Source: Candidatus Binataceae bacterium | GTDB taxonomy: Bacteria > Desulfobacterota > Binatia > Binatales > Binataceae | Direction of reading: 5' to 3' | Length of the DNA: 64,000 nucleotides | Assembly: GCA_035308025.1 (NCBI GenBank) | Contig: DATGHL010000004.1 | Span: 2,678-66,677, forward strand | Shown here: positions 1 to 64,000 of the stretch, piece after piece | How positions within the stretch are numbered: position 1 is the first letter of the stretch | Layout: each line of letters starts with the position of its first letter | Position numbers and translations under genes: made by a program | The notes under the pieces: model-generated | Seen by the model: only the letters and a program-made list of their open reading frames with translations | What the model was told of the DNA's origin: nothing | The model's database searches: none

Positions 1-204
1 GCGCGTTGTCCCTCATGTCAACGCCAGTTGAATGCTGACCCACTTGCCGAGATCTCGCCGAAGTAAAACCGACCCAGTTTGTAGTCTGCCAGGGGGAGCG
101 CGAGGGGGACCTTCCCCCTCGCCGTACCGTGGAGACTCTGTGCTAAAGAGAATTAATTCGAATAGCGCAGCGCCCGAGTACAGATGCGGAGGTTACCGAC
201 GACA

Positions 205-1092
205 ATGCGTTATGGAGTCTACGTACAGAATTTCGGCGAGTATGCCGATCCGCACGACCTCATTGCGCTTGCCTGCGATGCCGAACAGGCGGGCTGGGAC
301 GGTTTTTTCCTTTGGGATCACCTTCATCTCTGGCATTCAGATATTCCGTTTGTCGATGCCTGGGTCGCGCTGGCCGGGATTGCCGCGCGGACTGAGCGTA
401 TTCGCCTCGGTCCGCTGATCGCGCCGTTGGCACGGCGCCGGCCGTGGAAGGTGGCGCGGGAAGTCCTATCGCTGGACCATCTCTCGCGCGGCCGCACCGT
501 TCTCGGCGTGGGGCTCGGGGCACCAGCGGATGGGGAATTCGAGTGCTTTGGCGAGGACCCGACTGATCGGGTTCGCGCGCATAAGCTTGACGAAACTCTG
601 GTAATACTGGACGGGTTGTGGCGCGGCGAGACGTTCAGTCACGATGGCGAATTCTTTCATATCGATCGCGCCAAGTTTGTCCCGCGAGCGCTACAGTCGC
701 CGCGCGTGCCGGTCTGGGTTGCGGGTTTCTGGCCGAACAAGCCACCCATGCGGAGGGCGGCACGATGGGACGGCATGTTTCCGCTAAAGATGCCTCCAGT
801 TGCGTTGACGGATCTGAGGCCCGGGACCGTTCCATGGTCCGCGTTTTGGCTGCAGCCGCATGAGTTGGAACAAGCCGTCAAGTACGTTCGCCAATATCGT
901 ACCGATTCCGCCCCCTTCGACGTGATTGCCAGCGGTGCCACCCCGCTCGGTGAGCGGACCCAGGGAAAGGCGATCGTGGGAGCCCTTGGCGCGGCGGGAG
1001 CGACTTGGTGGCTTGAGTGGCTCGATGAACAGCGCGGCAGCCTTGCTCAAATGCGGGAACACATACGCAAAGGGCCGCCAGACATCGGTTGA
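205..1092 (+). CDS. LLM-class (luciferase-like) flavin/F420-dependent oxidoreductase
   Basis: ORF 184..1092. N-terminal 'YGVYVQNFGEY...LACDAEQAGWDGFFLWDHL' and 'GRTVLGVGLGAP' are typical of luciferase-like monooxygenase family proteins. Start set at the internal Met (MRYGV). Confidence 0.6.
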   Translation: MRYGVYVQNFGEYADPHDLIALACDAEQAGWDGFFLWDHLHLWHSDIPFVDAWVALAGIAARTERIRLGPLIAPLARRRPWKVAREVLSLDHLSRGRTVLGVGLGAPADGEFECFGEDPTDRVRAHKLDETLVILDGLWRGETFSHDGEFFHIDRAKFVPRALQSPRVPVWVAGFWPNKPPMRRAARWDGMFPLKMPPVALTDLRPGTVPWSAFWLQPHELEQAVKYVRQYRTDSAPFDVIASGATPLGERTQGKAIVGALGAAGATWWLEWLDEQRGSLAQMREHIRKGPPDIG

Positions 1093-1123
1093 CCGGAGCC
1101 GCCAATAGCTTGACAGGAGGCAT

Positions 1124-2968
<1,845 letters not shown>

Positions 2969-4001
2969 TCAATCGGCGACCCGGGTCAGTTTTGCATCGG
3001 CACTAACACTCCGGGACAGTCGCGATATCGTTCGGCTCAAGTAGCACAGCCATCGGCTTTTGCCCTCACAGATCCGAGCGTGCAGTTTTCCCGCACTCGG
3101 CTCTTCCAGAAGTTCGATCGTCTCAGCAAGCGACCACCGTCCGAAGGTGAGCGCGGTTAGCGGTAAGCTTTCTAGTGTGTGCGGCGCCATGTGGCAAGAA
3201 TCACTGAATTCCCAAGTTGGACGTCACGGGTTCGATCCCCTTACAACCGGCAATGAAGAGCCCGCGCAGCTGAGAAACTCACCTCTGTTCTTCCGGCTGG
3301 TAGAGAGACTACTTCTTACGTCAATGCCTTTATCAAGGAGCTCCGCGAGAGCGATTCTGGGAGCAGAGCCGAGGTTTCACGGTTCCGTAATCTTTTCGAG
3401 GACTCCTATGACGGCATCTTGCGCCGTTCAACGGCCAAGCTTAATCACCGCATTTCTTTGCGCCTAGAGCATTGATGAGTTTGGCGGGGCGTCTGGAACC
3501 CGCGCACAATGGGCTAGGCGGTCAGCCACTGCACTGTTTGTCCCCGTCAGGGTGATGGTGATGCCGAGCTGTCACCAGAATCGAGAACTGCTGCTAAATG
3601 CCCGGATCTAGGAAAACTTTGAGCGGGCGACGGGCACGTTAGCTCCAAGGACATGCAATGCGGGGGAGTTACAGTTGGCTGGTTGTCAGGGGCGGAGTTC
3701 GCGAAAACCGTCGCAGCCGCGCGGCGCGGCGGACATCGTTCAGCCGCCCTGTTCAAGCGCTCGAAAATCGATTTCCAGTGCTCACATAGTGCCCACTTTG
3801 GTCCGCTGTCATAGGGGCTGGGATGATGTTCGCAAGGAGTGCAGTATTTTCGGCCCGATCTGGCCTCAGATTGTGTGGTAGAACTGGCCGCACAGAACTT
3901 GGGATCCAGTGCCGCAAGGCGTAGTGGTTCAAGTCCCCTCTCCTCGCATCGCCGGAAGATCGGGCTACTCCCTCTCAGACATTTCTGCGCATAATTCCCC
4001 G

Positions 4002-6305
4002 ATGGAGATCGCCCGTCGAGACGCGACACCGGACGACCGCGCGGCCGGAGATTCGTACTGGGCTTGGCTCGCCGTCTGGCTCGCTTTAGGCGTTATCACG
4101 CTGCTGGCGATTCATCGTTTGCGCGATTTTCCAGCGACGCTGAGCTGGCGCGCGGCCTTCGACGGTATCCGCGAAGTCTTACCCGCAACCGCATGGGCGG
4201 CGATCAAGGTCTGGCTCTTCTGGGGTCTGTGCATGATCCTGCTGGGCGGCGCCGCGCTGCGGCTCGATCCAGAGTTGCAAACGTCCGATGCGCTGCTGAT
4301 CGGAGCAGCGGCGCCATGGGCGCTCGCGCCGATCCTCGGCAATATCCTGGGCCCGTTGAGCCTCTTCAACGCCGCTACGATCTGGGGTCTGATCGCGCTC
4401 CTCATCGCCTGGTTGTGGCGCAAACCGCCGTCGTTAAAATTCAGCCCGCTGAGCAGCGGGCAGAAGCTCGCCCTGCTCGCGACTGCTCTGCTGGCCGTCT
4501 CGTACATCCCTCTGCAGCTCGCCTCTCCGGTCCCGCCCTTCATGGACGTGCTCTCCTATCCCTCCTCCGTCCAACGGATCCTCACCTTCCGAGTCTATCT
4601 GCCCTTCGACAACGACCCTTACGGCTGCTGGGGACGTTACGCCGAAACACCTTTCCTCGAACTTTTCTACGCGATGCTGGCGCTCGGCAGCGGCACGCGA
4701 CTGGCCGTTCTGACCGAAACCGCCGCGATGATGCCGATGGCGGCCTTGATGATTTTCGCGGCGTGGCGCCTGGGCAAGAGCTTGTTCGGCGACACTGCCG
4801 GCGGCTTCGCTGCGCTCCTGCTCTTCTCGACTGATTTGTTCCGGCGGGCTCAGGGGATGCGCGGCACGGCCGTCGATTTCGCCCTGATCGGGCTCGCGCT
4901 GGCATTTTTCCTCGATTTGAACCGACGCCGAATCACGCTCGCGGCCGGGGCACTGATGCTCGGAATCGGTGTCGGCTCCCATGCGATTATCGGCGCGTTC
5001 GGCCTGATCACGGCAGGTCTCGGCGTCCTGATGTGGCTGGTTGAGGGCGATTATCGGCGCTTCTTTGCCGGAGTGCTCGCCTTGTTCGGCGCGAGCTTGT
5101 GTGCATTTCCGGAGTTGCTAATCGGGCTGGATTGGCAAGTCCAGTATCCGATCTTGCCGCTGTTGTTGTTGAGCGGCCTTGGCCTGATTGTGACCGCTGC
5201 CGCCCTGCTCGCGCCGCAGCCGCAACGGCTTAAAGACCTCGATTTGCGAATCATCAACGCCGCCCTAATCGGGGCGCTGCTGCTGGCAGTGATCGCGCGT
5301 CATGCTTTCATATTTTACTCGTTTTACACGAAGGTCGGCTTGAACCTGCCGATGCTGTTCCTCTTCGGTTTCGGCGGGCTGTTCGCAACGCTCGGGATCA
5401 TCACAGCCGAGCGTCCCTTGCGCGCGCGCTACGCGGGGATCGCCGCGGGCGCCTTGCTCCTCGGCGCGCTGGACGATTATCTCGACCCGGCGTTGCGCGC
5501 TCTCGGCCGGACCGCCGCCACCCGCATGATGACTTCCGATATCAGTATCAAGCTGACTGACTATTGGTGTCCGTACTTTCTAATCTTCCCGGCCGGACTA
5601 TTATTTGCACTGGCGTATGATCGCTGGTCGCGCCCACTGACCTTCCTCGCGCTGATGACGCTCCTGATCTATCCGTGGCGGCGCAACACCGACCCGATCT
5701 ACTATGACTCGCTCGAACATACGATCACCGAGCAATGGGCTTTTAATCTCGACACCGCTGCCGATGGCTATTGGGCGGGACATAGCGACCGCCGTTGGAC
5801 TTTTGATGCTGACGAGATGGAACTGATCAAAACTCTTAACGCCGAAATTGCGGCCGGCCGGATCACGCCCGCAACTCATATCCTCCATCTCACTGAGAGC
5901 ATCTCGTCATACTCTCTGGTGCAGTTTTCAATCCTTACCGGAATCAACGACGATCCGATTGAGTATCAACACGACCCCAACAACCAGTGGGAGGGCGGCA
6001 GCCGAGTGCGCGGACTGGATTCATTGCACGAAGCGATGGCCGGGTCACCGCCCTATATCCTGAGGCAGGATCCGCCGCCGCCCGGTTTCGGCGATCCACC
6101 AGCCGGCTACGACCGACTGTTAGACGGCGGCGCGCTGCAACTCTACCGCCGCCACGACCTCGCGACGATCAATGATCCACCGCGGCGCGGCCTGCTCCGG
6201 CGCTTCGGGTTGGGGGTTGTGCTTGGGTTGTGCGCAATCGTCGTTTTACTGGGGCCGAGACGTGAGCAGCCCGTCGTCGGCGCGCACGAAGCGCCGCTGG
6301 GTTGA
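4002..6305 (+). CDS. large polytopic membrane protein of unknown function
   Basis: ORF 3909..6305 has many hydrophobic helices throughout. Start placed at the internal Met before the first transmembrane helix. No recognisable catalytic motif. Confidence 0.4.
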   Translation: MEIARRDATPDDRAAGDSYWAWLAVWLALGVITLLAIHRLRDFPATLSWRAAFDGIREVLPATAWAAIKVWLFWGLCMILLGGAALRLDPELQTSDALLIGAAAPWALAPILGNILGPLSLFNAATIWGLIALLIAWLWRKPPSLKFSPLSSGQKLALLATALLAVSYIPLQLASPVPPFMDVLSYPSSVQRILTFRVYLPFDNDPYGCWGRYAETPFLELFYAMLALGSGTRLAVLTETAAMMPMAALMIFAAWRLGKSLFGDTAGGFAALLLFSTDLFRRAQGMRGTAVDFALIGLALAFFLDLNRRRITLAAGALMLGIGVGSHAIIGAFGLITAGLGVLMWLVEGDYRRFFAGVLALFGASLCAFPELLIGLDWQVQYPILPLLLLSGLGLIVTAAALLAPQPQRLKDLDLRIINAALIGALLLAVIARHAFIFYSFYTKVGLNLPMLFLFGFGGLFATLGIITAERPLRARYAGIAAGALLLGALDDYLDPALRALGRTAATRMMTSDISIKLTDYWCPYFLIFPAGLLFALAYDRWSRPLTFLALMTLLIYPWRRNTDPIYYDSLEHTITEQWAFNLDTAADGYWAGHSDRRWTFDADEMELIKTLNAEIAAGRITPATHILHLTESISSYSLVQFSILTGINDDPIEYQHDPNNQWEGGSRVRGLDSLHEAMAGSPPYILRQDPPPPGFGDPPAGYDRLLDGGALQLYRRHDLATINDPPRRGLLRRFGLGVVLGLCAIVVLLGPRREQPVVGAHEAPLG

Positions 6306-6396
6306 GCCCGAGCGATGGCGCAACCATCCGCGATGAAGTAAAACCTCGATCAATCAGTTGCAGTAAGCTGGTTCCGCAACAGCGAAGGACAGTCCC

Positions 6397-7176
6397 ATGG
6401 CGCAATATATCGAAGTCGAGCAGGCAATTCCGTTGACTGGGCTGCGCGTGGTGCTCACCCCCGGCGTCCCTGGACCGTGGAGCGAATCGGCCAAGGGCAT
6501 ACTTCACGTCAAGAAAATTCCCTATGTGAAAGTGCGGCAGATCATCGCGGCAGAGAATCCGGCGCTGCGGCAATGGACCGCGCAGGAGACCGCGCCCGCC
6601 TTCATCTACAACGACGAGCGGCCCCGCAGCCTGTGGAGCGATCAGCTCTATCTGGCCGAGCGCATTGCACCAACGCCCCCTCTAATCCCAGCCAGGCTTG
6701 ACGAGCGGGCACAGATGTTCGGCCTCGCCAATGAGCTGTGCGGCGAAAACGGCTTCGGCTGGGCGCGCCGGCTGATGCTGCTGCACGAGAGCCTGAGCAA
6801 TCCAAACTTACCCGAGGGCGGACGGAAATTCTCAACCTTCCTCGGCAACAAGTATGGCTATGCGCCTGAATTTGCTGCAGGCGCGCCGCTACGGGTCGCC
6901 GAGATTCTCGAGGCGCTCGCGCGGCAGCTCGCGGCGCAACGCCAGCGCGGCAGCCGCTACCTGATCGGTGACGCGCTCACCGCGCTTGACATCTACTGGG
7001 CCTGCTTCGCCGCTCTGATCCAGCCGCTGCCCGATGACCAATGCGCAATGACCAGCGCCTTTCGCAGTATGTACACCTGCGCCGAGCCAACCGTGATGCG
7101 GGCTGCGGATCCGGCGCTCTTCGCGCATCGCGACTTCATCTATCGCGAACATCTTGAACTGCCGGTGGACCTGTAG
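6397..7176 (+). CDS. putative glutathione S-transferase-like / thioredoxin-fold protein
   Basis: 259 aa soluble protein. The N-terminal region resembles GST N-terminal domains. Weak similarity only. Confidence 0.3.
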   Translation: MAQYIEVEQAIPLTGLRVVLTPGVPGPWSESAKGILHVKKIPYVKVRQIIAAENPALRQWTAQETAPAFIYNDERPRSLWSDQLYLAERIAPTPPLIPARLDERAQMFGLANELCGENGFGWARRLMLLHESLSNPNLPEGGRKFSTFLGNKYGYAPEFAAGAPLRVAEILEALARQLAAQRQRGSRYLIGDALTALDIYWACFAALIQPLPDDQCAMTSAFRSMYTCAEPTVMRAADPALFAHRDFIYREHLELPVDL

Positions 7177-7179
7177 GGC

Positions 7180-7270
7180 CTACGCTAGCGCAGCAAAGCG
7201 GAGGGAGCAGGCGAGTCTGACCAAAGGCCGCGCTCGCGGACTCGCCCGCCCCCTGGAGCTGCGTCAAGAT
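7180..7270 (-). repeat. dispersed REP/MITE-like intergenic repeat, copy A (inverted orientation, with internal insertion)
   Basis: '...gagcaggcgagtctg...agctgcgtcaagattctaag' is the reverse complement of the consensus gaTTCTTGACGCAGCTCGCAGACTCGCCTGCTCGCTCCGCGCGG..CCGCGCTCCGCTAGTGT. Confidence 0.6.
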
Positions 7271-7315
7271 TCTAAGTTGAAATCTTTTTAATAGCCTGCT
7301 GTGGGACGGCAGTGC

Positions 7316-8176
7316 ATGAACGACGAATCGATCTTCGCGCATCATACCGCCGTGCTGGACGACGTGCGGCTGCATTACGTAATCGCGGGACATGGCGAGC
7401 CGGTGGTCTTGCTGCATGGATGGCCGCAGACCTGGTTCGAATGGCGCCGGATCATTCCAGCGCTGGCGCAGCGTTATACCGTGATCGCGCCCGACATGCG
7501 CGGGCTGGGGGATTCCTCGCGCCCGGTGAGCGGTTACGACAAGCGCACCGTCGCGGGCGACATCCGTCAACTCGTGCACAAGCTCGGCCTCGAGAAGATT
7601 TTCCTGGTCGGCCACGATTGGGGCGGTCCGGTCGCCTACGCCTATGCCTGCGCCAATCCGTCCGAAGTGCGTAAGCTGGTTATCCTCGATGTCACGATTC
7701 CCGGCGAGGCCTGGGAGAAATTCCCGCAGATCACGCGTCGCGGCGGCATCTGGCATCTCGCATTTCACAGCGTCCGCGACCTGCCCGAGGCGCTCGTGGC
7801 GGGCCGCGAGCGTGCTTACCTGTCGTGGTTCTATCGTTCTGCGGCTTACAATCCCTTGGCGATCACCGAGGCGGAGATCGACGAATACGGCCGCAGCTAT
7901 TCGGCCCCGGGGGCGATGCGCGCCGGTTTCGAATACTATCGCGCGATCTTTGCCGATATCGATCACAACAAGGAAAATGCAAAGACCAAGCTCAAGATGC
8001 CGGTGCTGGCGCTGGGCGGCGAGCGCGGCTTCCGTAACAGTCCGCTGCGCTCCATGCGCGAGCTGGCCGAGGATGTTCGCGGCGGCCTCATCGAGCGCGC
8101 CGGCCATTGGCTCGCCGAAGAACGTCCGGATTATCTGATTGAGCAGCTACTCGCCTTCTTTGCTGAACCCGCCTGA
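7316..8176 (+). CDS. alpha/beta hydrolase (epoxide hydrolase / haloalkane dehalogenase-like)
   Basis: 'VVLLHGWPQTWFEWRRIIPAL', 'GHDWGGPVA' (nucleophile elbow) and a C-terminal 'GHWLAEERP' are hallmarks of the epoxide-hydrolase-like alpha/beta hydrolase fold. Confidence 0.7.
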   Translation: MNDESIFAHHTAVLDDVRLHYVIAGHGEPVVLLHGWPQTWFEWRRIIPALAQRYTVIAPDMRGLGDSSRPVSGYDKRTVAGDIRQLVHKLGLEKIFLVGHDWGGPVAYAYACANPSEVRKLVILDVTIPGEAWEKFPQITRRGGIWHLAFHSVRDLPEALVAGRERAYLSWFYRSAAYNPLAITEAEIDEYGRSYSAPGAMRAGFEYYRAIFADIDHNKENAKTKLKMPVLALGGERGFRNSPLRSMRELAEDVRGGLIERAGHWLAEERPDYLIEQLLAFFAEPA

Positions 8177-8650
8177 GACACGGATCGCCAGTTCCGCACA
8201 GATTTTGTCCGCGATCGCGTGGGCCTCCTCCGAGACTTCTATGACCAGTTCGTCGCGCGGCTCCTCGAGCGTCTCGAACTGGCTACGCAAGAGTTGCGGA
8301 TCAAAGAAATGACGCTGCCGCGCCGTCACGCGTTTCGCGATTAGCTCGTATGATCCCTTCAGGTAGACAAGTTTTACTGCATCCCGATCAATAATTATCT
8401 GATCGCGATACGATTGCTTGAGCGCCGAACAGGCAATGACCGCCGAGCCGCCTCGGGATACTGATCGTTGAATCAGGGCTCGGACTGCCTCGAGCCACGG
8501 CTGACGATCGTCGTCCGTGAGCGGGATTCCGTGCGCCATCTTCTCCCGATTCGCCGCCGTATGAAGGTCATCGGCGTCGTGAAAGGACCAGCCAAGGCGG
8601 CACGCGACCAGCTCGCCGACCGTGGTTTTGCCGCTGCCCGCCACCCCCAT
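8147..8650 (-). CDS. gntK: gluconokinase (GntK/IdnK family), 5' end anomalous
   Basis: 'MGVAGSGKTTVGELVA...FHDADDLH...KM..GIPLTDDDRQPWL' matches gluconate kinases. The conserved beta1 strand 'KILVLMG' is encoded in-frame upstream of the annotated ATG with no canonical start codon. See findings. Confidence 0.65.
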   Translation of the reverse strand: MGVAGSGKTTVGELVACRLGWSFHDADDLHTAANREKMAHGIPLTDDDRQPWLEAVRALIQRSVSRGGSAVIACSALKQSYRDQIIIDRDAVKLVYLKGSYELIAKRVTARQRHFFDPQLLRSQFETLEEPRDELVIEVSEEAHAIADKICAELAIRVSGGFSKEGE

Positions 8651-8656
8651 CAGGAC

Positions 8657-8760
8657 TAAGATTTTTGACGCAGCTCGCAGACTCTTGACCTTGGCCGCGC
8701 GTCGCAGACTCCGCCGGCCCCTGTGCTCGCTGCGCGCGGCAACCGCGCTCCGCTAGTGTC
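8657..8760 (+). repeat. dispersed REP/MITE-like repeat, copy B
   Basis: 'tttgacgcagctcgcagactc...ctgtgctcgctgcgcgcggcaaccgcgctccgctagtgtc'. Sits between the convergent gntK and amidase genes. Confidence 0.65.
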
Positions 8761-10264
8761 ACGCGCCTTTTTGATAGGCGTCGGCGGCGCGCAGCACGGT
8801 CGCGTCGTCGCCGCTCTTCCCGACCAGCATCATGCCAATCGGTAGGCCCTTCGATACCGCGCAGGGCACGTTCATCGCGGGATGGCCCGTGACGTTGAAC
8901 TGCGCCGTACTCGAAACCATCCCGAGAGAGGCGGCCATGTACTCTTCGCGTGAGGCTCCAGGCAGCGGGATGCGCGGTGCCCGGGTCGTCATCGTCGGCA
9001 TCACCAGCAGATCGTAATCGCTCAGGACTTTGTCGTAAGCGGCCTTGAGCGCGCGAGCAAGATTCTGGGCTTTGGCATAGTAATGGCCGTGGTAACGGTC
9101 GCGCATGTAGAGGCCGAGCATCGCAAACAGTTTGGCGCTCTCGGAAACGTCGTCAGGATGGGTCCGCAGACCACGCGCGAAGGCGTCGAGCATCCCGGTT
9201 GCATAGTAACCCTTCCAGTTCGTGCCGAGCCCGCTGCCGGTGATCATTGTGGCGAGCGCGCCCTCACCGGCGATTCCCGTCCAGATCGGTGCGCCATCGC
9301 GATGCCACGGGATGGAGACGCGGTCGAGACGCGCCCCGAGCTTCTCGAAGGCCTGGGCCGCCTCCATCACGGCTTCATCGACCTCTTTTTCAGCACCCGG
9401 CGTGCCAAAGCCCTCCTGCACGAGAGCAAGGCGCAAGCCCTTTGCGTCACCCGTGAGCGCTTTCGTGTAGGCGGCACCCGCCAGATTGGCGCCCTGGCGC
9501 GGGTCGAGGCCGTCCGGCCCGGCGATCGCTTCGAGCATCAGGGCGCAATCCGCGGCGCTACGCGCCATCGGCCCGAGATGATCGAGAGTCATTTCGATCG
9601 GAAAGGCGCCGGTATAAGGCACTAACCCATACGTCGGCTTGAGCCCGTAAAGTCCGCACCAGGCGCTCGGAATACGGATCGATCCGCCTTGATCGCCGCC
9701 GATCGCCATGTCCACCGCGCCCGCCGCGACCAACGCGCCGCTTCCGCTCGACGAGCCGCCGGTGGTGCGCTCACTGTCGTGCGGGTTACGCACCGGACCG
9801 CTGTCCGCAGTGTGGCTGCCGCCCGAAAAACAGAGACTTTCGCAAACCGCCTTGCCCAGAATCGTTCCCCCAGCGTCAAGGATGCGCGTGACCACCGTGG
9901 CATCGATATTCGGCACGAAACCTTCGAGCAACCGCGTTCCATTCATCATCGGAACGCTGGCGACGCAGACGTTGTCTTTGATCGCGAAGGTCTTGCCGGC
10001 GAGCAGCCCGCTCGGCGCACCCTTGATTTCGCAGCGCCAGTACCAGGCGTTATGCACATTCTCCTCGGCCGTCGGCCGCCAGCCGCCATCGCGGGGATAC
10101 TTCACCGGAAGAGTCGGCTCGGCGAGCAGGTCCAAACGGTTCAGCGCCGAGATATAGGGCTCGAGCAGGCGGCGCGACGACTCGGTGTCTTGCGGCGACG
10201 GCCGAAACCCCAGCGTATTGGCGAGTCGGGTCAAATCTTCAGTTGAAGGCGCTTTAACCGGCAT
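8759..10264 (-). CDS. amidase (amidase-signature family)
   Basis: AS-family signature 'GGSSSGSGALVAAGAVDMAIGGDQGGSIRIPSAWCGLYGLKPT' with the Ser-cisSer-Lys context. Confidence 0.75.
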   Translation of the reverse strand: MPVKAPSTEDLTRLANTLGFRPSPQDTESSRRLLEPYISALNRLDLLAEPTLPVKYPRDGGWRPTAEENVHNAWYWRCEIKGAPSGLLAGKTFAIKDNVCVASVPMMNGTRLLEGFVPNIDATVVTRILDAGGTILGKAVCESLCFSGGSHTADSGPVRNPHDSERTTGGSSSGSGALVAAGAVDMAIGGDQGGSIRIPSAWCGLYGLKPTYGLVPYTGAFPIEMTLDHLGPMARSAADCALMLEAIAGPDGLDPRQGANLAGAAYTKALTGDAKGLRLALVQEGFGTPGAEKEVDEAVMEAAQAFEKLGARLDRVSIPWHRDGAPIWTGIAGEGALATMITGSGLGTNWKGYYATGMLDAFARGLRTHPDDVSESAKLFAMLGLYMRDRYHGHYYAKAQNLARALKAAYDKVLSDYDLLVMPTMTTRAPRIPLPGASREEYMAASLGMVSSTAQFNVTGHPAMNVPCAVSKGLPIGMMLVGKSGDDATVLRAADAYQKGA

Positions 10265-10439
10265 CGCTTGTCCTCCCGATCAATCAGGCCAATCAGTCAA
10301 CGTCAGGACTTCAGGGTAAGACTTGGCCGGTGGATTTGTCCAACGCGCGGGCAAGCAGACATTCAACGCTCCGAGGCGCAAATATTCTCAGAGAATGTCT
10401 AATAATCTAAATCATTAGCTAATATGGAAGAGTACTTGC

Positions 10440-10850
10440 CTACTGCTCTCCGGCGGGGAGCTTTTCGACCGTCAGCTTATTTTGAACTGACTTAACGCCA
10501 TCGCAGTTTCGCGCCAAGACAATAGCATGATCGATATCTTGCTGGGACGCCAGTACGCCTGTGAGTGTAACTACTCCATGAGCTGCACCCACGGTGACTG
10601 GGTAGTCATCTGTGACGCCGTCATCAGCGAGAGTGGATTTCACTTCGGTGATGATGAGAGCGTCCTTGGCGCGGTCGGCAGGCGAGGCATAGATGGTATG
10701 CTGCGTGCTCGAGGCTGAGAGTTGCTCCGACTGGACAGACGCATCGTTGGTCACCACGGGACCTTGATCTTGTGCAAGAGCGACATTTGCGATCCCGGCG
10801 GCGCCGATGCCCGCGGCTAACATGGTCGGGAACTTGTAGAGGTTCCGCAT
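10440..10850 (-). CDS. BON-domain protein (OsmY-like), secreted
   Basis: Signal peptide, then a BON-like 'DALIITEVKSTLADDGVTDDYPVTVGAAHGVVTLTGVLASQQD...GVKSVQNKLTV'. Confidence 0.55.
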   Translation of the reverse strand: MRNLYKFPTMLAAGIGAAGIANVALAQDQGPVVTNDASVQSEQLSASSTQHTIYASPADRAKDALIITEVKSTLADDGVTDDYPVTVGAAHGVVTLTGVLASQQDIDHAIVLARNCDGVKSVQNKLTVEKLPAGEQ

Positions 10851-10867
10851 CGTACTCTCCTGTCGTC

Positions 10868-10910
10868 ACTAGATTCGGGCCTAGGAAGACTAGATTCGGG
10901 CCTAGGAAGT
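10868..10910. repeat. perfect tandem duplication of a 21-bp unit (ctagattcgggcctaggaag)
   Basis: Read directly: 'actagattcgggcctaggaag actagattcgggcctaggaag'. Lies in the promoter region upstream of the BON-domain gene. Confidence 0.7.
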
Positions 10911-11207
10911 AGCAACCTGTATACCAAGCATGATCATTTACTTTTACTGCCTGGCGACTCGATGCCAACTTGCGATTCAGACGCTTTGTAAGTGTTTCTA
11001 GAGGTCAGCAGTCCACGTATAAGATTATTCTCCTCTTGATCACCTTAGGCCAACGAGCGGTACAAGGTAAAAATTACTGCTGTTTGCGTTCGTCAGATCT
11101 GCTCTCAAGGCACACCTTCCAATAAGAACCTTTCGATTTTGCGTCTCCTCAAATGGCACAAACCCTGCTCCGCAATTGAACCTGAAGAACAATTCAGAGG
11201 AGGAATT

Positions 11208-11516
11208 ATGACGAAATCATTCAAAAGGAGTGCTTTGACGGTAGCAGCAGCTTGCAGCCTCAGTTTTATGGCGGCTTGCTCAACCACCAAAGAGGAGACT
11301 CTTTCTACGACACCACGAGTTGTCGTACAGCCCGCCCCCGTGGTCGTGACTCCGCCGCCAGTAGTCGCAAGCTCGCCGGAAACCTCGACCAGCGTGACGA
11401 AAGAAACCAGTAGTTCCTATGATTCGAGTTCGGGGTCGGCCGTACCCTCCCAGCAGAGTACATCGACGTATAAGTCGAGCTCTGAATCATCGACCGTCAC
11501 TCCGATCGCACCGTGA
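11208..11516 (+). CDS. small Ser/Thr/Pro-rich lipoprotein
   Basis: GGAGGA 7 nt before the ATG. 'MTKSFKRSALTVAAACSLSFMAACS' is a lipoprotein signal with a lipobox Cys. The rest is low-complexity S/T/P. Confidence 0.4.
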   Translation: MTKSFKRSALTVAAACSLSFMAACSTTKEETLSTTPRVVVQPAPVVVTPPPVVASSPETSTSVTKETSSSYDSSSGSAVPSQQSTSTYKSSSESSTVTPIAP

Positions 11517-11769
11517 AGGTAGCACCACACTTCCGCAAGCGCTAAGCCTACTCGCGACGCGGCTGACCACAGTCGCGTCGCGGTAGTTACGACATCGCGC
11601 GACGCCGACGGGCCATCCTCTCTCGGCATCTTGCGTCTACCGGCTTGGTAACCGCACATAGAATCTTCGCGGCGAATGCCGGATTGAGCTAGCCCGACCT
11701 TCGCTAATTATGGCGGTCTGTTGCGCAGGGGGCGATTGGTTTTTTTACGTCGGTTAATATCGGCGTGAG

Positions 11770-12717
11770 ATGGCCAAATTTGACTTTCCATTAGCGCACG
11801 GACACCTCACGGACAGAGCAACGGGACCTCCCCTTGTTAACGAAATGCCGGGGGCGACGAACGGCGTCAGCGCGCCCGGCGCGATTGACGCGGGAGTGCT
11901 CGGTTCGATTCTGAGTCGGGTGCAAGCGCAGGCGGCGGCCGATCCTTTCAGTAATCCGATCCTGCTCTTCGCGCTGGATTTGATGCTGCGGATTGACCGC
12001 GGCGAAATCAATCTCGACGGTCTGGAGAGTTTGGTGCAGCGCCTCACCGCCGAGGCTTTTGCTGACCGTGCGAAGCGATTGGCGAGTTACCTCGGTGAAG
12101 AGGCGATCGCTGCGAGCGAGTCGGCGATTGCGGAACTGCTGGAGCGTAAGGCGCGCGCGGGCGGCTTTGAAGAATTTTGTACGGCGCTTGCCGCCACCAT
12201 CTTCGGCGTGGTCTTCACGGCCCATCCGACGTTCGCGATTACGCTGGAATTGGCTCGCAGCTTGGCCGAATTGGCAACCGCGCAGACGGTTAGCGGAGTG
12301 CCACTCGATCAGGCGGGACGGGATGCGCGGATGGAGGCGGCGATGCGCCTCGAGCATCGGCCGCCGGCGGAACTGTCGCTCGAGGTCGAGCACGCATGGG
12401 CGACCGAGGCGCTCAATCATGCGCACGACGCACTCGAGATGATGCATCGGATAGCTTTGCGCGTAGCCCGCGAGCGATGGCCGGAGCAATGGACGCGGCT
12501 CGAACCGCGTCTGGTAACGATGGCGTCGTGGGTCGGCTACGACCAGGACGGCCGCACCGATGTGACGTGGACGCGCACGATCGCGGCACGACTGGCGGAC
12601 AAGCTCGCGATGATCGAACGCCATCGGAGCAAAGTCCAAGGGCTGATGCGCGCGGCCGGCGATGATTTCCTGGCGACCTGGAGCCGCTCGGTGCGATGCT
12701 GTCTTCGGCGAGCGTAA
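11770..12717 (+). CDS. phosphoenolpyruvate carboxylase-like protein, N-terminal part (highly divergent)
   Basis: 'VFTAHPTF' corresponds to the PEPC 'VxTAHPTE' motif (the catalytic His region). Overlaps the next ORF by 22 nt in another frame. Confidence 0.45.
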   Translation: MAKFDFPLAHGHLTDRATGPPLVNEMPGATNGVSAPGAIDAGVLGSILSRVQAQAAADPFSNPILLFALDLMLRIDRGEINLDGLESLVQRLTAEAFADRAKRLASYLGEEAIAASESAIAELLERKARAGGFEEFCTALAATIFGVVFTAHPTFAITLELARSLAELATAQTVSGVPLDQAGRDARMEAAMRLEHRPPAELSLEVEHAWATEALNHAHDALEMMHRIALRVARERWPEQWTRLEPRLVTMASWVGYDQDGRTDVTWTRTIAARLADKLAMIERHRSKVQGLMRAAGDDFLATWSRSVRCCLRRA

Positions 12718-14792
12718 CGGTCACCCGCCAAATCAAATCGCTCGCGGCGGCGGAGCGCGACCCGGCGAAAACTGCGGCGTTCGGCCGCGCGATGGTGCGA
12801 GGGCGGGACACCGGACTCATCCAAACAGCGCCGCTCGTAGCGCTAATCGACAAAACATTAGATGCAGCACCAGATGACGAGCAGCGCGAGACGCTGCTAG
12901 TGCTGCGCGCGAGCCTGAAAACGCATGGCCTCGGCCTGGCGCATATTCATGTGCGGCTCAATTCGTCGCAATTGCATAATGCGGCGCGACGGCAGGTGGG
13001 ACTCGAAACGGAGCCGAGCGACCCGGCGAATCGGCGATCGTACTTTAATACCATCAACGATCTGCTCGAGCGGGTGCGTCCGATCGCGATCAGCTTCAAA
13101 TCGTTGACGGTGGAGCGGGCGTCGGCCAAGCGGTTGATGATGACCGTGGCGCAGATCGTCAAGTTTATCGACGGCGAAACGCCGATCCGGTTTTTGATTG
13201 CGGAAACCGAGACCGGCTTCACGCTGCTGGCGGCGCTCTATTATGCGCGGCTGTTCGGTGTCGAGGATCGCGTCGAACTCTCGCCGCTGTTCGAGACCGA
13301 GGAGGCCTTCGAGCGCGGCGAGCGGGTTATCGAGGAGGCGCTGAAGAGCCCGCACTACCGCGCTTATCTGCATCGGCAGGGCCGGCTCGCGGTGCAATTC
13401 GGGTTTTCCGATTCAGGACGATTTATCGGGCAGATGGCGGCGACATTCCGCATCGAGCGGTTGCGCCTGCGGCTTGCGCAATTGGTCGAACGCCATGGGC
13501 TCCACAAGCTCGAAGTTATCCTGTTCAACACGCACGGCGAATCGATCGGTCGCGGCGGGCATCCGCTGACGCTGGCCGATCGCTTGCGTTACGCGGCGCC
13601 GCCGCAGAGCCGGACCGAGTTCGAGCGGCGCGGGATACGTGTGAAGGAGGAGATAAGTTTCCAGGGCGGGGACGGCTATTTACTGTTCCTGACGCCTGCC
13701 GCAGCGACCGCCAGTATGCGGCAGTTTCTCAGTTTCGCGTTCGACGTGAGCGATGAGACCGGCAACTCAGGAATCTTGACGCAGCTCGGAGACTCGCCTG
13801 CTCGCTCCGCGCGGCAACCGCGCTCCACTGGTGATCCGATTTACGCTGCACCGGACTATACGGCGGAATTTTTTGCGACGGTGCAGCAGGAGTTCACCAG
13901 CCTGGTGGACGATCCGGACTACGCGGCGTTGCTGAGCCTGTTCGGCACGAATCTGCTTTACCCAGCCGGGTCACGGCCGGTGTCGCGTGAAACGGAAGAC
14001 TGGCGCAGGCCGACGACGATCGAGCATCCGGCGCAGTTGCGGGCGATCCCGAACAACGCGATCTTGCAGCAACTCGGTTTCATGGCGGTCACGCTGCACG
14101 GAGTCGGGCGCGCGGTCGCGAAAGACCCGGAACTTTTTCAGGTGATGCGTGAACGGTCAGCGCGCTTCCGGCGGGCGTCGCAGATGGTTTCGGCTGCGCT
14201 TGAGCACTCGGAGATCGACGTTTTGAGCGCCTATGTGAATACGCTGAATCCGGCGATGTGGCTGAATGGAGTGGGACGTACACGGCGTCCGGCGCGCGCC
14301 AAGGCCTTGCGCGAACTAGCGCGGCTGACCGGACGGCTGGATCGGTATGACCGGCTGGCGCGGCTGGTGCGGCGCCTGCAGTCGGATCAGTTGTGGCTGC
14401 TCGAGGCGATCGCGCCGGTCGAGACCACGCAACGGCGACGTCTGCTTCTGCTCCACGGAATCCGCGTGGCGCTGATCCAGCGGATCTGCCTGCTGGCGAC
14501 CGAGATCCCGAATTTCAGTCCGCAGCTCGGGGTGACCCGCGACGACATCCTGGAGCGGATCCTCGAGCTGGACGTGCCGCGCGCGATCGAGCGGCTGCGC
14601 CTGATTTTCCCGCGCGAGGATGGCCGGGCCGATGCAGACGGCGATTTCGGCGAAATCTCACAGTATCAGCCGGAGCCCTCGCTCTCCTACGCCGTCGAGC
14701 ACGACGCCTTGTTCGCTCCGATGTTGCGGCTGTTTGATTTGGCGCGGCGCATCGGAACGGCGATCACTTACGAGATTGGCGCGATCGGTTAG
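12696..14792 (+). CDS. phosphoenolpyruvate carboxylase-like protein, catalytic core (divergent), with an in-frame REP insertion
   Basis: 'VQFGFSDSGRFIGQ' matches the PEPC 'MxGYSDSxKDxG' motif. About 35 aa later 'LFNTHGESIGRGGHP' matches 'FHGRGGSIGRGGxP'. The motif order and spacing are the same as in bacterial PEPC. Confidence 0.5.
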   Translation: MLSSASVTVTRQIKSLAAAERDPAKTAAFGRAMVRGRDTGLIQTAPLVALIDKTLDAAPDDEQRETLLVLRASLKTHGLGLAHIHVRLNSSQLHNAARRQVGLETEPSDPANRRSYFNTINDLLERVRPIAISFKSLTVERASAKRLMMTVAQIVKFIDGETPIRFLIAETETGFTLLAALYYARLFGVEDRVELSPLFETEEAFERGERVIEEALKSPHYRAYLHRQGRLAVQFGFSDSGRFIGQMAATFRIERLRLRLAQLVERHGLHKLEVILFNTHGESIGRGGHPLTLADRLRYAAPPQSRTEFERRGIRVKEEISFQGGDGYLLFLTPAAATASMRQFLSFAFDVSDETGNSGILTQLGDSPARSARQPRSTGDPIYAAPDYTAEFFATVQQEFTSLVDDPDYAALLSLFGTNLLYPAGSRPVSRETEDWRRPTTIEHPAQLRAIPNNAILQQLGFMAVTLHGVGRAVAKDPELFQVMRERSARFRRASQMVSAALEHSEIDVLSAYVNTLNPAMWLNGVGRTRRPARAKALRELARLTGRLDRYDRLARLVRRLQSDQLWLLEAIAPVETTQRRRLLLLHGIRVALIQRICLLATEIPNFSPQLGVTRDDILERILELDVPRAIERLRLIFPREDGRADADGDFGEISQYQPEPSLSYAVEHDALFAPMLRLFDLARRIGTAITYEIGAIG
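13772..13834 (+). repeat. dispersed REP/MITE-like repeat, copy C, in-frame inside a coding sequence
   Basis: 'aatcttgacgcagctcggagactcgcctgctcgctccgcgcggcaaccgcgctccactggtga' translates to '...ILTQLGDSPARSARQPRSTG...' within the ORF. Confidence 0.6.
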
Positions 14793-14797
14793 CCGAG

Positions 14798-16003
14798 TCA
14801 GAAGGCGACGTCGAGATCGGCGCGCGCCCAATCCGCGCGCCAACTATGTTTCACGCGCGCGAGCGCGAACGCGGCGCCCACCACGACCAGGGCAAACGCC
14901 AACAGGCCGGCCGCGTAGCTGCCTTCCAGACTCTTAAGTGAGCCGAGCAGGGTCGGCAGGAAGAAACCGCCGAGCCCGCCCGCCGCGCCGACGACGCCCG
15001 TAGCGACTCCGATCTCCTTGCCGAAGCGTTGAGGTACGAGCTGAAAGACCGACCCATTACCGGTGCCAAGGCAGGCCATCGTCAGGAAAAGCAGAGTGAT
15101 CGCGATCGGCAACGTCGGCAGCGAGGAAAGTGCGCATAACAGAAATGCGATCATCACGTAGAGAAACGAGAGCACGCGAATTCCGCCGACGCGATCGGCC
15201 ATCCAGCCGCCCAACGGCCGCAGCAGGCTGCCGGCGAAAACACACAGCGCGGCAAAGGTGCCGGCCTGGACGCGGGTTACGCCGTACTGATCGAAGAAGA
15301 ATATCGGCAGGAAGCTCGCGAGACCGACGAAGCCGCCGAACGTCACCATGTAAAAGCCGTTGAACCACCAGGTGTCGGGTTCCTTCAGCAGGTCGAGATA
15401 ATTTTTCAGCGATTTGGCCGCAGGTCGATCTGGCGCTTCTTTGGCGACGAGCCAGAAGACCAGCAGAATGAATGCAATCGGGATCGCGGCGAGCCCAAAG
15501 ACCGCCCGCCAGCCGTAATGCTCGGCGAGGTGGGGTGCGAAGAAGGCGCCGAAGACCGTGCCGGAGTTGCCCGCTCCTGCGATCCCGAGGGCCAGCCCCT
15601 GGAAATGCGGCGGATACCATCGGCTGGCTAGCGGCAGCGCGACGGCAAAGCTTGCGCCGGCGACGCCCAGCAGCAACCCGATCCCGACCAGGTCCGTCGT
15701 CGAAGAAGAGTGCAGCCATCCCCACAGCAGCGGCACCAGCGTGAGGCTCAGTCCGGCGAGGCCGGTCTTGCGCGGACCGAAGTGATCGGTGGCAATGCCC
15801 AGGATGATGCGCAGGATCGCGCCGCCCAGCAACGGAATCGCGACGAGCAGACCTTTTTGCGCGGGACTCAGATGAAACGCCTGCGCAATGAAAACGCCGA
15901 GCGCGCCCATCAACGTCCAGGCCATGAAGCTGGTGTCGAAATAGAGAAACGAACAGACGAGTGTCGGCCAGTGCCCGGCACGCTTAAATTCTCCCAGTCC
16001 CAT
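14798..16003 (-). CDS. MFS nitrate/nitrite transporter (NNP family, NarK/NasA-like)
   Basis: 12-TM MFS protein with an NNP-like signature 'GLALGIAGAGNSGTVFG'. Immediately downstream of nirBD-nasA. Confidence 0.65.
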   Translation of the reverse strand: MGLGEFKRAGHWPTLVCSFLYFDTSFMAWTLMGALGVFIAQAFHLSPAQKGLLVAIPLLGGAILRIILGIATDHFGPRKTGLAGLSLTLVPLLWGWLHSSSTTDLVGIGLLLGVAGASFAVALPLASRWYPPHFQGLALGIAGAGNSGTVFGAFFAPHLAEHYGWRAVFGLAAIPIAFILLVFWLVAKEAPDRPAAKSLKNYLDLLKEPDTWWFNGFYMVTFGGFVGLASFLPIFFFDQYGVTRVQAGTFAALCVFAGSLLRPLGGWMADRVGGIRVLSFLYVMIAFLLCALSSLPTLPIAITLLFLTMACLGTGNGSVFQLVPQRFGKEIGVATGVVGAAGGLGGFFLPTLLGSLKSLEGSYAAGLLAFALVVVGAAFALARVKHSWRADWARADLDVAF

Positions 16004-16024
16004 CGAAGCTCCCTTGTCCGCCGG

Positions 16025-16342
16025 CTATGCGACGTCGACGAAGATGCGGCCGTCGCGCAGCTCGACCGGATAGGTGCGCACATGCAGTTCGGTGTCGAGG
16101 CCGCGGCCATCCCTCAGCGCAAACTTGTAGGAATGAAACGGACAGATGACCGCCTCGAGTTGCGAGGCATGATCAAGTCCGACGATGCCCTCGCTCAGAG
16201 GTCCGGCGCGATGAGGGCAAAGGTTATCGAGCGCGAACATACGCCCGTCGCGCAGGCGAAAGACCGCGATTTGCCGATCGCCCGCGATCACGCAACGGCC
16301 TTGTCCCGGCGTAATATGATCGAGCGGGCCAACCTCGATCAT
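16025..16342 (-). CDS. nirD: nitrite reductase [NAD(P)H] small subunit NirD (Rieske-like)
   Basis: C-terminal 105 aa of ORF 16025..16648: 'MIEVGPLDHITPGQGRCVIAGDRQIAVFRL...CPHRAGPLSEG...CPFHSYKF'. Start inferred at the internal Met. Confidence 0.7.
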   Translation of the reverse strand: MIEVGPLDHITPGQGRCVIAGDRQIAVFRLRDGRMFALDNLCPHRAGPLSEGIVGLDHASQLEAVICPFHSYKFALRDGRGLDTELHVRTYPVELRDGRIFVDVA

Positions 16343-16412
16343 GCGCGCTGGAATTTCTTCGATAGTTTGCAAATCCACTCCTGGTTGATTCCTTTTTTCT
16401 GGCGCGCACACC

Positions 16413-18911
16413 TTACGAGGCGGCCGGTGCGATCGCTGGAGTCGCAATCGGTAGCGCATCGCCGAATTGATTCGGTTCGGCGGGCCTCGCGCCCTCCTGC
16501 CACGGGTCGCGGTAGGCGGCGACGGTCGCCGCCATTTCACGATCGAGCCGATCGCTGTCGCCTTCGCAGTCGTCGACCAGAATGGCGCGCAGGCGCTCAA
16601 TCCCGAGGCGCTCGAGAAAGGTGTAGGTGCGTTCCGCGTAGCGCGCATTTTCGCGGTAGTACTGCATGAAGCGGCCCATCAGGTTGAGAACTTCCTCATG
16701 CGTCGTCACGGTGGCGAGCAGCTCGCCGGCGCGGACATGCGCACCGGCGGCGCCGCCGACGTAAATCTGCCAGCCATTCTCGACCGCCACGACGCCGAGG
16801 TCCTTGACCGTGGCCTCGGCGCAGTTGCGAGGACATCCGCTGGCGCCGAGCTTCATCTTTCCGGGACTCTCGATCCCTTGAAAGCGCTTCTCGATCGCGA
16901 TCCCAAGCGCGGTCGAATCGCCAACGGCGTAGCGGCAAAAGTCCGTCCCGACGCAGGTTTTGCAGGTGCGGAAGGCCTTGGTATAGGCATGGCCGCTGGG
17001 CATCCCGAGGTCGCGCCAAACGTCGGGCAGGTCACTCTTTTTGAGGCCGAGCAGATCGATGCGCTGGCCGCCGGTGATCTTGACCATCCGCGCCTGGTAT
17101 TTGTCGGCGACGTCGGCGATGCGCCTGAGCTCGTCAGGTGAAGTCACGCCGCCGTAGATGCGCGGCACGACCGAGAAAGTCCCGTCGTTCTGGATATTGG
17201 CGTGAACGCGATCATTGACGAAGCGGGCGTCGCGTTCATCGTCGTACGCTTCGCGCCAGATGGTGCGCAGCAGCGAAGCCAGACCGGGTTTGCTGGCGGG
17301 GTCGTCGCGCCCGTCGGCCAGGGCGTCGAAGACCGCGGAGACCGAGCGCAGATTTTGCGCATGAATCGCGCTGACCAGATCGGGCTTCGATAGCGCGACG
17401 CCGGGCACGTAGTAATGCGCCGCCGGGTCCTCCTCAACTTGCCCCATGCAGGCCCATTCGACGAGTTCCTTGACCAGCGACTTGCACGAACCGCAGCCGG
17501 TGCCGGCGCGCGTCGCACCCATCACACTCTTGACGCTGCGATTGCCGTTGGCGACGCACTGGACGATCGCGCCCTTCTTGACGCCGTTGCAATTGCAGAT
17601 CTGCACATCGGCCGGCATCTCCTCGAAAGTAACTTTGGCGCTGGGCGCGCCGGTATCGAAGAGCAGCGACAAACGATCCTCCTGCAGCTTGATGCCGCGG
17701 TCGAAGGCCTGGAGGAGATAGGCGGCCTTGCTGATTTCGCCCATCAGGATGCCGCCTGCCAGGCGGCCGTCACGGATGATCAGTTTTTTGTAAACGCCGC
17801 GCTGGGGCTCCATGAATTGCACGACATCTTCATTTTCGCCGTCGCCCGCGATCACGCCCATCGAGGCGAGTTCGACGCCCATCACCTTGAGCTTGGTGGC
17901 GAGCTTCGAGCCCTCGTATGCAGCCGCGGGATTCGCGCCGGTGATGTGCTCCGCGAGCACTTTGGCCTGATCCCACAACGGAGCGACGAGGCCATAGACG
18001 CGACCGCGATGCTGCGCACATTCGCCGACCGCGAAGATGTCGGGGTCGGAAGTGCGCAGTTGATCGTCAACCACGATTCCGCGTTCGGTCGTCAGACCCC
18101 AGCGCGCGCCGATCTCGGTGTTGGGAGTGATTCCGGTCGCGATTACGACCATGTCGCACTCGAGCGTCTGACCGTCTTCGAAGGCGAGTCCGATTACTTC
18201 ATTATCGCCCAGCAGGCTCTTCGTGAGTTTCTTGAGATGAACCTGAATACCCATCTTCTCGATCGTATTTTTCAGGATCACCCCGGCTTGCGGATCGAGT
18301 TGCTGCTCCATCAGATGGTTCAGCAGATGGATGACGTTGACTTCGACGCCATGATTGAGCAGGCCGCGCGCAGCTTCGAGACCGAGTAGGCCGCCGCCGA
18401 TAACGGCCGCACGGCGGCTCTTGCCGGCGTATTCAGCGATCTTGCGGCAATCGTCGAGGGTGCGGAAAACGAAAACTCCGGGCCGGAGCTCGCCGTTGGG
18501 TTTTTTCAGCGCGGCAATTGGCGGAATCGACGGGCGGCTGCCGGTTGCGATGATTAGTTTGTCGTACGGATACCAGTTGCCATCGTCGCAATGCACTGCC
18601 TTGTGCGGCCGCGCGATGACGTCGACGCGCACGCCGGCGCGCAGATTGACGTCGTTGTCCTTATACCAATCGAGTCCGTTGAGGAATATTTCCGACACAT
18701 CCTGCGAGCCGTTGAGCACGCTCGAAAGCAGGATACGGTTGTAATTGCCGTACGGCTCGTCGCCGAAAACGGTCACCTCGAACTGCGCGCCGCCCCCGCA
18801 GGCCAGAATCTCCTCGACCGTGCGCGCACCGGCCATCCCGTTGCCGATAACGACGAGCTTCTTTTTTGCCGCTTCAACTGCCGCAGTCTCCAACATCAAA
18901 TTCTCCCTCAA
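16413..18911 (-). CDS. nirB: assimilatory nitrite reductase [NAD(P)H] large subunit NirB
   Basis: 832 aa with an FAD/NAD Rossmann N-terminus 'KKKLVVIGNGMAGARTVEEIL', a BFD-like [2Fe-2S] region and a sirohaem/4Fe-4S nitrite/sulfite reductase domain at the C-terminus. Confidence 0.85.
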   Translation of the reverse strand: MRENLMLETAAVEAAKKKLVVIGNGMAGARTVEEILACGGGAQFEVTVFGDEPYGNYNRILLSSVLNGSQDVSEIFLNGLDWYKDNDVNLRAGVRVDVIARPHKAVHCDDGNWYPYDKLIIATGSRPSIPPIAALKKPNGELRPGVFVFRTLDDCRKIAEYAGKSRRAAVIGGGLLGLEAARGLLNHGVEVNVIHLLNHLMEQQLDPQAGVILKNTIEKMGIQVHLKKLTKSLLGDNEVIGLAFEDGQTLECDMVVIATGITPNTEIGARWGLTTERGIVVDDQLRTSDPDIFAVGECAQHRGRVYGLVAPLWDQAKVLAEHITGANPAAAYEGSKLATKLKVMGVELASMGVIAGDGENEDVVQFMEPQRGVYKKLIIRDGRLAGGILMGEISKAAYLLQAFDRGIKLQEDRLSLLFDTGAPSAKVTFEEMPADVQICNCNGVKKGAIVQCVANGNRSVKSVMGATRAGTGCGSCKSLVKELVEWACMGQVEEDPAAHYYVPGVALSKPDLVSAIHAQNLRSVSAVFDALADGRDDPASKPGLASLLRTIWREAYDDERDARFVNDRVHANIQNDGTFSVVPRIYGGVTSPDELRRIADVADKYQARMVKITGGQRIDLLGLKKSDLPDVWRDLGMPSGHAYTKAFRTCKTCVGTDFCRYAVGDSTALGIAIEKRFQGIESPGKMKLGASGCPRNCAEATVKDLGVVAVENGWQIYVGGAAGAHVRAGELLATVTTHEEVLNLMGRFMQYYRENARYAERTYTFLERLGIERLRAILVDDCEGDSDRLDREMAATVAAYRDPWQEGARPAEPNQFGDALPIATPAIAPAAS

Positions 18912-21067
18912 TTGCGAGCGGCCAACGGCTCAGGCGCCACTGCCGGGTTGTAGTCAACTAGCTTGTCGATGCGCGCCGCACAGACCTTGAATTCAGGCAT
19001 CTTCGAGACCGGATCGAGCGCGGGATTGGTCAGCAGATTGACCCGTCCGGCGCCGCCCCAATGAAACGGCGAGAAGAGCGTGTCCATCCGAATCGCGGCG
19101 CTCAGACGCGCTTTCATCACTGCGTTGCCGCGCCGCGTCGTGAGACGCACCGTGTCGTTTGCGACGATTCCGAAACTGCGCGCCGCCGCAGGATGAATTT
19201 CGACAAATGGCTCCGGCTCAGAAATGCGCAACGCCTTGACCCGCCGGGTCTGACTACCGGACTGGTAGTGCGCCATCACCCGTCCGGTGGTGAGATACAT
19301 CGGATATTCGGAATCTGGCACTTCAGCCGGCGGCCGATACTCGACCGGATGAAACCGCGCGCGTCCGTCGGGTGTGGCGAAGCGCTCAAGAAACATTCGC
19401 CGCGTGCCCGGCTGGCGGTCATCGGGACACGGCCAGAACACACCGTCCTCGCCGGAAATCCTTTCGTAACTGATGCCGGAATAATCCGCGGCGCCGCCCG
19501 CGCTCGCGCGACGCAACTCGTCGAAGACCGCGCGTGACTGGCGCGGAAAGCCGTCGCGGCATCCAAGGCGCTCGGCCAACGCGCTGATTATTTCGAGATC
19601 GGTACGAACTCCCGCCGGCGCTTCGACGGCCTGCCGCCGTAGCAATACGCGCCCCTCGAGGTTGGTCATCGTGCCCTCTTCTTCGGCCCATTGCGTCGTC
19701 GGCAGCACGACATCGGCTAGGCGGGCGGTTTCCGACAGGAAGAAGTCCGCGACTAGCAGAAAATCGAGCGCGGCCAGCCGCTGTTCGACATGTCCGGCGT
19801 GCGGCGCTGAAACGACGACGTTTGAGCCCATCACGATCAGCGCGCGGACGCCGCCCGGGCAGCCGAGGGTGTCGAGGATTTCGTAAGCGGAACGGCCCGG
19901 CCCCGGAATCGTCGCCGCATCGACACCCCAGACACCCGCCACGTACGCGCGATCGGCCGGGTCGTCGATTCGTCGATAGCCGGGAAGCTGATCGGACTTC
20001 TGGCCGTGCTCGCGTCCGCCCTGGCCGTTGCCCTGGCCGGTCAGACAGCCATAACCACAATGCGGTTTGCCGGCTTTGCCGAGCGCCAGCGCAAGGTTGA
20101 TGAAGGCCAGCACATTGTTAACCGAGTTACTCTGCTGCTCCGGGCCGCGTGCGGTCAGAATCATCGCGGTCGAGGCGTGTCCGATCATGCGGGCCGCTTC
20201 GTAGAGTTGCGCGACCGGCACTCCGCTGATGCGCTCGACGCGCTCCGGCCAGTACGACGCGACGACTCTGCGCACCGCCTCATAGCCACTGGTTCGTTGC
20301 GCCACGAAGTTCTGATCGATCATTCCCCCGGCGATCGCGATATGGAGCAAGCCGTTGGCGACCGCGGCGTCGCTGCCGGGCGTAAGTTGCAGATGCAACG
20401 TGGCCGTGCGGGCAGTCGCGGTGGCACGCGGATCGATCACGATCAGCCGTCCCCCGCGCCGGCGTTGCTCATCGAAATACTGCATCACCGGCGGCATCGT
20501 CTCGGCGACATTGCCGCCCGCCAGCACGATTACTTCCGCGCCGGGAATATCTTCGAGCGGAAATGGCAGCCCGCGATCGATGCCGTAGGCCTGCTGTCCT
20601 GCCTTCGCGGCTGAGGACATGCAGAAGCGCCCGTTGTAATCGATGTTGCTGGTGCGCAGGGCGACGCGCGCGAATTTGCCGAGCAGGTAGGCTTTCTCGT
20701 TCGTCAGCGCGCCGCCGCCAAAGACACCGACAGCGTCACGGCCGTAACGTTGCTGCACGCCGCGAATTTGCGCGATGACGCGGTCCAGCGCTTCTTCCCA
20801 CGACGCTTCCCGCAGGAGACCGCCCCTGGTGTCGCGCAGCAGGGGCGTCGTCAGGCGTTCGCGATTCGTGAGCAGTTCCGCGGCGGTCCAGCCCTTCTGG
20901 CACAGACCGCCTTTGTTGGTCGGAAATTCGCGCGGAGCGACGGTCACGCCGCCATTCTCGGCGATCAGATTCATCCCGCACTGCAGCGCGCAATAGGGAC
21001 AGTGCGTCGCGGTTATGCTCGCCGCAACTTTCTGTTTCCTGCTATCGCGAACGCTAATCGCTTCCAT
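18908..21067 (-). CDS. nasA: assimilatory nitrate reductase catalytic subunit (molybdopterin oxidoreductase, NasA/NasC-like)
   Basis: N-terminal 4Fe-4S motif 'CPYCALQCGMNL...GGLCQKG', molybdopterin-binding domains and a C-terminal MopB barrel. ORF 18908..21409 trimmed to the Met (MEAISV, rc ATG at 21065-21067) before the Cys cluster. Confidence 0.8.
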   Translation of the reverse strand: MEAISVRDSRKQKVAASITATHCPYCALQCGMNLIAENGGVTVAPREFPTNKGGLCQKGWTAAELLTNRERLTTPLLRDTRGGLLREASWEEALDRVIAQIRGVQQRYGRDAVGVFGGGALTNEKAYLLGKFARVALRTSNIDYNGRFCMSSAAKAGQQAYGIDRGLPFPLEDIPGAEVIVLAGGNVAETMPPVMQYFDEQRRRGGRLIVIDPRATATARTATLHLQLTPGSDAAVANGLLHIAIAGGMIDQNFVAQRTSGYEAVRRVVASYWPERVERISGVPVAQLYEAARMIGHASTAMILTARGPEQQSNSVNNVLAFINLALALGKAGKPHCGYGCLTGQGNGQGGREHGQKSDQLPGYRRIDDPADRAYVAGVWGVDAATIPGPGRSAYEILDTLGCPGGVRALIVMGSNVVVSAPHAGHVEQRLAALDFLLVADFFLSETARLADVVLPTTQWAEEEGTMTNLEGRVLLRRQAVEAPAGVRTDLEIISALAERLGCRDGFPRQSRAVFDELRRASAGGAADYSGISYERISGEDGVFWPCPDDRQPGTRRMFLERFATPDGRARFHPVEYRPPAEVPDSEYPMYLTTGRVMAHYQSGSQTRRVKALRISEPEPFVEIHPAAARSFGIVANDTVRLTTRRGNAVMKARLSAAIRMDTLFSPFHWGGAGRVNLLTNPALDPVSKMPEFKVCAARIDKLVDYNPAVAPEPLAARN

Positions 21068-21307
21068 CGCTCTTCCGAATTGAACTGGCCGCCGACTTGC
21101 AATGATGTAAGCGCAAGCTTGATGCCGTCGCCGGCGTGACCGCGAAAGCAGCACCAGACCGGCGCGGGAGGCGCGAAGGATCGAGCACGGACGAGAGGTA
21201 CGGAGGCTGAGACTCAAGCGGGTGCCGCATTGACGGGCAGACGCCGCCTCAAAAGTCAGCAGCGAAAATTCCTTGATGGCCATCGGCCGGCGTAATCGAG
21301 AGGATTC

Positions 21308-22327
21308 ATGAATGTGATGGAAATGGATATCCGCGTGCTGAACACTTTCCGGGCGGTCGCGGATCAACGCAGTTTCACCGGGGCGGCGAAAAAACTGGGG
21401 CTGACCCAATCGTCGGTGAGCCAGCAGGTAATTGCGCTGGAACGCAGCCTCGGCGTGCAGCTACTCAAGCGCTCCAACAAATTTGTCGGGCTGACCACGG
21501 CCGGCGAGATTTTTCTGCAATGCGCGCGTCAAGTGCTCGACAACCTCGATCGCGTGCGCGGTCTGCTGGCCGATCAGTCGAAAACGACCGCGGGCCATCT
21601 CTCAATCGGCGCGCCCGCGTTGTTTTGCCACTCGTTGTTTCCCGCAGTGCTCAGTGCATTTCATGTACGTTATCGCGGGATCGCATTATCGGTGGTTACC
21701 GCAGACCCGGATTCGATGGCGGCGCGACTGGCTCATCGCGAGCTCGATCTGGCGCTGCTGCCGTATCCGATAAAGCAACAATCGCTCGGGATGGTGCAGT
21801 TGGGACGGGACGAGCTGGTGGCGATCGTTGAACCCCATCATGAGTTTGCGCATCACGATCGCCTGCACGCGAAAGATCTGAAGGGGCAGCCGCTAATCGT
21901 GCCGAATCCCGGCAACAAGCTGTGGGCCGCGTGGGACGCTTTTCTGATCGAGGCGGGCGTATTTCCAGAGATAATCGTCGAGACCGACGACCTCGACCTG
22001 GCCAAGCAATTGGCGATCGCGGGTCACGGTATCAGCGTGGCCCCGCGATGGCTGGTACTGCGCGAAATCGAACGCGGTGAGTTATGCGCGATCCCGCTGG
22101 GCGCGGCCGGCGTTTTTCGTCAGTGGTGCCTGGCCTATCATCATGGCAGCGAGTTGACCGGGATGCGGCGCAAGTTCGTCAAGATTTGCCAGGAAGAGAT
22201 GCCGCATCTGCTCGGCAAATCCGGCGTCAGGCGCCGGGCGGCGCACGAGCAGAGCCCGGAAGCACAACGCGCCGACACTTCAGAAGATCTCCCGGAAACT
22301 CGGATCGCGAGCGCCGGCAGCCGCTGA
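21308..22327 (+). CDS. LysR-family transcriptional regulator, divergent from the nas operon
   Basis: N-terminal HTH 'LNTFRAVADQRSFTGAAKKLGLTQSSVSQQVIALE' followed by a LysR substrate-binding domain. Confidence 0.8.
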   Translation: MNVMEMDIRVLNTFRAVADQRSFTGAAKKLGLTQSSVSQQVIALERSLGVQLLKRSNKFVGLTTAGEIFLQCARQVLDNLDRVRGLLADQSKTTAGHLSIGAPALFCHSLFPAVLSAFHVRYRGIALSVVTADPDSMAARLAHRELDLALLPYPIKQQSLGMVQLGRDELVAIVEPHHEFAHHDRLHAKDLKGQPLIVPNPGNKLWAAWDAFLIEAGVFPEIIVETDDLDLAKQLAIAGHGISVAPRWLVLREIERGELCAIPLGAAGVFRQWCLAYHHGSELTGMRRKFVKICQEEMPHLLGKSGVRRRAAHEQSPEAQRADTSEDLPETRIASAGSR

Positions 22328-22381
22328 GTCCGCGGCTTTCGGCCAATCCGATCAATGGCCGCTGCGCCGCTCTCGATCGAT

Positions 22382-23047
22382 CTAATGGTGCAGCTTGGCG
22401 GACCAGACTCCGACGCTGCGCCCTTGCGCGGCACTGACAAAGACGCGACCGGCGATAAGCACCAGGTCGGGATTGACCAGCGTTGCGACCTCTTCATCGA
22501 CCACCGCCCGCTGCGTGGTCCGCGGCCATTTGAACAACGAGCTTTCCGTAAGCTCCAGCTTCATCGTGCCGCGCGAGTAGATTTGGTTGGCGTTAGTTTT
22601 GTAGACGGCGGTTCTTGCCTCCTTAACCCGAACGCGGCGGTAGCCGAGACCGACCACGCTAAGGATTTTGTTCCACCGGGGATACCGGGTCACCAGTTCG
22701 AGGTTAAATTCCTCGGTCTCGATTCGACCGGGCATGTAGCATTTAACGACGCGTCCCAGCTTAGAGGGGGAATCTCTCCCTGATACCCCGACGATCGCAC
22801 TAAACTTGCCCGGGTCGCCAACCCAGCAGCCGAAGAAACCCGACGCGATTTTTGGTTCGGCGATTGGCGCGCCGGTCGCGGGAATTTCTGTGTGGATGAG
22901 CCGCGGCAGCCGCAGCGTTTCGGCCTCGTCAGAGGCCGGCGCTACCTCCTCCATTGCAGCCGTCCAGCCGGACGGCGACAACGCAAGGCACGCGCAAACC
23001 AGGCCCAGGAGCCCCAGGAGTCTCGACGATATCATCCAGCGCGGCAC
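22382..23047 (-). CDS. secreted hypothetical protein
   Basis: Signal peptide 'MISSRLLGLLGLVCACLALSPSGWTAA'. No recognisable domain. Confidence 0.3.
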   Translation of the reverse strand: MPRWMISSRLLGLLGLVCACLALSPSGWTAAMEEVAPASDEAETLRLPRLIHTEIPATGAPIAEPKIASGFFGCWVGDPGKFSAIVGVSGRDSPSKLGRVVKCYMPGRIETEEFNLELVTRYPRWNKILSVVGLGYRRVRVKEARTAVYKTNANQIYSRGTMKLELTESSLFKWPRTTQRAVVDEEVATLVNPDLVLIAGRVFVSAAQGRSVGVWSAKLHH

Positions 23048-23074
23048 GCTCGTTTCCGCATCGCCAGAACACGT

Positions 23075-24028
23075 TCAAACGGATTTTTGAAAGACGCGAT
23101 GGCCCCAGAGCCAGTCGTCGCGAAATACCTCTTTGAAGCCCAATTCTGCAAAGCGGTTGAAAACCGGGCGGAAATCCTGCACCAGATGCTGCGGCCGCGT
23201 CTGATCGTCGTCGGCTGCGAAGCGGCCATAAATGTACCCACCGGGCATCAGACTACGATCAAGCAAATCGACCGTTGCCACCGGATCCACAAGATGCTCG
23301 AACACGTCCATCGCGGTAATGAAGTCGAAGGCGTTCTCGGGCAGTGCAGACTCCTTAAGGTCGATGAAAGCGGCGTTCGCCCCGCGTTCGGCAAAGCGAT
23401 ATTTGCAAAACGCCAGCATCAAGCTGCTGATATCGGCCAACGTGGCCTCAAAGCCGTGACTACGAAATAGCAGCGCTCCCGATCCCACGCCGGAACCGAA
23501 ATCGAGGTAGCGTGCCGACGCGGCCTGCGAGGCGAATTCGAGCGCGGCCACATAGGCCAGCGGCGAATTGTCCTCGATCAGCGTGTGCCACCACATCAGC
23601 TCCTCGATGCAATCATCGGCAGCGTTGTAGTATTTTTCCACCTGTTCCGCCTCGACGCTTTGCACCGTGCGTTCCCATTGCGTTTTCAGCGATGCCAGCG
23701 CGCTTTCGCAGCGGCGGCGGATTATCGCGCGATCGGTAATGCCTCGCCATCGTCCGATTTCGGTCAAGGTGCTGCCTACAATGTCGTCTTTCTGATCCGG
23801 CAAGATCAGCGCGCGCGTCCAAATCGCGGCACATTCGTCCAGTTCCCGCCGCTGCTGCGCCGCGCATTGCGCGTAGGACATTCCATTTTTCTCGGCGCCC
23901 TCCCACAATTCCTGCAAGCGCAGCGACAAGAGTTTGGATGACTGCGACTTCAATTTTGATCGCCGACTCGTAAATTCACCGCGCGGCTCTTCCATCGAGC
24001 GCTGAACGAAATGTATCGTGTTGCGCAT
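23075..24028 (-). CDS. class I SAM-dependent methyltransferase
   Basis: Motif I 'YLDFGSGVGSGALLF' and 'ITAMDVFEHL' (motif II/III region). Confidence 0.55.
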   Translation of the reverse strand: MRNTIHFVQRSMEEPRGEFTSRRSKLKSQSSKLLSLRLQELWEGAEKNGMSYAQCAAQQRRELDECAAIWTRALILPDQKDDIVGSTLTEIGRWRGITDRAIIRRRCESALASLKTQWERTVQSVEAEQVEKYYNAADDCIEELMWWHTLIEDNSPLAYVAALEFASQAASARYLDFGSGVGSGALLFRSHGFEATLADISSLMLAFCKYRFAERGANAAFIDLKESALPENAFDFITAMDVFEHLVDPVATVDLLDRSLMPGGYIYGRFAADDDQTRPQHLVQDFRPVFNRFAELGFKEVFRDDWLWGHRVFQKSV

Positions 24029-24186
24029 CGAGCGGAAACCGGGCCTTTACAACCGGCCCCTTGAAGCGCTCCCGGCCGACGCGACCGTGGAATGGCGATA
24101 TTCCAGAATGCCGATTGGTACTGGTTAGAAAACTGAGAACTTTCCTCATATCGGCTTCAGATTCGTTACGTGTAGTTTTACGGACC

Positions 24187-25716
24187 ATGTCTCGTTGGCG
24201 GCTCGAAGTTTTTGCATTGATAATCCTCGGACTCGCAGCCCTTGCTGCCGGGATCCGCGAAACCCCGTTGGTTGATTGGGACGAGGCGCTCTATGCGGAA
24301 GTCGCCCACGAAGCGATCGAGCACGATTCCTACCTCAAGTTCACCTGGAACAATGAAGCGTATGTGAAAAAGCCGCCGTTGCTGTTTTGGATGATTATTG
24401 CATCGTTCAAAACCTTCGGTGAGCAGGCTTGGGCGGCGCGCCTGCCGTCAGTGGCCGCCGGAATCGGCACGTTGCTGTTGCTCTATCTTTCGGCCGCCGC
24501 GGTCGGAGGACGGCTGGCGGGACTCTGCGCGGGCGTTATTCCGCTCGGATTCTATTTCTTCGTCGCGCGCGGTGGCCGCGAGTGCGCAACCGATAGTCTC
24601 CTGACTTTTTTCAGCACGCTCGCGATTTTTGCGTTAACGCGCGCGCGATCTGATCGACGAGTGCTCTGGATCGCCGGTGCGGCGTGTGGACTTGCGATCC
24701 TCAGCAAGGGGCTCGCCGGGCTCATTCCTCTAACTGTGATCGGAATCTCGTGTCTATTCGTCCCCGGATTCGTCGCGATCGGCGTCAGCGGACCGATGCT
24801 GGTGATAGCCGTGGCCACAGCCGTAGCGGCGCCATGGTTCGTTTTCCAGGCCGTGTCCAACGGAGCCTTGTTCTGGGCGATTTTTGTCAAACAGGAAACC
24901 CTTTTTCGCATCGTCACCCATCTCGAGGCTAATCCGAATCGCGAAAGCTACACGCTGCGCGCCTTTAGCCGCGAAACCCGCTATTTGTGGGTATTGCTGC
25001 TGCCACTGGCTGGTCTGGTTATCGGCGCTGCTATACGAGGCGCGCGCACCAGCCTGCGGCAGGTGCCGCCTGCAGTTATGGTGTGGGCATTATGGTTGGC
25101 GCTCGGCTTGATCTCTGCCGGTGCGGTCCAGACCAAATTGGGTTGGTACATTCTGCCGGCGCTGCTCCCGGTCGCGCTTTTAGCCGGATGCATTCTCGGG
25201 GCTTCGCTTAAGGCCGCGGCGCCGATGCGCGAACCGGTGACGGCGCTGGCCACCGTCGCGATGATCGTGCTGATTGCGAAAGCCCCGGCCCGCTGGGAGA
25301 AAATTCAGAAATCATTCGAAGATGAGCGCGCGCGCAGCCGGCCCAGTTACGTACTGGGGACGAGAGCGCACGCTATGAGCGTTGCGCAAGGCGCTCAAGA
25401 GCTGTTCTTTGTTGGTGAGGAACTGCCGACGCTGGTCTATTACAGCGGTTTGCACGTCCATTTCGTCCCAATCTCACACGGCGCAGGATTCGCCCTGATC
25501 AACCTGAACAGCACCCCCACCGCAGTCGCCGATCATCAATTGGTGATGCTCGACCAGAGCGGCGCCGCGTCGGTCGTGGGTAATCTCGGCGACGAATGGA
25601 ATCTGAGTGGACCGCCCGAAGAGCGCGACCCGCTCGCGGCAAAGCCGGATGACGACGCCGCGCGGATGAGCGTTGAGAACGAATCACCACCCTCTTTGAT
25701 TCCAAATCGCGATTAA
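24187..25716 (+). CDS. GT-C fold membrane glycosyltransferase (family 39/83, ArnT/PMT-like)
   Basis: First extracytoplasmic loop carries 'PLVDWDEALYAEVAHE' (DE motif). Followed by 'KPPLLFWMI' and many TM helices. Confidence 0.55.
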   Translation: MSRWRLEVFALIILGLAALAAGIRETPLVDWDEALYAEVAHEAIEHDSYLKFTWNNEAYVKKPPLLFWMIIASFKTFGEQAWAARLPSVAAGIGTLLLLYLSAAAVGGRLAGLCAGVIPLGFYFFVARGGRECATDSLLTFFSTLAIFALTRARSDRRVLWIAGAACGLAILSKGLAGLIPLTVIGISCLFVPGFVAIGVSGPMLVIAVATAVAAPWFVFQAVSNGALFWAIFVKQETLFRIVTHLEANPNRESYTLRAFSRETRYLWVLLLPLAGLVIGAAIRGARTSLRQVPPAVMVWALWLALGLISAGAVQTKLGWYILPALLPVALLAGCILGASLKAAAPMREPVTALATVAMIVLIAKAPARWEKIQKSFEDERARSRPSYVLGTRAHAMSVAQGAQELFFVGEELPTLVYYSGLHVHFVPISHGAGFALINLNSTPTAVADHQLVMLDQSGAASVVGNLGDEWNLSGPPEERDPLAAKPDDDAARMSVENESPPSLIPNRD

Positions 25717-25786
25717 TAAAAAATCGTCGCGCGCAATGATCGATTTGCTACCTGATGAGTGACCGCGCTGCGAAACCGACGTTGAC

Positions 25787-27055
25787 GTGATGAGCGCGTT
25801 CGCCGCCACGCCGTGGCTCACCTGGGCTATCGTCGCCGCGGCAACCGCAGGTGTCATCTTCCGTCCGTTTTTCTGGCCCGAATTCATCTGGGCCGTCGCG
25901 GGCGCTGCCCTGCTCGTCCTGCTCGGCCTGCTCCCGGCTTCCGCCGCGCTCGCCGGTGTCGCGAAGGGCGCGAATGTCTACCTCTTTCTTACCGGCATGA
26001 TGCTGTTGTCCGAACTTGCCCGTCAGGAGGGATTCTTCGACTGGCTGGCCGCGAAGGCTGCCGTGATGGCGAAAGGGTCCGCATCGCGCCTGTTCACCCT
26101 GGTCTTCGCGGTGGGCGCGGTTGTAACGGTCTTCTTGTCGAACGACGCGACGGCAGTGGTGTTGACGCCTGCCGTTGCCGCCGTCGTCAGGACGGCGCGC
26201 GCAAAGGCACCGCTGCCGTATCTGTTGACCTGCGCCTTTATCGCGAATGCGGCGAGTTTCGTCCTGCCGATCTCTAATCCGGCGAACCTGGTTATTTATG
26301 GCAGCCACATGCCGCCACTTATGCGATGGATACCCACTTACGCGTTGCCATCGATACTCTCGATCCTCGCGACCTACCTCGTGCTGTGGTGGACGCAACG
26401 CCAGTGCCTGCGCGAGAAGATTTCGGCCGCCATCGAAGTCCCGAAATTGTCCGTCGCCGGCAAGCTGGCGGCCTGTGGAATTGCCGGGACTGCGATAGTG
26501 CTGCTCACCTCCTCGGCCTTCGACCTTCAGCTCGGCCTGCCGACCTTGCTCGCCGGGCTCGCCACTGCCGTCCTGGTTCTGACGCGGGCGAAACGCGGTC
26601 CGCTCGATGTGCTGAAAAGCATCTCGTGGGGTGTGCTACCGCTGGTCGCCGGCCTCTTCGTCCTGGTCGAGGCGCTCGAGAAGACCGGCGTCACGAACCA
26701 CCTCGCTGAACTGCTCCGCAGCTTGGTGAATTATTCGCCAGCGCTGGCGCCATGGACGGCGGGCGTGATGCTCGGCGTGGGCTGCAATCTGGTGAACAAC
26801 CTGCCCGCCGGGCTGGTCGCCGGCCGCGTCGTCGAGATCGCCAAGGTGCCGGACCACGTGCGCGCCGCGGTGTTGATTGGCATCGACCTCGGGCCGAACC
26901 TATCGGTCACAGGCTCGCTCGCGACTATCCTTTGGCTCGAGGCCCTGCGCCGCGAGGACCAGAGCATAAGCGCGTGGACCTTCTTGAAGCTCGGCCTGCT
27001 GATCATGCCGCCCGCGCTTCTGCTCGCACTCGCAGGCGCGTTTGCGTTCCGTTGA
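25787..27055 (+). CDS. ArsB/NhaD-superfamily permease (arsenite/anion transporter-like)
   Basis: About 12 TM helices with the ion-transporter-superfamily repeat pattern, e.g. 'FLSNDATAVVLTP' and 'GIDLGPNLSVTGSLATIL'. Confidence 0.55.
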   Translation: MMSAFAATPWLTWAIVAAATAGVIFRPFFWPEFIWAVAGAALLVLLGLLPASAALAGVAKGANVYLFLTGMMLLSELARQEGFFDWLAAKAAVMAKGSASRLFTLVFAVGAVVTVFLSNDATAVVLTPAVAAVVRTARAKAPLPYLLTCAFIANAASFVLPISNPANLVIYGSHMPPLMRWIPTYALPSILSILATYLVLWWTQRQCLREKISAAIEVPKLSVAGKLAACGIAGTAIVLLTSSAFDLQLGLPTLLAGLATAVLVLTRAKRGPLDVLKSISWGVLPLVAGLFVLVEALEKTGVTNHLAELLRSLVNYSPALAPWTAGVMLGVGCNLVNNLPAGLVAGRVVEIAKVPDHVRAAVLIGIDLGPNLSVTGSLATILWLEALRREDQSISAWTFLKLGLLIMPPALLLALAGAFAFR

Positions 27056-27108
27056 CTTCACTCATTCGGAGGACAAGTCATCCTGATTCAGCCATACCCA
27101 ATGATGCT

Positions 27109-28326
27109 CTAGACCGGTCCCGTCTGCGCGCCAAGACCCGCACCATTCGCCGGCGGCGCCGCGGTGTGAAATTCCGGCATCAGCTCGGCGAACATCTCGA
27201 CCTGATGTTTGACCTCGTCGAGCGGCAGCAAGCCTTGATCGCAAAAGACCAGGAAATACTCCGGGTCGAGCTGTGCCTGGACCGCCGCGAGTTGGCGGCG
27301 GACGTCGTCCGGAGTGCCCACGAAGGCGATTCCGGATTTCATCACTGGCTCGATGCTGGTCGGAATATTCGGATAGAAGCGCGAGTGGTAAAGCGCGAGC
27401 AGACCCATGATGCCCTGTTCCGCCAATGCGACGGCGCGGTCGCGCGTCGGTGCCAGCGAGATAATCCGGGCGAGTCCCACACTCTCTCCAAGCCGCAGAT
27501 GGCGCCCGGCTTTTTCCGCCTCGTCGCGGTAAAACTGCGCCCCCTGAATTGCCATCTCGGGAAACGGCAGGAAGATCATCGGCACGATCCCCTGTTGCGC
27601 CGTCCAGCCGATCGTCTCGCGGGTCAGGGTCATCGCCTGTAAGAGCAGCGGGTGCGGTTTCTGATACGGCTTCGGCACCACCGAAATTTTGCGCACCCGT
27701 CCCTGATCATCGACCTCGCCCGGAGCGCCGTAGCGCGCCGTCACATCCGCGGCTGGCCAGGGGATGCCCTCGGCGGGCATCGGCACCTGGTAGTACTTGC
27801 CCTTAAACGAGAAGGCCTCATCCTTCCAGCAGGCCTTGATGACCTCGAAGAGTTCCTGCGAGACCTCGCGATTGTGCAGTTCAGCGTCGCCGCCCTGCAC
27901 GGAGGGCTCGATGCCGTAGCGTTGTCCGAGCACGTTAACCCATCGCGGAAAGACCCCGCGCGCGAATCCGGCGACGACGCGCCCCTTGGTCATCTGGTCG
28001 GCCCACGCGACGTCGGTCGCGAGACGGATCGGATCCCAGGTCGGGAGGACATACCCCAGCGGTCCGATTTTGATCTTTTTGGTGTGAGCCGCCATGTTCA
28101 GGATGTGCGGCGTCGGATTGGCCCCGGCGATCAAGCCGTCCGTGAAGAAGTGATGCTCCGAAAAGGTCAGGACGTCGAAGCCGGTCTGCTCGGCGAGCTG
28201 CGCCAATTCGACCATTTCGTCGAGCATCTGCTGAGTGCGGTCGGTGCGATGAGCGAGCGGACGCAGATGCTCGCGTTCTTCCATCGTGGCGGGAATGACG
28301 GGTCCGAGGTGAAGGATGAATTTCAT
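27109..28326 (-). CDS. LLM-class flavin-dependent oxidoreductase (luciferase-like monooxygenase)
   Basis: 405 aa TIM-barrel luciferase-like pattern: 'FDVLTFSEHHF', 'GPLGYVLPTWDPIRLA'. Confidence 0.65.
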   Translation of the reverse strand: MKFILHLGPVIPATMEEREHLRPLAHRTDRTQQMLDEMVELAQLAEQTGFDVLTFSEHHFFTDGLIAGANPTPHILNMAAHTKKIKIGPLGYVLPTWDPIRLATDVAWADQMTKGRVVAGFARGVFPRWVNVLGQRYGIEPSVQGGDAELHNREVSQELFEVIKACWKDEAFSFKGKYYQVPMPAEGIPWPAADVTARYGAPGEVDDQGRVRKISVVPKPYQKPHPLLLQAMTLTRETIGWTAQQGIVPMIFLPFPEMAIQGAQFYRDEAEKAGRHLRLGESVGLARIISLAPTRDRAVALAEQGIMGLLALYHSRFYPNIPTSIEPVMKSGIAFVGTPDDVRRQLAAVQAQLDPEYFLVFCDQGLLPLDEVKHQVEMFAELMPEFHTAAPPANGAGLGAQTGPV

Positions 28327-28502
28327 AACCTTCTTTTACAAGAATCTGACCGCGGGCATAAAGCCCTCGCCAGAGCCCCCGTCTCAGACCCAGCGCCAGG
28401 AAGGTCAGGCTGCCAGGAGTTGCCGATTCATTTCTTCCTATCGGCGATGGTTCTAAGTTAAGCTGAATTGCCCGCTTTTTATCGGAACAAGAATACTAAA
28501 GG

Positions 28503-28859
28503 ATGAGAACAATTATGCAGGAACACAACGGCGATCACGCTCAGGCCGAACGCCAACAATTTGCCGTCGCGATCGCGCTTGCAAACATTCCGGTCCTACT
28601 GATGGTGAAATTGTTCTTTGACGTCGAAGGTCCCAAACTGAGGCCCGACCGATCGACGATGCGACAGATGCCGACGCTATTGCTGCTGCACGGCGGTCCC
28701 GGCTTCGACCATTCCGGCTTCAAGCCGGCTTTCGCCGAGATGGCGGCGATGCGGCCAGGGTTGGCCAGGCTGGCGCGTTTCGCCAACGCCGGTCACGGAG
28801 TTTATCGCGATCGGCCGGAAGCTTTTTTCCACGAGCTGCGCGATTTTATAGCAACATGA
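28503..28859 (+). pseudogene. alpha/beta-hydrolase remnant (internal deletion)
   Basis: Contains only the N-terminal 'TLLLLHGGPGFDHSG' and C-terminal 'NAGHGVYRDRPEAFFHELRDFI' motifs of a proline-iminopeptidase-like hydrolase. The nucleophile-elbow region is absent. Confidence 0.35.
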
Positions 28860-28911
28860 TGGTTTCCGCGATCGCGCCACTCTAAAATCGTTTTCAGAAC
28901 GCCGAGTTGTC

Positions 28912-31596
28912 ATGCCCGCAGACCGCAAACTTTCCCGCTATCAGGCCAAGCGCGACTTCAACCAAACCGCCGAACCCAGCGGCGAAAATGCCGTCTCGCC
29001 CTCTCAGGTCCGCCGCTTCGTCATTCAGAAACACGCGGCCACCAGCCTGCACTATGATTTCCGTCTCGAACTCGACGGCGTGTTCAAGTCGTGGGCCGTC
29101 ACCAAAGGGCCTTCGGTCGATCCGCATGATAAACGCCTCGCGGTCGAGGTCGAAGATCATCCGCTCGATTACGGCGACTTCGAAGGGACTATTCCGAAGG
29201 GACAATATGGCGGCGGCTCGGTGCAGTTGTGGGATCGCGGCTATTGGCTGCCGCAAGAAAGTGATCCCGCCGCCGCAATCGATCACGGCGAACTGAAGTT
29301 CGCGCTCGAAGGTGAACGGCTGCACGGCGAATGGGTGCTCGTGCGGATCAAAAATCGCCGGCCAGGCGACAAAAAAAACAACTGGCTGCTGATCAAGCAT
29401 CGCGACGCCTTCGCGCGTGACGATGAGAGCCGTGCCCTCTTAGCCGAGGATCGCTCGATCGCCTCGGGCCGTTCGATGGCGGAGATCGCTGCCGGCAAAG
29501 GCGACGGCCCCCGGCCGTTTATGCTCGCCGCCAAGCTAAACGCGGCGCCCGACGCTGTCTGGAACTCAGACCGCGGCGCCGCCGCAGAACTGCGTGCATC
29601 CGCGGCGCCCAATGTAAGGTTCTCAACGATCCCGACGGCGGCATCGAGCAAACCTGACCTTCGCGGTTCCGAGCCGATGCCGGAGTTCATTGCGCCCGAG
29701 TTATGCAAAGTAATCGAGCGGCCACCTTCAGGTCTCGATTGGGTTCACGAAGTCAAGCTCGACGGCTATCGGATTCAGGCGCGGGTCGAAGAGAGTCGGG
29801 TGGTGCTACGCACTCGGAGAGGTCTCGATTGGACTAGCAAGTTCAGTGCAATTGCGCACGCTGCGGCCCGTCTGCCTGAAGGAATCTACGATGGTGAGGT
29901 AGTAGCCCTCAACCAGAAAGGCGCGCCGGACTTTGGTGCATTGCAGAATGCCCTTGCCGAGGGCAAAACCGGCGAGCTGATCTATTTTATTTTCGACTTG
30001 ATATTCCTCGAGGGCAACAACCTGCAACAGATTTCACTGCGCGAGCGCAAGACGACCTTGAAACGCATCATCGAAACTCTCGAGGGCGATTCGCCCATCC
30101 GCTACGTCGAACATTTCGATGCGTCAGGCGAATCGGTGTTAGAAACCGCTCGAGAAATGTCACTCGAAGGTATCGTCTCGAAGCGTTTGGGCGAGATCTA
30201 TCGTCCCGGCCAACGCGACTGGACTAAGACGAAGTGCCGCGCCGGCCAGGAAGTCGTGCTCGGCGGATGGACGAGCGAAGGCGGCCGCTTCCGTTCTCTG
30301 CTTGCAGGAGTCTACCACGACAAACATCTCACCTATGCCGGACGGATCGGCACCGGCTTCGGCGAAGACGTGGTCAGGCAGATTCTTCCGCGGCTCAAAG
30401 AACTCACGACTGCGCGGAACCCATTCGAGGGTCAGAACGCACCGCGCAGTCAAAGCGGTATACATTGGCTGAAGCCCGAGTTAGTTGCGCAAATCGAGTT
30501 CGCCGGGTGGACCGCCGAGGGCATCGTGCGGGCAGGCGCGTTCAAAGGACTGCGCGAAGACAAACCCGCGTCTGAAGTGATTGCCGAACGCTCGGCGCCT
30601 GTACAGGAAGCAGACGCCGCCAAGCCCGTGCCTAAAACGAAAAGCTCAAACACCTTCGCATCGCCCAAACTCAAGACCGGCGCCAGCGCCAGCGTGATGG
30701 GTGTTGCGATTTCTCACCCGGACAAAGCGATGTGGCCCGATGCTGGTGACGGAAAGCCCGTAACCAAGCTCGACCTCGCGAATTACTACGAGGCTGTCGG
30801 CGACAGCCTCATTGAATACATAAATGGGCGTCCGTGCTCGATCGTGCGCGCACCTGACGGAATCCACAGCGAACATTTTTTTCAGCGCCATGCGATGCCG
30901 GGAATGTCCCAGTTGCTCTCTCTCGTGAGAGTCTCCGATGATCATCAGCCATACCTGCAGATCGATTCGGTCGAAGGACTGATCGCTCTTGCCCAGCTCG
31001 GCGCGCTGGAACTGCATCCGTGGAATTGCGCTGCGGGCGCGCCCGAGGAGCCGGGCCGCCTCGTCTTTGACCTCGACCCGGCGCCGGACCTCGATTTTCG
31101 CGCCGTCATCGAGTGCGCGCGCGAACTCCGTGAGCGCCTCAACTCTCTCGGCTTGACGAGCTTTTGTAAAACCACTGGCGGCAAAGGACTGCACGTCGTG
31201 TCGCCGCTCTCGCCTGGAAAAAAGGGTAAGCTTGATTGGCCGGTGGCGAAGGCCTTCGCTCGCGAAGTCGTCGCGCAAATGGCTGCCGACAGCCCGGCCC
31301 GCTACCTCATCACGATGGCTAAGAAAGACCGGCACGGTAAAGTTTTTCTTGACTATCTGCGCAACGATCGTATGGCGACAGCCGTTGCCGTTCTTTCGCC
31401 ACGTGCACGTGCGGGCGCGCCGGTTTCAATGCCGCTCGACTGGAGTCAAGTCAGAACGGGACTCGAGCCCACGCGTTTCACCGTCCGCACCGCTCTTTCG
31501 CTGCTCGCCAAGAGCGATCCGTGGAAGGATTATAGTAAGTCGGGGCGCTCATTGGAGAACGCAATCAAGCTCTTAGGGCAAAACACAATCGACTGA
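28912..31596 (+). CDS. ligD: DNA ligase D (phosphoesterase - ligase - polymerase/primase)
   Basis: PE domain '[22 protein letters not shown]', adenylation motif I '[13 protein letters not shown]', polymerase-domain motif '[11 protein letters not shown]'. Confidence 0.9.
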
Positions 31597-31662
31597 ATCT
31601 GATAAACTCCTGGCTGCAAAGGTGATCGCGCAAACCTTGCGTCGAAGCCCGCCAATCCCGTA

Positions 31663-32235
31663 ATGAACGCGGAACAATACATTGACCTGAGTTGCCATCC
31701 GTCGAAACCCGCTGAGTCGGTCCGCACTGTTCAGGTGCTCGTTCGCCGATCAACCAACGCCGAACTTCAGATGACCTTCCGCGTCGACGGCGATATTGAT
31801 CGGATTCGCATTCCTTCGTCCAGCGCACCGCGTATCGCTACCCAACTCTGGCAACACACCTGCTTCGAAGCTTTCGCCGCGATCGCGGGACAACCGGCCT
31901 ACCACGAGTTTAATTTCGCTCCGTCGGGAGAGTGGGCCGTCTATGCCTTCTCCGCCTATCGCAACGGCAGCCTTCTTGAGAACCAAAACCTGCGGCCGCA
32001 GATCGCTGTGCGCGCCACTGGCAGTCGGCTTGAACTCACAAGCCTTGTCCGACTCGATGCCCTACCTGCCTTCCACCCGCGTGTTTCCCTCCATCTCGGG
32101 CTCTCCGCGGTCATCGAGGCGAGCGACGGGCTCTCGTATTGGGCGCTTCGCCATCCAGCCGATAAACCGGACTTTCACGACGCCGCCGGCTTCGCCCTGC
32201 TGCTCGACCCACAAGCACAAATAACCGACGCCTGA
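31663..32235 (+). CDS. hypothetical protein (possibly DOMON/CBM9-like beta-sandwich)
   Basis: 190 aa. 'WQHTCFEAF...YHEFNFAPSGEW.VYAF..YRNG' weakly recalls DOMON/CBM9-like proteins. GC-rich like the core genome. Confidence 0.3.
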   Translation: MNAEQYIDLSCHPSKPAESVRTVQVLVRRSTNAELQMTFRVDGDIDRIRIPSSSAPRIATQLWQHTCFEAFAAIAGQPAYHEFNFAPSGEWAVYAFSAYRNGSLLENQNLRPQIAVRATGSRLELTSLVRLDALPAFHPRVSLHLGLSAVIEASDGLSYWALRHPADKPDFHDAAGFALLLDPQAQITDA

Positions 32236-32269
32236 ACCCGTCGGCAGCACGTGCTAAGCTGGTGATCCG

Positions 32270-32998
32270 ATGGAACCGAACCGGCCACAAGGTCTTAGCC
32301 GGCGGCGTGTCCGGCAACTCCTATCGAACACGCAGTCTTACCATTCAGCCGCCAGCCGCATTGAGGTTCTATCCCGCCACTTCCTTGGACATCCCTACAA
32401 GCCAAATCCCTTGATTGGATCCGCCGATGAATCGGAAGTCTTCACCGCTTCATTAGACGGATTCGACTGTGTCACCTATATTGAGACAATTTTGGCGCTC
32501 GCACGCGCTGCGACCGTTGATGACTTCATCGAAGGGCTGCGCAAGATCCGGTATCAACACGGACGCATCCAGTGGGAACAGCGCAATCACTATATGACGT
32601 TCTGGATTCGTAACAACGTGCGCGAAGGGATAATCAGCCCGGTCGCGACGCCGGCTATTCCGGTACTCAGCCGGGAGCGCCTTCTCAATGTCGTACCCGG
32701 ACTCGCTTCAAAGCTGACTCGCGTGAAATGTGTACCAAAGCTGGAAGTGATGCGGCGCGCAGCCTACCTGCGCAGCGGTGATCTGATTTTCTTTGCCTCC
32801 ACACGCAAACATCTTGATGTGTTTCATACCGGCATCATCGTAAGCGATGGCAAATATCCACTCATGCGTCACGCTTCGCGCAGCCAGGGATTTGTCGTTG
32901 AACAGAACTTGAGTGAGTTTCTTAAGGCCAATCGGATGGCCGGTGTCATCGTGGTGCGGCCTCGGGAGATTAAGAAGCGAATTGCAATTACTAATTAG
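32270..32998 (+). CDS. DUF1460-like protein (predicted papain-fold / amidase-like Cys hydrolase)
   Basis: 'FDCVTYIETILALARA' with a conserved Cys, characteristic of DUF1460. First gene of the low-GC island. Confidence 0.45.
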   Translation: MEPNRPQGLSRRRVRQLLSNTQSYHSAASRIEVLSRHFLGHPYKPNPLIGSADESEVFTASLDGFDCVTYIETILALARAATVDDFIEGLRKIRYQHGRIQWEQRNHYMTFWIRNNVREGIISPVATPAIPVLSRERLLNVVPGLASKLTRVKCVPKLEVMRRAAYLRSGDLIFFASTRKHLDVFHTGIIVSDGKYPLMRHASRSQGFVVEQNLSEFLKANRMAGVIVVRPREIKKRIAITN

Positions 32999-33064
32999 GC
33001 CGACACTTTTCTCGCTGAGGCGAATCCTCGTACGGAAGCGATCGCTTGGAGCGACGGGGTAAAT

Positions 33065-34339
33065 GTGAACATCGTATATCCGCTCGACTATTCAACCGCG
33101 AGTATTCGAGAATTATTCGATGACGCCGATTCCGATGTCCTTTTTTTGCGGGATCCGCGTGTAGACATCGAACTCGGACCGCGCATGCTCGAGCGAATAA
33201 CGCAGGTGATCCGTGACACCGGCAGCGGCTGGGTTTATGCCGACGGAGTAAGCCAACCCCGTATCGATTATCAAACCGGCAGCATCCGCGACGGTTTTGA
33301 CTTCGGCCCGCTAGTTGGTGTCTCGGTTCAAGCCGCGCGTAACGCCGGGATCGATAGCGCCTGGCGATGGGGAGGACTATACGACCTGCGCCTAAGACTT
33401 TCGGAAACACACGCTATCGTGCGAATTCCCGAACCGTTGTACAGCCAGTCGATCGTTGACGCACGGCCGACGGGGGAGAAACAATTCGATTATGTAGATC
33501 CGCGCAATCGCGACTACCAAATTGAAATGGAGACTATCGCGACGGCGCATCTGAAGCGAATCGGCGCCTGGTTACCGCCCCACTTCGAGAGAGTTCCAGC
33601 CGCTGAGGAGGCCTTTCCGGTAAAGGCCAGCGTCGTAATACCAGTGCGGAATCGCGAGCGGACAATTCTCGACGCCGTTCAGAGCGCCCTCGGCCAGCGC
33701 GCTGATTTCGAGTTCAATGTGCTCGTCGTCGATAACCATTCGACCGATCGGACAACGGAGCTTTTGCGAGGCATCAGTGATTCGCGGATTAGACGCATCA
33801 TCCCCGAACGCCGCGATTTGGGCATCGGCGGATGCTGGAACGAGGCGATTTATTCCAAAGACTGCGGCCAATACGTTATTCAGCTTGATTCCGACGATCT
33901 ATACATCAATGAAAACGTTCTTCGCCGGATCGTCGGACAACTTGAAGCGGGACCTTACGCAATGGTTATAGGCTCTTATACTATGGTTGATTTTTCATTG
34001 AGGGAGATTCCGCCTGGGCTTATCAACCATGGCGAGTGGAGTCGCGAGAACGGCAGAAACAATGCGCTCCGGGTTAATGGGCTTGGCGCGCCCCGCGCAT
34101 TTAACACTTCGGTTCTGCGCCGTATCGGATTTCCGAATGTGAGCTATGGCGAGGATTACGCCGTGGCGCTGCGCCTGAGCCGTGATTACGAGATAGGCCG
34201 GATCTACGACTCCGTTTATCTTTGCCGCCGATGGGAAGGCAATAGCGATAGCGCCCTGCCGGTCGAGATTGCGAATCGATACGATTCGTACAAGGACTGG
34301 CTCCGCACCGTCGAGATCCAGGCGCGGATGCGCAGATGA
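33065..34339 (+). CDS. family 2 glycosyltransferase with about 190-aa N-terminal domain of unknown function
   Basis: GT-A signature 'ASVVIPVRNRERTILDAVQSALGQ....FNVLVVDNHSTDRT' and a DxD motif 'QLDSDDLY'. Stop overlaps the next gene's start. Confidence 0.7.
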   Translation: MNIVYPLDYSTASIRELFDDADSDVLFLRDPRVDIELGPRMLERITQVIRDTGSGWVYADGVSQPRIDYQTGSIRDGFDFGPLVGVSVQAARNAGIDSAWRWGGLYDLRLRLSETHAIVRIPEPLYSQSIVDARPTGEKQFDYVDPRNRDYQIEMETIATAHLKRIGAWLPPHFERVPAAEEAFPVKASVVIPVRNRERTILDAVQSALGQRADFEFNVLVVDNHSTDRTTELLRGISDSRIRRIIPERRDLGIGGCWNEAIYSKDCGQYVIQLDSDDLYINENVLRRIVGQLEAGPYAMVIGSYTMVDFSLREIPPGLINHGEWSRENGRNNALRVNGLGAPRAFNTSVLRRIGFPNVSYGEDYAVALRLSRDYEIGRIYDSVYLCRRWEGNSDSALPVEIANRYDSYKDWLRTVEIQARMRR

Positions 34340-35229
34340 TCCGCAAAGTGGACGAACTCTTTAAGCGGCAGGTGCGAGCATGGCCGCTGCTGGCGCGAGG
34401 ACTGCAAGGCCTTGCGCAGGCGAAGACCCGGTGGGTGCGCATCGACTGGTTCGACATCTTCATCCTACACATACCCCATCGCCTGGGCAGTACAACAGCT
34501 TCTGTCAACCGCGACGCAGTCGCAAAACGTCCATGTTTTCTATGTGCATGCAATCTGCCTCCAGAGGAAGAGGGCGTGGAGTTTGATGACGAGCTCACGA
34601 TCTACTGTAATCCGTTCCCGATCGTGGACCGTCACCTGACGATCGCGCACCGCGAGCATGTTTTGCAGCGCATCGCGAACCAATTCGGAAAAATGCTGGA
34701 CCTCGCCGCCGCCCTGCCCGGATATTTCGTCATCTACAATGGTCCAGAATGCGGAGCCTCCGCGCCAGACCACATGCACTTTCAGGCGGGCGCCCGAACA
34801 TTACTTCCGATCGCGAAGGAGACTGCCGGGCACGCTACTATTAGTGCACCGCGCTATGCAACAAATGTACTGCTACTTCGTGGCCGCGATCGATCTGTAC
34901 TTATCGATCAAATGGATCGCGCTATCGAGTTACTGGCGGAAACAACCGGCAAACAAGCGGAGCCCTTGGTCAACATCGCAGTCTTTCATGAAAGCGGTGA
35001 ATGGGTGATGTATCTGTTCCCGCGCGGAAAGCATCGGCCAGAGGTTTTTCATACGGGCGAACTTACCGTGAGCCCCGCGGCGATTGATTTGTGCGGAATC
35101 TTTGTCGTGCCGCTGGCACGCGATTTCGAGAGAATCACTAGCGAGGCGATAGCTGCAATCTTGCGCGAGGTCACTTTGCCTGACGCTCAGTTTCAGGAAA
35201 TTGTCGCGAAACTGGAGGGACGGCATTGA
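34336..35229 (+). CDS. HIT-superfamily-like nucleotidyltransferase/phosphorylase (DUF4922 / GDP-hexose phosphorylase-like, HxHxQ motif)
   Basis: 'PDHMHFQAG' is an H-phi-H-phi-Q HIT/GalT-type motif. There is an upstream Cys-rich segment 'CFLCACNLPP'. Translationally coupled to the GT2 (ATGA overlap) and to the SpoIID gene. Confidence 0.45.
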   Translation: MIRKVDELFKRQVRAWPLLARGLQGLAQAKTRWVRIDWFDIFILHIPHRLGSTTASVNRDAVAKRPCFLCACNLPPEEEGVEFDDELTIYCNPFPIVDRHLTIAHREHVLQRIANQFGKMLDLAAALPGYFVIYNGPECGASAPDHMHFQAGARTLLPIAKETAGHATISAPRYATNVLLLRGRDRSVLIDQMDRAIELLAETTGKQAEPLVNIAVFHESGEWVMYLFPRGKHRPEVFHTGELTVSPAAIDLCGIFVVPLARDFERITSEAIAAILREVTLPDAQFQEIVAKLEGRH

Positions 35230-36446
35230 ACGTATCTGTAGGACTAATTGAGGGACAGTCTGCTGTTGAGGTTGAATTGACGGGCACGTTCGCCGATACG
35301 TACGGCAAGCCGTACCTCCCCAGGCGGTACAGCTTCACTTCTGAAGTGACGCTTAGTCCGTCGGACTCAGCGTCGTGCGCGTTTGCGCTGGACGACGTCA
35401 CGATCGGAATTGGATTTCATTGGGAACGCAAGGAGCGCCAGGTTTTTCGTGGGGCGTTTCGCCTCGTGCGACGAGAAGCCGGCCTGACGGTGATTAACGA
35501 CGTTGCGCTCGAAGAGTACGTCACCAGCGTCATATCCTCCGAGATGAGCGCGTCCTGTCCTCTTGAACTGCTGAAAGCTCATGCGGTGATTTCCCGCAGC
35601 TGGCTGTGGTTTCCGAAAGTAAACCCCTCTTGCATTGAGAGCCGGCAGAGTGAGGCTCTCGATCCTCACGAAATCCGTCGCTGGTACGGCCGTGAATCTC
35701 ATCCGGATTTCGACGTTTGCGCCGACGACCATTGCCAGCGCTATCAGGGCATCACGAAAGTGTTCTCTCCGGCAGTAGCTGACGCGGTTCGCGCGACAGC
35801 CGGCGAGTTTCTCCGTTACCGTGGTGCTGTCTGCGACGCCCGGTTTTCCAAGTCCTGCGGCGGAATAACCGAACGCTACGCGACCGCCTGGGAAGATAAA
35901 CACTTTCCCTATCTCGAGTCTGTGTACGACGGCCCTGCCCAATCGTGCTCTGGCGCTTCGGAGGCATGGATACGCTCGAATCCGGCAGCCTATTGCAATA
36001 CCGACAATGCGGATCTGCTTTTACGCGTCCTCCCGGGGTTCGATCAGGAGACCCGCGATTTCTACCGCTGGCGCGTCGAGTATAACCCCGAAGAACTCGC
36101 CGCTCTGATCAGCTCGCAGCTCGGCGTGGACCTTGGCCCGATTCGCTCTATGCAGCCCCTCGCGCGCGGACCGTCAGGCCGAATCGATCGGCTGAAGATC
36201 ACTGGGGAGCGCGACTACCTCATCATCGGTAAAGAGCTAGAAATTCGCCGCGCTTTATCGCGCACGCATCTTTACAGCTCTGCATTCGTCGTCGACAAAG
36301 AGTCTGGCCGCTTTGTCTTGCGAGGATCCGGATGGGGGCACGGCGTCGGCTTATGCCAGATCGGCGCGGCAGTCATGGCACATGAGGGCAAGACTTACAC
36401 AGAAATCCTGCAGCACTACTATCTTGGAACCACTGTCAGCGTCTGA
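35226..36446 (+). CDS. SpoIID/LytB-domain protein (peptidoglycan lytic-transglycosylase / amidase-enhancer family)
   Basis: 'LEEYVTSVISSEMSASCPLELLKAHAVISRSW' and the C-terminal 'GSGWGHGVGLCQIGAAVMAHEGKTYTEILQHYY' match the SpoIID/LytB domain. Confidence 0.7.
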   Translation: MNVSVGLIEGQSAVEVELTGTFADTYGKPYLPRRYSFTSEVTLSPSDSASCAFALDDVTIGIGFHWERKERQVFRGAFRLVRREAGLTVINDVALEEYVTSVISSEMSASCPLELLKAHAVISRSWLWFPKVNPSCIESRQSEALDPHEIRRWYGRESHPDFDVCADDHCQRYQGITKVFSPAVADAVRATAGEFLRYRGAVCDARFSKSCGGITERYATAWEDKHFPYLESVYDGPAQSCSGASEAWIRSNPAAYCNTDNADLLLRVLPGFDQETRDFYRWRVEYNPEELAALISSQLGVDLGPIRSMQPLARGPSGRIDRLKITGERDYLIIGKELEIRRALSRTHLYSSAFVVDKESGRFVLRGSGWGHGVGLCQIGAAVMAHEGKTYTEILQHYYLGTTVSV

Positions 36447-36666
36447 CGGGAGGTCAACAACAAGATTTCACATCTCATAGTGGCGCCGAAAGAACGGAAT
36501 TTTTTCAGATTCTCTCGCCATCCTTTTTCTAAGCAAGCGCACAGGCACGTGGCGATGGGGGCAATTATCCCCTTGATGGCGGTGAGCCGTCATGTCAGGG
36601 TGGCAGCAATCGATACGCTTTTACGGCGGCTCCTCCGCTGTCGGCGTGGGAAAGAGCTAGCCACGA

Positions 36667-37401
36667 TTGCGCGAATACGAGCTCAATTGCTCGATGTATC
36701 TATACGCGAGCAGGGCTGATGCGAATCGGGGCGTACAGACTGGCGGAAGCGGATTCTTCTTCGGGATTCCGATGAACGAGTACTCCAGCCATATCTACGC
36801 CGTTAGTAATTGGCACGTCGTGCAAAGCCATCCGGTCATTCGCGTAAACACACATTACGGGGATTCACTTGTCTTAGAATTAAGAACCAGCGATTGGTTT
36901 CGGCATCCAGACGGTGAGACCGACCTCGCCGTTGCACCTGTGGGGCATCCATTCTGGGCAGACCTTAATGTGCTTCTTCTTGGTCGTGAAACCCTTCTTT
37001 CTCCGGAGATCATCTCTCGATTTAAGATCGGTGTCGGCGACGACTTGTTTGTCGTTGGTCGCTTCATAGATCGTGATGGCGTACAGCGCAATCAACCAAC
37101 AGTTCGATTTGGCATGATCGCGCAACTACCAATCCCTCACCAACCAATCCGAACCGAGGTTGGATACCAGGATGCTTTTCTAGCCGAAATTCGATCTGTC
37201 TCAGGATTTAGCGGGTCTCCGATATTCGCACTACTACCGCCCCATCGCGACACCTCCCTTTCCAGAGAGGAACGGCTCAAAGCCTTTAGCGATCTGGACG
37301 ATAACGGCTTACAGCGAAACAGAACGGTTCTCATGGGAATTGACTGCGGGCATATGCAATATCCAGAACCGGATGCTGTTTTCGCAGAAAGTGCGCGATG
37401 A
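36667..37401 (+). CDS. trypsin-like serine peptidase (S1/chymotrypsin fold, Trypsin_2-like)
   Basis: Catalytic triad context: 'SNWHVV' (His), 'GETDLAV' (Asp), 'SGFSGSPIF' (Ser). No signal peptide is evident. Confidence 0.55.
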   Translation: MREYELNCSMYLYASRADANRGVQTGGSGFFFGIPMNEYSSHIYAVSNWHVVQSHPVIRVNTHYGDSLVLELRTSDWFRHPDGETDLAVAPVGHPFWADLNVLLLGRETLLSPEIISRFKIGVGDDLFVVGRFIDRDGVQRNQPTVRFGMIAQLPIPHQPIRTEVGYQDAFLAEIRSVSGFSGSPIFALLPPHRDTSLSREERLKAFSDLDDNGLQRNRTVLMGIDCGHMQYPEPDAVFAESAR

Positions 37402-37456
37402 GCACGGCGGCAAACGGTTGCGCCCAACGAAACTATGGGCGAACGTAAACACTGGA

Positions 37457-37714
37457 ATGGCTATCGTGATCGGCGCATGGAAGCTGGACGAGTTGCTCAA
37501 CAACCCAGTGTTGGTAGAAATGCGAGAAAAAGAAAAAGCCGCGGCAAAGAAATACACAAAGCTGGATTCATCCACCCGGCCCCGCTTGCAAAAAACGTTA
37601 GCTCCGAACGCTGCGGATCGGATTGATATTCCTATTCCGACTGAACGCGAGGTGTTGGACGTATTTAAGAAAGCCACGCGGAAGCGGCCATCTAGGCAGA
37701 AACCTTCTTCGTGA
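37457..37714 (+). CDS. small hypothetical protein (basic C-terminus); 3' end truncated by or overlapping the IS1595 end
   Basis: ORF 37340..37714 in another frame, overlapping the protease stop. Internal Met at 37457. Confidence 0.2.
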   Translation: MAIVIGAWKLDELLNNPVLVEMREKEKAAAKKYTKLDSSTRPRLQKTLAPNAADRIDIPIPTEREVLDVFKKATRKRPSRQKPSS

Positions 37715-38660
37715 TCTGCTTCGTGAGCGCGTCGAACATATTGTGTCGTCCAAGGTTCGGTCGGCGATTGAACCGAAAAGCGTACTCGTTCAGATAGCTT
37801 TGCGGATAATGCGAACCGACATTGTGATAGACACCACGAATCCCGTTTTTTATGAGGCTCCAGAAGCCCTCCATGGTGTTCACGTGTGCATCGCCCGAGA
37901 CATAGACCTTGGTCGCAAGATGGACGCGCTTGTGCTGTAGCCAAGTGGCTCCAGCGGATTATAGACCGCGTATTCGTCGGTAAAGACCATGCTCTTCGGC
38001 ATTATTCGCTCAGTCACGTGCGGAAGCAGGGTTGCAGCTTGGGTGGTTCGGAACGACCTTTGCCACAACTCTGCCCTTGCGCTCTACCATGCCGAAGACG
38101 GCGGTCTTGCCGACCCCGCCGGTGCCGAGATGTTTCCGCTTGTTGGCGTGTTTGTTCTTTTCCAACCCGCCGAATGCGCTTTCGTCCATCTCAATCTTGC
38201 CAGACAGTTTTGGCCCGTCATCTTCATTCAGCATCGAACGAATCTGTTTGCACATACGCCACGCGCATTTGTAGGTAACGCCGATTTCCCGCTCAAGCTG
38301 CTTGGCGCTAATCCCGCATCGAGTAGAGGCCATCAAGTACATGGCGTAAAACCAGAGTTTCAGCGAAGTAGCCGAATCCTGAAAGATCGTCCCGCTCATT
38401 GGGTGTTCGTGATGACCGCAATTCTGGCACGAGTAGGAAGGTCGCTTGCTGTCGCGATGATGCTTTGTGACGGCTTTGCATTTGGGGCAGAAGATGCCAT
38501 CGGGATAGAGCCATTCGACGAGTTTCTGAAGACAAGCTGCATCGTCTGGATAATTTCGCTCGAAATCCATGAGCGAGTAAGTACTGTCGGACGCCCCGGA
38601 ACGTATCGGCTTATTGCGGTTGACCTTGCTCATGTCGAACATAGTACTAAAGGCGCGCAC
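37692..38660 (-). mobile_element. IS1595-family insertion sequence with frameshifted transposase
   Basis: ORF 38010..38660 has an N-terminal zinc ribbon 'CPKCKAVTKHH...CQNCGHHE' and a DDE region. Continuation 'VFTDEYAVYNPL' (37880..38068) and C-terminus 'FWSLIK...NEYAFRFNRR' (37692..37883) are each in a different frame. Confidence 0.7.
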
Positions 38661-38695
38661 CTACGTCAAAGGGATAGTTACAAAAGGACCCGGTC

Positions 38696-38929
38696 GTGAC
38701 CGCGAGGAGGGTCGCCACCAAAACCGTGAAGAGCGCACGGCGGCCGCCGCGGGCGGCATCAGGTTCAGACCCAGGGAAACTGGTTTGCCGTTACTGCGGC
38801 AGTGATGATCTCGCCCCGTCGTTCATCAAGCGCCGCGACGCCCGCTGTCGCACCTGTTTCAAACAACGTTACGGGTCGGCAACGCGTGCCAAGTCAGCGA
38901 AGTCTCCTAAGGCCAACGCCGCTAAATAG
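38696..38929 (+). CDS. small basic zinc-ribbon protein (questionable)
   Basis: 'CRYCGSDDL...CRTC' four-Cys arrangement in a Lys/Arg-rich 77 aa ORF with a non-ATG start. Overlaps the presumed IS1595 end. Confidence 0.2.
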   Translation: MTARRVATKTVKSARRPPRAASGSDPGKLVCRYCGSDDLAPSFIKRRDARCRTCFKQRYGSATRAKSAKSPKANAAK

Positions 38930-39563
38930 TTCTAGCCCCATCGCACGGACCTGGCGCCGGCCTCCGATCAGAAGGCCGGCGCCAGTCTACTTGGCGTGCA
39001 GGGTCGGCCGCTTGGTCTCACGTTGGTCGACCAACGCAGTCCAGCAATTTGGAATCAAAAGGCAACAACCAAGGCCCCTTTTTAGAAGGAAGCCGCTCGC
39101 CAGCGTAATTCACTGGGACAAGTGGAGCGATTGACCGGATTTAACGGCAACACGGATTGCGCAGCGGGCAAGCTCTCAGCGGGTATCGAAAGCATCACTG
39201 GATCGTGCGGACCGACGAAATAATCACCAGCGCTGGTATCCCTTATAGCCCGCGCAATCGTAAGGCCCCAGCTGGCAAGTGGACGCTTGAAGGGAAAACT
39301 CCTGCTCTGGGTTGCTATCCACCCAGCCGCAGCGACCCTATCTCAGTTGCGTTACGACAAACGGGAAGGACGTGGCGCTTCGGCCGACCCGCCGAAATCA
39401 CCTGAAGGGACCCGGCGTCACTGCCGGCAGAGATCAATCGCCAAAGTCGCTCGCCGGGCGCAGAGTTCGGGACCCGCTCCGGGTTCTTTGCGGGCGAATA
39501 AGCCCGCATAAATGCGAAGATTTCGAGCGTTTTCACGGAGAATCTACAAATCCTGAGACTGGG

Positions 39564-39655
39564 TGGCGGAGAGGGGGGGATTCGAACCCCCGAGACCCTT
39601 GCGAGCCTACACGCGTTCCAGGCGTGCGCCTTAAACCGGGCTCGGCCACCTCTCC
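39564..39655 (-). tRNA. tRNA-Ser (anticodon GGA), type II with long variable arm, CCA encoded
   Basis: Reverse complement reads GGAGAGG-UG-GCCGAGCCCGGUUUAAGGC-G-CACGC-CUGGAAC-GCGUG-UAGGCUCGCAAGGGUCUC-GGGGG-UUCGAAU-CCCCC-CCUCUCC-G-CCA. All stems pair and the discriminator is G. The 3' end faces the low-GC island. Confidence 0.9.
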
Positions 39656-39735
39656 GCAATGGGGCTTCAGTATGCCATCGGATGAATTCGACTTGCCAGT
39701 ATGCCAACGCGGAGCGACCGCACGCTGCGGATAAG

Positions 39736-40452
39736 TTACCAGTCAATCGATTCACGATCGCGGAAAAAACCCCCGCTCGGGCCGCGATCGGGGAGCGTGG
39801 CCAGCCACACCGCGGTCTCTGCGCCCTCTTCCACCGAACGCGGCGCGCCCACACCGCCCATCTCGGTGCGCACCCATCCGGGTGACATCGCGTTGACCAG
39901 TATATTGGTTCCGCGCAGGTCGGCAGCCATCACCCGCGTCATCGCGTTGAGCGCAGCCTTCGACACGCGATACGAGGGATAGCCGCCGGCGTCGAGTCCG
40001 TCGCCGTGTGTGCTCATATCCGTCGAAACATTGACGATACGGCCGTAACGATGCGCCCGCATCAGCGGGATCGCAGCCTGGCTGAGGAGCAGCGCGCCAG
40101 TCAGATTCACGGCGAGGGTCTGACGAAACGTCGCCGCACCGATATCGAGTGAGGTGTGGGCGCCGTCGAGGTAGATGCCGGCGTTGTTGACGAGGATATC
40201 CCAGCGCCCCAGCTCGGCCTCGGCGTAACGCTGAAAGCGCGCGATGCTCGAATCGTCGGCGACGTCGAGGGGATGGAAAACGATCTCGCCGGCGGACTTC
40301 TGCGCCGACTTGGTAAGTTGCGCGCAAGCGGCGGCGCCTTTGACCGCGTCGCGCGCCGTCAGCACAACCTTGAGATCCAAAGCGGCGAGCTGGCGGCAGA
40401 TCTCCAGCCCGATACCGCGATTCCCACCGGTCACTACCGCAAGTTTTTTCAC
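39736..40452 (-). CDS. short-chain dehydrogenase/reductase (SDR family)
   Basis: 'VVTGGNRGIGLEI' (TGxxxGxG), 'NNAGI', catalytic YxxxK. GTG start. Confidence 0.85.
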   Translation of the reverse strand: MKKLAVVTGGNRGIGLEICRQLAALDLKVVLTARDAVKGAAACAQLTKSAQKSAGEIVFHPLDVADDSSIARFQRYAEAELGRWDILVNNAGIYLDGAHTSLDIGAATFRQTLAVNLTGALLLSQAAIPLMRAHRYGRIVNVSTDMSTHGDGLDAGGYPSYRVSKAALNAMTRVMAADLRGTNILVNAMSPGWVRTEMGGVGAPRSVEEGAETAVWLATLPDRGPSGGFFRDRESIDW

Positions 40453-40494
40453 TTTTTCACCACTTTTTCACCGTCCGCGTGCTCCTCTCTGAGG

Positions 40495-40588
40495 CATTTT
40501 TCGACGCAGCTCGTAGACTCCTGAGCTCGGCCGCGCCTCGCAGACTCGTGTGCTCGCTCCGCGCGGCGGCCGTGCTTTGCTAGCGTGT
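40495..40588 (+). repeat. dispersed REP/MITE-like repeat, copy D
   Basis: 'ttcgacgcagctcgtagactcctgagctcggccgcgcctcgcagactcgtgtgctcgctccgcgcggcggccgtgctttgctagcgtgtc'. Confidence 0.6.
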
Positions 40589-40925
40589 CGCGCTCTTGCA
40601 CGATCGGGCGCGTCGATGTTTCACGTGAAACAGCTCCACAAGTTTTTGCGCGTCGACGGGCAAAGTGAAGCTGTTCCCCACCTAGCCGTGCTTGATGGTC
40701 ACGCTCTTGCAGGAGCGCACACCCGATGTTTCGCGTGAAACCTTTTTTTCACCGCCGGGCAGCGCAGCGCTCCATTGTCATGGCCTTTGCCCGATCGGAC
40801 GCGGGCGAATGTTTCACGCGAAACATTTTTGTCACCTTTGTTTCACTGCCCGGGCCGAGCGCCGCCCGGCGGTCGCCAGCCTTTGCTTGATCGTACCAAA
40901 TGTTTCACGCGAAACATCTTGTTAA
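40585..40925. repeat. array of four palindromes (TGTTTCACGYGAAACA), each preceded by a TTGCnYGATCG motif, spaced 84-109 bp
   Basis: Palindromes at ~40617-40632 (perfect, TGTTTCACGTGAAACA), 40727-40741, 40808-40827 (AATGTTTCACGCGAAACATT) and 40899-40917. Extra TTTTTCAC half-sites are scattered from 40441 to 40850. Confidence 0.6.
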
Positions 40926-40999
40926 CAGGTTTGTGTAGGGAGCGGTGCATAGTGCAGGTTTTCACCCTTGACGTGATCTTCCATAAACGGCGCCCGGGT

Positions 41000-41860
41000 C
41001 TAATTCTGCGCGCAAAAAAGAATCGTCTCGTTCGAGGTGCGCAGTTTGCCGTCGGGCTGGACGAAGGCGCGAGCGGCGTTGGTCACTGCCGCGATAATCT
41101 GGTCGCGCAACGCCGGCGTTTGCCGTTCGAGCAGGGCGCGAAACGGCGCCGCGACGTCGCTGCGGAACTGCGCGAGCGCTTCGGGCGCGGCGAACTCGAA
41201 AACTACCTGCAGGCGTTTCACTTGCACGTCTTTGAAGCCCGCCGCCGCAAGCGCGTGAGTGAGAATCGACGGGTCGGCAAGCCGCAGCGGTTCGAGCGCG
41301 TCGAACGGCGGCGAGGGCAGGCCCGCGAGCTTGCGCACTTGATCGGTGCCCAGCGTGATCATCGGGACCTTGTCGCGCGTCGACCAGACCGCGGTCGCGA
41401 GGCGGGTGCCGGGTTTCATCCGGCTGCGGATACCGGTCAAGGCGCGATCGATGTCGGGCATGAACATAAAGCCCCAGCGGCAGACCACGGCGTCGAAGTC
41501 GCGCTCGCTGAGCGCGAGCGCTTCGGCGTCGCTTTCCTTGAACTCAAGGTTGTTGAGGCCAAGGGCCGCGGCGCGCTCCCGCGCGATCGCGAGCATTCCG
41601 GCGGATTGATCGGTGGCGATCACGCGGCCCGTCGCGCCGACCCGTCGCGCCGCGGTCACCGCCGGCTCACCGGTGCCGGTGGCGATATCGAGCACGCGGG
41701 CGCCGGGCCTCACGCCCGCCAGTTCGACGAGGCGGTCGCTGACGTGCTGTGCCGCCTGCTCGAAGATCGGCCACCATTTTTTCCAGCCTGCGGCGGCGGC
41801 GTCCCAATCGCGTTTCTGCTCGCTCTTCAAGCGTGTAAAATCAGCGTTCTGATCAGTCAT
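41000..41860 (-). CDS. class I SAM-dependent methyltransferase
   Basis: 'ARVLDIATGTGEPAV' motif I. About 286 aa. Confidence 0.7.
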   Translation of the reverse strand: MTDQNADFTRLKSEQKRDWDAAAAGWKKWWPIFEQAAQHVSDRLVELAGVRPGARVLDIATGTGEPAVTAARRVGATGRVIATDQSAGMLAIARERAAALGLNNLEFKESDAEALALSERDFDAVVCRWGFMFMPDIDRALTGIRSRMKPGTRLATAVWSTRDKVPMITLGTDQVRKLAGLPSPPFDALEPLRLADPSILTHALAAAGFKDVQVKRLQVVFEFAAPEALAQFRSDVAAPFRALLERQTPALRDQIIAAVTNAARAFVQPDGKLRTSNETILFCAQN

Positions 41861-42075
41861 TTTCCAATACTCCGTCGCGGCAATGCGCCTTACGTTTCGG
41901 CAACCTCAGAATGACGTGAACGGGCAGAACATGACAATCGCAATTTTGCGGCGGGAATGTCTGCGCAGAAACCGGTGCCGGCTTCGCTGGCGCGAAGCTG
42001 TCCGAAGTCCTTTCGACTGCGTTCGCGCTGCTCACTGCGCTCAGGATGACAAAAAGAGAGGGCGTTCGTGCACGG

Positions 42076-43491
42076 TTATTCGCGCGACACGACGCTACGT
42101 AGCACGACGAGGCCGCGGAGATGCGCGAGCAGATGCGGATAGCGGGGCGCGAGGTCGGCGGCGTGCGCGGCGGCGTAGGTGTCGCCGACGATCACTACCG
42201 CAGGCGGCGGCTGCGAATCGAGCGGCGCCACCGCGGGCGCTGATTGCATGTTGCGCAGATAGTAGCGCACCACATTGGCTGCGTAGCGCGGCGCGACGCC
42301 AATCGCGCCGTTAGCGGTCAAACCTGTGGCAGCGACCGCGGTCGCTTCGGCCCATTGGTCGCCGTGCGCCTTCGCGTACCAATCCGCATCGTGGGCGAGC
42401 GCAACCGCGACGACTAGCGCCAAGGCGCCCGGGCGGAAGGCCGGCGGGCGAAGTTCCAGCAGCCCGATTGTGGCCAGGATGAAAAACGGCGCGAAGCTGG
42501 CAAGGAGGTAGCGCTCGACGAAGGCGGGGCGGATCGCGAAGGAGACGATGGTCAGGATGAGCGGCGGCGCGAAAGTCCAAAGCAGCAGATAGCTTATGGC
42601 CTCGCGACGCCAAGCCCATCCGCGGGCGACACCGGTGACAACGAGAATCGCGAGCAGCGGGAAACCATATGTGCCCGTGGCTTTATTGAACAGCGCGATC
42701 GGCGCGCCAATCGAAGGACGCGAAATCCAATCCCAGGTCGCGGCGTCGGGGGCGCCACCGCGCGCGTGCAGATAGAGAATCAGAGGCGGCGTGAGCAGCA
42801 GCAACCCGCCGACTAGCGCGGCGACGCAACGAGCAACGCGGGCGGCGGCGCGTTGCCGCGACCTGACCAGCACGAGCGTCACGTAGAGCCCCTCCGGGAT
42901 GAGCACCAGGATCGCGCTGAAAGTGGCGCTGATCGCGAGCGCGGTCAGCGCGGCGGTCGCCGCATAGTCAGTTGCTCTGGAGCGACGGAGCGCACGCAAG
43001 AAACTGCCGACTTGTCCGAGGGTGAGCGCCAGCGCGAGCGGATACATGCGCGCCTCACGCGAATACTTGATCGTGACGAGATTGACGGCGAAGAGCAGCG
43101 CGGCAATCGCCGCGAGCAACTTGTCATCCGCGATGTCGTGCGCCGGCGCTGGGGCCGTTTGCGGAGCGTCGCGGAACGACGACAGTGCGAGAATCTCGCG
43201 CGTGACGAAGAAGACCATCACGATCGCGAGCGTGCCGGCCACGGCCGACAGCGAGCGCATCGCGATGAGACTGTCGCCGGCGGCAGCGATCCACAGATGC
43301 AGTGCTACGTCGTGCAACCCGAGCTCGCCGGGATTGAGCCGCGCCTGGGCGCGCACCACCTGGAACATCGATGGGGCGGTCGCTGCTGCCCACGAGGCTC
43401 CCTCGTCGGCCGAGAGTTCCAACGTGTCCAGATTGACGAAGCGTAGATAGCCGCCGAGCAGGATCGCGAGGGCCAAAGTCGCCAGTGGCAA
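42076..43491 (-). CDS. polytopic membrane protein, GT-C-like glycosyltransferase (PMT/ArnT-related)
   Basis: First loop 'LDTLELSADEGASW' (DE motif), then about 10 TM helices. Confidence 0.4.
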   Translation of the reverse strand: MPLATLALAILLGGYLRFVNLDTLELSADEGASWAAATAPSMFQVVRAQARLNPGELGLHDVALHLWIAAAGDSLIAMRSLSAVAGTLAIVMVFFVTREILALSSFRDAPQTAPAPAHDIADDKLLAAIAALLFAVNLVTIKYSREARMYPLALALTLGQVGSFLRALRRSRATDYAATAALTALAISATFSAILVLIPEGLYVTLVLVRSRQRAAARVARCVAALVGGLLLLTPPLILYLHARGGAPDAATWDWISRPSIGAPIALFNKATGTYGFPLLAILVVTGVARGWAWRREAISYLLLWTFAPPLILTIVSFAIRPAFVERYLLASFAPFFILATIGLLELRPPAFRPGALALVVAVALAHDADWYAKAHGDQWAEATAVAATGLTANGAIGVAPRYAANVVRYYLRNMQSAPAVAPLDSQPPPAVVIVGDTYAAAHAADLAPRYPHLLAHLRGLVVLRSVVSRE

Positions 43492-43539
43492 CCAGCGGGG
43501 GAAATTCGTGGCTTCGGGGTCGGCGGCGGCGATGGCGGG

Positions 43540-43809
43540 TCAGAGACCTTTTTTCAGCTTCGGCGCAGGCCGAAAGCCGATAGTGCGCGATGCGGGAATC
43601 GTCATCATCGCTTTTTTGCGCGGATTATAGCCGCGGCGCGCCTTGCGCCGGCGCACCGTGAAGGTGCCGAAGTCCGGGATCGAGAAGCGCTTGTCGCGGC
43701 GGATCGCCCGCGCGATCTGTTCAAACGTGAGTTCGATTGCGCTCGCGGCTGACGGGCGCGACAGGTGCGCCGAGCGCGCCACCAAATCGATCAATTCCGC
43801 CTTCGTCAC
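43540..43809 (-). CDS. HU/IHF-family nucleoid-associated DNA-binding protein
   Basis: 'MTKAELIDLVA...FTVRRRKARRGYNPRKK' is the HU-fold signature (GFG/RNP arm). Confidence 0.8.
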   Translation of the reverse strand: MTKAELIDLVARSAHLSRPSAASAIELTFEQIARAIRRDKRFSIPDFGTFTVRRRKARRGYNPRKKAMMTIPASRTIGFRPAPKLKKGL

Positions 43810-43811
43810 GG

Positions 43812-44747
43812 CTACTGCTCAGCCGCAGCCGTCGATGGAGTTTCGAGCTCGCGCCAGATCAAACCCCAGCGCACGCCCTGATCGCTAACAATTACCTGAT
43901 CGAGTTTGAAGTGCGCCATCACGCGCTCGAGAATCGCGGCGCCCGCCAGGATGACGTCCGCGCGCCCGGCTTCCACTCCGGGGATTTGCTTGCGCTGTTC
44001 GAGCGGCACGGCCAACTTTCCGAGCACGTGCAGAACGTCGGCGTGCGCGAGCCGATAGCCGTGCACGCGGTCGGGATCATAGCGCTCGAGACCGAGCGCC
44101 ACCGCGCAGACCGTCGTTACCGTGCCGGCGATTCCGACCATCAGATCGGGCTGATAGTTCCAGTGAATGGCGGCGAGCGCCTGATCGATGGTGACGCGCA
44201 GTTCGGCGGCCTCGCGCGCGCCCGGCGGGTCGGCATGGACCAGCCGCTCGGTCAGCCGCACCGAACCGATCTGCAGACTGACGAGATCAATCGCGCCGCC
44301 GGGCTGCGCGCGAATCAGCTCGGTTGAGCCGCCGCCGATATCAACGATCAGGAGCTTGCTCGACGGATCGAGATCCAGCCCCTTGATGCTCGAGAGCCAG
44401 GCAAGCTGCGCCTCGGTCTCGCCCGAGATGACCTCGAGGTCGAGCCCGCTGCGAGCTTTGACGCGGCTCAGGAAATCGGCGCAGTCGGCGGCGTCACGCA
44501 AGGCGGCGGTGGCGGCCGTCAGGATTTTTTCGGCTCCGAGCGCGCGCGCCTGATCGGTAAATTCCCCGATCGCATCGAGCGTCTTCAGCGCCGAGACCGG
44601 ATCCAGATGCCCGGTCGCGTCGACGCCGCGGCCGAGCCGCGTGATGCGCGACCAGTCCGCGAGTCGCCGCACGTGCCCGTCGGCACCGCGCTCGACCACC
44701 AGCATCAGGACGCTATTGGTGCCGACGTCGAGCGCCGCCAGTTTCAT
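43812..44747 (-). CDS. ppx: exopolyphosphatase / guanosine pentaphosphate phosphohydrolase (Ppx/GppA family)
   Basis: 'MKLAALDVGTNSVLMLVVE' ASKHA N-terminus. Start moved to the internal Met with a GGAGG upstream (rc ATG at 44745-44747). Confidence 0.75.
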   Translation of the reverse strand: MKLAALDVGTNSVLMLVVERGADGHVRRLADWSRITRLGRGVDATGHLDPVSALKTLDAIGEFTDQARALGAEKILTAATAALRDAADCADFLSRVKARSGLDLEVISGETEAQLAWLSSIKGLDLDPSSKLLIVDIGGGSTELIRAQPGGAIDLVSLQIGSVRLTERLVHADPPGAREAAELRVTIDQALAAIHWNYQPDLMVGIAGTVTTVCAVALGLERYDPDRVHGYRLAHADVLHVLGKLAVPLEQRKQIPGVEAGRADVILAGAAILERVMAHFKLDQVIVSDQGVRWGLIWRELETPSTAAAEQ

Positions 44748-46105
44748 TGAATTGCCTCCTCGACGTTCGGCAGCGGTAGGCGCGCTTGCGCGGGAGAATC
44801 CGGAGCCGCGGCGGCGCGCCATTCGTCAAAGGCGGCAAGCGCGCGCAAGCCGAGATCGATTTTCTTCTGACGTCCGCGTCCGCGCAGTTCGGGCATCAGG
44901 CCGTAGTTGGCGTTCATCGGCTGAAAATCCCGCCGCTCAGGATCGGTGATGTATGCGATCAGCGAGCCTATCGCGGTCATGCGCGGCGGGACGACAAGGG
45001 GCGCATCCGCGAGCAGGTGCGCAGCGTTGATCGCGGCCAGCAGGCCCATCGCGGCGGACTCGACGTAGCCCTCGACTCCGACCATCTGGCCCGCCATGAA
45101 AAGATCATCGCGCGCGCGCAACTGGAGGGTTGGACGCAGAATCCGCGGCGAATCGATAAAGGTGTTGCGATGCAGCGAGCCGAGCCGCACGAACTCGGCG
45201 GCGGCGAGCCCCGGGATCATGCGGAAGACCCGCCGCTGCTCGGGATAGGTCATCTTGGTCTGGAACCCGACCATATTGTAGAGGCGGCCTTCACGATCGT
45301 CCTGGCGGAGCTGCACGACCGCAAACGGCCGACGCCCGCTGCGCGGATCGGCGAGTCCGACCGGGCGCATCGGTCCGAAGCTGAGCGTGCGCGGACCGCG
45401 CCGCGCCAGCTCCTCGATCGGCATGCAGCCCTCGAAATAGACCGGCCGCTCGAAATCGTGCAGCGCCATCTTGTCGGCCGCCAGCAGCGCGCCGACGAAG
45501 GCGTCGTATTGCGTCTCGTCCATCGGGCAGTTGACGTAATCGTCGCCGCCCTTGCCGTAGCGCGAGGCCTTGAAGGCGATATTAAGATCGATCGAATCGG
45601 CGGTGACGATGGGCGCGATCGCGTCGTAGAAGTAGAGATTGCGCGCGCCGATAAGACCGTCGAGCTGAGCGCCGAAGGCGGCGCTGGTGAGAGGCCCGGT
45701 CGCGACGATCGTCGGACCGTCAGGAATTGCGAGCGTCTCCGTGCGCACGACCTCGACCAGCGGATGACGTTCGAGCGTCGCAGTGAGAAAGCCGGCGAAG
45801 GTGTCGCGATCTACCGCGAGGGCGGAGCCGGCCGGTACGCGCGCGCGGTCGGCCGCGTCAATCACGAGCGAACCCAGCCGCCGCATCTCTTCCTTGAGCA
45901 CGCCGACCGCGGTCTCGAGCGAGTCGTTGCGCAACGAGTTCGAGCATACGAGCTCGCCGAACAGCACCGTCTGATGCGCCTCCGTCATCCGCGCAGGGCG
46001 CATCTCGAAGAGCCGCACGCGGATTCCTCGGCGGACGAGCTGCCACGCGGCCTCGCTACCGGCGAGTCCGGCGCCGATCACGCTGACAATCTGAACTGGT
46101 TTCAC
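44744..46105 (-). CDS. trmFO: methylenetetrahydrofolate--tRNA-(uracil-5)-methyltransferase TrmFO
   Basis: 'VSVIGAGLAGSEAAWQL' FAD-binding N-terminus and TrmFO/Gid-type core. GTG start at 46103-46105. The longer ORF (to 46552) is an upstream GC-rich read-through. Confidence 0.8.
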   Translation of the reverse strand: MKPVQIVSVIGAGLAGSEAAWQLVRRGIRVRLFEMRPARMTEAHQTVLFGELVCSNSLRNDSLETAVGVLKEEMRRLGSLVIDAADRARVPAGSALAVDRDTFAGFLTATLERHPLVEVVRTETLAIPDGPTIVATGPLTSAAFGAQLDGLIGARNLYFYDAIAPIVTADSIDLNIAFKASRYGKGGDDYVNCPMDETQYDAFVGALLAADKMALHDFERPVYFEGCMPIEELARRGPRTLSFGPMRPVGLADPRSGRRPFAVVQLRQDDREGRLYNMVGFQTKMTYPEQRRVFRMIPGLAAAEFVRLGSLHRNTFIDSPRILRPTLQLRARDDLFMAGQMVGVEGYVESAAMGLLAAINAAHLLADAPLVVPPRMTAIGSLIAYITDPERRDFQPMNANYGLMPELRGRGRQKKIDLGLRALAAFDEWRAAAAPDSPAQARLPLPNVEEAIQ

Positions 46106-46246
46106 GGGGATAGATCGTGCCGCGTTGGCCTCGCGGTGTAAACCCGCAGAAAAAATCTTCGCGGCAAGTTTTGGCGAGCTGTCGATCCGCCGAGGTTCTG
46201 TTCGACTAGAGGACGAAAACCCAAAACCGCCAAGGAGGCGACGACG

Positions 46247-46594
46247 ATGCAATATATGCTGCTGATCTACCACAACGAAAAGAACCGGATGAGCCCGCCC
46301 GACGAATCCAAGCTGCTGAATGAATACATGGTATTCACGCAGGACATCGTGAAGAATGGCAAATTCAAGGCGGGCGACCGGCTCGAACCCACCAGCAACG
46401 CGACGACGGTGCAGGTGCGCAACGGCAAGACTGTGACCACCGATGGCCCCTTTGCCGAGACCAAGGAACAACTCGGCGGCTACTACCTGGTCGAGGCGAA
46501 GGACCTCGATGAGGCGCTCGCGATCGCCGCGCGCATCCCGGGCGCGAAGCACGGCTCGATCGAAGTGCGCCCAATCATGCAGATGAATCGTTAG
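46247..46594 (+). CDS. YciI-family (YCII-related) protein
   Basis: 115 aa. 'TDGPFAETKEQLGGYYLVEAKDLDEA' is the DGPF/YciI motif region. Confidence 0.7.
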   Translation: MQYMLLIYHNEKNRMSPPDESKLLNEYMVFTQDIVKNGKFKAGDRLEPTSNATTVQVRNGKTVTTDGPFAETKEQLGGYYLVEAKDLDEALAIAARIPGAKHGSIEVRPIMQMNR

Positions 46595-46607
46595 GCAAGC
46601 CGCGACG

Positions 46608-46680
46608 ACACGCTAGCGGAGCGCTCCGGCGCGGAGCGAGCAGGCGAGTCTGCGAGCTGCGTCAAGGATTCTAGAATGGC
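46608..46680 (-). repeat. dispersed REP/MITE-like repeat, copy F (inverted)
   Basis: 'gctagcggagcgctccggcgcggagcgagcaggcgagtctgcgagctgcgtcaaggattctag' is the reverse complement of the consensus. Lies between YciI and the sigma factor. Confidence 0.65.
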
Positions 46681-46713
46681 GGCGATGCGATGCGTTAGGA
46701 TCGTATCGCCGCC

Positions 46714-47955
46714 ATGACTTCCGACGTACTGGAACAGCTTTATCGCGATGAGTTTGGCCGCATCGTCGCGTCGCTCATTCATTTGATCGGCGACTTCGAT
46801 CTCGCCGAGGATGCGGCGCAGGAGGCCTTCACCACGGCCGTTGAGCAGTGGCGGCGCGAGGGCGTACCGCAAAATCCGCGCGCCTGGATCGTCGGCACGG
46901 CGCGACATAAAGCGATCGACCGGATTCGGCGTCAGGTGCGTTTCGGTGAACGTCGCGCGGAGCTAATCCGGATGCTTGAGCAGGAGAGCGCAGAGGCCGA
47001 AGGTTCGCCGGCAAAAGGCGCGCCCGCCGACGAGCGCTTGCGGCTCATCTTCACCTGCTGCCATCCGGCATTGGCGAGTGAGGCGCAGGTCGCGCTGGCG
47101 CTGCGCACGCTCTGCGGCCTCACCACCGAGGAGATCGCGCGCGCTTTCCTGGTTCCGGCCGCGACAATGGCGCAGCGGCTGGTGCGCGCCAAGCGCAAGA
47201 TTCAAGCGGCGCGGATTCCTTATGAGGTCCCGAGTGCGGCGCTTTTGCCGGAGCGGCTCGACGCCGTGCTCGCGGTCATCTACCTGGTCTTCAATGAGGG
47301 CTACGCGGCGACGCATGGTGACACGGTCGTGCGCGCGGATCTGTGCAGCGAAGCAATCCGCCTGGGACGCGTCGTGAGCGATTTGATGCCCGAGCGGAGT
47401 GAGGCGCGCGGCTTGCTCGCGCTGATGCTGATCCAGGACTCGCGGCGGTCGGCGCGGCTCAATTCTGACGGCGAAATCGTACTGCTCGAGGAGCAGGATC
47501 GCACGCGCTGGCATAGCGAGCAGATTCGCGAAGGGTTGGCGCTCGTGCAGGCCGCGATGGCCGACGCGCCGGCCGGGCCCTACACGATCCAGGCCGCGAT
47601 CGCGTCGGTACATGCGCGGGCGGTGCGCGCCGCCGACACGAACTGGCGGGAAATCGAAGCGCTGTACGCTCATCTGATGCGGTTACGACCGTCGCCGGTG
47701 ATCGAACTCAATCACGCAGTGGCCGTTGCGATGGCGTCAGGACCGGCCGATGGCCTGCGCATGATCGAAGCGCTGCGGGCGCGGGAAGATCTCGAGACGT
47801 ACCATCTGATGTGGGCGGCGCACGCGGACCTCCTCAGGCGCCTCGGGCGTCGGGCGGAGGCGGCGGAATCGTACCGTCGCGCGCTGGCGCTGGTCAGCGC
47901 CGGACCCGAACGGCGCTTCCTCGCGCGTCGCTTGGCGGCAGTCGAGAGCCAATAG
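46714..47955 (+). CDS. ECF-type sigma-70 family factor with long C-terminal extension
   Basis: Sigma2 region '[18 protein letters not shown]', then sigma4 '[35 protein letters not shown]'. The C-terminal extension is about 200 aa. Confidence 0.75.
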
Positions 47956-47981
47956 CTTCCAACGAACGAATGTTAAATTAT

Positions 47982-48066
47982 GCCGCGCGTCGCGGACTCG
48001 GATTCCGACGCAGCTCGCAGACTCGCCTGCTCGTTCCGGCGCGCAGCGCGCCTCCACTAGTGAATT
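47982..48066 (+). repeat. dispersed REP/MITE-like repeat, copy G
   Basis: 'ccgacgcagctcgcagactcgcctgctcgttccggcgcgcagcgcgcctccactagtgaat', preceded by 'gcgcgtcgcggactcg' as in copy A. Confidence 0.65.
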
Positions 48067-48083
48067 TCGATAAGATTGTCCTT

Positions 48084-50444
48084 ATGGCAAGTTCGGTCGG
48101 TAATGAAACGATCGCGGCGCCGGTAATCCCAGAGGCGCGCGTCAAAGACCCGGTCTGCGGGATGACGGTTAATCCGGCGACGGCGAAGTGGCGTCACGAT
48201 CGAGAAGGTGCAACTTACTATTTCTGCGGCGTCGGGTGCATGAACAAGTTCATCGCCGACCCGCTGAAATATACCGGCGCGCAATCAGCTTCGTCAGCCC
48301 ACGATCATGCGCAAACGCCGGTTGCCGGAGTCGGCGCCGAGTACTTCTGCCCGATGGATCCGGAGGTCGTGAGCGATCGCCCGGGCACCTGCCCCAAGTG
48401 CGGGATGGCGTTGCAGGCGCGCGTCAGCCTCGATGCCGAGCCGCCGCCCGATCCCGAGCTAATCGACTTCACGCGGCGCTTCTGGGTCAACGCGGTGCTG
48501 GCGAGCGTGATCGTCGCGCTCGGGATGGCGGATCTGGTTCCTGGGATGCCGCTCCATCGCGCGTTTGGCGCCGGCCTGCTCAACTGGATCGAATTCGCGC
48601 TCGCGACGCCGGTGGTGCTGTGGGGCGGAGCGCCGTTTTTCGTTCGCGGCGCGCGCTCGATCGCGAATCGCCACCTCAATATGTTCACGCTGATTGCGCT
48701 CGGCATTGGAGTTGCCTACGGCGCGAGCGTGGCCGCGACGATCGCGCCGGCGGCGTTTCCCGCGGGATGGAATGGGTCGATGGCCGGCGCGCCAGTCTAT
48801 TACGAAGCGGCTGCCGCGATCGTCGCGCTGGTGTTGCTGGGCCAGGTGCTCGAACTGCGCGCGCGCGGGCGCACCGGCGGCTTGATCCGCGGCTTGCTGG
48901 GCATCGCGCCGAAGACCGCCCGCGTCGTGCGGCCCGACGGGCGCGAAGAAGATCTCGCGTTGGCACAAGTCGCGGTTGACGACCTGATTCGGGTGCGGCC
49001 AGGCGAAAAGGTTCCGGTCGATGGCTTGGTCGTCGAGGGCCGGAGCGCGCTGGACGAATCGATGATCACCGGCGAGCCGCTGCCGGTCGAGAAGGCACAG
49101 GGCGATCATGTGATTGGCGGGACGCTCAATGGCGCGGGCGGCTTTCTGATGCGCGCCGAACGCGTTGGCCGCGACACGATGCTCGCGCAGATCGTGCGGA
49201 CGGTCGCCGAAGCGCAAAGTAGCCGCGCGCCGATCCAGCGAATCGCCGACACGGTCTCCGGCTATTTTGTCCCCGCCGTCGTCGCCGCCGCCGCAGTGAC
49301 TTTTTGCGTCTGGGCTCTGCTCGGTCCGGCGCCGCGTTTCCCGCACGCGATCCTCGCCGCAGTTGCGGTGCTGATTATTGCCTGCCCCTGCGCGCTCGGC
49401 CTGGCGACTCCGATGGCGGTAATGGTCGCGAGCGGGCGCGGCGCATCTGCAGGCGTGCTGGTGCGCAACGCCGAAGCGCTCGAACGACTCGCGACAGTTG
49501 ACACGCTGGCGCTCGACAAGACCGGGACGCTGACGATGGGTCGGCCGGCGGTGGTCACGGTCGAGGCCGCCGACGGCGTCAGCGTCGACGAAATGCTCCG
49601 GCTGGCGGCGAGTCTCGAGCGTTCGAGCGAGCATCCGCTGGCGGCCGCGGTGACGGCGGCCGCCGCGACTCGCGGTCTGATGCTGAGTCCCGCCAGCGAT
49701 TTCGCCGCGACACCGGGGCAGGGCGCGCGCGGTGTCGTTGAGGGACATGTGATCGCGGTCGGCAGCGAGCGCTTCCTCGGCGCCGAGGTCGTTGCCGGAT
49801 TTGCCGAGCGCGCCGCCGCGCTGCGCGCGCGCGAAACGGTTATCTTTGTCGCGATCGATGGAAAGATCGCCGGCCTGCTCGGGTTGGCAGACCCGATCAA
49901 ACCAGCAACGCCGCAGGCGCTGCGCGCGCTGCACGACGCCGGCATCCGCGTCGTGATGATCACCGGCGACAACCGCGTCACCGCCGCGGCCGTTGCACGC
50001 GAACTCGCGATCGACGAAGTTCACGCCGAAGTCGCGCCGGTGGACAAGGCGCGCGTGATACGCGAACTGCGCGCGGCGGGAAGAATCGTCGCGATGGCCG
50101 GCGACGGCATCAACGACGCGCCGGCGTTGGTGACGGCCACGGTGGGAATCGCGATGGGTACCGGCACCGACCTCGCAATGCAGAGCGCGGGGATCACGCT
50201 GGTCAAAGGTGATCTGATGGGGATCGTGCGCGCGCGCGACTTGAGCCGGGCGTTCATCCGCAACGTCCGGCAAAATCTCTTCTTTGCCTTCGCCTACAAT
50301 GCGCTGGGAATTCCAGTCGCGGCCGGCGTGCTCTACCCGGCCTTCGGACTGCTGCTCAGCCCGATGATCGCCAGCGCCGCGATGAGCGCGAGCTCCGTCT
50401 CGGTGATCGCGAATGCCCTAAGGCTGCGTCGCGTCGCGCTGTGA
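48084..50444 (+). CDS. copA: copper/silver-translocating P1B-type ATPase with N-terminal YHS and zinc-ribbon-like metal-binding domains
   Basis: YHS '[35 protein letters not shown]', second domain '[24 protein letters not shown]', TM CPC motif '[11 protein letters not shown]', 'DKTGTLT', 'GDGINDAP'. Start at the internal Met (ATG 48084). Confidence 0.85.
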
Positions 50445-50470
50445 TCGTACCGTAAGCTGCGCGCAACGCA

Positions 50471-50535
50471 GATTCTTGACGCAGCTGCGGACTCGCCTGC
50501 TCGCTACGCGCGGAGGCCGCGCTCCGCTAGTGTGT
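50471..50535 (+). repeat. dispersed REP/MITE-like repeat, copy H
   Basis: 'gattcttgacgcagctgcggactcgcctgctcgctacgcgcggaggccgcgctccgctagtgtg'. Confidence 0.65.
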
Positions 50536-50589
50536 TTGACCCCGGCGGCGATCGCAGCCTAGCGTTTCAGGCGGTGAGACGGTGAGACA

Positions 50590-51498
50590 ATGAATGGAGT
50601 GCATGACCTGGGCGGCATGCATGGTTTCGGGCCGGTGATTGCCGAGCCGAACGAACCGGTCTTTCATGCCGACTGGGAACGCCGAACCTTCGCGCTGGCG
50701 CTCGCGACGATGGGTGGCGGACACGCCAACGTCGACGAGTTCCGGCGCGTGATAGAGCGGATGGAGCCGGCGCATTATCTCGCCTCATCCTACTACGAGC
50801 ATTGGCTCCATGCGCTCGAATCAATACTGACGGAGAAGGGGGTGCTGCGCGACGGCGAGATCGATGCTGCGATCAACGACCGCAGACTTGAGTCCGTCGG
50901 CGGCTCCGGCAGGGTCGCCGCGAGTGGTGATAGTGACACGGCCCTGTGGTCGAACCCGGACGCCGGCGCCGTGCGGCCGAGTGCCGCAGTGGCGCTCCGG
51001 CATGATCCAAAATTCAAAGCGCGCTTCAAACCGGGTGACCGGGTCATCGTGCGCAACTTGAATCCTGAGGGGCATACGCGCGCGCCGCGTTACACGCGCG
51101 GCCGTCGCGGCGTCGTTCACCGCGATTGGGGGAGCTTCATCTTTCCCGACGCGCACGCGCTGGGTATTCGCGTTAAGCCCCAGCATTGCTATGCGATCCA
51201 ATTCGCGGCGCGCGAGCTCTGGGGCCCAAGCTATCCCGCCGGGCAGCGGGTATACGTCGATCTCTGGGAGGCTTATATCGACTTCGACGCTGCCGCCAAA
51301 AGTGGGCTCAAGCGCGCGGCAAAGGCTGCGAACGAGATCAGTGCGGCGAAGCCGAAGCTCCGTGCTTTACGCACTCGGGCTGCCACAGCGCCAGCGAAAA
51401 TCAGTAAAAAGATCGAAACAGCCCAGCCGCCAGCGCCGCGACGCGGCTCGTCGCGCGCGCGCTTGCAGCCGGCCGGGAAGGGAAAGAAGCGGCGATGA
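50590..51498 (+). CDS. nthB: nitrile hydratase beta subunit with about 65-aa Lys/Ala-rich C-terminal tail
   Basis: '[16 protein letters not shown]...[19 protein letters not shown]' is a canonical NHase beta N-terminus. The tail is '[40 protein letters not shown]...GKGKKRR'. Confidence 0.8.
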
Positions 51499-52139
51499 GC
51501 GAGCACGATCACGATCACGACGAGCACAGCGAACACAACGCTCCCGAGAGCGGGCCGGCGCTGCGGGTCAAGGCGCTCGAGGCCGTACTGGTCGAGAAGG
51601 GGTTGGTCGATCCGGCCGCACTGGATGCGATCGTCGACGCCTACGAGCACAAGATCGGGCCGCGCAACGGCGCGCGGGTGGTCGCGCGCGCGTGGACGGA
51701 TCCGGCGTACCGGCGGCGTCTCCTGAGCGGCGACGCTGCCTCCGCGATCGCCGAATTGGGTTTCGCGCCGGGACCGCAGGGCGAGCATATGATGGTGCTC
51801 GAGAACACGCCGCGCGTGCACAACCTCGTCGTCTGCACGCTCTGCTCCTGCTATCCGTGGTCGGTGCTCGGGCTGCCGCCGGTCTGGTACAAGAGCAACG
51901 CCTATCGCTCGCGCGCAGTCAGCGACCCGCGCGGCGTATTGCGCGATTTCGGCCTCGAGTTGCCAGGCGACGTCGAGATTCGGGTGTGGGATTCCAGCGC
52001 CGAAATCCGCTACATGGTGTTGCCGCTGCGACCCGCCGGCAGCGATCACCTGGGCGAGGACGAGCTGGCGCAACTGGTGACGCGCGACGCGATGATCGGA
52101 ACGGGAGTCGTCGCCCCGCCGGCCAAAGCCGCGGGCTGA
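51495..52139 (+). CDS. nthA: nitrile hydratase alpha subunit, cobalt-type
   Basis: Metal-binding '[18 protein letters not shown]' (a Thr in this position indicates the cobalt type). His/Asp-rich N-terminus '[15 protein letters not shown]'. ATGA overlap with beta. Confidence 0.85.
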
Positions 52140-52167
52140 TCAGGTCACGCGAGATAAATCGAAATCG

Positions 52168-52530
52168 ATGGCGCAATCACTCGAAGAGCTAATGCGGACG
52201 CGCGGGATTGAGCCGCGCGGCGTTACCTTCGCCGAGCCTTGGGAGGCCCGCGCCTTCGCCCTGGCGCTCGATCTGGCGGCGCGCGGGAGCTTCGCGTGGG
52301 AGGAGTTTCGCCAACGCCTGATCGCTGAAATCGCGCGGGCCGACGCACAAGCGGCCGCCGGCGGAAGCCCGACCAGCTATTATGAATGCTGGCTCGCCGC
52401 GCTCGAAGGATCGCTTCGGGAAAACGGCCACGCGAGTTTGGTTGAAATCGACCGTCGCGCCGCGGCGATCGCCGCCAATCCCGCCGCGCGCAACAAGGCG
52501 CTTTCCAGCGGCCCGATTAAAATCGCCTGA
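52168..52530 (+). CDS. nitrile hydratase accessory protein (beta-homologous activator / subunit-swapping chaperone)
   Basis: 'FAEPWEARAFALALDLAARGSFAWEEFRQRLI' mirrors the beta-subunit N-terminus. 120 aa. The beta-alpha-accessory order is that of Co-type NHase operons. Confidence 0.6.
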   Translation: MAQSLEELMRTRGIEPRGVTFAEPWEARAFALALDLAARGSFAWEEFRQRLIAEIARADAQAAAGGSPTSYYECWLAALEGSLRENGHASLVEIDRRAAAIAANPAARNKALSSGPIKIA

Positions 52531-52554
52531 ACACGGGCAGAGTCCGCGCAGAGA

Positions 52555-53097
52555 TTATTTCTTCGCCGCCGGCGCAAGCACGAACCGCTGCCACTCCGCC
52601 AGATGACTGAGTGATTGCAGATTCGGCATCCGATCGAGGTAGACCTCGCCGCGCAGATGGTCGGTTTCATGCTGAATCACCCGCGCATGGAAATCCTCGG
52701 CGACAAAATCGAGTGGTTCGCTATCGCGCCCGAGCGCCGTCACTTGCAACTTCTTGTAGCGCGGCGCCACCCCGCGCATCTCGGGGACGCTGAGACATCC
52801 CTCCCAATCCTCGACGCTCGCGGAATCGAGAATCGTCACCTGCGGATTAATCAAATAGGTCAGCGGAACGTGCGGCATCTCCGGATAGCGCGGATGGTCG
52901 GCGACTTCGAGCACCGCAATCGCGAGCGCGAGGTGGACCTGAGGCGCGGCCAGACCCACACCGTTGTATTCGTGCATGGTTTCGACCATATCGTCGAGCA
53001 GTCGCTGGAACTCGGACGTTCGGATGACGTCGGGGCGGACCGGCTGCGCGATCGTGCGGATGACCGGATGGCCCAGTCGAGCGACTTTGAGGATCAT
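52555..53097 (-). CDS. def: peptide deformylase
   Basis: 'EGCLSVPE' (motif 2) and 'QHETDHLRG' (motif 3). Start at the internal Met (MILKVARL). Confidence 0.8.
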   Translation of the reverse strand: MILKVARLGHPVIRTIAQPVRPDVIRTSEFQRLLDDMVETMHEYNGVGLAAPQVHLALAIAVLEVADHPRYPEMPHVPLTYLINPQVTILDSASVEDWEGCLSVPEMRGVAPRYKKLQVTALGRDSEPLDFVAEDFHARVIQHETDHLRGEVYLDRMPNLQSLSHLAEWQRFVLAPAAKK

Positions 53098-53221
53098 ATA
53101 GGCAGCGCAACTCCAACCAGCCGATGCGCTTCGGCTTATGTGCACTGCAACGGGATGTCAAGCCGCGAAGTCACTCGCGGCTCGGGCGAAGGACCCAGCT
53201 TCGCCCGAGCGCTCGGCGAAA

Positions 53222-53437
53222 TCAGTTGTCGGCGAAGCCGACTACCGCTTGTGCGCCTTCTGCCGATTGTCCGCCCTCGGCGTCCGAGCGCCAGCGGTCG
53301 ATCGACTCGAGGTTAAAGCGCCAGTCACTCCCGACCTTGAAGGCCGGCAGCTGTCTTTTCTTCAGCAGCCGGTAAATGGTCGATGGATGCACTCGCAGGT
53401 AACTCGCCACCTCTTCCAACGTCATCACGTGCGCCAT
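53222..53437 (-). CDS. small helix-turn-helix DNA-binding protein (excisionase/MerR-like HTH)
   Basis: 71 aa. 'LTLEEVASYLRVHPSTIYRLLKKRQLPAFKVGSDWRF'. Confidence 0.45.
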   Translation of the reverse strand: MAHVMTLEEVASYLRVHPSTIYRLLKKRQLPAFKVGSDWRFNLESIDRWRSDAEGGQSAEGAQAVVGFADN

Positions 53438-53738
53438 TAAGAATCTCTCCCCCCCGGTTGTGTGACTTTATGATCGTTCGAGCCCGTTTCTCCAATCCAA
53501 AGTTGACTGGATGTTAACATCGTGCTGTGCAAATGACAAGCGCAAATTCGCTAAGACAAAAAGTTTTCAGGCCAGCGAAACTGACCGTCAGTTAGCGCAG
53601 CTATGAACTCATATCAGTCGGGTCTTTTTACCGAGGGAAGATAAGGAGATTTAACTATGCCCCGGAGCGGGTTCGCGCACGGCCAATCAGACAACGCCTC
53701 CCGAAGCCGGCGCGGACTATAAGCGGGCACCCCTGAAA

Positions 53739-54155
53739 GTGATATGCTGGCGCGGCTCGGGAGGGATCGATTTGCTGCTGCCGTGGGGTGAGAGCGAAAT
53801 CATTGGCGGCCTGTTCGTCGGTGATCTGCAGGACGCGGTCAAGTTTGACGGCATGATTATCAGCGTACTGGGCGACGTCCCGGCGTGCGAGCCGAAGCGT
53901 TCGATTCAATTGCCGTTCCTGCTCAATGGACGCGCCACACTGGACAGCAGCGCGGGCCTGATCGACGCGGCGCTTGCGCTGAATCAGCGCGTGCTCGTGC
54001 ATTGCGAGGAGGGCAGTGAACGCGCGCCCCTTGTGGTCGCGTGGTTTCTGCATACGCGGCGCGGAATGAGTCTTGAGGCCGCGTACGATCTGCTCCAGCG
54101 CAAGCGTCCGATTGTCCGCGAGCGGCGCAGATGGCTGGAGAGGTTCGAGCGTTGA
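53739..54155 (+). CDS. dual-specificity / tyrosine phosphatase-like protein
   Basis: P-loop 'VHCEEGSERAP' (HCx5R). Confidence 0.45.
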   Translation: MICWRGSGGIDLLLPWGESEIIGGLFVGDLQDAVKFDGMIISVLGDVPACEPKRSIQLPFLLNGRATLDSSAGLIDAALALNQRVLVHCEEGSERAPLVVAWFLHTRRGMSLEAAYDLLQRKRPIVRERRRWLERFER

Positions 54156-55441
54156 ACCGCAATCGGGAGGATCGACGCACGAGCGCAGCCGATAGCGATC
54201 GCTATCTAATCGGCCGGTATCATGAGGTGGCGCTCAAAGGGCGCAACCGCTGGCGCTTCGTCGACGAGCTTAAGCGCAATGTCGTCGCCGCCTTCGCCGA
54301 TCATCAACTGGGCGGACTGCGCGGCGCGGGACCGCGCCTGATGGTGCGGCTACCCGCCTCACTCAGCGACGAGGTCGCGAAGGAGCGCGCCGCCCGCATC
54401 TTCGGCCTGCAGAACTTCTCGATCGGCCATCGCGTTCCTCTCGAAATCAGCGCCATCGAGCGCGCCGCGTTGGCCGCTGCGCAGGCGCTCATCCGGACGA
54501 GTTGCGGGAGTGAGCTGACTTTTCGCATTTTGGCGCGCCGCGCCGAGAAGCGCTTCCCGCTCGACTCGGTGGCGATCCAGCGCACGCTCGGCGCCACGAT
54601 CGTGCGTGAACTTGGGCTCAAAGTTAACCTCGGGCATCCCGACCTGGTGGTAGCAATCGAGATCCTGCCGGAAGGCGCGTATGTCTCTGGCGGCAAGCTC
54701 GCGGGCGCGGGCGGCTTGCCGGTGGGGACGACCGGTCAGGGCGCAGTGTTGTTGTCAGGCGGGATCGATTCGCCGGTCGCCGCCTACCGGATGATGCGTC
54801 GCGGCATGCGCCTGAATTTTATTCATTTTCACAGCTACCCGCTGGTCTCGAGCGCCAGCCGCGACAAGGCGCGCGATCTGGCCGCTGCTCTGACCAGTTA
54901 CGAAGCCCATTCGACCCTTATGCTCGTGCCGTTCGCTGAGATCCAGCGGTCGATCGTGGCGCGTGCGCCGCGCTTCCTGCGCGTCGTGCTCTATCGCCGC
55001 TTCATGCTGCGCATCGCCGGCGCGTTGGGCGTAGCGATGGGCGCGCAAGCCTTGGTCACCGGCGAGAGCCTCGGCCAGGTGGCGTCGCAAACGCTCGAGA
55101 ACATGACGGTCATCGAGCAGGCCGCGTCGATTCCGGTGATCCGTCCGCTGATCGGCATGGACAAGAACGAGATCATCGTCGAGGCGCGCCGCCTCGGCAC
55201 CTTCGAGACCTCCATCCTGCCCGACGAGGATTGCTGCTCGTTGTTCGTCCCTTCCCATCCCGCGACCCGCGCGCGCCTGGAGGAAGTCACTGCGGCGGAG
55301 GGGATGCTCGAGATCGCACAGATGGTCGATGACGCCGTCGCCCGCAGCGAGGCGGTCCACAACCTTTTTCCGGCGGCTGCGACGCACGCCGCTCAAAGTG
55401 ATGCGAGCTCGCCGGCGCTTCGACGCCACGAGCTCCAGTAA
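54131..55441 (+). CDS. thiI: tRNA 4-thiouridine(8) synthase ThiI
   Basis: 'YHEVALKGRNRWRF' (THUMP region) and PP-loop 'VLLSGGIDSPVAAY'. Confidence 0.8.
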   Translation: MAGEVRALNRNREDRRTSAADSDRYLIGRYHEVALKGRNRWRFVDELKRNVVAAFADHQLGGLRGAGPRLMVRLPASLSDEVAKERAARIFGLQNFSIGHRVPLEISAIERAALAAAQALIRTSCGSELTFRILARRAEKRFPLDSVAIQRTLGATIVRELGLKVNLGHPDLVVAIEILPEGAYVSGGKLAGAGGLPVGTTGQGAVLLSGGIDSPVAAYRMMRRGMRLNFIHFHSYPLVSSASRDKARDLAAALTSYEAHSTLMLVPFAEIQRSIVARAPRFLRVVLYRRFMLRIAGALGVAMGAQALVTGESLGQVASQTLENMTVIEQAASIPVIRPLIGMDKNEIIVEARRLGTFETSILPDEDCCSLFVPSHPATRARLEEVTAAEGMLEIAQMVDDAVARSEAVHNLFPAAATHAAQSDASSPALRRHELQ

Positions 55442-55462
55442 CCCTCACGCACCCGCGCACCG

Positions 55463-55870
55463 ATGGCTATCCCGTTCACAATCGCGGAACTCGATCACGT
55501 CGTGCTCCGATGCCGTAATCAGGCGCGGGCGCTGGACTTCTACACGCGCGTGCTCGGCCTGCGCGAGGAGCGACGCGTCGAGCATCTCGGCCTGATCCAG
55601 TTGCGCGCCGGCGCCGGCATGGTCGACCTGATTCCAGCTCCCGATGGGGCAGCCGAACTTGACCGCAATGTCGATCATTTTTGCCTCGGCGTCGTCACCG
55701 ATGATCTTGCGAAGACGGCGAGCCATCTGCGCGCGCTCGGCGTCGAGGTGCTCGGCGAGCCGGAAATTCGTTATGGTGCGCGCGGCCTCGGCCGTTCGAT
55801 TTATATCCGCGATCCTGAAGGCAACGTGATCGAGCTGAAGCAGATGCCCGCCGGCCTTAATCCACGATGA
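55463..55870 (+). CDS. VOC-family (glyoxalase/bleomycin-resistance/dioxygenase fold) protein
   Basis: 'LDHVVLRCRNQARALDFYTRVLGL' and the repeated beta-alpha-beta-beta-beta module. Confidence 0.6.
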   Translation: MAIPFTIAELDHVVLRCRNQARALDFYTRVLGLREERRVEHLGLIQLRAGAGMVDLIPAPDGAAELDRNVDHFCLGVVTDDLAKTASHLRALGVEVLGEPEIRYGARGLGRSIYIRDPEGNVIELKQMPAGLNPR

Positions 55871-57000
55871 GCCGGTGCCCGCGGTGGTTCACATCACTGC
55901 TCTGCGCGATGGCCCTCGCCGGATGTGCGCGCCGCCTGCCGCACGGCGTCGCCGAGCGCTATCTCGAGAATCTCCAGCAATTCAACTACCCAGCCTGCTA
56001 TGAACTGCTCTCTCAGGATGACCATCGCGACCGCGCGCTGCCGGAATTCCTCACCGAGATCCCGCTCGCGCCCGACGCCAGCCCGGTGTGGTTTCGTCCG
56101 CTGCTGCATCTGACGCACTACCAGTTGGGCGCCGAGGAGCGCGGCGCCAACGGCCTCACCGCAACCGTGCCGGTCAGGATCACGGCGCCGGACCTGCCGC
56201 GCTGGGAGCGCTCCCTCAATGCCGCGGTCGGCCGCGGCGGCGTCACCACCGACGCCGCGCAAGCCTCGCTCGATCGCGGGAACTATCCGCGCTGGATCTA
56301 TGACGACCGGATTTTCCTCGTGAAGGAACATCATCGTTGGCGCGTGGTCGCCGGCTTTGCCGCGCGCGATCGCATCGTCGACCGCCATCGTCAGGCGATG
56401 AACGATTATTTCGCGCTGCGCTACGATCAGGCGATCGCCGAGTGGCGTTCGATGATCGATGATTTGAGCCATCAGGAGGGTACTGGCAGCACCGGGCTGG
56501 CGGCGCGTTATAGTCAGGAACTGGGACGCATGGAACGTCTGCGAGCCTCGCGCGGCGAGATGGATCAATATATGGCGATGCTCAAATTGAAAAACGTCGC
56601 GATGAAGATGTCAGAGGACCGGGTGCCCGCAATTTTCGGAGACGTAAGTAATACCGGCGATCGGCCCGTCGATATACTGATCCTGTCGGTAACCTGGTAT
56701 GAGGGCCGCGGCAAGGATTTGAAACAGGTCGACCATGAGGAACATCCGATAATTATCACGCCGCTCGAATTCACCGACTTCACGGCGCCCGTCGCCCCCT
56801 TGATGCCCGGCGAATCGCGGCCCTTCGGCTTCACTCTGAGCGTGGCGCCCGCGGTGCAGCAGGTCGCTTCACCTTATGTGACAATCAGTCAGCTGGCATT
56901 TGGCGATGGTGCATTAGCCAAGGCCGCCGGACCGTTCGTCAGGTCTGCCACCGCGACGCCATCTGCCACCTCGAGCCCTTCTGACCATCATCAGCCGTGA
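55867..57000 (+). CDS. lipoprotein of unknown function
   Basis: 'SLLCAMALAGCARR' lipobox. No recognisable domain. Confidence 0.35.
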   Translation: MSRCPRWFTSLLCAMALAGCARRLPHGVAERYLENLQQFNYPACYELLSQDDHRDRALPEFLTEIPLAPDASPVWFRPLLHLTHYQLGAEERGANGLTATVPVRITAPDLPRWERSLNAAVGRGGVTTDAAQASLDRGNYPRWIYDDRIFLVKEHHRWRVVAGFAARDRIVDRHRQAMNDYFALRYDQAIAEWRSMIDDLSHQEGTGSTGLAARYSQELGRMERLRASRGEMDQYMAMLKLKNVAMKMSEDRVPAIFGDVSNTGDRPVDILILSVTWYEGRGKDLKQVDHEEHPIIITPLEFTDFTAPVAPLMPGESRPFGFTLSVAPAVQQVASPYVTISQLAFGDGALAKAAGPFVRSATATPSATSSPSDHHQP

Positions 57001-57923
57001 ACCGGATCATCACCATCGCGGCGCCGACGCACAATCGTTCGCGCCTGCTGCTCGAAACGCTTGCAAGTATCGCGGCGCTCGAAATTCCCGGCGGTTTCAC
57101 CGCCGAGTGTTTGATCATCGACAACAATTCGACCGACGATACGGCCGCAGTCGCCGATCGCTTCGCCGTGTCGGCGCCGTTCCCGATGCGCCGCGTCTTT
57201 GAGCCGCGACAAGGTTCGAGCTATGCACGCAACCGCGCGGTGGACGAAGCGCGCGGCGACGTCATCCTGTTCATCGACGATGACGCGGTGGCCGAGCCGC
57301 GCTGGGCGCTCGAGTTACTCGCCGCGATGGAGCGTCGGCGTCTCGACGCGGTCTGCGGGATGGTCATCCCGCGCTGGAGCGCATCGCCGCCGCCATGGCT
57401 CGGACCCAGCCTCCAGATCAAGCTGGCGGTGCACAATGTGCCCGAATTGCTGGCCGCACCGCCGCATCAGCTCGATTCGATTCATAACTATTTCAGCGCG
57501 AACGTCGGATTTCGGCGCGAGACTTTCGCGCGCTTCGGACGCTTTCGCGAGGAGTTGGGCGTCGTCGGCGGCAATCCGATGTCGGGTGAGGATACCGAGC
57601 TGTTCGAGCGCATCATGCGTGCGGGTGGCGCGATGGGTTTCGCGCCCGCCGCCCGTGTCCATCATCTGATTCCGCCCGAACGGATGACGCGGGCCTATCT
57701 GCGTCGCAAGAGCTACGCCTTCGGGCTGGGCAGCGCGATCGCCGGTGGCCGCACGCACAATCATCCGGATAAGCTCGCGCGTAACGCGATCCGGATGGCG
57801 ATGGCTTTGATGCGTGGCGAACGCGAGCGGGCGATCTATCATGAACTCGAATGCGCAAATTTCTTCGGCTACTGGCGCGGCCGCCTCGCGTTGACACTGG
57901 CGGCGCGCGATATCCGCGCATAG
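56997..57923 (+). CDS. family 2 glycosyltransferase
   Basis: 'ITIAAPTHNRSRLLLETLASI....CLIIDNNSTDDT' and 'ILFIDDDAV' (DxD). Confidence 0.65.
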   Translation: MNRIITIAAPTHNRSRLLLETLASIAALEIPGGFTAECLIIDNNSTDDTAAVADRFAVSAPFPMRRVFEPRQGSSYARNRAVDEARGDVILFIDDDAVAEPRWALELLAAMERRRLDAVCGMVIPRWSASPPPWLGPSLQIKLAVHNVPELLAAPPHQLDSIHNYFSANVGFRRETFARFGRFREELGVVGGNPMSGEDTELFERIMRAGGAMGFAPAARVHHLIPPERMTRAYLRRKSYAFGLGSAIAGGRTHNHPDKLARNAIRMAMALMRGERERAIYHELECANFFGYWRGRLALTLAARDIRA

Positions 57924-57953
57924 CGAGCCGCGCATAACGATCGATAGGAGTAC

Positions 57954-59186
57954 TTGATGGAAAAGCGGGATTTCTATCGCGATGCGCGCAAGGACCTTAC
58001 CGGACCCTTGCACGGCCTCCGCGTGCTCGAAGCAACGACCAGTTGGGCCGGTCCGATGTGCGGATGCGTGCTCGCCGATCTCGGCGCTGACGTCATCAAA
58101 GTGGAGGCGACCGAAGGCGAAGTCGGCCGCCGGGTCCGGCCGTTTGTGACCGGCGAAGGCAGCACCGTCAGCTTTCTGCACGCGACCGTCAACCGCAACA
58201 AGCGCAGCCTGACGCTGGATTTGCGCAGCGCCGAGGGACGCAAAATTTTTCTCGGCCTCGCCGCGCGTTCCGACGTCGTGGTCCAGAACTTTCGTCCCGG
58301 CACCTTCGATAAATGGGGCCTCGGCTACGACCACTGCCGTGCGGTCAAGCCGGACATCATCTATGTATCGATCAGCGGGTTCGGCCTCTTCGGTCCGGAT
58401 CACGACCGCCCGGGCTACGATCCCGTCGCGGAAGCGGCCTCGGGCTTCATGTCGCTCAACGGCTCCGCCGACGGCGGGCCGGTCCGCTGCGCCACCTATC
58501 TAGGCGACGACCTGGCCGGACTGCATGGCGCCTTGAGCGCGCTCGCCGCGCTCCGCCATCGCGATCAGACCGGCGAGGGACAGCATATCGACGTCTCCCT
58601 GATGGATTCGATTTTATTTCAATCCAACGGCTATCTGACCCTGGGCGCGATCGGTTTCCCATTGCAGCGGCTCGGCAACGGCTCGTTGTTCAGCGCCCCG
58701 GTCAATGCATTTGAATGCGCCGACGGCCACGTCTTCCTCGCCGTGCTGCTCGAACCCCATTGGCGCGCACTGGCGAAAATTATCGGGCGTCTCGACATGA
58801 TCGACGATCCGCGCTTCGCGACGATGGAAGCGCGCCATCATTCCGTCAAGGAGACCGACGCTGCCGTGGCCGCCTGGATGAAAACGCAACCGATCGCGGA
58901 GGTCGAGCGCTCCTTGACCGCAGCCGGGGTCCCCGTCGCCGGCGTCCGCACCTATGCGGAAGTAGCGCGCAGTCCGCACGTTCTCGAACGCGAGATGCTC
59001 CAGCCGGTCGAGCAGGAAGACGGCAAGACTGTGCCGATTACCGGGCCGGCCGCGAAGTTTTCACGCACGCCGACGCGGGTCCGCCGCCGCGCCGCCAGCC
59101 TCGGTGAACATACCGACGAAATCCTCGCCGAACTCGGCCTCGACTCGACAAAGCGCCAGAACTTGCGCGCCTCGAAAGTGACTTGA
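57954..59186 (+). CDS. family III CoA-transferase (CaiB/BaiF)
   Basis: 'GLRVLEATTSWAGPMCGCVLADLGADVIKVE' canonical N-terminus and the interlocked-ring fold pattern. Confidence 0.8.
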   Translation: MMEKRDFYRDARKDLTGPLHGLRVLEATTSWAGPMCGCVLADLGADVIKVEATEGEVGRRVRPFVTGEGSTVSFLHATVNRNKRSLTLDLRSAEGRKIFLGLAARSDVVVQNFRPGTFDKWGLGYDHCRAVKPDIIYVSISGFGLFGPDHDRPGYDPVAEAASGFMSLNGSADGGPVRCATYLGDDLAGLHGALSALAALRHRDQTGEGQHIDVSLMDSILFQSNGYLTLGAIGFPLQRLGNGSLFSAPVNAFECADGHVFLAVLLEPHWRALAKIIGRLDMIDDPRFATMEARHHSVKETDAAVAAWMKTQPIAEVERSLTAAGVPVAGVRTYAEVARSPHVLEREMLQPVEQEDGKTVPITGPAAKFSRTPTRVRRRAASLGEHTDEILAELGLDSTKRQNLRASKVT

Positions 59187-59656
59187 GGAACTTTACGCAA
59201 TAGCAGCCAAATACGTTGATTCTTATATCGTCGCTCGCAGACTTTCTCAGAATTACCTTGCTACTTCTAGTAGCACTACTCTACTTTTGTCATTCTGAGC
59301 GCGGCGAGGAAATCCCGGATTCTTGAGCCTCCGATTCATTACTTGATGATGAGAGCGCTCCTGGGGGATAGCAAATAATGCTTGCCGGAATTAAATGCAC
59401 TCGTTCAACTCCTGCTGGAGGGAAGCGAAAGGGCTGGGCTGACTCGTCGCTTTCGCAGGGATGCGAGTTTTTGACTATCCCGTTCGAGTCTCTCAGAGTA
59501 AGAAGAGGGCGAAGACTTCCAAAGGATTTGGCGGAAAAAGGGCTTCCCTCGGCGCGCTGAATTCTGTTCACGAATCGGATAGGTTTGGCCTCGGAGCGCA
59601 GGTTGTGGTTGGGAGGAGCGTCGCGGCCAGCGGGTCGCGATCGGGAGGTGAGCGCG

Positions 59657-60679
59657 ATGCGGCTATGCGTGGGAACTGCCAAGGGTATCGTAATCCTTGA
59701 TCCGGATCGCGGGGCGACGCCGCGGATGGTCTCGGCCGATCCGCCCTCGGTCTGGTGCCTCGCGCAGGATTGCGCCAAACCGAATCTGCTCTATGCCGGC
59801 TCGATCCACAATGCGCAAGCGGGCAGCGCGCGCGGCAAGGGCGCGCTGGCGCTCTCCGACGACGGTGGACGGAGCTGGCGCGACATCACTCCGGGCATCG
59901 CGCGCGACGAAGAGGTCTGGGCGCTCGCCGCGGCCCCCGATCGTTCCGGCGAAGTTTTCGTCGGGGCCTCGAACGCGCGTCTGTTGCGCAGCGAGGACGC
60001 GGGCCGCAGCTTCCGCGAGTGCCTGGGCTTTCTCAAGCTGCCCGGCCGCGACCGCTGGACCTTTCCCCAGCCGCCGCACATTCCGCACGTCCGCTCGATC
60101 AGTTTCAATCCGCACGACGCGAATACGATCTACGTCGGCGTCGAGGAAGGCGGCGCCTTCCGCTCGCGCGATCGCGGCCGGAGCTTCGAGCCGCTCAGCC
60201 AGAATATCTACGCCGACATCCACTGCCTCGCCGCCGACCGGAACGATCCGCATCGTCTCTATGCGACCACCGGCGGTGGCTTTTATGTCTCGACGACCGG
60301 CGGCGCGGCCTGGACGCTGCTGAAAGGGCTCGGCCGCCCGTATGTCGTGCCGCTGCTCCCCCTCCCCGGCGGCATCATCTACACGGCTGCGGCCGGCGGT
60401 CCGCCTCCGACCTGGTCGATGGATCAAATTGGCGCCAACGCCCTGATGTACCGCAGCACCGACCACGGCGTCAGCTTCACGCCGATCGCGCAGGCTGACG
60501 GCAACGTCTATCCGACCCGCGGGATGGTGATGCGGCTGATCGCACAGCCCGGCGATGAGCGGATTTTGTTCGGCGCACTCAGCGACGGGACCGTGATCAG
60601 AATGGACGAACGCGACGACACCGTGGCGATTGTCGCCGAAAAGCTCCCCCCGGCCTTCGACCTCGTCGCGCTGCCTTGA
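59657..60679 (+). CDS. BNR/Asp-box repeat protein (Ycf48/sialidase-like beta-propeller)
   Basis: Repeated Asp-boxes 'SDDGGRSW', 'SEDAGRSF', 'SRDRGRSF', 'STTGGAAW'. Start at the internal Met of ORF 59585..60679. Confidence 0.5.
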   Translation: MRLCVGTAKGIVILDPDRGATPRMVSADPPSVWCLAQDCAKPNLLYAGSIHNAQAGSARGKGALALSDDGGRSWRDITPGIARDEEVWALAAAPDRSGEVFVGASNARLLRSEDAGRSFRECLGFLKLPGRDRWTFPQPPHIPHVRSISFNPHDANTIYVGVEEGGAFRSRDRGRSFEPLSQNIYADIHCLAADRNDPHRLYATTGGGFYVSTTGGAAWTLLKGLGRPYVVPLLPLPGGIIYTAAAGGPPPTWSMDQIGANALMYRSTDHGVSFTPIAQADGNVYPTRGMVMRLIAQPGDERILFGALSDGTVIRMDERDDTVAIVAEKLPPAFDLVALP

Positions 60680-60737
60680 AATGACTCAGCCCTTGACTCT
60701 TTAGCGAAAAAATAGCGAAACTGGACGCGGTGATTCG

Positions 60738-61721
60738 ATGAATGCCGCGTCAAAGCTCTCCCTGTTGCCGGCGACTGCCGCCGCGCGCACCCGTCTGCGC
60801 GACGTCGAGTTCGTCGAGATGCCGGTAAAGCAGATTCTCAATCGCTGCAACAGTCCAGGGATGCCCTTCCGCTGGACGATTAACCCTTATCGCGGATGCG
60901 AGTTCGGCTGCGTCTATTGCTACGCGCGCTACACCCACGAGTTTCTCGATCAGCGCGACCCGATGGCTTTCGAGCGGCGAATTTTCGTCAAGCGTGGCGC
61001 CGCCGAGGCGCTCGCGCGCAACCTCGCACGGACCGCGATAGGCACCGATCAGATCGCGCTCGGCACTGCCACCGATCCGTATCAGCCGGCGGAGCGAAAA
61101 TTCGGGCTGACGCGCGCGATGCTCGAAGTCTTCGCGCGGCTGGGTGGGCTGAACCTGTCGATCACCACCAAGTCGTCGCTGATCACGCGCGACCTCGATC
61201 TGCTGCGGAGCATCAATCAGCGCTCGCAGCTGAGCGTCAATTTTTCGCTGATTACGCTGAATCGACGGCTCCAACGCGCCCTCGAGCCGCGCGCGCCGCG
61301 CCCGTCGTTGCGTCTGCACGCACTTCGGGAGCTGAGTGGCGCGGGAATCCGCTGCAACCTCCTGATGATGCCGATGATTCCAGGAATCACCGACGACCCG
61401 GCGGCGATCGAGCGCGTAATCCAGAATGCGCGACGCTTCGGCGCGTCAGCAGTCTGGTGGCGATCGCTGTTCCTCAAGCCGGCCGCCGCGCGCCGCTTCC
61501 TGCCCTTCGCGCGTAAAGCTTTTCCCGCGCAAGCGGCGCGAATCGACGATTATTACGTGCGCGGCGCCTATGCGCCGCGCGCCTACGACGATCATCTCGG
61601 CATGATCTTCGATCGGCTGCGCCGCAAATACGGTTTCGCGCTCGCGCGGGAGGAGCAGGATCGAGCAGCGCGGGCGACTGGCGGCAACGCTGCGGACGTT
61701 CAGTCTCTGCTCGGCTTTTAG
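60738..61721 (+). CDS. radical SAM protein, SplB / DNA-photolyase-like family
   Basis: 'FRWTINPYRGCEFGCVYCYARYT' is a CxxxCxxC cluster in the spore-photoproduct-lyase-like context. Confidence 0.65.
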   Translation: MNAASKLSLLPATAAARTRLRDVEFVEMPVKQILNRCNSPGMPFRWTINPYRGCEFGCVYCYARYTHEFLDQRDPMAFERRIFVKRGAAEALARNLARTAIGTDQIALGTATDPYQPAERKFGLTRAMLEVFARLGGLNLSITTKSSLITRDLDLLRSINQRSQLSVNFSLITLNRRLQRALEPRAPRPSLRLHALRELSGAGIRCNLLMMPMIPGITDDPAAIERVIQNARRFGASAVWWRSLFLKPAAARRFLPFARKAFPAQAARIDDYYVRGAYAPRAYDDHLGMIFDRLRRKYGFALAREEQDRAARATGGNAADVQSLLGF

Positions 61722-61795
61722 ACGCTGCCCCCATCGACAGTTCGGTTTACACTGAAAACCTCTGCTGCTAGCTTCCGATCGGTGGAAACTCTGCG

Positions 61796-62398
61796 ATGAG
61801 TCCGCGGCGGATCGCGAAGCTGCTCGGCGGAATCGGCGCAATCGCCTTGGCTCTGCTGCTGATCGTTACGGTCCTGGTTGTGCGTCGTCGGACGGCCGGA
61901 GAGAAGCTGGTCAAAGCGGCGGTTGGGATCGCGCCCGGATCACTTCTGCATGCACACAATTTCCGCTGGACGCAGATGAAAGGCGATCAGAGCCAGTGGG
62001 TCCTGAAGGCTAAGGACGCGAGCTATTCGGATGACAAAACCGCCATCATTCTGGTCAACCCGGAGCTTTCGATGATTGCGAAAGACGGCAAGCGGGTTGA
62101 TCTCACCGCAAATTTAGCCAAACTTAAAATGAATGGGAGCCATATTATTCAGGCTAATATGAGTGGCGCTCTCGTGATGCATTACGGCGACTTTGTTCTG
62201 ACCACCAGCGAAGCCACCTTTGCGCCCGATAAGGATCGAATTGACGCGGACGGTCCGGTCAAGATCGAAGCTCCGGATATGGTGGTAACCGGGATCGGGA
62301 TGAGCGGTCATCCGAACGCCCAGCTCTTCGAGCTGCGCAGTGAGGTCAACACCCGAATCCTTCCGAAGGAGAAAAGTGATAAAGCGAAGGCTTCCTAG
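61796..62398 (+). CDS. lptC: LPS export system protein LptC
   Basis: Single N-terminal TM anchor, then an OstA-like beta-jellyroll. Gene order precedes lptA. Confidence 0.55.
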   Translation: MSPRRIAKLLGGIGAIALALLLIVTVLVVRRRTAGEKLVKAAVGIAPGSLLHAHNFRWTQMKGDQSQWVLKAKDASYSDDKTAIILVNPELSMIAKDGKRVDLTANLAKLKMNGSHIIQANMSGALVMHYGDFVLTTSEATFAPDKDRIDADGPVKIEAPDMVVTGIGMSGHPNAQLFELRSEVNTRILPKEKSDKAKAS

Positions 62399-63020
62399 TG
62401 ATGCGGCCGGGCTGGGTCTGACCGTTGCGATCCTCGCTGAGTTCGCCCTTCCGGTGATTGGCCTGACAATCGGTCTCCGCGCGGCGATCGCTCAAGCAGC
62501 CCCGCAGGCGACCCCTGCTGCCGCTTCAAGCTCGGATGACAAAGACAACAAAGGAGCGACCGGGGGCCCTTTCGGAGCTTTTGACAACACCAAGAATCGT
62601 GGCCCCGTAAATATCCACTCCGATTCGCTGGCGCTCGACTACAAGGGCAACACCGTGACGTTCGTCGGCCACGTCCATGCGACGCAGGCGGACGGGCAAC
62701 TCACCAGCAAGACGCTCAACGTGAAATACGGCAAGGACTTCCACGAAGTTCAGGAGATGGTCGCTGACGGCGACGTGCGGATGAGCCAGGGAACCCAGTG
62801 GTGCACTTCCGATCACACGGTCCAGAACCAAGCGGCGCATACCGTGGTTCTGACCGGCAGCCCGGTCTGCCACGACGGCAATGATCAGATTAGCGGAACA
62901 AAGATTACGGTCCATACCGACACCAGCAAGAGCGAAGTTGAGGGCGGAGTCAAAGCTATAGTCTTTCCTCGCGAGTCGAAAACTAGCGATAATCAGAAGG
63001 TAGGATCACAGCAGCAATAG
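62340..63020 (+). CDS. lptA: LPS transport periplasmic protein LptA (OstA-like)
   Basis: 'VNIHSDSLALDYKGNTVTFVGHVHATQADGQLTSKTLNVKY' is an OstA/LptA beta-jellyroll. True start probably near 62395 (signal peptide 'LGLTVAILAEFALPVIGL'). Confidence 0.55.
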   Translation: MRSTPESFRRRKVIKRRLPSDAAGLGLTVAILAEFALPVIGLTIGLRAAIAQAAPQATPAAASSSDDKDNKGATGGPFGAFDNTKNRGPVNIHSDSLALDYKGNTVTFVGHVHATQADGQLTSKTLNVKYGKDFHEVQEMVADGDVRMSQGTQWCTSDHTVQNQAAHTVVLTGSPVCHDGNDQISGTKITVHTDTSKSEVEGGVKAIVFPRESKTSDNQKVGSQQQ

Positions 63021-63035
63021 ACGGCGGTTTCGCGT

Positions 63036-64000
63036 ATGGCCCCTGAACTGAAGATTATGCATAACCTGCGGACCGAGTTGCGCGCGCAACTCGTGATGAC
63101 GCCGCAGCTCCAGCAGGCCATCAAGATACTGCAGCTCTCGCTGCCTGAGCTCGAAGCGATCGTGCAGAGTGAGCTCGATTCGAATCCGCTGCTCGAACCG
63201 CTCGATCAAAGCGTGGGCGAAACTGCCGCAAACGCCGATGAAGGCGCGGAGCTCGCCTCGACCGAAGGTGAGCCGCTGCCGCCGGAGCCCGAGCCCGGCA
63301 GCGGTGACGCCTCCGAATGGGATCCCGCCGAGGCTGCGCCGCCGGTCGAACCGATCGCCGTCGCCGAGGCGCCCGACGCCGCCGCAGAGACTTTGGACCC
63401 CTCAATCGAGCGGCTCGATTGGCGTGAATACCTCGAGAACTATTCGAACAACTGGCAGGACGGCGAGGCTCCGAGTGACGACGATGATCGGCGCCAAGCG
63501 CTCGAAAACACGCTGACGCGCCGGACCTCGCTCGAAGACCATCTGATGTGGCAGCTCCGGTTGTCGAATCTCGACGCTGAGGCGCAACGGCTCGGCGCCA
63601 CCATTATCTACAACCTCAATGATGACGGCTATCTAGAGACTCCGCTTGAGCAGCTCGCGACTCAGCTCGAAACCACGGTCGAGCGCATCGAGCAGGTCTT
63701 GAAGCGGGTGCAGCTTCTGGACCCGCCCGGCGTGGCCGCGCGCGATTTGCGCGAATGCCTGCTCGCGCAGTTGCGCAACCACGGCATGGAAGAGTCGCTG
63801 GCCGCGCGCGTCGTCCAGAAGCACCTCGATCTGCTGGAAAAACATCGCTACGCCGAGATCGCGAAGGAACTTGCGGTTCCGCTCGATATGGTGCGCGAAG
63901 CCGCCAAGGCGATCGCGCTGCTGGAACCCAAGCCGGGGCGGGATTACGGCGGCGCGGAGCCCACCTACATCGTGCCCGACGTCTATATCCAGAAAGTGGG
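63036..64000 (+). CDS. rpoN: RNA polymerase sigma-54 factor RpoN (5' partial, continues beyond window)
   Basis: 'LRAQLVMTPQLQQAIKILQLSLPELEAIVQSELDSNPLLEP' is the sigma-54 region I signature. No stop before the window end. Confidence 0.85.
   Translation, partial: MAPELKIMHNLRTELRAQLVMTPQLQQAIKILQLSLPELEAIVQSELDSNPLLEPLDQSVGETAANADEGAELASTEGEPLPPEPEPGSGDASEWDPAEAAPPVEPIAVAEAPDAAAETLDPSIERLDWREYLENYSNNWQDGEAPSDDDDRRQALENTLTRRTSLEDHLMWQLRLSNLDAEAQRLGATIIYNLNDDGYLETPLEQLATQLETTVERIEQVLKRVQLLDPPGVAARDLRECLLAQLRNHGMEESLAARVVQKHLDLLEKHRYAEIAKELAVPLDMVREAAKAIALLEPKPGRDYGGAEPTYIVPDVYIQKV

Follow-up and report, generated by a model that had tools for sequence, protein, structure and literature searches.

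A previously undescribed mobile repeat family of 60-100 bp in uncultured Binataceae soil bacteria

A short sequence recurs seven times in the window, a stretch of 64,000 nucleotides of Candidatus Binataceae DNA (contig DATGHL010000004.1), which raises the question of what it is and how its copies came to lie where they do. A dispersed repeat family had been claimed in the initial annotation; all seven copies and a truncated piece were found to exist, with coordinates good to a few bases, and further copies are present outside the window at 120 or more loci in at least 14 assemblies of a public-genome scan. Among the matches listed, from these at least 14 assemblies, nearly all assembly labels are Candidatus Binataceae. 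The public loci and the window together hold about 200 copies, with 197-211 matches by nhmmer and 179 matches in 725 kb by a covariance model. Within the window, the head GACGCAGCTCGCAGACTC with up to 3 mismatches gave 6 matches against 0.15 expected, and the core CAGACTCGCCTGCTCGCTCCGC gave 6 against 0.00 expected. No match to the repeat was found in Rfam or in plasmid and phage collections, and a literature search found nothing on repeats in Binatota. The sequence is a previously undescribed mobile repeat family of 60-100 bp in uncultured Binataceae soil bacteria, and is probably a short non-coding, non-autonomous mobile DNA element known almost only from Candidatus Binataceae (phylum Binatota). 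A local duplication or assembly artefact confined to the contig of the window has a negligible probability; the clustering of seven copies in 64 kb, and nothing else, speaks for it, and the copies in public genomes refute it. Moreover, the identical window sequence with its copies recurs in two public assemblies, JGI 3300005541 and ENA ERZ27279683, which may stem from the same reads, and in a third assembly the contig ends inside the copy in the PEP carboxylase (PEPC) gene, as is expected for a true genomic repeat.

A single unit is 60-66 bp long and is composed of four parts, namely an AT-richer left arm, (ACTTAG)GATTCTTG; a well conserved 26-nt core, ACGCAGCTCGCAGACTCGCCTGCTCG, containing CTCGC three times with 8-nt spacing; CTCCG and then a 6-bp GC hairpin, variable in sequence but with its pairing kept; and a CTAG-bearing terminus, CTCCGCTAG(YG). 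Modules are duplicated, inverted or arranged head-to-tail, which gives mosaics of up to ~100 bp as well as arrays. Core identity is 80-99%, even across 73 copies that the search pattern had not selected, and in these copies the identity of arm and hairpin is 30-75%. The palindrome GCGCGG..CCGCGC noticed initially is present, and the reported second module is real, being a partial duplicate of the first core half (with a spacing of 27 nt in copy 4). The hairpin covaries, as 94% of the cells are paired and double compensatory changes occur in 4 of the 6 pairs (76 cells); none of 500 shuffles was as good, and slid controls were paired in 9-53%. Template switching within a palindrome can also yield compensatory hairpin changes without selection. 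The two ends, head ACGCAGC and tail GCT(A)GCGT, are imperfectly complementary over 7 nt, no terminal inverted repeats were found beyond this, and CTAG or YYAG stands at both ends.

The coordinates of the window copies were set by nhmmer and covariance-model matches. Copy 1 (7181-7272, minus strand), antisense to its two plus-strand neighbours, begins about 5 nt past the stop codon of a GST-like gene (6397-7176). It belongs to a 'hairpin-head' subfamily, in which an inverted partial core (GGCGAGTC...GACTCGCC) between head and core gives a long stem (fold z = -2.47 in this copy); the same architecture was found in at least 12 other loci. Copy 2 (8660-8760, plus), a mosaic with a duplicated half-core, is antisense to two flanking minus-strand genes, and its CTAGTGT end adjoins the TGA stop of an amidase gene (8759-10264, minus) with a gap of 0 nt, so that the junction reads TGA-CAC-TAG in mRNA sense. 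Copy 4 (40496-40588, plus), a mosaic with a duplicated head, is antisense to the methyltransferase (41000-41860, minus) and SDR (39736-40452, minus) genes between which it lies, 46 nt upstream of the SDR start codon. Copy 5 (46607-46671, minus) is a single unit in the spacer between the YciI and ECF-sigma genes, antisense to both and about 10-13 nt from the stop. Copy 6 (47982-48068, plus) consists of a partial head (47982-47999) and then a full unit; it follows the ECF sigma stop (47955) by 27 nt, ahead of the Cu-ATPase start (48084), in the sense orientation of the minority class, and public gene calls extend the ATPase reading frame through it. Copy 7 (50471-50537, plus), a single unit also in sense orientation, is placed 27 nt past the Cu-ATPase stop (50444) and 53 nt before a nitrile hydratase beta gene (50590). 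The arrangement of copies along the three-gene run of YciI, ECF sigma and Cu-ATPase is as first described. Five copies (1, 2, 5, 6 and 7), instead of the six counted earlier, lie within 40 bp of a stop, copy 4 being 46 nt before a start codon and copy 3 being coding. The truncated relic (59218-59243, plus; GATTCTT-N8-GCTCGCAGACT, 1 match with 0 expected by chance) retains the left arm and first core half only, ~30 nt past the stop of the gene at 57954-59186. A tail-only fragment absent from the initial annotation (57894-57930, minus; model E = 2.8e-4) comprises the hairpin and a CCAGTGT terminus. In mRNA sense the gene at 56997-57923 takes its last ~10 codons and its TAG stop from this fragment; the homologue of that gene in public locus L039 has a different C-terminus.

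Copies have been gained at new sites, as filled and empty orthologous sites exist. Copy 3 (13772-13837, plus) had been counted with the copies lying mostly after stops; it is actually inside the PEPC gene (11770-14792, plus; in two frames, with a 1-nt deletion near 12675), as an exact 66-nt, 22-codon in-frame insert (SGILTQLGDSPARSARQPRSTG) that is absent from 68 of 68 PEPC orthologues compared. Comparison with the empty site of locus L121, GGCAAC|GATGCG, showed an exact gain of 66 nt and no target-site duplication. The insert maps to a low-confidence coil (pLDDT < 50) between modelled helices. The host PEPC is otherwise collinear with orthologues of 955-965 aa (78-83% identity to the closest), and in the JGI and ENA assemblies it is likewise called as two pieces of 698 + 290 aa; since the same gene is frameshifted, copy 3 is no demonstration that a working PEPC tolerates the element. 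The YciI-ECF spacer of the orthologous locus L122 is without copy 5, and so is its counterpart in a related YciI-ECF pair (L123). Here the insert is ~64 nt, CTAGAATCC...CCGCTAG, and no target-site duplication was found between the filled and empty alleles. Clean insertion is a result from two resolved sites, exact in PEPC and to ~2 nt in the YciI-ECF spacer. At a third site (L108/L069) the 'empty' allele has a 10-nt ATCCTAGCAA, which misfits a simple clean insertion. The left flanks of the two resolved empty sites, CAAC| and CATT|, give no clear common target motif. Retention at orthologous sites across species was also observed (copy 2 of the window/L105, L110/L061 and L051/L056/L029).

In related genomes, in-frame copies were found within the Pfam domains of MnmG, GlnD, Dtd, DUF1501, an Eco57I-type methylase and GltB. 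Aligned with E. coli MnmG (3cp2), the insert appears as a clean gap of 20 aa, and the one in Dtd as a gap of +27 aa when aligned with 1jke; GltB is filled in L013 and empty in L045. About 7% of the copies are intragenic by a crude gene caller, and 7 were verified as in-frame in otherwise conserved genes. These verified copies are 2 sense and 5 antisense, close to the open-frame expectation (1/3 vs 2/3).

The preference for positions just past stop codons was borne out, with a median stop-to-element distance of 1 nt and a median of 64 nt to the next start in a stringent set. Between confidently called co-directional genes of 6 genomes, 25 copies are antisense and 0 sense; the crude caller gave 65 antisense vs 17 sense (p = 9e-8). 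Gene calls at the loci are those of our own caller, based on codon usage, which got the YciI/ECF pair of the window wrong. Within loci, the element flips with gene direction in 10 pairs and is unchanged in 6, and orientation follows gene direction, not a fixed direction per locus. The initial annotation does not mention this strong orientation bias. The CTAG end adjoins the upstream stop codon or provides the stop; of 57 cases, 31 have either the element's own TAG as stop or a stop with CRCTAG directly behind it, and in 15 of the 57 it is the TAG itself that serves. In the preferred orientation the G-rich strand is in the mRNA and reads (TRA-CRC-)TAG-CGGAG, then the hairpin. A role as terminator, also proposed earlier, found no support, as the hairpin is without a T-run (no U-tract follows it in RNA) and consensus scans for promoter and terminator signals gave chance-level counts.

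It is likely that we are dealing with a new, trans-mobilised mosaic repeat akin to the RPE, BOX and REP elements and filtered by selection, where 'trans-mobilised' reflects the absence of a cis-encoded enzyme from 942 kb of sampled loci, not from whole genomes. One enzyme, with its gene elsewhere in the genome, would copy the element, and a strand-specific HUH-type enzyme (RAYT or IS200/IS605-like) is a candidate, since it fits the missing target duplication and the subterminal hairpin. Selection would then retain harmless copies only, which may be those at the very 3' ends of genes, often with the element's TAG taken over as stop codon, those in an orientation not disturbing co-transcription of the next gene, and those in-frame within disordered loops. 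Further, it may be speculated that an upstream mRNA ending in the stop, GC hairpin, G-rich core and AU-rich tail of the preferred orientation would be shielded at its 3' end, as by REP. A purely selfish element would need neither so strong a conservation of the core between species nor so nearly absolute an orientation bias, and a host-level function may be present; an RNA-level role, e.g. as transcript stabiliser, is possible.

A rival reading, that the repeat is a host-selected RNA module for the end of the upstream cistron (stop codon or codons, GC hairpin, G-rich tract), is compatible with mobility and is tentative. Such a module would block 3' exonucleases, in the manner of REP, or Rho loading; the C-rich strand would be a putative Rho-loading site, tolerated only antisense or where insulation is useful, as perhaps around the Cu-ATPase gene with copies 6 and 7. 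The orientation counts that track gene direction, the abutment to stops, the recurrent TRA-CRC-TAG arrangement, the covarying hairpin, the core conserved in copies outside pattern selection, and the orthologous-site retention argue for it, and the orientation ratio of the verified coding copies, close to that of open frames, fits a bias acting on untranslated RNA only. However, folding energies are no better than those of shuffles except for the small hairpin and copy 1, the outer pairing shows one-sided G-C to G-U changes that fit the strand usually not in the mRNA, and promoter, terminator and U-tract signals are lacking from the repeat. Moreover, 17 of ~124 classified copies have divergent genes on their two sides, which leaves no possible 3'-end role, and a 3'-UTR function hardly accounts for the in-frame coding copies or the tandem arrays.

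It is rather doubtful that the repeat is itself of REP/REPIN type or derived from IS200/IS605 (PATE-like) and moved as single-stranded DNA, an HUH tyrosine transposase (RAYT or TnpA) recognising the subterminal hairpin and cutting beside a short motif. The hairpin kept as structure and not as sequence, the lack of long terminal inverted repeats and of target duplication, the high copy number within one vertically related clade, the left flank that is frequently RAC|T or RAT|T, and the two inverted cores of the copy-1 subfamily forming a REPIN-like long hairpin are consistent with it. The palindromic tetranucleotide CTAG also stands few bases from the hairpin foot, which we take to be a formal likeness to the GTAG of REPs. 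Against these points, the conserved non-palindromic core makes up more than half of the unit and has no counterpart in REPs; neighbouring copies are 39 tandem-direct vs 6 inverted, and so the REPIN test failed; and some copies are intragenic. No ORF of at least 90 aa with an HUH...Y-x2-N/Q motif and no nearby transposase was found in the 942 kb of element-rich DNA; the proteins that recur beside elements are metabolic paralogues of ordinary kinds. Orientation here tracks transcription and not a fixed replication direction, unlike known IS200/IS605 elements, which follow the lagging-strand template. Hence, of the 'REP/BIME-type' label the resemblance stands and the membership does not. The 'MITE-like' label fails its defining tests, and a classic MITE, i.e. 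an internally deleted DDE-type IS with terminal inverted repeats and target-site duplications, is very improbable. Size, copy number and intergenic bias fit it, as do the imperfectly complementary ends and the CTAG or YYAG on both; but the insert runs past the 7-nt complementarity on the left, neither of the two comparable sites (PEPC and the YciI-ECF spacer) carries a duplication, and the sole IS in the window (IS21 type, 1124-2965) has no similarity to the repeat.

The Binataceae repeat, with its stop-codon abutment, one preferred orientation and occasional in-frame landing in housekeeping genes, resembles the "selfish" palindromic elements of Rickettsia. These RPEs are short non-coding repeats found between genes and in-frame in unrelated conserved protein genes, where the frame is kept and a peptide is added (PMC10969869). 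The Binataceae repeat is likewise in-frame in PEPC and the six gene types named above, and neither family has a known mobilising enzyme. RPEs are, in contrast, ~100-150 bp and largely palindromic, whereas the present unit has a long non-palindromic core and its 6-bp hairpin only; the families share no sequence similarity, and the hosts are a free-living soil phylum and an obligate intracellular alphaproteobacterium, respectively. With only ~7% of copies in genes (crude calls; 7 verified), the Binataceae repeat also follows a strong orientation rule with stop-codon abutment, which to our knowledge is not described for RPEs. The BOX elements of Streptococcus pneumoniae are intergenic, non-autonomous boxA-boxB(n)-boxC mosaics without a known dedicated transposase. 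The modular mosaic, the variable tandem number of an internal module, the intergenic and non-autonomous nature and the lack of a known dedicated transposase are shared. The modules differ in sequence and size, the ends of BOX form a long stem where only the small internal hairpin covaries in our repeat, and coding insertions and orientation bias are not BOX hallmarks. BOX is counted among the MITE-like repeats (PMC10969869).

The REP/BIME/REPIN repeats (REPIN and RAYT as defined in PMC3116915 and PMC3337134) are high-copy, mostly extragenic, located downstream of genes, with a structural hairpin, no target duplication and vertical persistence (PMC3116915, PMC3337134, PMC5581495). The Binataceae repeat has all of these traits; it differs in its mostly non-palindromic unit, its direct tandem neighbours in place of inverted doublets, its in-frame intragenic copies and the absence of a RAYT in the sampled DNA (942 kb). 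The mycobacterial interspersed repetitive units (MIRUs) are units of 40-100 bp, often in tandem, in the spacers of co-directional genes, where stop or start codons of the flanking ORFs overlap the repeat; they have been described with small ORFs that couple translation between cistrons. Unit size, tandem arrays, co-directional spacers and the overlap of the repeat with flanking codons (in Binataceae, the element's TAG as stop) are common to both, whereas in Binataceae the downstream start is at a distance (median 64 nt) and the units have a covarying hairpin and also occur inside genes.

The dispersed repeat family reported in the initial annotation was borne out by our analysis. It was retrieved directly by a repeat search of the window, in which the head GACGCAGCTCGCAGACTC was found 6 times (0.15 matches expected) and the core CAGACTCGCCTGCTCGCTCCGC also 6 times (0 expected). 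An nhmmer profile built from four copies and then a covariance model both identified the same seven places: copy 1 at 7181-7272 (-), copy 2 at 8660-8760 (+), copy 3 at 13772-13837 (+), which is coding and lies in the PEP carboxylase (PEPC) gene, copy 4 at 40496-40588 (+), copy 5 at 46607-46671 (-), copy 6 at 47982-48068 (+) and copy 7 at 50471-50537 (+), a density of about 1 copy per 9 kb. A tail-only fragment at 57894-57930 (-) is additional to these, and the piece previously described as truncated is a genuine relic, placed at 59218-59243.

Outside the window, a scan of 185,579 species-representative genomes with the query GCAGCTCGNAGACTCGCCTGCTC has shown that at least 120 loci in at least 14 assemblies carry it; the labels of the 14 assemblies listed are Binataceae or 'proteobacterium' in twelve cases and Acidobacteriota or Acidiferrales in two. 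In the listed loci (878 kb) together with the window 197-211 copies were detected by nhmmer, the covariance model found 179 in the first 100 loci and a single MAG holds at least 65. The family had initially been made to depend on further copies turning up in a genome-wide search, and many were found. The homologues of the PEPC and ECF-sigma proteins come from sources named 'Candidatus Binataceae', the sigma factor of the window matching, at 100% identity, that of a 'MAG TPA: Candidatus Binataceae bacterium', and the DNA of the window is also present in a JGI and an ENA assembly. Binatota is a widespread phylum of soil and sediment which, to our knowledge, has no cultured member, and no description of Binatota repeats was found in the literature. 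Plasmid and phage collections gave no match to the repeat. A known RNA family was rejected, since no copy in the window matched Rfam 15 at gathering threshold and a permissive search (E up to 5) of 46400-50700, where three copies lie, gave three weak matches, none of them on a copy barring 2 nt at one end. As a lineage marker for Binataceae contigs, either the covariance model or the 26-nt core can serve. The repeat also breaks short-read assemblies: in a third public assembly of this region (L128, a contig of Logan SRR5579863) the contig end lies inside the PEPC copy, at about 13800 of the window, and is typical of a repeat-induced assembly break.

On the strand used initially (forward), the unit consists of a left arm, (R-A-C-T-N-A-R)GATTCTTG; the core, ACGCAGCTCGCAGACTCGCCTGCTCG, with three CTCGC motifs at 8-nt spacing; CTCCG with the hairpin; and the terminus CTCCGCTAG(YG). 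In 73 copies outside the search-pattern selection the core was found to be 80-99% identical to the consensus, and the arm and hairpin columns 30-75% identical. These by-catch copies were used in place of a core-selection test on orthologous pairs, which was dropped because the loci had been picked by exact core match. The hairpin has a 6-bp GC stem and a 3-nt loop, and its sequence varies among copies (GCGCGG/CCGCGC, GCGCCG/CGGCGC, GGCGCG/CGCGCC, GCACCG/CGGTGC and other stems). Pairing was retained in 94% of the cells of 54 ungapped copies, as against 9-53% in slid-register controls, and two-sided changes occurred in 4 of the 6 pairs (76 cells), a level which none of 500 shuffles reached. This covarying hairpin makes up only 15 of about 64 nt, and the best-conserved 26 nt are non-palindromic. 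An extended outer stem (CTCGC/GCTAG with G-U pairs) was not adopted, as it showed one-sided transitions and only 4 double changes and competes with the alternative pairing ACGCAGC/GCTAGCGT.

Several variants recur across genomes, namely a short tail CTCCGCCTKCGGCTCCGCTAG, a 'type-B' tail, a half-core duplicated at 27-nt intervals (copies 2, 4 and 6) and a 'hairpin-head', whose long stem arises from an inverted partial core (copy 1 and no fewer than 12 further loci). The second module previously described on some copies is present and duplicates part of the first half of the core. Copy 1 was the sole outlier in the minimum-free-energy analysis (z = -2.47), the consensus being not significant on either strand. 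Head-to-tail arrays have a usual period of about 55-70 nt, and neighbouring copies less than 200 nt apart were direct in 39 cases and inverted in 6.

GANTC, the CcrM-type methylation motif, has sites in every unit (e.g. window 46646-46663 and 48007-48024); GACTC is present in the core of 158 of 160 copies, and GATTC or GAATC in the left arm of 62 of 160, where random 18-nt windows give 6%. In one MAG (assembly JBOHWF) a second inverted repeat, CCCTCACCCTTGGTCCC...GGGACAAGGGCGAGGG, encloses several nested units between its arms, and others lie between arms GGGATTCC... and ...GGAATGACAG (L027 1020-1120, L035 100-160 and 2650-2745, L094 7340-7440, L087, L047 and L075); the two explanations are insertion of the element into other palindromic repeats and the existence of composite elements. 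The window lacks this second inverted repeat. Some copies are bordered by long direct repeats, 13-27 nt in length and of unrelated sequence, e.g. gcccgaaccagttctaggcgc on both sides (L083 1690-1790, L113 6450-6570, L054 4130-4230 and L077 6960-7080), which suggests tandem duplication of the element with neighbouring sequence and not target-site duplication.

Filled and empty sites were compared at the DNA level. The PEPC site is empty in the orthologue L121, which reads GGCAAC|GATGCG across the junction, whereas the window reads GGCAAC, then 66 nt running from TCAGGAATC to CCACTGGT, then GATCCG; the boundaries are unambiguous. No target-site duplication was found between the window and L121 at this site, and the two termini of the insert (TCAGGAATC... 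and ...CCACTGGT) do not form inverted repeats; the sole complementarity is an imperfect 7 nt (ACGCAGC / GCT-A-GCGT) internal to the inserted DNA. In the spacer between the YciI and ECF-sigma genes, the window has 119 nt and L122 (an 89%-identical orthologue) and L123 (a related YciI-ECF pair) have 55-60 nt. The difference is copy 5, a block of about 64 nt, CTAGAATCC...CCGCTAG, again with no target duplication, to within 2 nt. A third filled/empty pair is formed by L013 and L045. The fourth pair is odd, as L108 (4389-4460) has a full element and L069 (6209-6224) only ATCCTAGCAA, which looks like two element termini joined at CTAG and could be an excision footprint or the product of a deletion between terminal CTAGs. 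The left flanks are enriched in RAC/RAT, followed by T-N-A-R, and the resolved targets are CAAC| and CATT|; a fixed target motif was rejected in view of the heterogeneity of these flanks.

The element also lies in frame inside coding sequences. Copy 3 adds exactly 22 residues to the PEPC open reading frame (gene 11770-14792, +), between ...DETGN and DPIYAAPDY..., and in an alignment with the 68 closest orthologues this insert was seen in the window only. In an AlphaFold model of the window ORF it forms a coil (residues 358-379, pLDDT <50) between modelled helices. The gene also has a 1-nt deletion relative to the orthologue near 12675 (window 12660-12700; ggcgac-ctgg), which is not in a homopolymer and splits it into 11770-12717 and 12696-14792, the same split being called in the JGI and ENA assemblies. 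Apart from this frameshift it aligns collinearly, at 78-83% identity, with its closest orthologue; the gene may be a recent pseudogene, or the frameshift may be a shared error if both assemblies derive from the same reads. An exact-sequence look-up of the 698-aa PEPC product gave no record, and the neighbouring MFS gene was used instead.

A screen for long ORFs in which a copy is flanked on either side by coding signal placed further copies inside the Pfam domains of MnmG/GidA (L001), GlnD (L036; a tandem pair of units, 51 aa), D-Tyr-tRNA deacylase (Dtd, L100; several inserts), DUF1501 (L055), an Eco57I-type methylase (L014) and the GltB amidotransferase domain (L013). The MnmG protein aligns end to end with the E. 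coli MnmG structure, interrupted only by a clean gap of 20 residues where the element lies. Against a solved structure, Dtd aligns in two blocks with 27 extra residues between them; it carries at least 27 extra residues, and probably about 75 in all. Intragenic copies number about 15 of 197 by a crude gene caller, and seven were verified by Pfam domains or orthologues. Coding copies occur in both orientations, forward ones encoding ...TQLADSPAR... and reverse ones an 11-letter peptide or ...SRRVCELR.... One of the three forward frames and two of the three reverse frames are open, and the verified copies (2 sense and 5 antisense) are distributed about as these open frames predict. Conserved proteins are thereby enlarged by the element.

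Between genes, the position after stop codons noted initially was confirmed: the element turns its CTAG end towards the upstream gene, at a median of 1 nt from the stop, and leaves a median of 64 nt before the following start. At 15 of 57 junctions the element's own TAG serves as the stop codon, and at another 16 a TGA or TAA is directly followed by the CTAG-type terminus, in 11 cases as CRCTAG, giving TRA-CRC-TAG. Between co-directional genes 65 elements were antisense and 17 sense (p = 9e-8) with our own codon-usage caller, by which the YciI/ECF pair was mis-called; where both flanking genes were long and high-scoring, all 25 elements, from six genomes, were antisense. Four of the window copies (1, 2, 4 and 5) keep this orientation, and the exceptions are copies 6 and 7, on either side of the Cu-ATPase gene. 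Of 16 pairs within 8-kb loci, the element changes direction together with the genes in 10 and does not in 6, so that a transcription-linked rule fits and a replication-linked one does not. The latter is disfavoured both by these same-locus pairs and by the 25:0 bias, which by our estimate exceeds that expected from replication co-orientation; no skew switch was seen in the window. Gene calls are distorted by the element, as some C-termini and stop codons are derived from it, and copies can wrongly lengthen N-terminal calls. The public Cu-ATPase call starts at 47970 (824 aa), upstream of copy 6, and reads through this copy in frame, whereas a complete set of Pfam domains is already obtained from the ATG at 48084 (786 aa).

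The labels MITE, REP and terminator given initially proved to be imprecise. A classic MITE requires terminal inverted repeats, which are lacking here, and a target-site duplication, none of which was found at the PEPC or YciI-ECF sites. The likeness to REP/REPIN lies in the hairpin, the absence of duplication and the persistence (PMC3116915, PMC3337134). However, a REP unit is roughly an imperfect palindrome of 20-40 nt and extragenic, whereas ours is mostly non-palindromic and found also in genes; REPINs are inverted doublets at fixed spacing, whereas neighbouring copies here are mainly direct, and only the inverted partial core of the copy-1 subfamily is REPIN-like. An intrinsic terminator was rejected because no U-tract follows the hairpin, which leads into CTCCGCTAG when read one way and GGAGCGAGC when read the other. 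Consensus scans for promoters and terminators also stayed at chance level (10 sites where 8.8 were expected, and 3 where 7.5 were; only copy 7 was flagged), and both identities were rejected on this basis. Integron attC sites form same-orientation arrays after cassette ORFs near intI; they were rejected, as our copies are dispersed among housekeeping genes, in either orientation, and no ends with the attC GTTRRRY core are visible in the repeat sequence. IS200/IS605 (PATE-like) elements, too, lack inverted repeats and duplication. They have a subterminal hairpin at both ends and insert 3' of a fixed tetra- or pentanucleotide; our unit has one covarying hairpin, near the right end, and its left flanks favour RAC/RAT. 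They are oriented by replication (lagging-strand template), whereas our element follows gene direction. BOX elements, built of modules, are closest in build. In behaviour the nearest system is the Rickettsia palindromic element, RPE (PMC10969869), with which in-frame insertion is shared, a comparison made by description, in which only this behaviour is common, the host here being Binatota and the length and structure of the unit being different. The family is filed as a small interspersed mosaic repeat with RPE-like coding insertions, in a phylum without previously described ones, and it offers a second, independent case of in-frame repeats tolerated in essential enzymes, here in a free-living lineage.

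No transposase was found beside the copies in the window and 120 loci. Two regular-expression screens of 4,406 open frames of at least 90 aa from the same sequences (942 kb) detected no HUH...Y/Y1 motif and hence no RAYT or IS200-type transposase near these copies. Clustering of the neighbouring proteins returned only large ordinary metabolic families (luciferase-like monooxygenases, acyl-CoA dehydrogenases, SDRs, CoA-transferases, MFS transporters, P450s and others), and no related full-length autonomous IS was seen in the 942 kb. The insertion polymorphism, the mosaics and arrays, the family-wide spread, the lack of a nearby transposase and the in-frame survivors together point to a non-autonomous mobile repeat, for which the most economical guess at a mobiliser is a putative strand-specific HUH enzyme.

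The orientation and stop-codon rules can be explained by selection, only those copies surviving which spare downstream expression; in untranslated mRNA, Rho could plausibly load on the C-rich forward strand. They can also be read as a possible RNA-level role in protecting the upstream cistron, in which the stop codon, the GC hairpin, a G-rich tract and then the AU-rich arm would shield it. The near-neutral 2:5 ratio of the translated copies, a small sample, may weakly favour a filter that acts on untranslated RNA. The two rules provide a clean natural data set for setting Rho/mRNA-level selection against transposition targeting. In a further reading, which we consider improbable, the family would be more than selfish DNA. 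The core, with its three CTCGC motifs and GANTC site, could be a recognition sequence under host-level selection across Binataceae, and the near-absolute antisense orientation and precise TRA-CRC-TAG docking could reflect a new transcription- or translation-coupled insertion mechanism without target duplication. Alternatively, these two features could reflect a domesticated 'end-of-gene cassette' that provides the stop codons and a hairpin for protection and acts as a Rho or antisense insulator on one strand.

Other features of the window were also recorded. An IS21-family insertion sequence, unrelated to the repeat, occupies 1124-2965 (-), with IstA (rve integrase and HTH) at 2159-2965 and IstB at 1124-1576; IstB appears to be truncated or frameshifted, with an ORF at 1489-1908 overlapping it. 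The adjoining luciferase-like monooxygenase gene at 184-1092 (+) matched only positions 11-175 of a 314-position profile and may be interrupted. A gathering-level match to the group II intron family RF00029 (3035-3105, -; 45 bits, 71 nt) also adjoins IS21, and no reverse-transcriptase ORF was identified near it. The ORF at 3909-6305 (+) has no Pfam match. A block at about 31600-39700 has a G+C of 0.54-0.59 (0.62-0.68 elsewhere), a weak codon-usage score and no repeat copies; it ends at tRNA-Ser(gga), 39564-39655 (-), and may be an integrated island. The region 46247-47955 encodes a YCII-domain protein and an ECF sigma factor (DUF6596, C-terminal TPR), which from its look we take to be an ECF42-type arrangement. 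This pair is unrelated to the repeat save as host for copies 5 and 6, and is conserved in L122 and L123.

Follow-up and report, generated by a model that had tools for sequence, protein, structure and literature searches.

A low-GC region beside a tRNA-Ser gene in a Candidatus Binataceae genome contains a conserved operon that may process peptidoglycan fragments

Is the low-GC region that abuts a tRNA-Ser(GGA) gene in this Candidatus Binataceae MAG a recently acquired island, and what do its tightly packed genes do? The initial annotation of the window (the whole stretch of 64,000 nucleotides analyzed here) treated positions 32240-39660 as one horizontally acquired segment carrying a four-gene cassette. 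The conserved unit really begins one gene earlier and stops at 36446, and positions 36447-39563 are an entity separate from it. This unit (31663-36446) includes five co-directional genes (+ strand), tightly spaced or overlapping, that encode: (i) a DOMON/CBM9-like putative carbohydrate-binding protein (31663..32235, 190 aa), (ii) an AmiA-like (DUF1460) NlpC/P60-type cysteine amidase predicted to be cytoplasmic (32270..32998, 242 aa), (iii) a GT2 (GT-A) glycosyltransferase (33065..34339, 424 aa), (iv) a DUF4922 + GDPGP1_C protein resembling nucleotidyl-transferases/phosphorylases of the HIT/GalT branch (34336..35229, 297 aa), and (v) a SpoIID/LytB-family protein from a signal-peptide-less subfamily (35226..36446, 406 aa). 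The GT2 gene starts with GTG, with GGGG upstream; the GT2/DUF4922 overlap is ATGA and the DUF4922/SpoIID overlap is TTGA, with GGAGGG just upstream, in agreement with the partial translational coupling initially proposed. Most likely, this operon processes imported peptidoglycan fragments by an uncharacterized route and is not a recently acquired island. Judging from sequence comparisons, we estimate at about 0.55 the probability that it is a vertically maintained Binataceae operon for a cytoplasmic pathway acting on peptidoglycan turnover fragments.

The DUF1460, GT2, DUF4922 and SpoIID assignments made from the letters alone were all borne out by HMM searches, and the catalytic motifs of these four proteins are intact, including the predicted DCVTYIE and HxHxQ. 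The AmiA-like protein (PF07313, AmiA-like, formerly DUF1460, E 6.6e-39) matches 2p1g and Bacteroides uniformis AmiA (4h4j/4q5k/4q68) in the PDB; it carries Cys67 (within DCVTYIE), His186 and His201, and HMMER aligned its Cys67 and His186 motifs to 2p1g. The GT2 domain (PF00535, E 6e-20) covers aa 189-336 of 424, with the conserved motifs LDSDD (274-278) and YGEDY (361-365). It is preceded by a domain of about 185 aa (33065-33619) that has no Pfam or PDB match and is conserved from Binatota through Bacteroidota, the full-length protein being 44-62% identical across phyla. The DUF4922 protein (PF16269, E 2.2e-49; PF26216 precomputed on all homologues) has seven residues that are invariant among 26 diverse homologues (C67, C70, H100, H108, H146, H148 and Q150), the HxHxQ motif reading H146-M-H148-F-Q150. 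Its family profile matches the yeast Ap4A phosphorylase Apa2 (4i5t, E 2.6e-5) with HxHxQ aligned, and its GalT matches in NCBIfam are weak. The SpoIID-like protein (PF08486, E 1.7e-23; TIGR02669 SpoIID/LytB, E 4.5e-51; PDB matches 4rwr, 5i1t and 5txu) bears an extra N-terminal domain of about 85 aa. Its Glu106 (SSEM) aligns with the catalytic Glu, and its H159/C165/H169/C170 match the Zn motif H134/C140/H145/C146 of Clostridioides difficile (PMC6221140). The first protein of the unit has no Pfam or NCBIfam match. Its NCBI name is "DOMON-like domain-containing protein", and the top Foldseek matches of its AF2 model (pLDDT 79.7) are 4jpq, the putative carbohydrate-binding protein BACUNI_03838 (TM 0.64), and the CBM9 1i82. 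The modelled fold thus suggests a putative sugar-binding accessory specific to Binataceae.

The composition of the region departs from that of the window. The GC content of 500-nt windows is 0.51-0.60 from about 31.3 to 39.5 kb; mean GC is 0.567 for the cassette and 0.546 for 36447-39563, compared to 0.618 for the whole window. GC3 of the cassette genes is 0.593-0.660 vs 0.741±0.055 for 38 other ORFs of the window (z -1.5 to -2.7; Mann-Whitney p=3.5e-4). The dip is therefore significant, but the flanking GC of 65-68% with which it had been contrasted is true of the right flank only (41-51 kb), the left one having 0.59-0.64 and ligD, just upstream, 0.597. As initially described, the region is bordered by the tRNA-Ser(GGA) gene (39564..39655, - strand; ARAGORN; Rfam RF00005, 55 bits), with its 3′ end towards the region and facing an IS/defence remnant, carries a decayed IS1595 copy and has no integrase-like ORF. 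This copy (37692..38660, - strand; NF033547 transposase, E 2e-28) is truncated and split: a PF12760 zinc ribbon and positions 1-60 of the 153 of PF12762 lie at 38010-38660(-), and a second piece, a 60-aa DDE fragment called on an identical contig, lies near 37692-37874(-). A trypsin-like peptidase ORF (36667..37401, + strand, GC3 0.50) is a candidate anti-phage defence gene (PF13365, E 3.9e-5, below cut-off; PADLOC PDC-S45, E 3e-11, and LmuA, 3.5e-4); among the loci examined, it was found only in this genome's own contigs (L002/L003).

The GC and GC3 dip, the abutting tRNA 3′ end, the IS1595 remnant and the genome-specific defence-like ORF could mean that a lost integrase inserted the whole 32.2-39.6 kb, from a lower-GC donor, at the 3′ end of tRNA-Ser. 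The flanks of the cassette also vary among Binataceae genomes, and it may therefore move as a unit within the family. However, such a recent island is very unlikely. The five-gene unit is present in all nine other Binataceae loci examined (protein identity 72-87%), none of which has a tRNA within 10 kb of the cassette, and no second copy of the tRNA-Ser 3′ end, i.e. no direct repeat, exists within the window. The GC3 dip of the cassette is common to the nine other loci; it is therefore a family-wide property and no mark of recent insertion here. Furthermore, outside Binataceae the GC of the cassette follows that of its hosts in other phyla, and identity declines by clade: 78-87% within Binataceae, 66-71% with Holophagae/Thermoanaerobaculia, 56-61% with other Acidobacteriota and 48-50% with Bacteroidota. 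The claim of a horizontally acquired cassette was thus abandoned: only the 3.1 kb between the SpoIID gene and the tRNA (36.45-39.56 kb) looks recently foreign, and the tRNA, the IS1595 remnant and the protease ORF are a small insertion unrelated to the operon.

The four-gene set clearly recurs elsewhere. Among loci with enough flanking sequence, the order AmiA-GT2-DUF4922-SpoIID holds for 8/8 loci in Binataceae and 15/17 in Acidobacteriota, and the GT2-DUF4922-SpoIID trio is collinear in 31/38 loci of Bacteroidota/other; AmiA adjoins the trio in the same 8/8 and 15/17 loci and in 2/37 of Bacteroidota/other. The hosts are soil Binatota, Acidobacteriota and gut/oral Bacteroidota. The DOMON-like gene precedes AmiA in all eight other Binataceae loci with enough upstream contig (65-77% identity) and was absent at E<=1e-5 from the loci examined outside this family. 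Fusions link GT2 to DUF4922 (P0159, P0248, P0239) and DUF4922 to SpoIID (P0264, P0143, L063).

The identical gene order in the phylum of Binataceae and in Acidobacteriota is also consistent with an older event, in which the four-gene operon would have been transferred between a Holophagae-like lineage of Acidobacteriota and the ancestor of Binataceae and then been inherited, the GC dip being a lasting trace of this history or of low expression. We hold this scenario to be possible, although less probable than the main reading. The Binataceae GT2 is 66-71% identical to those of Holophagae/Thermoanaerobaculia, compared to 56-63% between Holophagae and Terriglobia/Blastocatellia, all of these being pairwise identities only; however, Holophagales cassettes have 72% GC, and such a donor leaves the low-GC dip unexplained. 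An ancient transfer would be compatible with the function proposed here.

The neighbourhoods in other phyla point to peptidoglycan recycling. In the Bacteroidota/other loci, genes for AmpG-like permeases, NamZ and MurQ usually come after the trio. In 35 Bacteroidota/Ignavibacteria loci, the ORFs lying up to two genes away from the trio on each side include 25 MFS, 13 NamZ and 10 GH9+CE4 fusions. At the two loci tested, the best match of the MFS protein is the AmpG family (TIGR00901, 1.4e-52, below cut-off), MurQ scores above cut-off, and the CE4 domain is closest to PdaA, a MurNAc de-N-acetylase. The Bacteroides graminisolvens operon (NamZ ... GT2-DUF4922-SpoIID-AmpG-NamZ-...-MurT-like-MurK-like-MurQ) mirrors Tanf_08345-08385 of Tannerella forsythia, which is co-transcribed and required for growth on muropeptides (PMC5388701). 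Tanf_08350-08360 would be the orthologues of the trio according to gene order and annotation, not sequence comparison. The Binatota and Acidobacteriota cassettes lack a permease, and their surroundings within 10 kb contain no further recycling gene. We found no biochemical characterization of the AmiA-GT2-DUF4922-SpoIID combination in the literature, in keeping with the novelty claimed initially; the homologous-looking T. forsythia genes ("gtf, gtf, lytB") are explicitly stated to have no known function (bioRxiv 10.1101/2021.12.02.470905). This bacterium lacks AnmK and its route for anhMurNAc is unknown (PMC7670621), an open slot in known metabolism that a trio pathway, if real, could fill.

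The operon could instead make or break down another amino-sugar glycan (protein or S-layer glycosylation, exopolysaccharide, chito-oligosaccharides), its peptidoglycan-related neighbours being coincidental. The operon of T. forsythia was originally discussed in connection with glycosylation, and S-layer glycoproteins are affected by its regulator (PMC5388701); chito-oligomers could be substrates of the GH9+CE4 neighbours; and the GT2 domain resembles those of many polysaccharide GT2s. This is nevertheless unlikely, since the sole consistently linked partners are peptidoglycan-specific (AmiA/DUF1460 in two phyla; AmpG-like permease, NamZ and MurQ in a third), as is the SpoIID fold, and the cassettes examined have no flippase, polymerase, lipid-carrier or priming transferase.

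The cassette had been read as a self-contained module remodelling cell-wall glycan. Its self-contained nature and its tie to peptidoglycan hold, but remodelling of the wall does not fit the predicted location of the proteins. Canonical SpoIID/LytB proteins work outside the membrane, and a SpoIID-type lytic transglycosylase and an amidase could cut the sacculus as SpoIID/SpoIIP do, with the GT2 modifying wall glycan or a lipid intermediate. A SpoIID-family protein that keeps the catalytic Glu and the Zn motif, together with an amidase partner, would suit such a role; in the SpoIIP/SpoIID pair, amidase activity must come before SpoIID (PMC6221140). However, we consider it highly improbable: no signal peptide or TM segment was predicted in any of the five cassette proteins, the SpoIID-like N-termini of Acidobacteriota, Bacteroidota and Ignavibacteria also lack signal peptides, and the GT2 is soluble, devoid of membrane domain. 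Furthermore, some SpoIID-like proteins are fused to DUF4922, a domain whose reactions depend on nucleotides and phosphate. The module therefore probably acts in the cytoplasm on imported fragments. The AmiA of Bacteroidota appears secreted, which confines its partnership with the trio to particular clades.

The best reading of this cytoplasmic operon is a pathway for peptide-free GlcNAc-(anhydro)MurNAc through NDP-sugar/sugar-1-phosphate chemistry, the substrates and reaction directions of the trio being all inferred from context. GlcNAc-1,6-anhydroMurNAc-peptides (anhydromuropeptides) would enter the cytoplasm, where the AmiA-like cysteine amidase would remove the stem peptide, as in B. uniformis AmiA. 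The resulting peptide-free disaccharide is the product of canonical SpoIID on denuded glycan. The SpoIID-like enzyme may bind it and act at the MurNAc anomeric/1,6-anhydro centre, either by the lytic-transglycosylase reaction in reverse onto an acceptor or by trimming short denuded oligomers. The GT2 could then work with the HIT-type DUF4922 enzyme to interconvert beta-linked N-acetylhexosamine, NDP-sugar and sugar-1-phosphate, a two-enzyme phosphorolysis or re-activation step that would need neither AnmK nor NagZ to return sugars to the nucleotide-sugar pool. Ignavibacteria have a retaining-type GT4 in place of the inverting GT2, and some Bacteroidota loci carry GT2-DUF4922 without an adjoining SpoIID; therefore, one fixed chemistry may not hold everywhere. 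GNAT-DUF4922 fusions also exist, which resemble the logic of GlmU and hint at a nucleotide sugar, and an AmgK-like kinase adjoins a DUF4922-SpoIID fusion at one locus.

The five co-directional genes found at 31663-36446 (+) in this metagenome-assembled genome of Candidatus Binataceae (Binatota), which encode DOMON-like, AmiA-like, GT2, DUF4922 and SpoIID-like proteins, constitute an ordinary member of a widespread operon that probably represents a form of peptidoglycan recycling still to be characterised. This cassette has ligD (28912-31596) as its left neighbour and is followed by a remnant (36447-39563) that contains, besides non-coding DNA, a trypsin-like ORF and an IS1595 transposase that is truncated and in pieces, and then by a tRNA-Ser(GGA) gene (39564-39655, -). 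The initial annotation had described the last four cassette genes as tightly packed and partly coupled, which was borne out: the GT2 stop overlaps the DUF4922 start (ATGA) and the DUF4922 stop overlaps the SpoIID-like start (TTGA), with GGAGGG ahead. The domains proposed for the four proteins also held, since PF07313, PF00535, PF16269 and PF08486 were each found above cut-off. Promoter and terminator scans of 31.4-39.7 kb gave no excess over shuffled expectation. The DOMON-like protein (190 aa), whose name comes from NCBI, has no Pfam match; its predicted structure (pLDDT 79.7) is a CBM9/DOMON beta-sandwich, with 4jpq, a putative carbohydrate-binding protein of B. uniformis (TM 0.64), and the CBM9 1i82 as top Foldseek matches. 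On L002, one of two public contigs carrying the window's own region, the deposited calls shorten the AmiA-like protein to 168 aa (8157-8663), with loss of Cys67, and GT2 to 384 aa (8850-10004). Homology across phyla supports, as predicted gene products, the longer forms of 242 aa (window 32270-32998) and 424 aa (window 33065-34339), respectively.

The AmiA-like protein matches PF07313 (133.9 bits, cut-off 27, E 6.6e-39) over positions 2-200 of 202. In the HMMER alignment with PDB 2p1g, the motifs containing its Cys67 (FDCVTY) and His186 (VFHTGI) face DCTTFVE and LDVSHMGI, and His201 (MRHAS), in the same aligned block, was matched to the His of LLHASS (2p1g) by visual inspection. A CHH triad is known in this amidase family (PMC10318531) and, judging from these alignments, the Cys67/His186/His201 triad is intact in the predicted enzyme. 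The window protein shares its Pfam family and Cys-His-His active site with AmiA from B. uniformis (PDB 4h4j/4q5k/4q68) but is devoid of a signal peptide, as are most acidobacterial orthologues. A signal peptide is present in a Prevotellaceae AmiA orthologue. The B. uniformis enzyme is reportedly specific for GlcNAc-1,6-anhMurNAc-peptides. The second enzyme, GT2, carries a PF00535 domain (72.3 bits, cut-off 23.3) at aa 189-336 of 424; D275-S-D277-D278 and E363-D364 are invariant across phyla, and the full-length protein, N-terminal domain included, shows 44-62% identity between them. Named GT2 equivalogs (TuaG, PglI, EpsE, WcaA and others) scored only 15-40 bits, against NCBIfam cut-offs of 180-600. 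The N-terminal domain has neither a Pfam match at E<=1 nor any meaningful match in the PDB by profile; it is possibly a degenerate internal duplication of the GT-A half of the protein, with which profile-profile comparison gives a probability of 19%. The AlphaFold2 model of GT2 reaches a pLDDT of 42.8, from an alignment of 29 close Binataceae homologues that are all about 80% identical.

The DUF4922 protein matches PF16269 (167.6 bits, cut-off 23.6, E 2.2e-49), and PF26216 (GDPGP1_C) is precomputed on a 100% identical protein that NCBI attributes to Candidatus Binataceae. Residues C67, C70, H146, H148 and Q150 are invariant in 26 diverse homologues, and the HxHxQ motif aligns with DHKHLQ of Apa2 (4i5t) by profile (E 2.6e-5); a single-sequence search of the PDB gave no match. 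This HxHxQ nucleotidyl-His motif and a CxxC...H Zn-type motif recall VTC2/GDPGP1, Apa2 and GalT, to which the bacterial DUF4922 clade is only distantly related and from which it differs by being always paired with a glycosyltransferase. GDPGP1 carries a DUF4922 domain and converts GDP-glucose and Pi into glucose-1-P and GDP (PMC7041677). By its sequence, the window protein would belong with GDP-hexose phosphorylases and Ap4A phosphorylase, with a predicted NDP-sugar/sugar-1-P chemistry.

The SpoIID-like protein matches PF08486 (83.5 bits, cut-off 23, E 1.7e-23) and TIGR02669 (174.4 bits, cut-off 83.3, E 4.5e-51); with the sporulation SpoIID equivalog TIGR02870, it scores 136.7 bits, below the cut-off of 234.75. 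When aligned to 4rwr/5i1t, it places E106 at the Glu of ASEM/AGEM; in C. difficile, E106 and the Zn-type motif H159/C165/H169/C170 have E101 and H134/C140/H145/C146, respectively, as equivalents (PMC6221140). These five residues are invariant across phyla, and long invariant blocks are common to orthologues. The protein thus resembles SpoIID-SpoIIP and B. subtilis LytB in its SpoIID fold, catalytic Glu and H-C-HC Zn motif, and SpoIID-SpoIIP also in having an amidase partner, which is needed there (PMC6221140). It differs from them by (i) the lack of membrane anchor or signal peptide in the window protein and its orthologues, (ii) an additional domain at the N-terminus and the insertion of a CNT...DQET.DF(Y/F)RW segment, and (iii) operon linkage or fusion to cytoplasmic enzymes. 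Hydropathy inspection revealed no signal peptide or transmembrane-grade hydrophobic segment in the five window proteins, nor any hydrophobic N-terminus in the SpoIID-like protein and eight orthologues from four clades. The N-terminus is a conserved '(E)P.I.VG(I/L)' domain in Holophagae, Terriglobia and Blastocatellia, and also in Bacteroides, Sunxiuqinia, Cytophagales and Ignavibacteria. Since characterised SpoIID/LytB proteins are extracytoplasmic and these are devoid of an export signal, they form a distinct subfamily. Furthermore, nucleotides and phosphate are used by the relatives of DUF4922, so that its fusion to SpoIID-like proteins also points to the cytoplasm. Overall, these predicted features point to a cytoplasmic location of the module.

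A degenerate-pattern scan based on a diverse DUF4922 alignment, with one genome per GTDB species, revealed at least 593 relatives, from which 80 loci were kept. In nine other Binataceae loci (those of the scan and one further contig, L001), the cassette genes are found in the window order up to the contig ends, one contig beginning within GT2, with identities of 65-87%. In L001, an adenosine-deaminase-family gene (PF00962, 7595-8530) sits between AmiA and GT2, and a gap of ~1 kb at the same place in another Binataceae locus, L006, suggests the same insertion, a possible hint at the nucleotide involved. In loci that extend 1.4 kb or more to both sides of DUF4922, the GT2-DUF4922-SpoIID trio is collinear and adjacent in all eight Binataceae, 15 of the 17 Acidobacteriota and 31 of the 38 Bacteroidota/other loci, so that the initially recognised association recurs elsewhere. 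An AmiA-like gene lies beside the trio in 8/8, 15/17 and 2/37 of these loci, respectively. The order in Ignavibacteria is SpoIID, GT4 (PF00534), DUF4922 (7274-10930 in L044, an Ignavibacteriaceae locus, and also L052 and L073), this GT4 being a non-homologous replacement in the GT2 slot. The best 150 representatives of the DUF4922 family include GT2-DUF4922 (P0159, P0248, P0239), DUF4922-SpoIID (P0264, P0143; also found at locus L063) and GNAT-DUF4922 (P0201, P0215, P0262) fusions. Conserved order and fusions together provide strong evidence that the glycosyltransferase, DUF4922 and SpoIID-like proteins act together. The census of neighbours in Binatota and Acidobacteriota revealed no recurrent partner in addition to the four genes, since NDK, NUDIX and DUF4159 are each found in at most five of 27 loci, whose phylogenetic independence is doubtful; therefore, the four genes are self-contained in these phyla. 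Two contigs are probably mis-binned: the cassette proteins of L009 (2.4 kb, labelled Terriglobales) have identities that fit Binataceae (76-82%), and those of L021 (labelled Heliomicrobium) fit Blastocatellia.

The GC content is 0.567 in the cassette and 0.546 in the remnant, compared to 0.618 in the window. The compositional dip noticed initially is real, as cassette GC3 is 0.593-0.660 compared to 0.741±0.055 in the 38 other window ORFs (Mann-Whitney p=3.5e-4); GC3 is still lower (0.50-0.52) in the trypsin-like ORF and in an ORF called across the IS remnant. Flanks of 65-68% GC had been reported, a value that fits the right flank but not the left one (0.59-0.64). The whole low-GC segment had been regarded as a horizontally acquired island at tRNA-Ser. 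This applies to the remnant, which is specific to this genome compared to the other loci, abuts the tRNA 3' end, contains the decayed IS1595 copy already mentioned in the initial annotation, and looks recently foreign. It does not apply to the cassette: all nine other Binataceae loci carry it, each time with GC3 below that of its flanks (by -0.02 to -0.15) and with no tRNA closer than 10 kb. Therefore, the dip characterises a native operon throughout the family. In other phyla, cassette GC follows host GC, from 0.43 (Bacteroides) to 0.72 (Holophagales). As first stated, no integrase is left in the region according to Pfam, NCBIfam and precomputed annotations, and the window contains no att-like copy of the tRNA 3' end; with no absence of the cassette in the nine other Binataceae loci either, its interpretation as a tRNA-associated island is rejected. 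Low-GC patches beside a tRNA gene should thus be annotated with caution, since they can be a conserved native operon adjoining a small true insertion.

An older horizontal history of the cassette may still be considered, as suggested by GT2 identities (66-71% between Binataceae and Holophagae/Thermoanaerobaculia compared to 56-63% between these classes and other Acidobacteriota) and by differing cassette flanks. These flanks are unlike among most Binataceae genomes, due to relocation or general rearrangement, and none of the nine other Binataceae loci shares flanking genes with the 64-kb window. The upstream flank of L005 is the downstream flank of L012 and vice versa, an apparent inversion of the cassette or of its surroundings between these two Binataceae loci. 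A plasmid search gave no match for the remnant (36.4-39.6 kb) and found DUF4922 only in four Bacteroidales 'plasmid' records, which are non-mobilizable and one of which is 1.77 Mb long. Within the remnant, the trypsin-like peptidase ORF (36667-37401, +; GC3 0.50) resembles PDC-S45, a family of candidate defence proteins in PADLOC (E 3e-11), and to a weak extent LmuA of Lamassu, and 37340-37714 (+) is its possible frameshifted continuation; this ORF and the IS1595 remnant form a small genome-specific defence/IS islet at the tRNA 3' end. PADLOC gave no defence-system match for the DUF4922 and DOMON-like proteins.

The survey of two genes on each side of the trio in 35 Bacteroidota/Ignavibacteria loci (115 ORFs) revealed 25 MFS transporters, 13 NamZ exo-muramidases and 10 GH9 + CE4 fusions. 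The two MFS neighbours examined have the AmpG family as best match (TIGR00901, E 1.4e-52, below cut-off), and the CE4 domain is closest to the MurNAc de-N-acetylase PdaA. A GH9 + CelD_N + CE4 fusion of 822 aa lies directly downstream of the SpoIID-like gene in L027 (12447-14915) and in nine other Bacteroidales loci; this protein may first deacetylate and then cleave peptidoglycan sugars. The operon of B. graminisolvens encodes, in this order, NamZ, SSF, a Golvesin_C protein, Metallophos+PQQ, GT2, DUF4922, SpoIID, an AmpG-like protein, NamZ, a FAD-oxidase, MurT-like and MurK-like proteins and MurQ (above cut-off). In T. forsythia, Tanf_08345-08385 ('xanthan lyase', gtf, gtf, lytB, ampG, namZ1/ybbC, murT, murK, murQ) are co-transcribed, activated by GppX and tied to growth on muropeptides (PMC5388701). 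By gene order and annotation, this operon shows the same succession of a GT, a second 'gtf' and SpoIID/LytB as the Bacteroidota loci, and the corresponding Parabacteroides RefSeq names are 'xanthan lyase - GT family A - DUF4922'. By contrast, the partners of the trio in the window are a DOMON-like protein and a cytoplasmic AmiA-like amidase, and neither a permease gene nor NamZ or MurQ lies closer than 10 kb. The window cassette is thus a different arrangement around the same trio as in the T. forsythia-type operon. The functions of Tanf_08350/08355 are unknown and Tanf_08360 is a putative lytic transglycosylase (bioRxiv 10.1101/2021.12.02.470905). We found no paper characterising the trio, in agreement with the initial statement that the combination was uncharacterised.

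From these data, we infer a cytoplasmic recycling-type pathway; the cell-wall glycan module proposed initially keeps its peptidoglycan link, with this change of location and role. The cytoplasm would receive anhydromuropeptides, the predicted AmiA-like amidase would take off the stem peptide, and the SpoIID-fold enzyme would bind peptide-free GlcNAc-anhMurNAc and act at the MurNAc anomeric/1,6-anhydro centre. Peptide-free GlcNAc-anhMurNAc, the AmiA product, is also the molecule that canonical SpoIID releases (PMC6221140), so that a cytoplasmic SpoIID fold would be suited to bind it. DUF4922 and the GT would then couple the beta-glycoside to the NDP-sugar/sugar-1-phosphate pool; GDP-hexose phosphorylase chemistry is NDP-sugar + Pi <-> sugar-1-P + NDP (PMC7041677). 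By analogy, the GNAT-DUF4922 fusions may point to the logic of GlmU, an acetyltransferase combined with a nucleotidyltransferase, and the GH9+CE4 neighbour points to amino-sugar chemistry. The GT4-for-GT2 swap in Ignavibacteria calls for caution against one fixed stereochemistry. An 824-aa DUF4922-SpoIID fusion encoded on L086, a JGI metagenome contig, has an APH-family kinase as its downstream neighbour (766-4488 for the two genes). In NCBIfam, this kinase is best matched by AmgK, which phosphorylates MurNAc/GlcNAc at the anomeric position, with a score below cut-off (E 4e-15); this neighbour agrees with sugar-pool coupling.

The proposed pathway resembles Gram-negative recycling (AmpG-AmpD-NagZ-AnmK-MurQ) and the AmgK-MurU route in its import, its anhydro-specific peptide removal and the transfer of sugars to UDP-sugar pools, and AmgK-MurU also by the AmgK-like kinase adjoining one DUF4922-SpoIID fusion. 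It differs from these routes because the cassette lacks AmpD, NagZ, AnmK and MurU, its amidase is of the cysteine NlpC/P60 type and its nucleotide-handling enzyme is HIT/GalT-like, unlike MurU. We know of no counterpart of GT2 or of the SpoIID-like protein in the known routes. It is conceivable, but in our opinion rather unlikely, that the trio is an ATP-sparing branch that replaces AnmK/NagZ: the 1,6-anhydro bond of GlcNAc-anhMurNAc would be an activated glycosyl donor for the lytic-transglycosylase-fold enzyme, the ring would be opened by the transglycosylase reaction in reverse, and the GT and a HIT-type NDP-sugar phosphorylase would turn beta-linked amino sugars into NDP-sugars or sugar-1-phosphates. 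If true, this would explain the use of anhydro-MurNAc in bacteria devoid of AnmK such as T. forsythia, whose anhydro-MurNAc route is unexplained since it lacks this enzyme (PMC7670621).

The three-enzyme core occurs in at least 593 species-level genomes, including soil Binatota, Acidobacteriota and gut/oral Bacteroidota; in the latter, it is found inside operons for muropeptide uptake and MurNAc catabolism, and its reaction is still to be assigned. To our knowledge, good maps of peptidoglycan recycling are restricted to a few Proteobacteria and Firmicutes. If confirmed, two components of the module would be novel, namely a SpoIID-type lytic transglycosylase family member located in the cytoplasm and a bacterial, always GT-paired relative of the GDP-hexose phosphorylase of the vitamin C pathway. 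The cassette is also a concrete candidate for anhydro-MurNAc use without AnmK, including in the periodontal pathogen T. forsythia, and the way gut Bacteroides handle muropeptides is relevant to NOD1/NOD2 signalling. Beyond the tRNA gene, a ~20-nt palindrome, AATGTTTCACGCGAAACATTTT, is found in four copies at 40615-40920, with a spacing of 83-110 nt; this array overlaps the start of ORF 40775-41914 and looks like an operator-site array of a dimeric regulator.

Follow-up and report, generated by a model that had tools for sequence, protein, structure and literature searches.

We found that a DUF4922 protein encoded by a Candidatus Binataceae bacterium is the middle member of a conserved, apparently cytoplasmic three-enzyme module, GT2–DUF4922–SpoIID-like, that extends well beyond the Binataceae. 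The gene lies in a 64-kb stretch of DNA (64,000 nt, hereafter the window). Our favoured reading, which we hold with moderate confidence, is that the protein is a nucleotidyl enzyme acting through His148, and that it would interconvert an NDP-amino-sugar and a sugar-1-phosphate during cytoplasmic salvage of peptidoglycan fragments. The kind of enzyme is a known one, and what is new is the pathway context of this DUF4922 member, which has not been described before. Biochemistry for a bacterial DUF4922 protein was not found in the literature searched.

Results

A DUF4922 gene overlaps glycosyltransferase and SpoIID-like genes

The 297-aa protein matches PF16269 (DUF4922) with E = 2.2e-49 and 167.6 bits (cut-off 23.6) across profile positions 1–145 of 146, which is far above chance level. 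It has 4833 homologues at E ≤ 1e-3 in a 90%-clustered database, and when clustered at 50% identity its homologues fall into 1516 groups. GDPGP1_C (PF26216) is also listed, without a weak mark, in the annotation precomputed for the identical protein; hmmscan (E ≤ 10) did not return it, possibly for want of that model in the Pfam set used. DUF4922 has been reported in GGP genes of plants and in GDPGP1, to which VTC2 corresponds in plants, and the characterised family members are GDP-hexose phosphorylases (NDP-hexose + Pi -> hexose-1-P + NDP).

The ATG of the DUF4922 ORF (34336–34338) shares the sequence ATGA with the TGA (34337–34339) of an upstream 424-aa ORF, and its own TGA (35227–35229) shares TTGA with the TTG start (35226–35228) of a downstream 406-aa ORF. 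Both overlaps had been proposed in a first-pass annotation made from the sequence, as had the identity of the two neighbours, and both proposals held: the upstream ORF matches Glycos_transf_2 (E = 6e-20) and the downstream ORF matches SpoIID (Table 1). The boundaries of the DUF4922 and SpoIID genes are identical in an independent gene caller's annotation of the public contig.

Because identity of the GT2 protein across phyla (48–63%) spans residues ~8–423, we favour the GTG start of the longer reading frame to the public annotation of 384 aa. The extra N-terminal domain is itself conserved, and the structure model of the protein (pLDDT 65.9) resembles tandem GT-A polymerases such as K4CP, a weak hint that this domain may be a second, degenerate GT-A domain. 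In the SpoIID-like protein, the ‘SEM’ glutamate and the GHGVG motif align with SpoIID 4rwr. By hydropathy, neither this protein nor any of 18 diverse homologues has an export signal, with NamZ and Golvesin controls positive, and neither a signal peptide nor a TM segment was detected in any protein of the cluster, with NamZ, Golvesin and AmpG controls positive. As judged from sequence, the SpoIID-like partner is apparently cytoplasmic. The AmiA-like protein matches B. uniformis AmiA 4h4j and retains both the Cys of DC(V/T)T and the His; its gene is found in 34 of 35 Binataceae-like loci and also adjoins one GNAT::DUF4922 fusion. The 190-aa protein that opens the cluster had no Pfam or NCBIfam match. 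We left LigD (upstream) and a trypsin-like ORF (downstream) out of the module since they are not conserved neighbours, and scans for promoters and terminators within the cluster gave results at chance level. PADLOC returned 0 matches for all five cluster proteins, and an anti-phage defence role of the cluster was dismissed on that ground.

Table 1. Features of the cluster and of the DUF4922 protein, by position in the window
Feature	Position	Strand	Basis or note
190-aa protein, first gene of the conserved five-gene Binataceae cluster	31663..32235	+	Same position in L001-L030
AmiA-like (DUF1460) NlpC/P60 amidase homologue, 242 aa, without signal peptide	32270..32998	+	PF07313 E=6.6e-39
GT2 glycosyltransferase, 424 aa, with extra N-terminal domain (~residues 1-185)	33065..34339	+	Glycos_transf_2, residues 189-336
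DUF4922 / GDPGP1-family protein, 297 aa	34336..35229	+	PF16269 match, AF2 model, Foldseek
CxxC: C67, C70	34534..34545	+	Invariant; predicted structural Zn site
HxHxQ: H146, M147, H148, F149, Q150	34771..34785	+	Invariant; aligned to Apa2 DHKHLQ and E. coli GalT H164-P-H166-G-Q168
SpoIID/LytB-family protein, 406 aa, TTG start	35226..36446	+	TIGR02669 E=4.5e-51, SpoIID E=1.7e-23

The triad is conserved across lineages and, in Bacteroidota, associated with MurNAc salvage-like genes

The loci listed by a single-protein scan of genome contigs were all Binataceae-like, and wider synteny comes from a metagenome scan with the alignment as query and from the contigs that encode the homologues. GT2 lies upstream of DUF4922 in all Binataceae-like loci (36/36), as the SpoIID-like gene lies downstream (37/37). 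Among loci from other lineages, 31/36 have GT2 upstream and 29/39 have SpoIID-like downstream; of the 27 in which both flanks could be seen, 21 have both neighbours. We also found natural fusions of three kinds, GT2::DUF4922, DUF4922::SpoIID and GNAT::DUF4922. The coupling of DUF4922 to GT2 and SpoIID, first suggested by the overlapping codons, is therefore supported by synteny and by fusion as well.

The peptidoglycan-salvage context of these loci, which the first-pass annotation had not noted, is the main clue to the DUF4922 substrate. Bacteroidota DUF4922 loci carry an AmpG-like MFS protein, NamZ, an SSF (MurT-like) transporter, a BadF/G (MurK-like) kinase and a SIS (MurQ-like) protein, along with YkfC-like and AmiA-like proteins and Peptidase_M15_4. 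Their genes run Golvesin_C (‘xanthan lyase’)–GT2–DUF4922–SpoIID–AmpG–NamZ, followed further on by MurT/K/Q-like genes, and this order (L121 included) is that of T. forsythia Tanf_08345–08385, a co-transcribed, GppX-regulated muropeptide/MurNAc operon (PMC5388701). Within this ampG–murTKQ operon, Tanf_08350–08360 (‘gtf’, ‘gtf’, ‘lytB’) stand in the same order as the Bacteroidota triad. Of the three genes immediately preceding ampG, two have been labelled putative glycosyltransferases of unknown function, Tanf_08355 among them, and by gene order alone Tanf_08355 is the probable counterpart of DUF4922. No function for the triad was found in the papers searched on T. forsythia (to 2024) or on peptidoglycan recycling (to 2026). 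AmgK-like anomeric-kinase genes occur in two such settings: one immediately follows a DUF4922::SpoIID fusion, and another shares a contig with a GNAT::DUF4922 fusion and lies ~6 kb upstream of it.

The Binataceae cluster differs from the T. forsythia operon in that it has an AmiA-like gene in place of AmpG and NamZ. With no homologue of AmpG, NamZ or AmgK in the 64-kb window, the link to peptidoglycan in the Binataceae bacterium comes only from the AmiA-like and SpoIID-like neighbours. This absence of AmpG and NamZ would suit a narrower role, in which DUF4922 does nothing but supply or proofread the donor of GT2, an unusual NDP-hexose (e.g. GDP- or ADP-hexose) destined for a non-peptidoglycan glycoconjugate, the SpoIID-like and AmiA-like proteins having been recruited for another glycan. 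The first-pass annotation had likewise suggested an unusual donor for the glycosyltransferase. Such a role is also in keeping with the GDP-hexose phosphorylase activity of known DUF4922 proteins, with the GT2::DUF4922 fusions and with the position of GT2 immediately upstream in 31/36 non-Binataceae loci. However, one subclade (L063, L082 and L099) has DUF4922 beside NamZ, SSF and YkfC-like genes without GT2 or SpoIID, so feeding GT2 an unusual donor cannot be the whole story. Moreover, each informative neighbourhood that we found is peptidoglycan- or MurNAc-related, and both the SpoIID-like and the AmiA-like protein retain their catalytic motifs. We consider the donor-only role unlikely.

The predicted fold places the protein in the GalT branch of the HIT superfamily

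The AF2 model of the 297-aa protein (pLDDT 95.1, pTM 0.93) predicts a two-lobed, tandem HIT-like alpha/beta fold. Full-length Foldseek matches were headed by yeast Apa2 (E = 6e-11, TM 0.55–0.65), followed by GALT 5in3 (E = 4.5e-4), ADP-glucose phosphorylase 2h39 (E = 2.5e-3) and E. coli GalT 1hxq, and the single-lobe matches were HINT proteins. A single-sequence search of the PDB gave no match, and a family-profile search gave Apa2 chains as the only significant ones (E = 4.5e-6), in which HxHxQ lines up. The GDP-L-galactose phosphorylase VTC2/GGP of plants and the GDP-D-glucose phosphorylase GDPGP1/mcp-1 of animals have the DUF4922 domain and HxHxQ in common with the protein. Sequence and model thus point to a member of the GalT branch and a bacterial relative of VTC2/GDPGP1, in line with the GalT/VTC2/DUF4922 placement first proposed, which the PF16269 and Apa2 profile matches bear out. 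Compared with VTC2 and GDPGP1, the protein is bacterial and shorter, it sits in an operon with GT2, SpoIID-like and AmiA-like genes, and the context of bacterial DUF4922 suggests that its sugars are those of peptidoglycan, amino sugars, and not GDP-hexoses.

Apa2 (4i5t, 4i5v, 4i5w) is the best match both by structure and by profile, and several JGI database copies of the protein are named ‘ATP adenylyltransferase/Ap4A phosphorylase II’, which raises the question of whether it could be a dinucleoside-polyphosphate phosphorylase or ATP adenylyltransferase of the Apa1/Apa2 kind, acting on Ap4A or APS. We regard this as very unlikely. The weak match to Ap4A_phos_N (PF19327) falls below threshold (13.4 bits, cut-off 23.1, E = 0.056) as against 167.6 bits for DUF4922, and identity to Apa2 is 14–17%. 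Solved GDPGP1 or VTC2 chains were absent from both the single-sequence and the family-profile PDB searches, so Apa2 may be the nearest solved relative. In addition, the context of DUF4922 is glycan-related, and its being tightly coupled, and at times fused, to a glycosyltransferase and to an enzyme that cleaves glycans fits a sugar substrate better than Ap4A.

GalT/GALT and the Arabidopsis ADP-glucose phosphorylase At5g18200 likewise match the DUF4922 protein in fold, and GalT does so in HxHxQ. Membership of the GalT family proper was nevertheless ruled out: NCBIfam GalT models scored 16–21 bits, the best being 20.8 (cut-off 865), against cut-offs of 721–1021, and hhalign gave a local match confined to the motif (probability 7%).

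The catalytic motif and a predicted zinc site are invariant

The motif lies in the segment PDHMHFQAG, where H146 is encoded at 34771–34773, H148 at 34777–34779 and Q150 at 34783–34785. All three residues are invariant in 52 sequences of 32–51% identity and in 25 further loci; the HxHxQ that had been read as diagnostic of the GalT branch does not fall in a non-conserved loop. In the family-profile alignment, which begins after the CxxC, H148 aligns with the second His of Apa2 DHKHLQ, which is H in 4i5t and A in 4i5v. By hhalign (motif only, probability 7%), it aligns with H166 of E. coli GalT, HMHFQ standing opposite HPHGQ and S-x-P-x-H-x-H-x-Q aligning with S161...H164-P-H166-G-Q168. The first-pass annotation had raised the question of whether the central His occupies the nucleophile position, and this register with both enzymes answers in its favour. 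H148 is accordingly the residue predicted from alignment to be the nucleotidyl-accepting nucleophile.

The same annotation had pointed to a Cys cluster, CFLCAC, whose codons are C67 at 34534–34536, C70 at 34543–34545 and C72 at 34549–34551. The cluster narrows to a CxxC, as C67 and C70 are invariant in the same 52 + 25 homologue sets and C72 varies. H100 and H108 are likewise invariant (52 sequences and 25 loci); with HxHxQ and CxxC set aside, 16 residues are invariant. This CxxC + His + His pattern resembles the Zn site of GalT, which is made up of C52, C55, H115 and H164, and At5g18200 has a site of the same kind. By this analogy, a structural Zn is probably held by C67 and C70 together with one of H100 and H108, H146 being predicted as the fourth ligand. 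That the protein is instead a non-catalytic scaffold or regulator with a HIT fold, a thought raised by its being fused or adjacent to two enzymes and with nothing specific in its favour, is scarcely credible given that the expected catalytic and metal residues are invariant in >75 sequences of 30–50% identity.

Proposed mechanism

As a member of this family, the DUF4922 protein would attack the alpha-phosphate of an NDP-sugar with His148, upon which the sugar-1-phosphate would leave and a covalent His148-NMP, stabilised by Gln150, would form. The NMP could then be passed to inorganic phosphate, making the enzyme a phosphorylase (NDP-sugar + Pi <-> sugar-1-P + NDP), or alternatively to a second sugar-1-phosphate in a GalT-type exchange. 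We propose that GT2, DUF4922 and the SpoIID-like protein together form a salvage module for MurNAc/GlcNAc fragments, joined in the Binataceae bacterium by the AmiA-like protein as a putative muramoyl-L-alanine amidase, and that GT2 may make or consume the same NDP-sugar as DUF4922. From this context, the most likely substrate pair would be UDP-MurNAc or UDP-GlcNAc and the matching alpha-1-phosphate.

The AmgK–MurU route of Pseudomonas and Tannerella (MurNAc -> MurNAc-alpha-1-P -> UDP-MurNAc) offers a possible functional analogy, in that it too interconverts a nucleotide-sugar and a sugar-1-P, and AmgK-like kinase genes adjoin or lie near DUF4922 fusions. However, MurU is of an unrelated NTP-transferase family, uses UTP and releases PPi, whereas an enzyme of the HIT/GalT branch would work with Pi, NDP or another NDP-sugar; orthology is not indicated. 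T. forsythia is reported to make UDP-MurNAc via AmgK and MurU (PMC7670621), so a MurU-like role of DUF4922 would be redundant there.

Discussion

How AnmK-less bacteria, such as the MurNAc auxotroph T. forsythia, process GlcNAc-anhMurNAc/GlcNAc-MurNAc imported by AmpG has been stated to be an open question (PMC7670621), and gut Bacteroides are probably AnmK-less as well. A more speculative extension of our proposal, which we put forward tentatively and consider unlikely, is that the triad provides a hitherto undescribed cytoplasmic, ATP-sparing route for AmpG-imported GlcNAc-(anh)MurNAc. It would thereby supply the step independent of AnmK that is missing in Tannerella, Bacteroides and others. 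In such a route, the SpoIID-like protein, with its lack of an export signal, would make or open the 1,6-anhydro bond of MurNAc; GT2, as an inverting enzyme, would run between a MurNAc/GlcNAc disaccharide in beta linkage and a UDP-amino-sugar in alpha linkage; and DUF4922 would pull or feed the reaction through UDP-sugar + Pi <-> sugar-alpha-1-P + UDP. Taken together, the three would act as a two-carrier ‘phosphorylase’, with MurNAc-1-P or UDP-MurNAc as its product and no ATP spent.

The identification of the triad's middle gene as a putative HIT nucleotidyltransferase of the GalT branch leads to concrete assays for this question of AnmK-less processing, as does the finding that it is linked, by conserved order and by fusion, to a GT2 gene and to one for a SpoIID-like enzyme that is apparently cytoplasmic. 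It also suggests that the database labels ‘glycosyltransferase’ and ‘Ap4A phosphorylase II’ be replaced by ‘GDPGP1-family nucleotidyltransferase/phosphorylase’. If our favoured reading of DUF4922 as a peptidoglycan-salvage enzyme is true, it would give a first function to the large bacterial part of the GDPGP1/VTC2 family, which comprises ~1500 clusters (50% identity), and it would bear on how Bacteroidota of the gut and mouth release peptidoglycan fragments.

The DUF4922 protein is a member of the GalT branch of the HIT superfamily

The first-pass annotation had read the PDHMHFQAG motif of the protein encoded between a glycosyltransferase gene and a SpoIID-like gene as the mark of the GalT branch of the HIT superfamily, and profile, fold and motif evidence all agreed with this. 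The protein covered the whole of the Pfam model PF16269 (DUF4922; E=2.2e-49; score 167.6 bits, cut-off 23.6), and its precomputed annotation also holds PF26216 (GDPGP1_C), which was absent from the results of our own Pfam scan. The DUF4922 domain has been reported for GDPGP1/mcp-1 and plant GGP genes; GDPGP1 turns GDP-glucose into glucose-1-phosphate plus GDP, and VTC2 is its counterpart in plants. On the bacterial side the family is sizeable: a 90%-clustered database gave 4833 matches, and at 50% identity there are 1516 clusters, of which 606 reach E<=1e-30.

We assessed residue conservation in two sets: the window protein aligned to 51 homologue representatives (32-51% identity), and 25 further metagenomic loci. 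In the alignment, L26, R49, C67, L69, C70, N92, P93, P95, H100, H108, Q111, S142, P144, H146, H148, Q150, N213, R230, R234, P235, S246 and P247 were invariant. In the further loci 21 key residues were again invariant, comprising 19 of these positions, H233, which is nearly invariant, and the Cys pair. The HxHxQ and CxxC residues are thus conserved rather than part of a variable loop; of the Cys cluster CFLCAC noted at first, C67 and C70 hold, and the third Cys is not conserved.

Whether the central His occupies the nucleophile position had been set as a check, and H148 aligned with the corresponding His of both Apa2 and GalT. Searched against the PDB, the alignment profile matched yeast Ap4A phosphorylase Apa2 (E=4.5e-6), placing DHlHfQ over DHKHLQ; in the related chain 4i5v the sequence is DHKALQ, so the His substituted there corresponds to H148. 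A local hhalign match to Escherichia coli GalT, with a probability of 7%, set GASAPDHMHFQ over GCSNP-HPHGQ and paired H146 with H164, H148 with H166 and Q150 with Q168. An AlphaFold2 model built from the alignment (pLDDT 95.1, pTM 0.93) found Apa2 as its best Foldseek match in the PDB (E=6e-11, TM 0.55-0.65), together with human GALT (E=4.5e-4), Arabidopsis ADP-glucose phosphorylase (E=2.5e-3) and E. coli GalT, while small HINT proteins covered one lobe. Together, motif, fold and profile place the protein in the GalT branch, and we regard its family and type of mechanism as highly probable. The protein falls outside the GalT and Apa families proper. Database names and the nearest solved structure suggest an Ap4A phosphorylase, but the genomic context is glycan-related and the score of the Apa family model was below threshold.

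A database entry with the identical protein is named 'DUF4922 domain-containing protein [Candidatus Binataceae bacterium]'; the protein is already catalogued as DUF4922, and its superfamily placement follows from existing models. As worded, the first-pass finding correctly recognises a new member of an established kind of enzyme, whose chemistry is probably ordinary.

A five-gene cluster is conserved in Binataceae

The ATG of the DUF4922 ORF shares bases with the stop of the upstream ORF (ATGA), as does its TGA with the TTG at which the downstream ORF starts (TTGA), and the public gene call for the contig gives the same DUF4922 and SpoIID boundaries. Both overlaps, and the identification of the neighbours as GT2 and SpoIID, were confirmed.

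Features of the cluster and its surroundings in the window
Feature	Position	Strand	Basis or remark
LigD, full-length, 894 aa	28912-31596	+	LigD_N, ligase and primase-polymerase domains; directly upstream of cluster
unknown190, 190 aa	31663-32235	+	No Pfam or NCBIfam match; precedes AmiA-like gene
AmiA-like (DUF1460) NlpC/P60 protein, 242 aa	32270-32998	+	PF07313 E=6.6e-39
GT2 glycosyltransferase, 424 aa	33065-34339	+	Glycos_transf_2 E=6e-20, residues 189-336
DUF4922 protein, 297 aa	34336-35229	+	ORF call
CFLCAC (C67, C70)	34534-34545	+	In DUF4922 protein
PDHMHFQAG (H146, H148, Q150)	34771-34785	+	In DUF4922 protein
SpoIID/LytB-domain protein, 406 aa	35226-36446	+	PF08486 E=1.7e-23; TIGR02669 E=4.5e-51
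Trypsin-like ORF, 244 aa	36667-37401	+	Trypsin_2 below threshold; downstream of SpoIID-like gene
IS1595-family transposase, 216-aa ORF plus 63-aa fragment	37692-38660	-	Zn_ribbon_IS1595 and DDE_Tnp_IS1595 in public annotation
tRNA-Ser(GGA) gene	39564-39655	-	~1 kb from the transposase

The order unknown190, AmiA-like, GT2, DUF4922, SpoIID-like was kept in 28/28 Binataceae loci with enough upstream flank, and none of the five proteins carries a signal peptide or TM segment. The AmiA-like protein is an amidase homologue that matches AmiA of Bacteroides uniformis (4h4j) and keeps the catalytic Cys and His; its public call is truncated to 168 aa, and homology spans residues ~7-233 of our ORF. unknown190 had no counterpart in the other lineages examined. 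Among related loci, LigD is not a conserved neighbour and the trypsin-like ORF, which appears unrelated to the cluster, is not kept. A defence role was rejected, with no PADLOC matches.

Conservation of the GT2 protein is unusually high (48-63% identity over its full length across phyla, ~58-60% mean column identity), including an extra N-terminal domain of ~185 aa. The public call of 384 aa starts 40 codons later; conservation supports the GTG at 33065. In an AF2 model several of its most conserved loops (67-79, 131-149, 315-342) have very low pLDDT, and full-length fold matches point weakly to a likeness with tandem GT-A polymerases such as K4CP.

The GT2-DUF4922-SpoIID-like triad is widespread and appears cytoplasmic

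The triad is conserved far outside Binataceae. In a metagenome scan with the homologue alignment as query, complemented by gene look-ups, and counting loci below 60% identity, GT2 lay immediately upstream of DUF4922 in 31/36 and a SpoIID-like gene downstream in 29/39; 21 of 27 had both neighbours and three had neither. Natural fusions also occur: GT2::DUF4922 (~800 aa), DUF4922::SpoIID (490-824 aa) and GNAT::DUF4922 (~500 aa).

As a rule, lytic transglycosylases of the SpoIID type are active outside the membrane. Of the SpoIID motifs, the SpoIID-like partner retains GHGVG and the catalytic 'SEM' glutamate. In 18 diverse loci (within L052-L107) it showed no export signal, whereas clear signal peptides were seen there in NamZ and the Golvesin_C protein, and TM helices in AmpG. 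This absence suggests that the triad works in the cytoplasm, which fits a nucleotide-dependent partner and is unusual for a SpoIID/LytB-type enzyme. The DUF4922::SpoIID fusions likewise lack a signal peptide or TM segment.

The triad lies in probable peptidoglycan salvage neighbourhoods

In Bacteroidota the triad sits inside one co-directional cluster. In a Bacteroides assembly (L121) the order is NamZ, SSF transporter, Golvesin_C, Metallophos/PQQ, GT2, DUF4922, SpoIID, MFS (AmpG-like), NamZ, FAD-oxidase/FeS, HGSNAT, BadF/G kinase and SIS protein. This matches the gene order of the co-transcribed, GppX-regulated operon of Tannerella forsythia: Tanf_08345 'xanthan lyase', 08350 'gtf', 08355 'gtf', 08360 lytB, 08365 ampG (functional), 08370 ybbC (now NamZ1), then murT, murK and murQ (PMC5388701). 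The functions of Tanf_08350 and Tanf_08355 are stated as unknown (10.1101/2021.12.02.470905); we infer that Tanf_08355 is a putative DUF4922 orthologue.

Elsewhere, too, the neighbours are peptidoglycan-related: a YkfC-like NlpC/P60 protein is encoded nearby in L082, Peptidase_M15_4 and an AmgK-like kinase share a contig with a GNAT::DUF4922 fusion in L115, in L116 a DUF4922::SpoIID fusion is directly followed by an AmgK-like kinase, and in L118 an AmiA-like gene adjoins another GNAT::DUF4922 fusion. The best NCBIfam matches of the L115 and L116 kinases are two AmgK models, at E from 1e-10 to 2e-16 and below the equivalog cut-off. In L096 (5441-6875, +) inserted genes for a double-GNAT protein and a GDSL/SGNH esterase separate DUF4922 from the SpoIID-like gene, a hint that muropeptides handled there may be de-N-acetylated or O-acetylated. 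The Bacteroidota MurNAc clusters with the triad also encode an HGSNAT-like membrane acetyltransferase. A ~950-aa protein with FAD-oxidase, 4Fe-4S and CCG domains (L121, 16345-19179, +; cluster 10 of L100, L103, L104 and L107) is a possible D-lactate dehydrogenase, acting on the lactyl group that MurNAc releases.

In one subclade (L063, L082, L099) DUF4922 accompanies GHL10, SSF, Golvesin_C and NamZ without GT2, SpoIID or AmpG, which argues that it is not merely a GT2 accessory. This, and the uniformly peptidoglycan-related neighbours, weaken the first-pass idea of a GT2 donor role, read as donor supply or proofreading for an unrelated glycan; the invariance of the catalytic residues contradicts a non-catalytic scaffold. 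We consider a role in peptidoglycan salvage likely.

Proposed mechanism and significance

By analogy with the family, His148 would take a covalent NMP adduct from an NDP-sugar and pass it to Pi (phosphorylase) or another sugar-1-phosphate (GalT-type exchange), with Gln150 stabilising the intermediate and C67, C70, H100 or H108, and H146 forming a GalT-like structural Zn site. Context suggests a peptidoglycan amino sugar; the metabolite shared by loci with and without the triad and by the AmgK-like neighbours would be an amino-sugar-alpha-1-phosphate and its NDP derivative, MurNAc or GlcNAc. UDP-MurNAc or UDP-GlcNAc as the specific substrate is a tentative assignment. The same NDP-sugar would be consumed or produced by GT2; were GT2 to run in reverse with DUF4922 pulling, it could phosphorolyse a beta-linked disaccharide with catalytic UDP, a scheme thermodynamically similar to ordinary disaccharide phosphorylases.

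In the literature searched we found no description of a conserved, fused, apparently cytoplasmic GT2-DUF4922-SpoIID-like module, of its systematic siting in MurNAc/muropeptide salvage clusters, or of the T. forsythia 'gtf' re-read as a HIT nucleotidyltransferase. T. forsythia lacks AnmK but grows on GlcNAc-anhMurNAc that AmpG imports, and the steps that follow are described as explicitly unknown (PMC7670621). As a candidate for this gap, the triad brings an unsettled part of Bacteroidota peptidoglycan salvage within reach of direct tests.

Follow-up and report, generated by a model that had tools for sequence, protein, structure and literature searches.

The closest described counterparts of the locus considered here are chromosomal parS sites, at which ParB/Spo0J binds a consensus palindrome, TGTTTCAC-GTGAAACA (10.1101/724823). 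The consensuses tabulated in PMC7022226 (Table 1) stay close to TGTTNCACGTGAAACA across many phyla, with TGTTNCACGTGAAACA itself given for B. subtilis and TGTTTCACGTGAAACA for Hyphomonas neptunium. Multiple parS sites per chromosome are the usual state, and one site suffices to nucleate a complex in model species (PMC7022226). Several close sites together make up one centromere region in P. aeruginosa (parS1–4), M. xanthus (22 sites) and S. coelicolor (21 sites), and repression of a neighbouring promoter by intergenic parS is described in P. aeruginosa for PA0011 and PA0013 and for parS3 and parS4 (PMC7022226). Half-sites (GTTTCAC / GTTCCAC) are bound by the ParB of P. aeruginosa and some others, and in the Caulobacter co-crystal R173 of ParB contacts the first G of the half-site (10.1101/724823). 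Noc binding sites (NBS, TATTTCCCGGGAAATA) are also 16-bp palindromes recognized by a ParB-family protein, and Noc is restricted to Firmicutes (10.1101/724823).

We compared these systems with an array of four palindromes in a 64-kb window, by which we mean the whole stretch of DNA that was analysed. The window is contained in a 73-kb soil metagenome contig (JGI 3300005541 Ga0070733_10000116). Its TrmFO protein is 74–80% identical to proteins of Candidatus Binataceae metagenome-assembled genomes (MAGs; phylum Binatota), and SDR and Mrp homologues are labelled with the same taxon, Binataceae. Among the genes of the contig are the chromosomal housekeeping genes trmFO, HU, thiI, def, lptC/lptA and rpoN. 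On the minus strand the order is trmFO, ppx/gppA, HU, a gene for a 471-aa protein, a SAM methyltransferase (MTase) gene, the array, the SDR gene and tRNA-Ser(GGA), after which lies the remnant of an IS1595 transposase. The features of the region are as follows.

39736–40452, minus strand: gene for an oxidoreductase of the SDR family, downstream of the array; the inserted DNA supplies its first codons, VKK.
40445–40472, plus strand: three TTTTTCAC(T/C) motifs at the left end of the cassette; the SDR gene has its GTG start within this stretch (40452, minus strand).
40453–40999, no strand: the whole 547-bp lineage-specific insertion, from the MTase stop to the SDR start, as judged against relatives.
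40499–40586, plus strand: REP-like element, copy D, with an internal partial duplication, between the cassette left end and unit 1.
40596–40606, plus strand: upstream box of unit 1, TTGCACGATCG, exact TTGC-NN-GATCG.
40617–40632, no strand: putative parS site 1, TGTTTCACGTGAAACA, 0 mismatches to the consensus.
40707–40717, plus strand: upstream box of unit 2, TTGCAGGAGCG, degenerate, placed by alignment of the units.
40727–40742, no strand: putative parS site 2, TGTTTCGCGTGAAACC, 2 mismatches.
40745–40753, plus strand: TTTTTCACC motif in the tail of unit 2, from a motif scan.
40787–40797, plus strand: upstream box of unit 3, TTGCCCGATCG, exact TTGC-NN-GATCG.
40810–40825, no strand: putative parS site 3, TGTTTCACGCGAAACA, 1 mismatch.
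40883–40893, plus strand: upstream box of unit 4, TTGCTTGATCG, exact TTGC-NN-GATCG.
40901–40916, no strand: putative parS site 4, TGTTTCACGCGAAACA, 1 mismatch, with the left flank GATCGTACCAAA, which is also found at parS sites of unrelated metagenome contigs.
41000–41860, minus strand: gene for a SAM-dependent methyltransferase, with which the conserved block TrmFO-Ppx-HU-X471-MTase ends.

Searching the whole 64-kb window for TGTTTCACGTGAAACA with up to three mismatches, with 100 shuffles as the null, returned four matches, all of them inside the spacer between the MTase and SDR genes. The shuffles gave an expectation of 0.11 matches and none of the 100 reached four, which confirms the four-palindrome array that a preliminary description of this DNA had reported. 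Two of the palindrome starts given there, 40617 and 40727, hold; the other two, placed at 40808 and 40899, move to 40810 and 40901. The start-to-start distances are accordingly 110, 83 and 91 bp, so that the earlier value of 91 bp stands and those of 109 and 84 bp do not. The unusually long non-coding stretch, put at about 550 bp, measures 547 bp between the SDR start at 40452 and the MTase stop at 41000, and the REP copy D reported within it is real (40499–40586) and belongs to a family with at least seven copies in the window. Upstream of the palindromes the same description had placed a conserved TTGC-N-GATCG box at a distance of 6–11 nt. The box is present, with two variable bases instead of one and at 7–12 nt, and is exact in three of the four units and degenerate in unit 2. 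By itself TTGC-NN-GATCG is not rare (5 in the window versus 2.0 expected). The SDR GTG start is indeed embedded in reiterated GTGAAAAA(G/A), which reads on the gene strand as two copies of GTGAAAAAG and one of GTGAAAAAA.

Site 1 is letter for letter the published parS consensus, and sites 2–4 differ from it by one or two bases, the central CACGTG being altered in three of the four sites. The earlier statement that the motif matches no known operator is therefore wrong, since the 16-mer is consensus parS (10.1101/724823; PMC7022226). Publications containing the 16-mer concern ParB, parS, chromosome organization or replication origins, among the matches listed. As a positive control, the motif adjoins parA and parB genes in other metagenome contigs (L086 and L087–L089), recognizable by NQKGGVGKTTT, the ParA Walker box, and GERRWRA, the ParB arginine patch. 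The sites also have the rarity and clustering looked for in parS: all four lie inside 300 bp, and the rest of the 64 kb has none. Identity among the four units is 90% in the 16-bp cores, compared with 61% in the upstream and 52% in the downstream flanks, which shows that the cores are constrained and that the duplicated flanks are decaying; a tandem duplication with later selection on the cores would produce this pattern. The chromosomal housekeeping genes around the array, the usual multiplicity of parS, the homologous cassette in a second Binataceae contig and the insertion history of the MTase–SDR gap (both below) also speak for parS. We consider it very probable that the four palindromes represent chromosomal parS, at which a ParABS segregation system nucleates. 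The motif is thus already known and ordinary, and the array is a further instance of the canonical ParB-binding centromere site, so the motif itself teaches nothing new. The NBS differs from the array sites at specificity positions 1 and 6 of each half-site, and the window belongs to Binatota, outside the reported range of Noc.

The array resembles the chromosomal parS of B. subtilis Spo0J, Caulobacter and Hyphomonas (TGTTNCACGTGAAACA) in its identical palindrome and in being multiple, intergenic and chromosomal. It differs from them in two respects. In the model organisms, as in L086 and L087–L089, parS lies beside parAB, whereas the array has no par genes nearby: neither ParA nor ParB was found in the window (Pfam on large open reading frames and a six-frame motif scan) or in the adjoining 6.5 kb of contig examined past its high-coordinate end, which leaves a par-gene-free span of about 40 kb on one side of the array and 30 kb on the other. 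Its location is also not conserved among relatives. Several close sites are shared with P. aeruginosa, M. xanthus and S. coelicolor; unlike those clusters, the array packs four sites into 300 bp as tandem duplicates of a unit of approximately 85–110 bp with a shared flank. We have not found this tight tandem-unit organization described in the publications consulted.

Elements resembling half-sites accompany the full palindromes. The GTTTCAC heptamer bound by P. aeruginosa ParB recurs in the array, which holds 7 of the 15 copies in the window (5.3 expected), and the copy at 40840 is the one array copy outside a full site. TTTTTCACY occurs four times in the window (40445, 40453, 40464 and 40745) versus 0.44 expected, each time inside the array region, and degenerate counterparts of TTTTTCACC lie at 40829–40836, 40838–40847 and 40958–40967. 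The TTTTTCAC motifs match the half-site GTTTCAC at six of seven positions. They lack the first G contacted by R173, which makes binding by ParB doubtful; they may be weak ParB half-site contacts or just decayed units.

To place the array in an evolutionary setting, we compared the junction with its orthologues. The block trmFO-ppx-HU-X471-MTase is kept in about ten Binataceae loci. The gap between the MTase and SDR genes is 8 bp with nothing in it in L100–L102 (SDR 72% identical to that of the window), 10 bp and likewise empty in L099 (80%), 95 bp with one REP element and no parS in L098 (79%), 304 bp, known by length alone, in the P0002 contig (89%), and 547 bp with the REP element and four parS units in the window itself (100%). 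The REP element in the L098 gap is of the same family as copy D. Because the gap in relatives is 8–95 bp and free of parS, the 547-bp spacer is a lineage-specific insertion. The SDR protein begins with VKK in the window and in the P0002 contig, which is 4,553 bp long and comes from JGI sample 3300050821, and with M(ATQ/PPK/AIS)R in more distant orthologues; the insertion thus also rewrote the first SDR codons. No parS was found within 10 kb of trmFO at any of 80 trmFO loci from reference genomes (about 45 related Binatia), and approximately 1.5 Mb of related loci gave no parS matches. Downstream of the MTase, the sequence of these relatives shares nothing with the window. Taken with the lack of parS at other Binataceae mrp loci (below), the lack of parS near trmFO in relatives indicates that the position of the array is evolutionarily young.

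The spacer consists of the REP element and about 4.5 tandem units. The four units align over approximately 110 nt, of which about 45 nt lie upstream of each parS. Units 1 and 2 carry a copy of the REP 3' end in their upstream parts, which places at least one duplication after the arrival of the REP element. The comparison thus shows that the array was inserted at a once-compact MTase–SDR junction of a Binataceae chromosome, and that REP insertion and tandem duplication then enlarged it from a roughly two-site cassette to four sites. Of the earlier suggestion that the units are a decayed tandem duplication of a promoter-operator unit, the tandem duplication is borne out, with a unit of approximately 85–110 bp, and the operator part is not. 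In abutting a REP element and apparently growing at a REP-occupied junction the array is like REP and BIME clusters; unlike them, its unit carries a protein-binding centromere site, and it is found at only two loci as against dozens of dispersed REP copies.

The second locus lies on L090 (identical with L103), a Binataceae contig of 140 kb in which the REP family of the window is also present. Two parS sites, separated by 71 bp, lie there upstream of a gene for Mrp/NBP35 and not of an SDR gene, and the flanks align end to end with the window cassette. The left end of the cassette (TTTTCAC...CGTCC) is common to both; a 21-nt stretch, TGTCGCGCTCTTGCACGATCG, which lies at 40586–40606 in the window and is identical in L090, precedes the first L090 site; and the tail after the second L090 site (TAACAnnTTTGTG...GCA.AGTG....TTTCA) matches unit 4. 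The preliminary description had held that the lack of a conserved counterpart in related genomes would count against its reading of the units. At the orthologous locus there is indeed neither spacer nor parS, but the homologous cassette in the related contig L090 provides a counterpart elsewhere. The mrp loci of two other Binataceae have no parS. In a further contig (L106, Mrp 88% identical) the sequence ends within the box, at 69 bp upstream of mrp, and keeps the cassette left end CCGGACGGTGAAAAA fused to the ancestral leader of that gene. About 78 kb separate the mrp locus from the trmFO locus in one MAG contig, so both insertion sites may share one chromosomal neighbourhood, as would be expected of a multi-site centromere region.

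If the sites act as ParB/Spo0J sites do in other bacteria (PMC7022226; 10.1101/724823), a ParB dimer would recognize each 16-bp palindrome through its helix-turn-helix domain, bind CTP, close into a clamp and slide onto neighbouring DNA, and the next dimer would replace it. With this mode of clamp loading, four sites within 300 bp would make a high-capacity loading zone. The array would then seed a ParB–DNA partition complex over the surrounding kilobases, to be moved by ParA; such a complex usually, and here probably, also loads the SMC condensin. ParB on the array would probably dampen transcription into the SDR gene, the start of which lies at the edge of the cassette.

Several other explanations have to be weighed against parS. 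The preliminary description favoured operators of some new dimeric factor defining a regulon, that is, an array serving a dedicated transcription factor that cooperatively regulates the SDR gene or a wider set of genes. The array does lie directly upstream of the SDR start, 16-bp palindromes are typical of operators, and repression of adjacent promoters by ParB at intergenic parS in P. aeruginosa (PMC7022226) makes a regulatory side effect plausible. However, a sequence identical to the parS consensus calls for no new factor; no regulator gene adjoins the array, and the 64 kb hold no further copies that could define a regulon. The SDR orthologues of relatives have neither spacer nor palindrome, which indicates that the SDR gene does not need the array, and the homologous cassette in L090/L103 precedes the unrelated gene mrp. 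We regard a dedicated operator array as very unlikely, and recognizing parS averts a false lead towards a new regulon. An iteron-like replication or partition site had been suggested as well. The partition half of that suggestion agrees with the parS consensus. The replication half, a replication origin or an iteron array for an initiator protein, could draw on direct repeats with a period of approximately 90–110 bp, on the T-rich TTTTTCAC, which is loosely DnaA-box-like (TTWTNCACA), and on a shallow minimum of the cumulative GC skew near 32–42 kb of the window. Against these stand the absence of dnaA, dnaN and rep genes from the window (Pfam scans), the lack of DnaA-box enrichment (6 matches versus 3.8 expected in the window, and 0 in the spacer) and the absence of an AT-rich unwinding element, the lowest GC content of any 100-nt window being 50%. 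Neither a sigma-70 promoter nor a terminator consensus was found in the spacer, and no Rfam family matches it. Gene orientation does not switch at the array, and the entire spacer is missing in relatives, which would be impossible for an essential origin. An origin at this position is hardly credible.

A third view is that the array is a neutral by-product, repeat DNA with parS in it that was copied by REP-associated recombination or tandem slippage and adds little or nothing to segregation, with the real centromere beside parAB elsewhere. The array is young and locus-specific, parAB is not nearby and three of the four cores are imperfect; moreover, a REP element adjoins it, with a tRNA gene and an IS1595 remnant close by, which together mark the region as prone to rearrangement. 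This view is at odds with the identity of the cores (90%, versus 52–61% in the flanks) and with the retention of the cassette at two independent loci. ParB, wherever present, would bind any parS close to the consensus, and in model species one site is enough to nucleate a complex (PMC7022226), so a silent array is hard to imagine. We therefore judge a neutral origin improbable and retain the reading of the array as parS sites.

That reading admits an extension, towards which we are sceptical, in which the sites belong to a mobile 'centromere cassette' whose extended flank spread or has a second function, so that the position of the centromere evolves by movement. Such a cassette might, speculatively, comprise three parts: the left end CCGGACGGTGAAAAA, an imperfect parS preceded by its box, and a perfect parS followed by a tail. 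Conceivably, it was placed at two or more gene junctions (between MTase and SDR, and upstream of mrp) in one Binataceae lineage. It may, on the same tentative footing, have abutted and rewritten the start of the downstream gene at two of three junctions (SDR here and mrp in L090/L103), and tandem duplication could perhaps have expanded it after placement. If the cassette truly moves, parS position could trace the rewiring of SMC loading and origin positioning in evolution. Apart from any mobility, the array marks a likely centromere region in a member of the uncultured phylum Binatota. The series of junctions, from 8 through 95 and 304 to 547 bp by REP insertion and tandem duplication, shows a centromere array being born and is a clear instance of turnover of centromere sites which, in this contig at least, takes place at a distance from parAB.

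Finally, we asked how far the composite unit extends beyond these contigs. The pattern TTGCNNGATCG-N(4–14)-ATGTTTCRCGYGAAAC, scanned over 241 million metagenome records, was found in only 11 stretches (about 8 independent loci), none of which had more than one composite unit. Matches this few, all to single units, indicate that the TTGCnnGATCG box is not a general partner of parS, and we rejected the combination of box and parS as a general element; the box is residual homology between the units. Four of the composite stretches do share a longer flank, GATCG(T/G)ACCAA(A/G)A, with unit 4. The left flank of that unit, TTGCttGATCGTACCAAA, recurs as TTGCnnGATCG(T/G)ACCAA(A/G)A beside a single perfect parS in L091, L093, L095 and L096. 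In L091 the flank lies within a 40-bp palindrome, ATCGTACCAAAA-parS-TTTTGGTACGAT; this contig is Methylocella-like and alphaproteobacterial, and so belongs to a phylum other than that of the window. The extended flank TTGCnnGATCGTACCAAAA-parS-TTTTGGTACGAT is thus found in a Methylocella-like alphaproteobacterium and in other soil contigs, and the array thereby exposes a longer flank common to contigs of different phyla.

Two candidate identities for the extended flank were discarded: a conserved open reading frame, because the reading frames diverge right after parS, and a known RNA, because there was no Rfam match. A search for the extended palindrome on plasmids matched the core parS alone. 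In pattern form, the extended palindrome can be written as ATCGTACCAAAANGTTTCACGTGAAACNTTTTGGTACGAT. The shared flank could reflect horizontal spread or, alternatively, a second function, such as a ParB-controlled extended -10 promoter or a site for an accessory protein. Read away from parS, the flank is TTTTGG-TACGAT, which resembles an extended -10 element.

A conserved extended flank, TTGCnnGATCG(T/G)ACCAAAA-parS-TTTTGGTA(C/A)GAT, surrounds parS (the 16-bp ParB-binding palindrome) in the window array and in four metagenome contigs that each carry a single perfect site. Contigs with this flank span at least two phyla, being represented in Binatota and in a Methylocella-like alphaproteobacterium. 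The flank is non-coding and corresponds to no known RNA.

Extended parS flanks
Window, 40883-40925
L091, 6474-6520
L093, ~1120-1175
L095, ~805-850
L096, ~620-665

Three further metagenome contigs have five to seven parS sites surrounding parA-parB. All seven sites are perfect in L087, which derives from a human-gut metagenome, and L088 and L089 contain one near-perfect site each. Some pairs in this set are spaced exactly 175 bp apart, and tight repeated parS arrays thus also adjoin par operons in other bacteria.

parS sites around parA-parB
L087, 46-3343
L088, 6252-10098
L089, 9170-11767

The window array adjoins one copy of an intergenic REP-like family (repeat length ~60-90 nt; consensus TTGACGCAGCTCGCAGACTCGCCTGCTCGCTCCGCGCGGCAGCCGCGCTCCGCTAGTGT), some copies of which contain an internal partial duplication. 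Other Binataceae contigs hold the same family at 82-90% identity, including L090, which has a two-site parS cassette upstream of mrp, and L098, in which the gap between the methyltransferase and SDR genes contains REP-like sequence only.

REP-like repeats
Window, 7187-7219, minus strand
Window, 8663-8759
Window, 13774-13834
Window, 40499-40586, adjoining the parS array
Window, 46620-46666, minus strand
Window, 48003-48063
Window, 50477-50533
L090, 6979-7157
L098, 4060-4110

Directly downstream of the SDR gene is a tRNA-Ser(GGA) gene (39564-39655, minus strand), followed by a fragmented IS1595-family transposase (37.9-38.9 kb) that retains a zinc ribbon and a partial DDE domain. Synteny between the window and its relatives stops in this region, where the relatives instead encode proteins of 535-538 aa that match no Pfam family. 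Directly after the methyltransferase or SDR gene, relatives have a gene for a ~525-538-aa protein without Pfam domains, present as one to three tandem paralogues (L008, 14990-16567; equivalents in L013, L015, L017, L018, L022, L023 and L045); this gene is absent from the window. The 471-aa protein encoded between HU and the methyltransferase (42076-43491, minus strand) had no Pfam match; its 452-aa counterpart in three relatives (L100-L102) is annotated with PMT_2/TMEM260-like glycosyltransferase domains.

The trmFO-block and mrp neighbourhoods are the two parS-cassette locations seen in other lineages. They are only ~78 kb apart in one Binataceae MAG (CAWCJN010000004.1; trmFO locus, 551649-572917; mrp locus, 473267-494319).

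Elsewhere in the window, two successive overlapping plus-strand ORFs (11770-12717 and 12696-14792) match separate parts of the phosphoenolpyruvate carboxylase family profile, which could reflect a frameshifted or split gene, or an assembly error. The window also encodes a full-length LigD with phosphoesterase, ligase and primase-polymerase domains (28912-31596, plus strand), which equips the organism with a ligase for non-homologous end joining.
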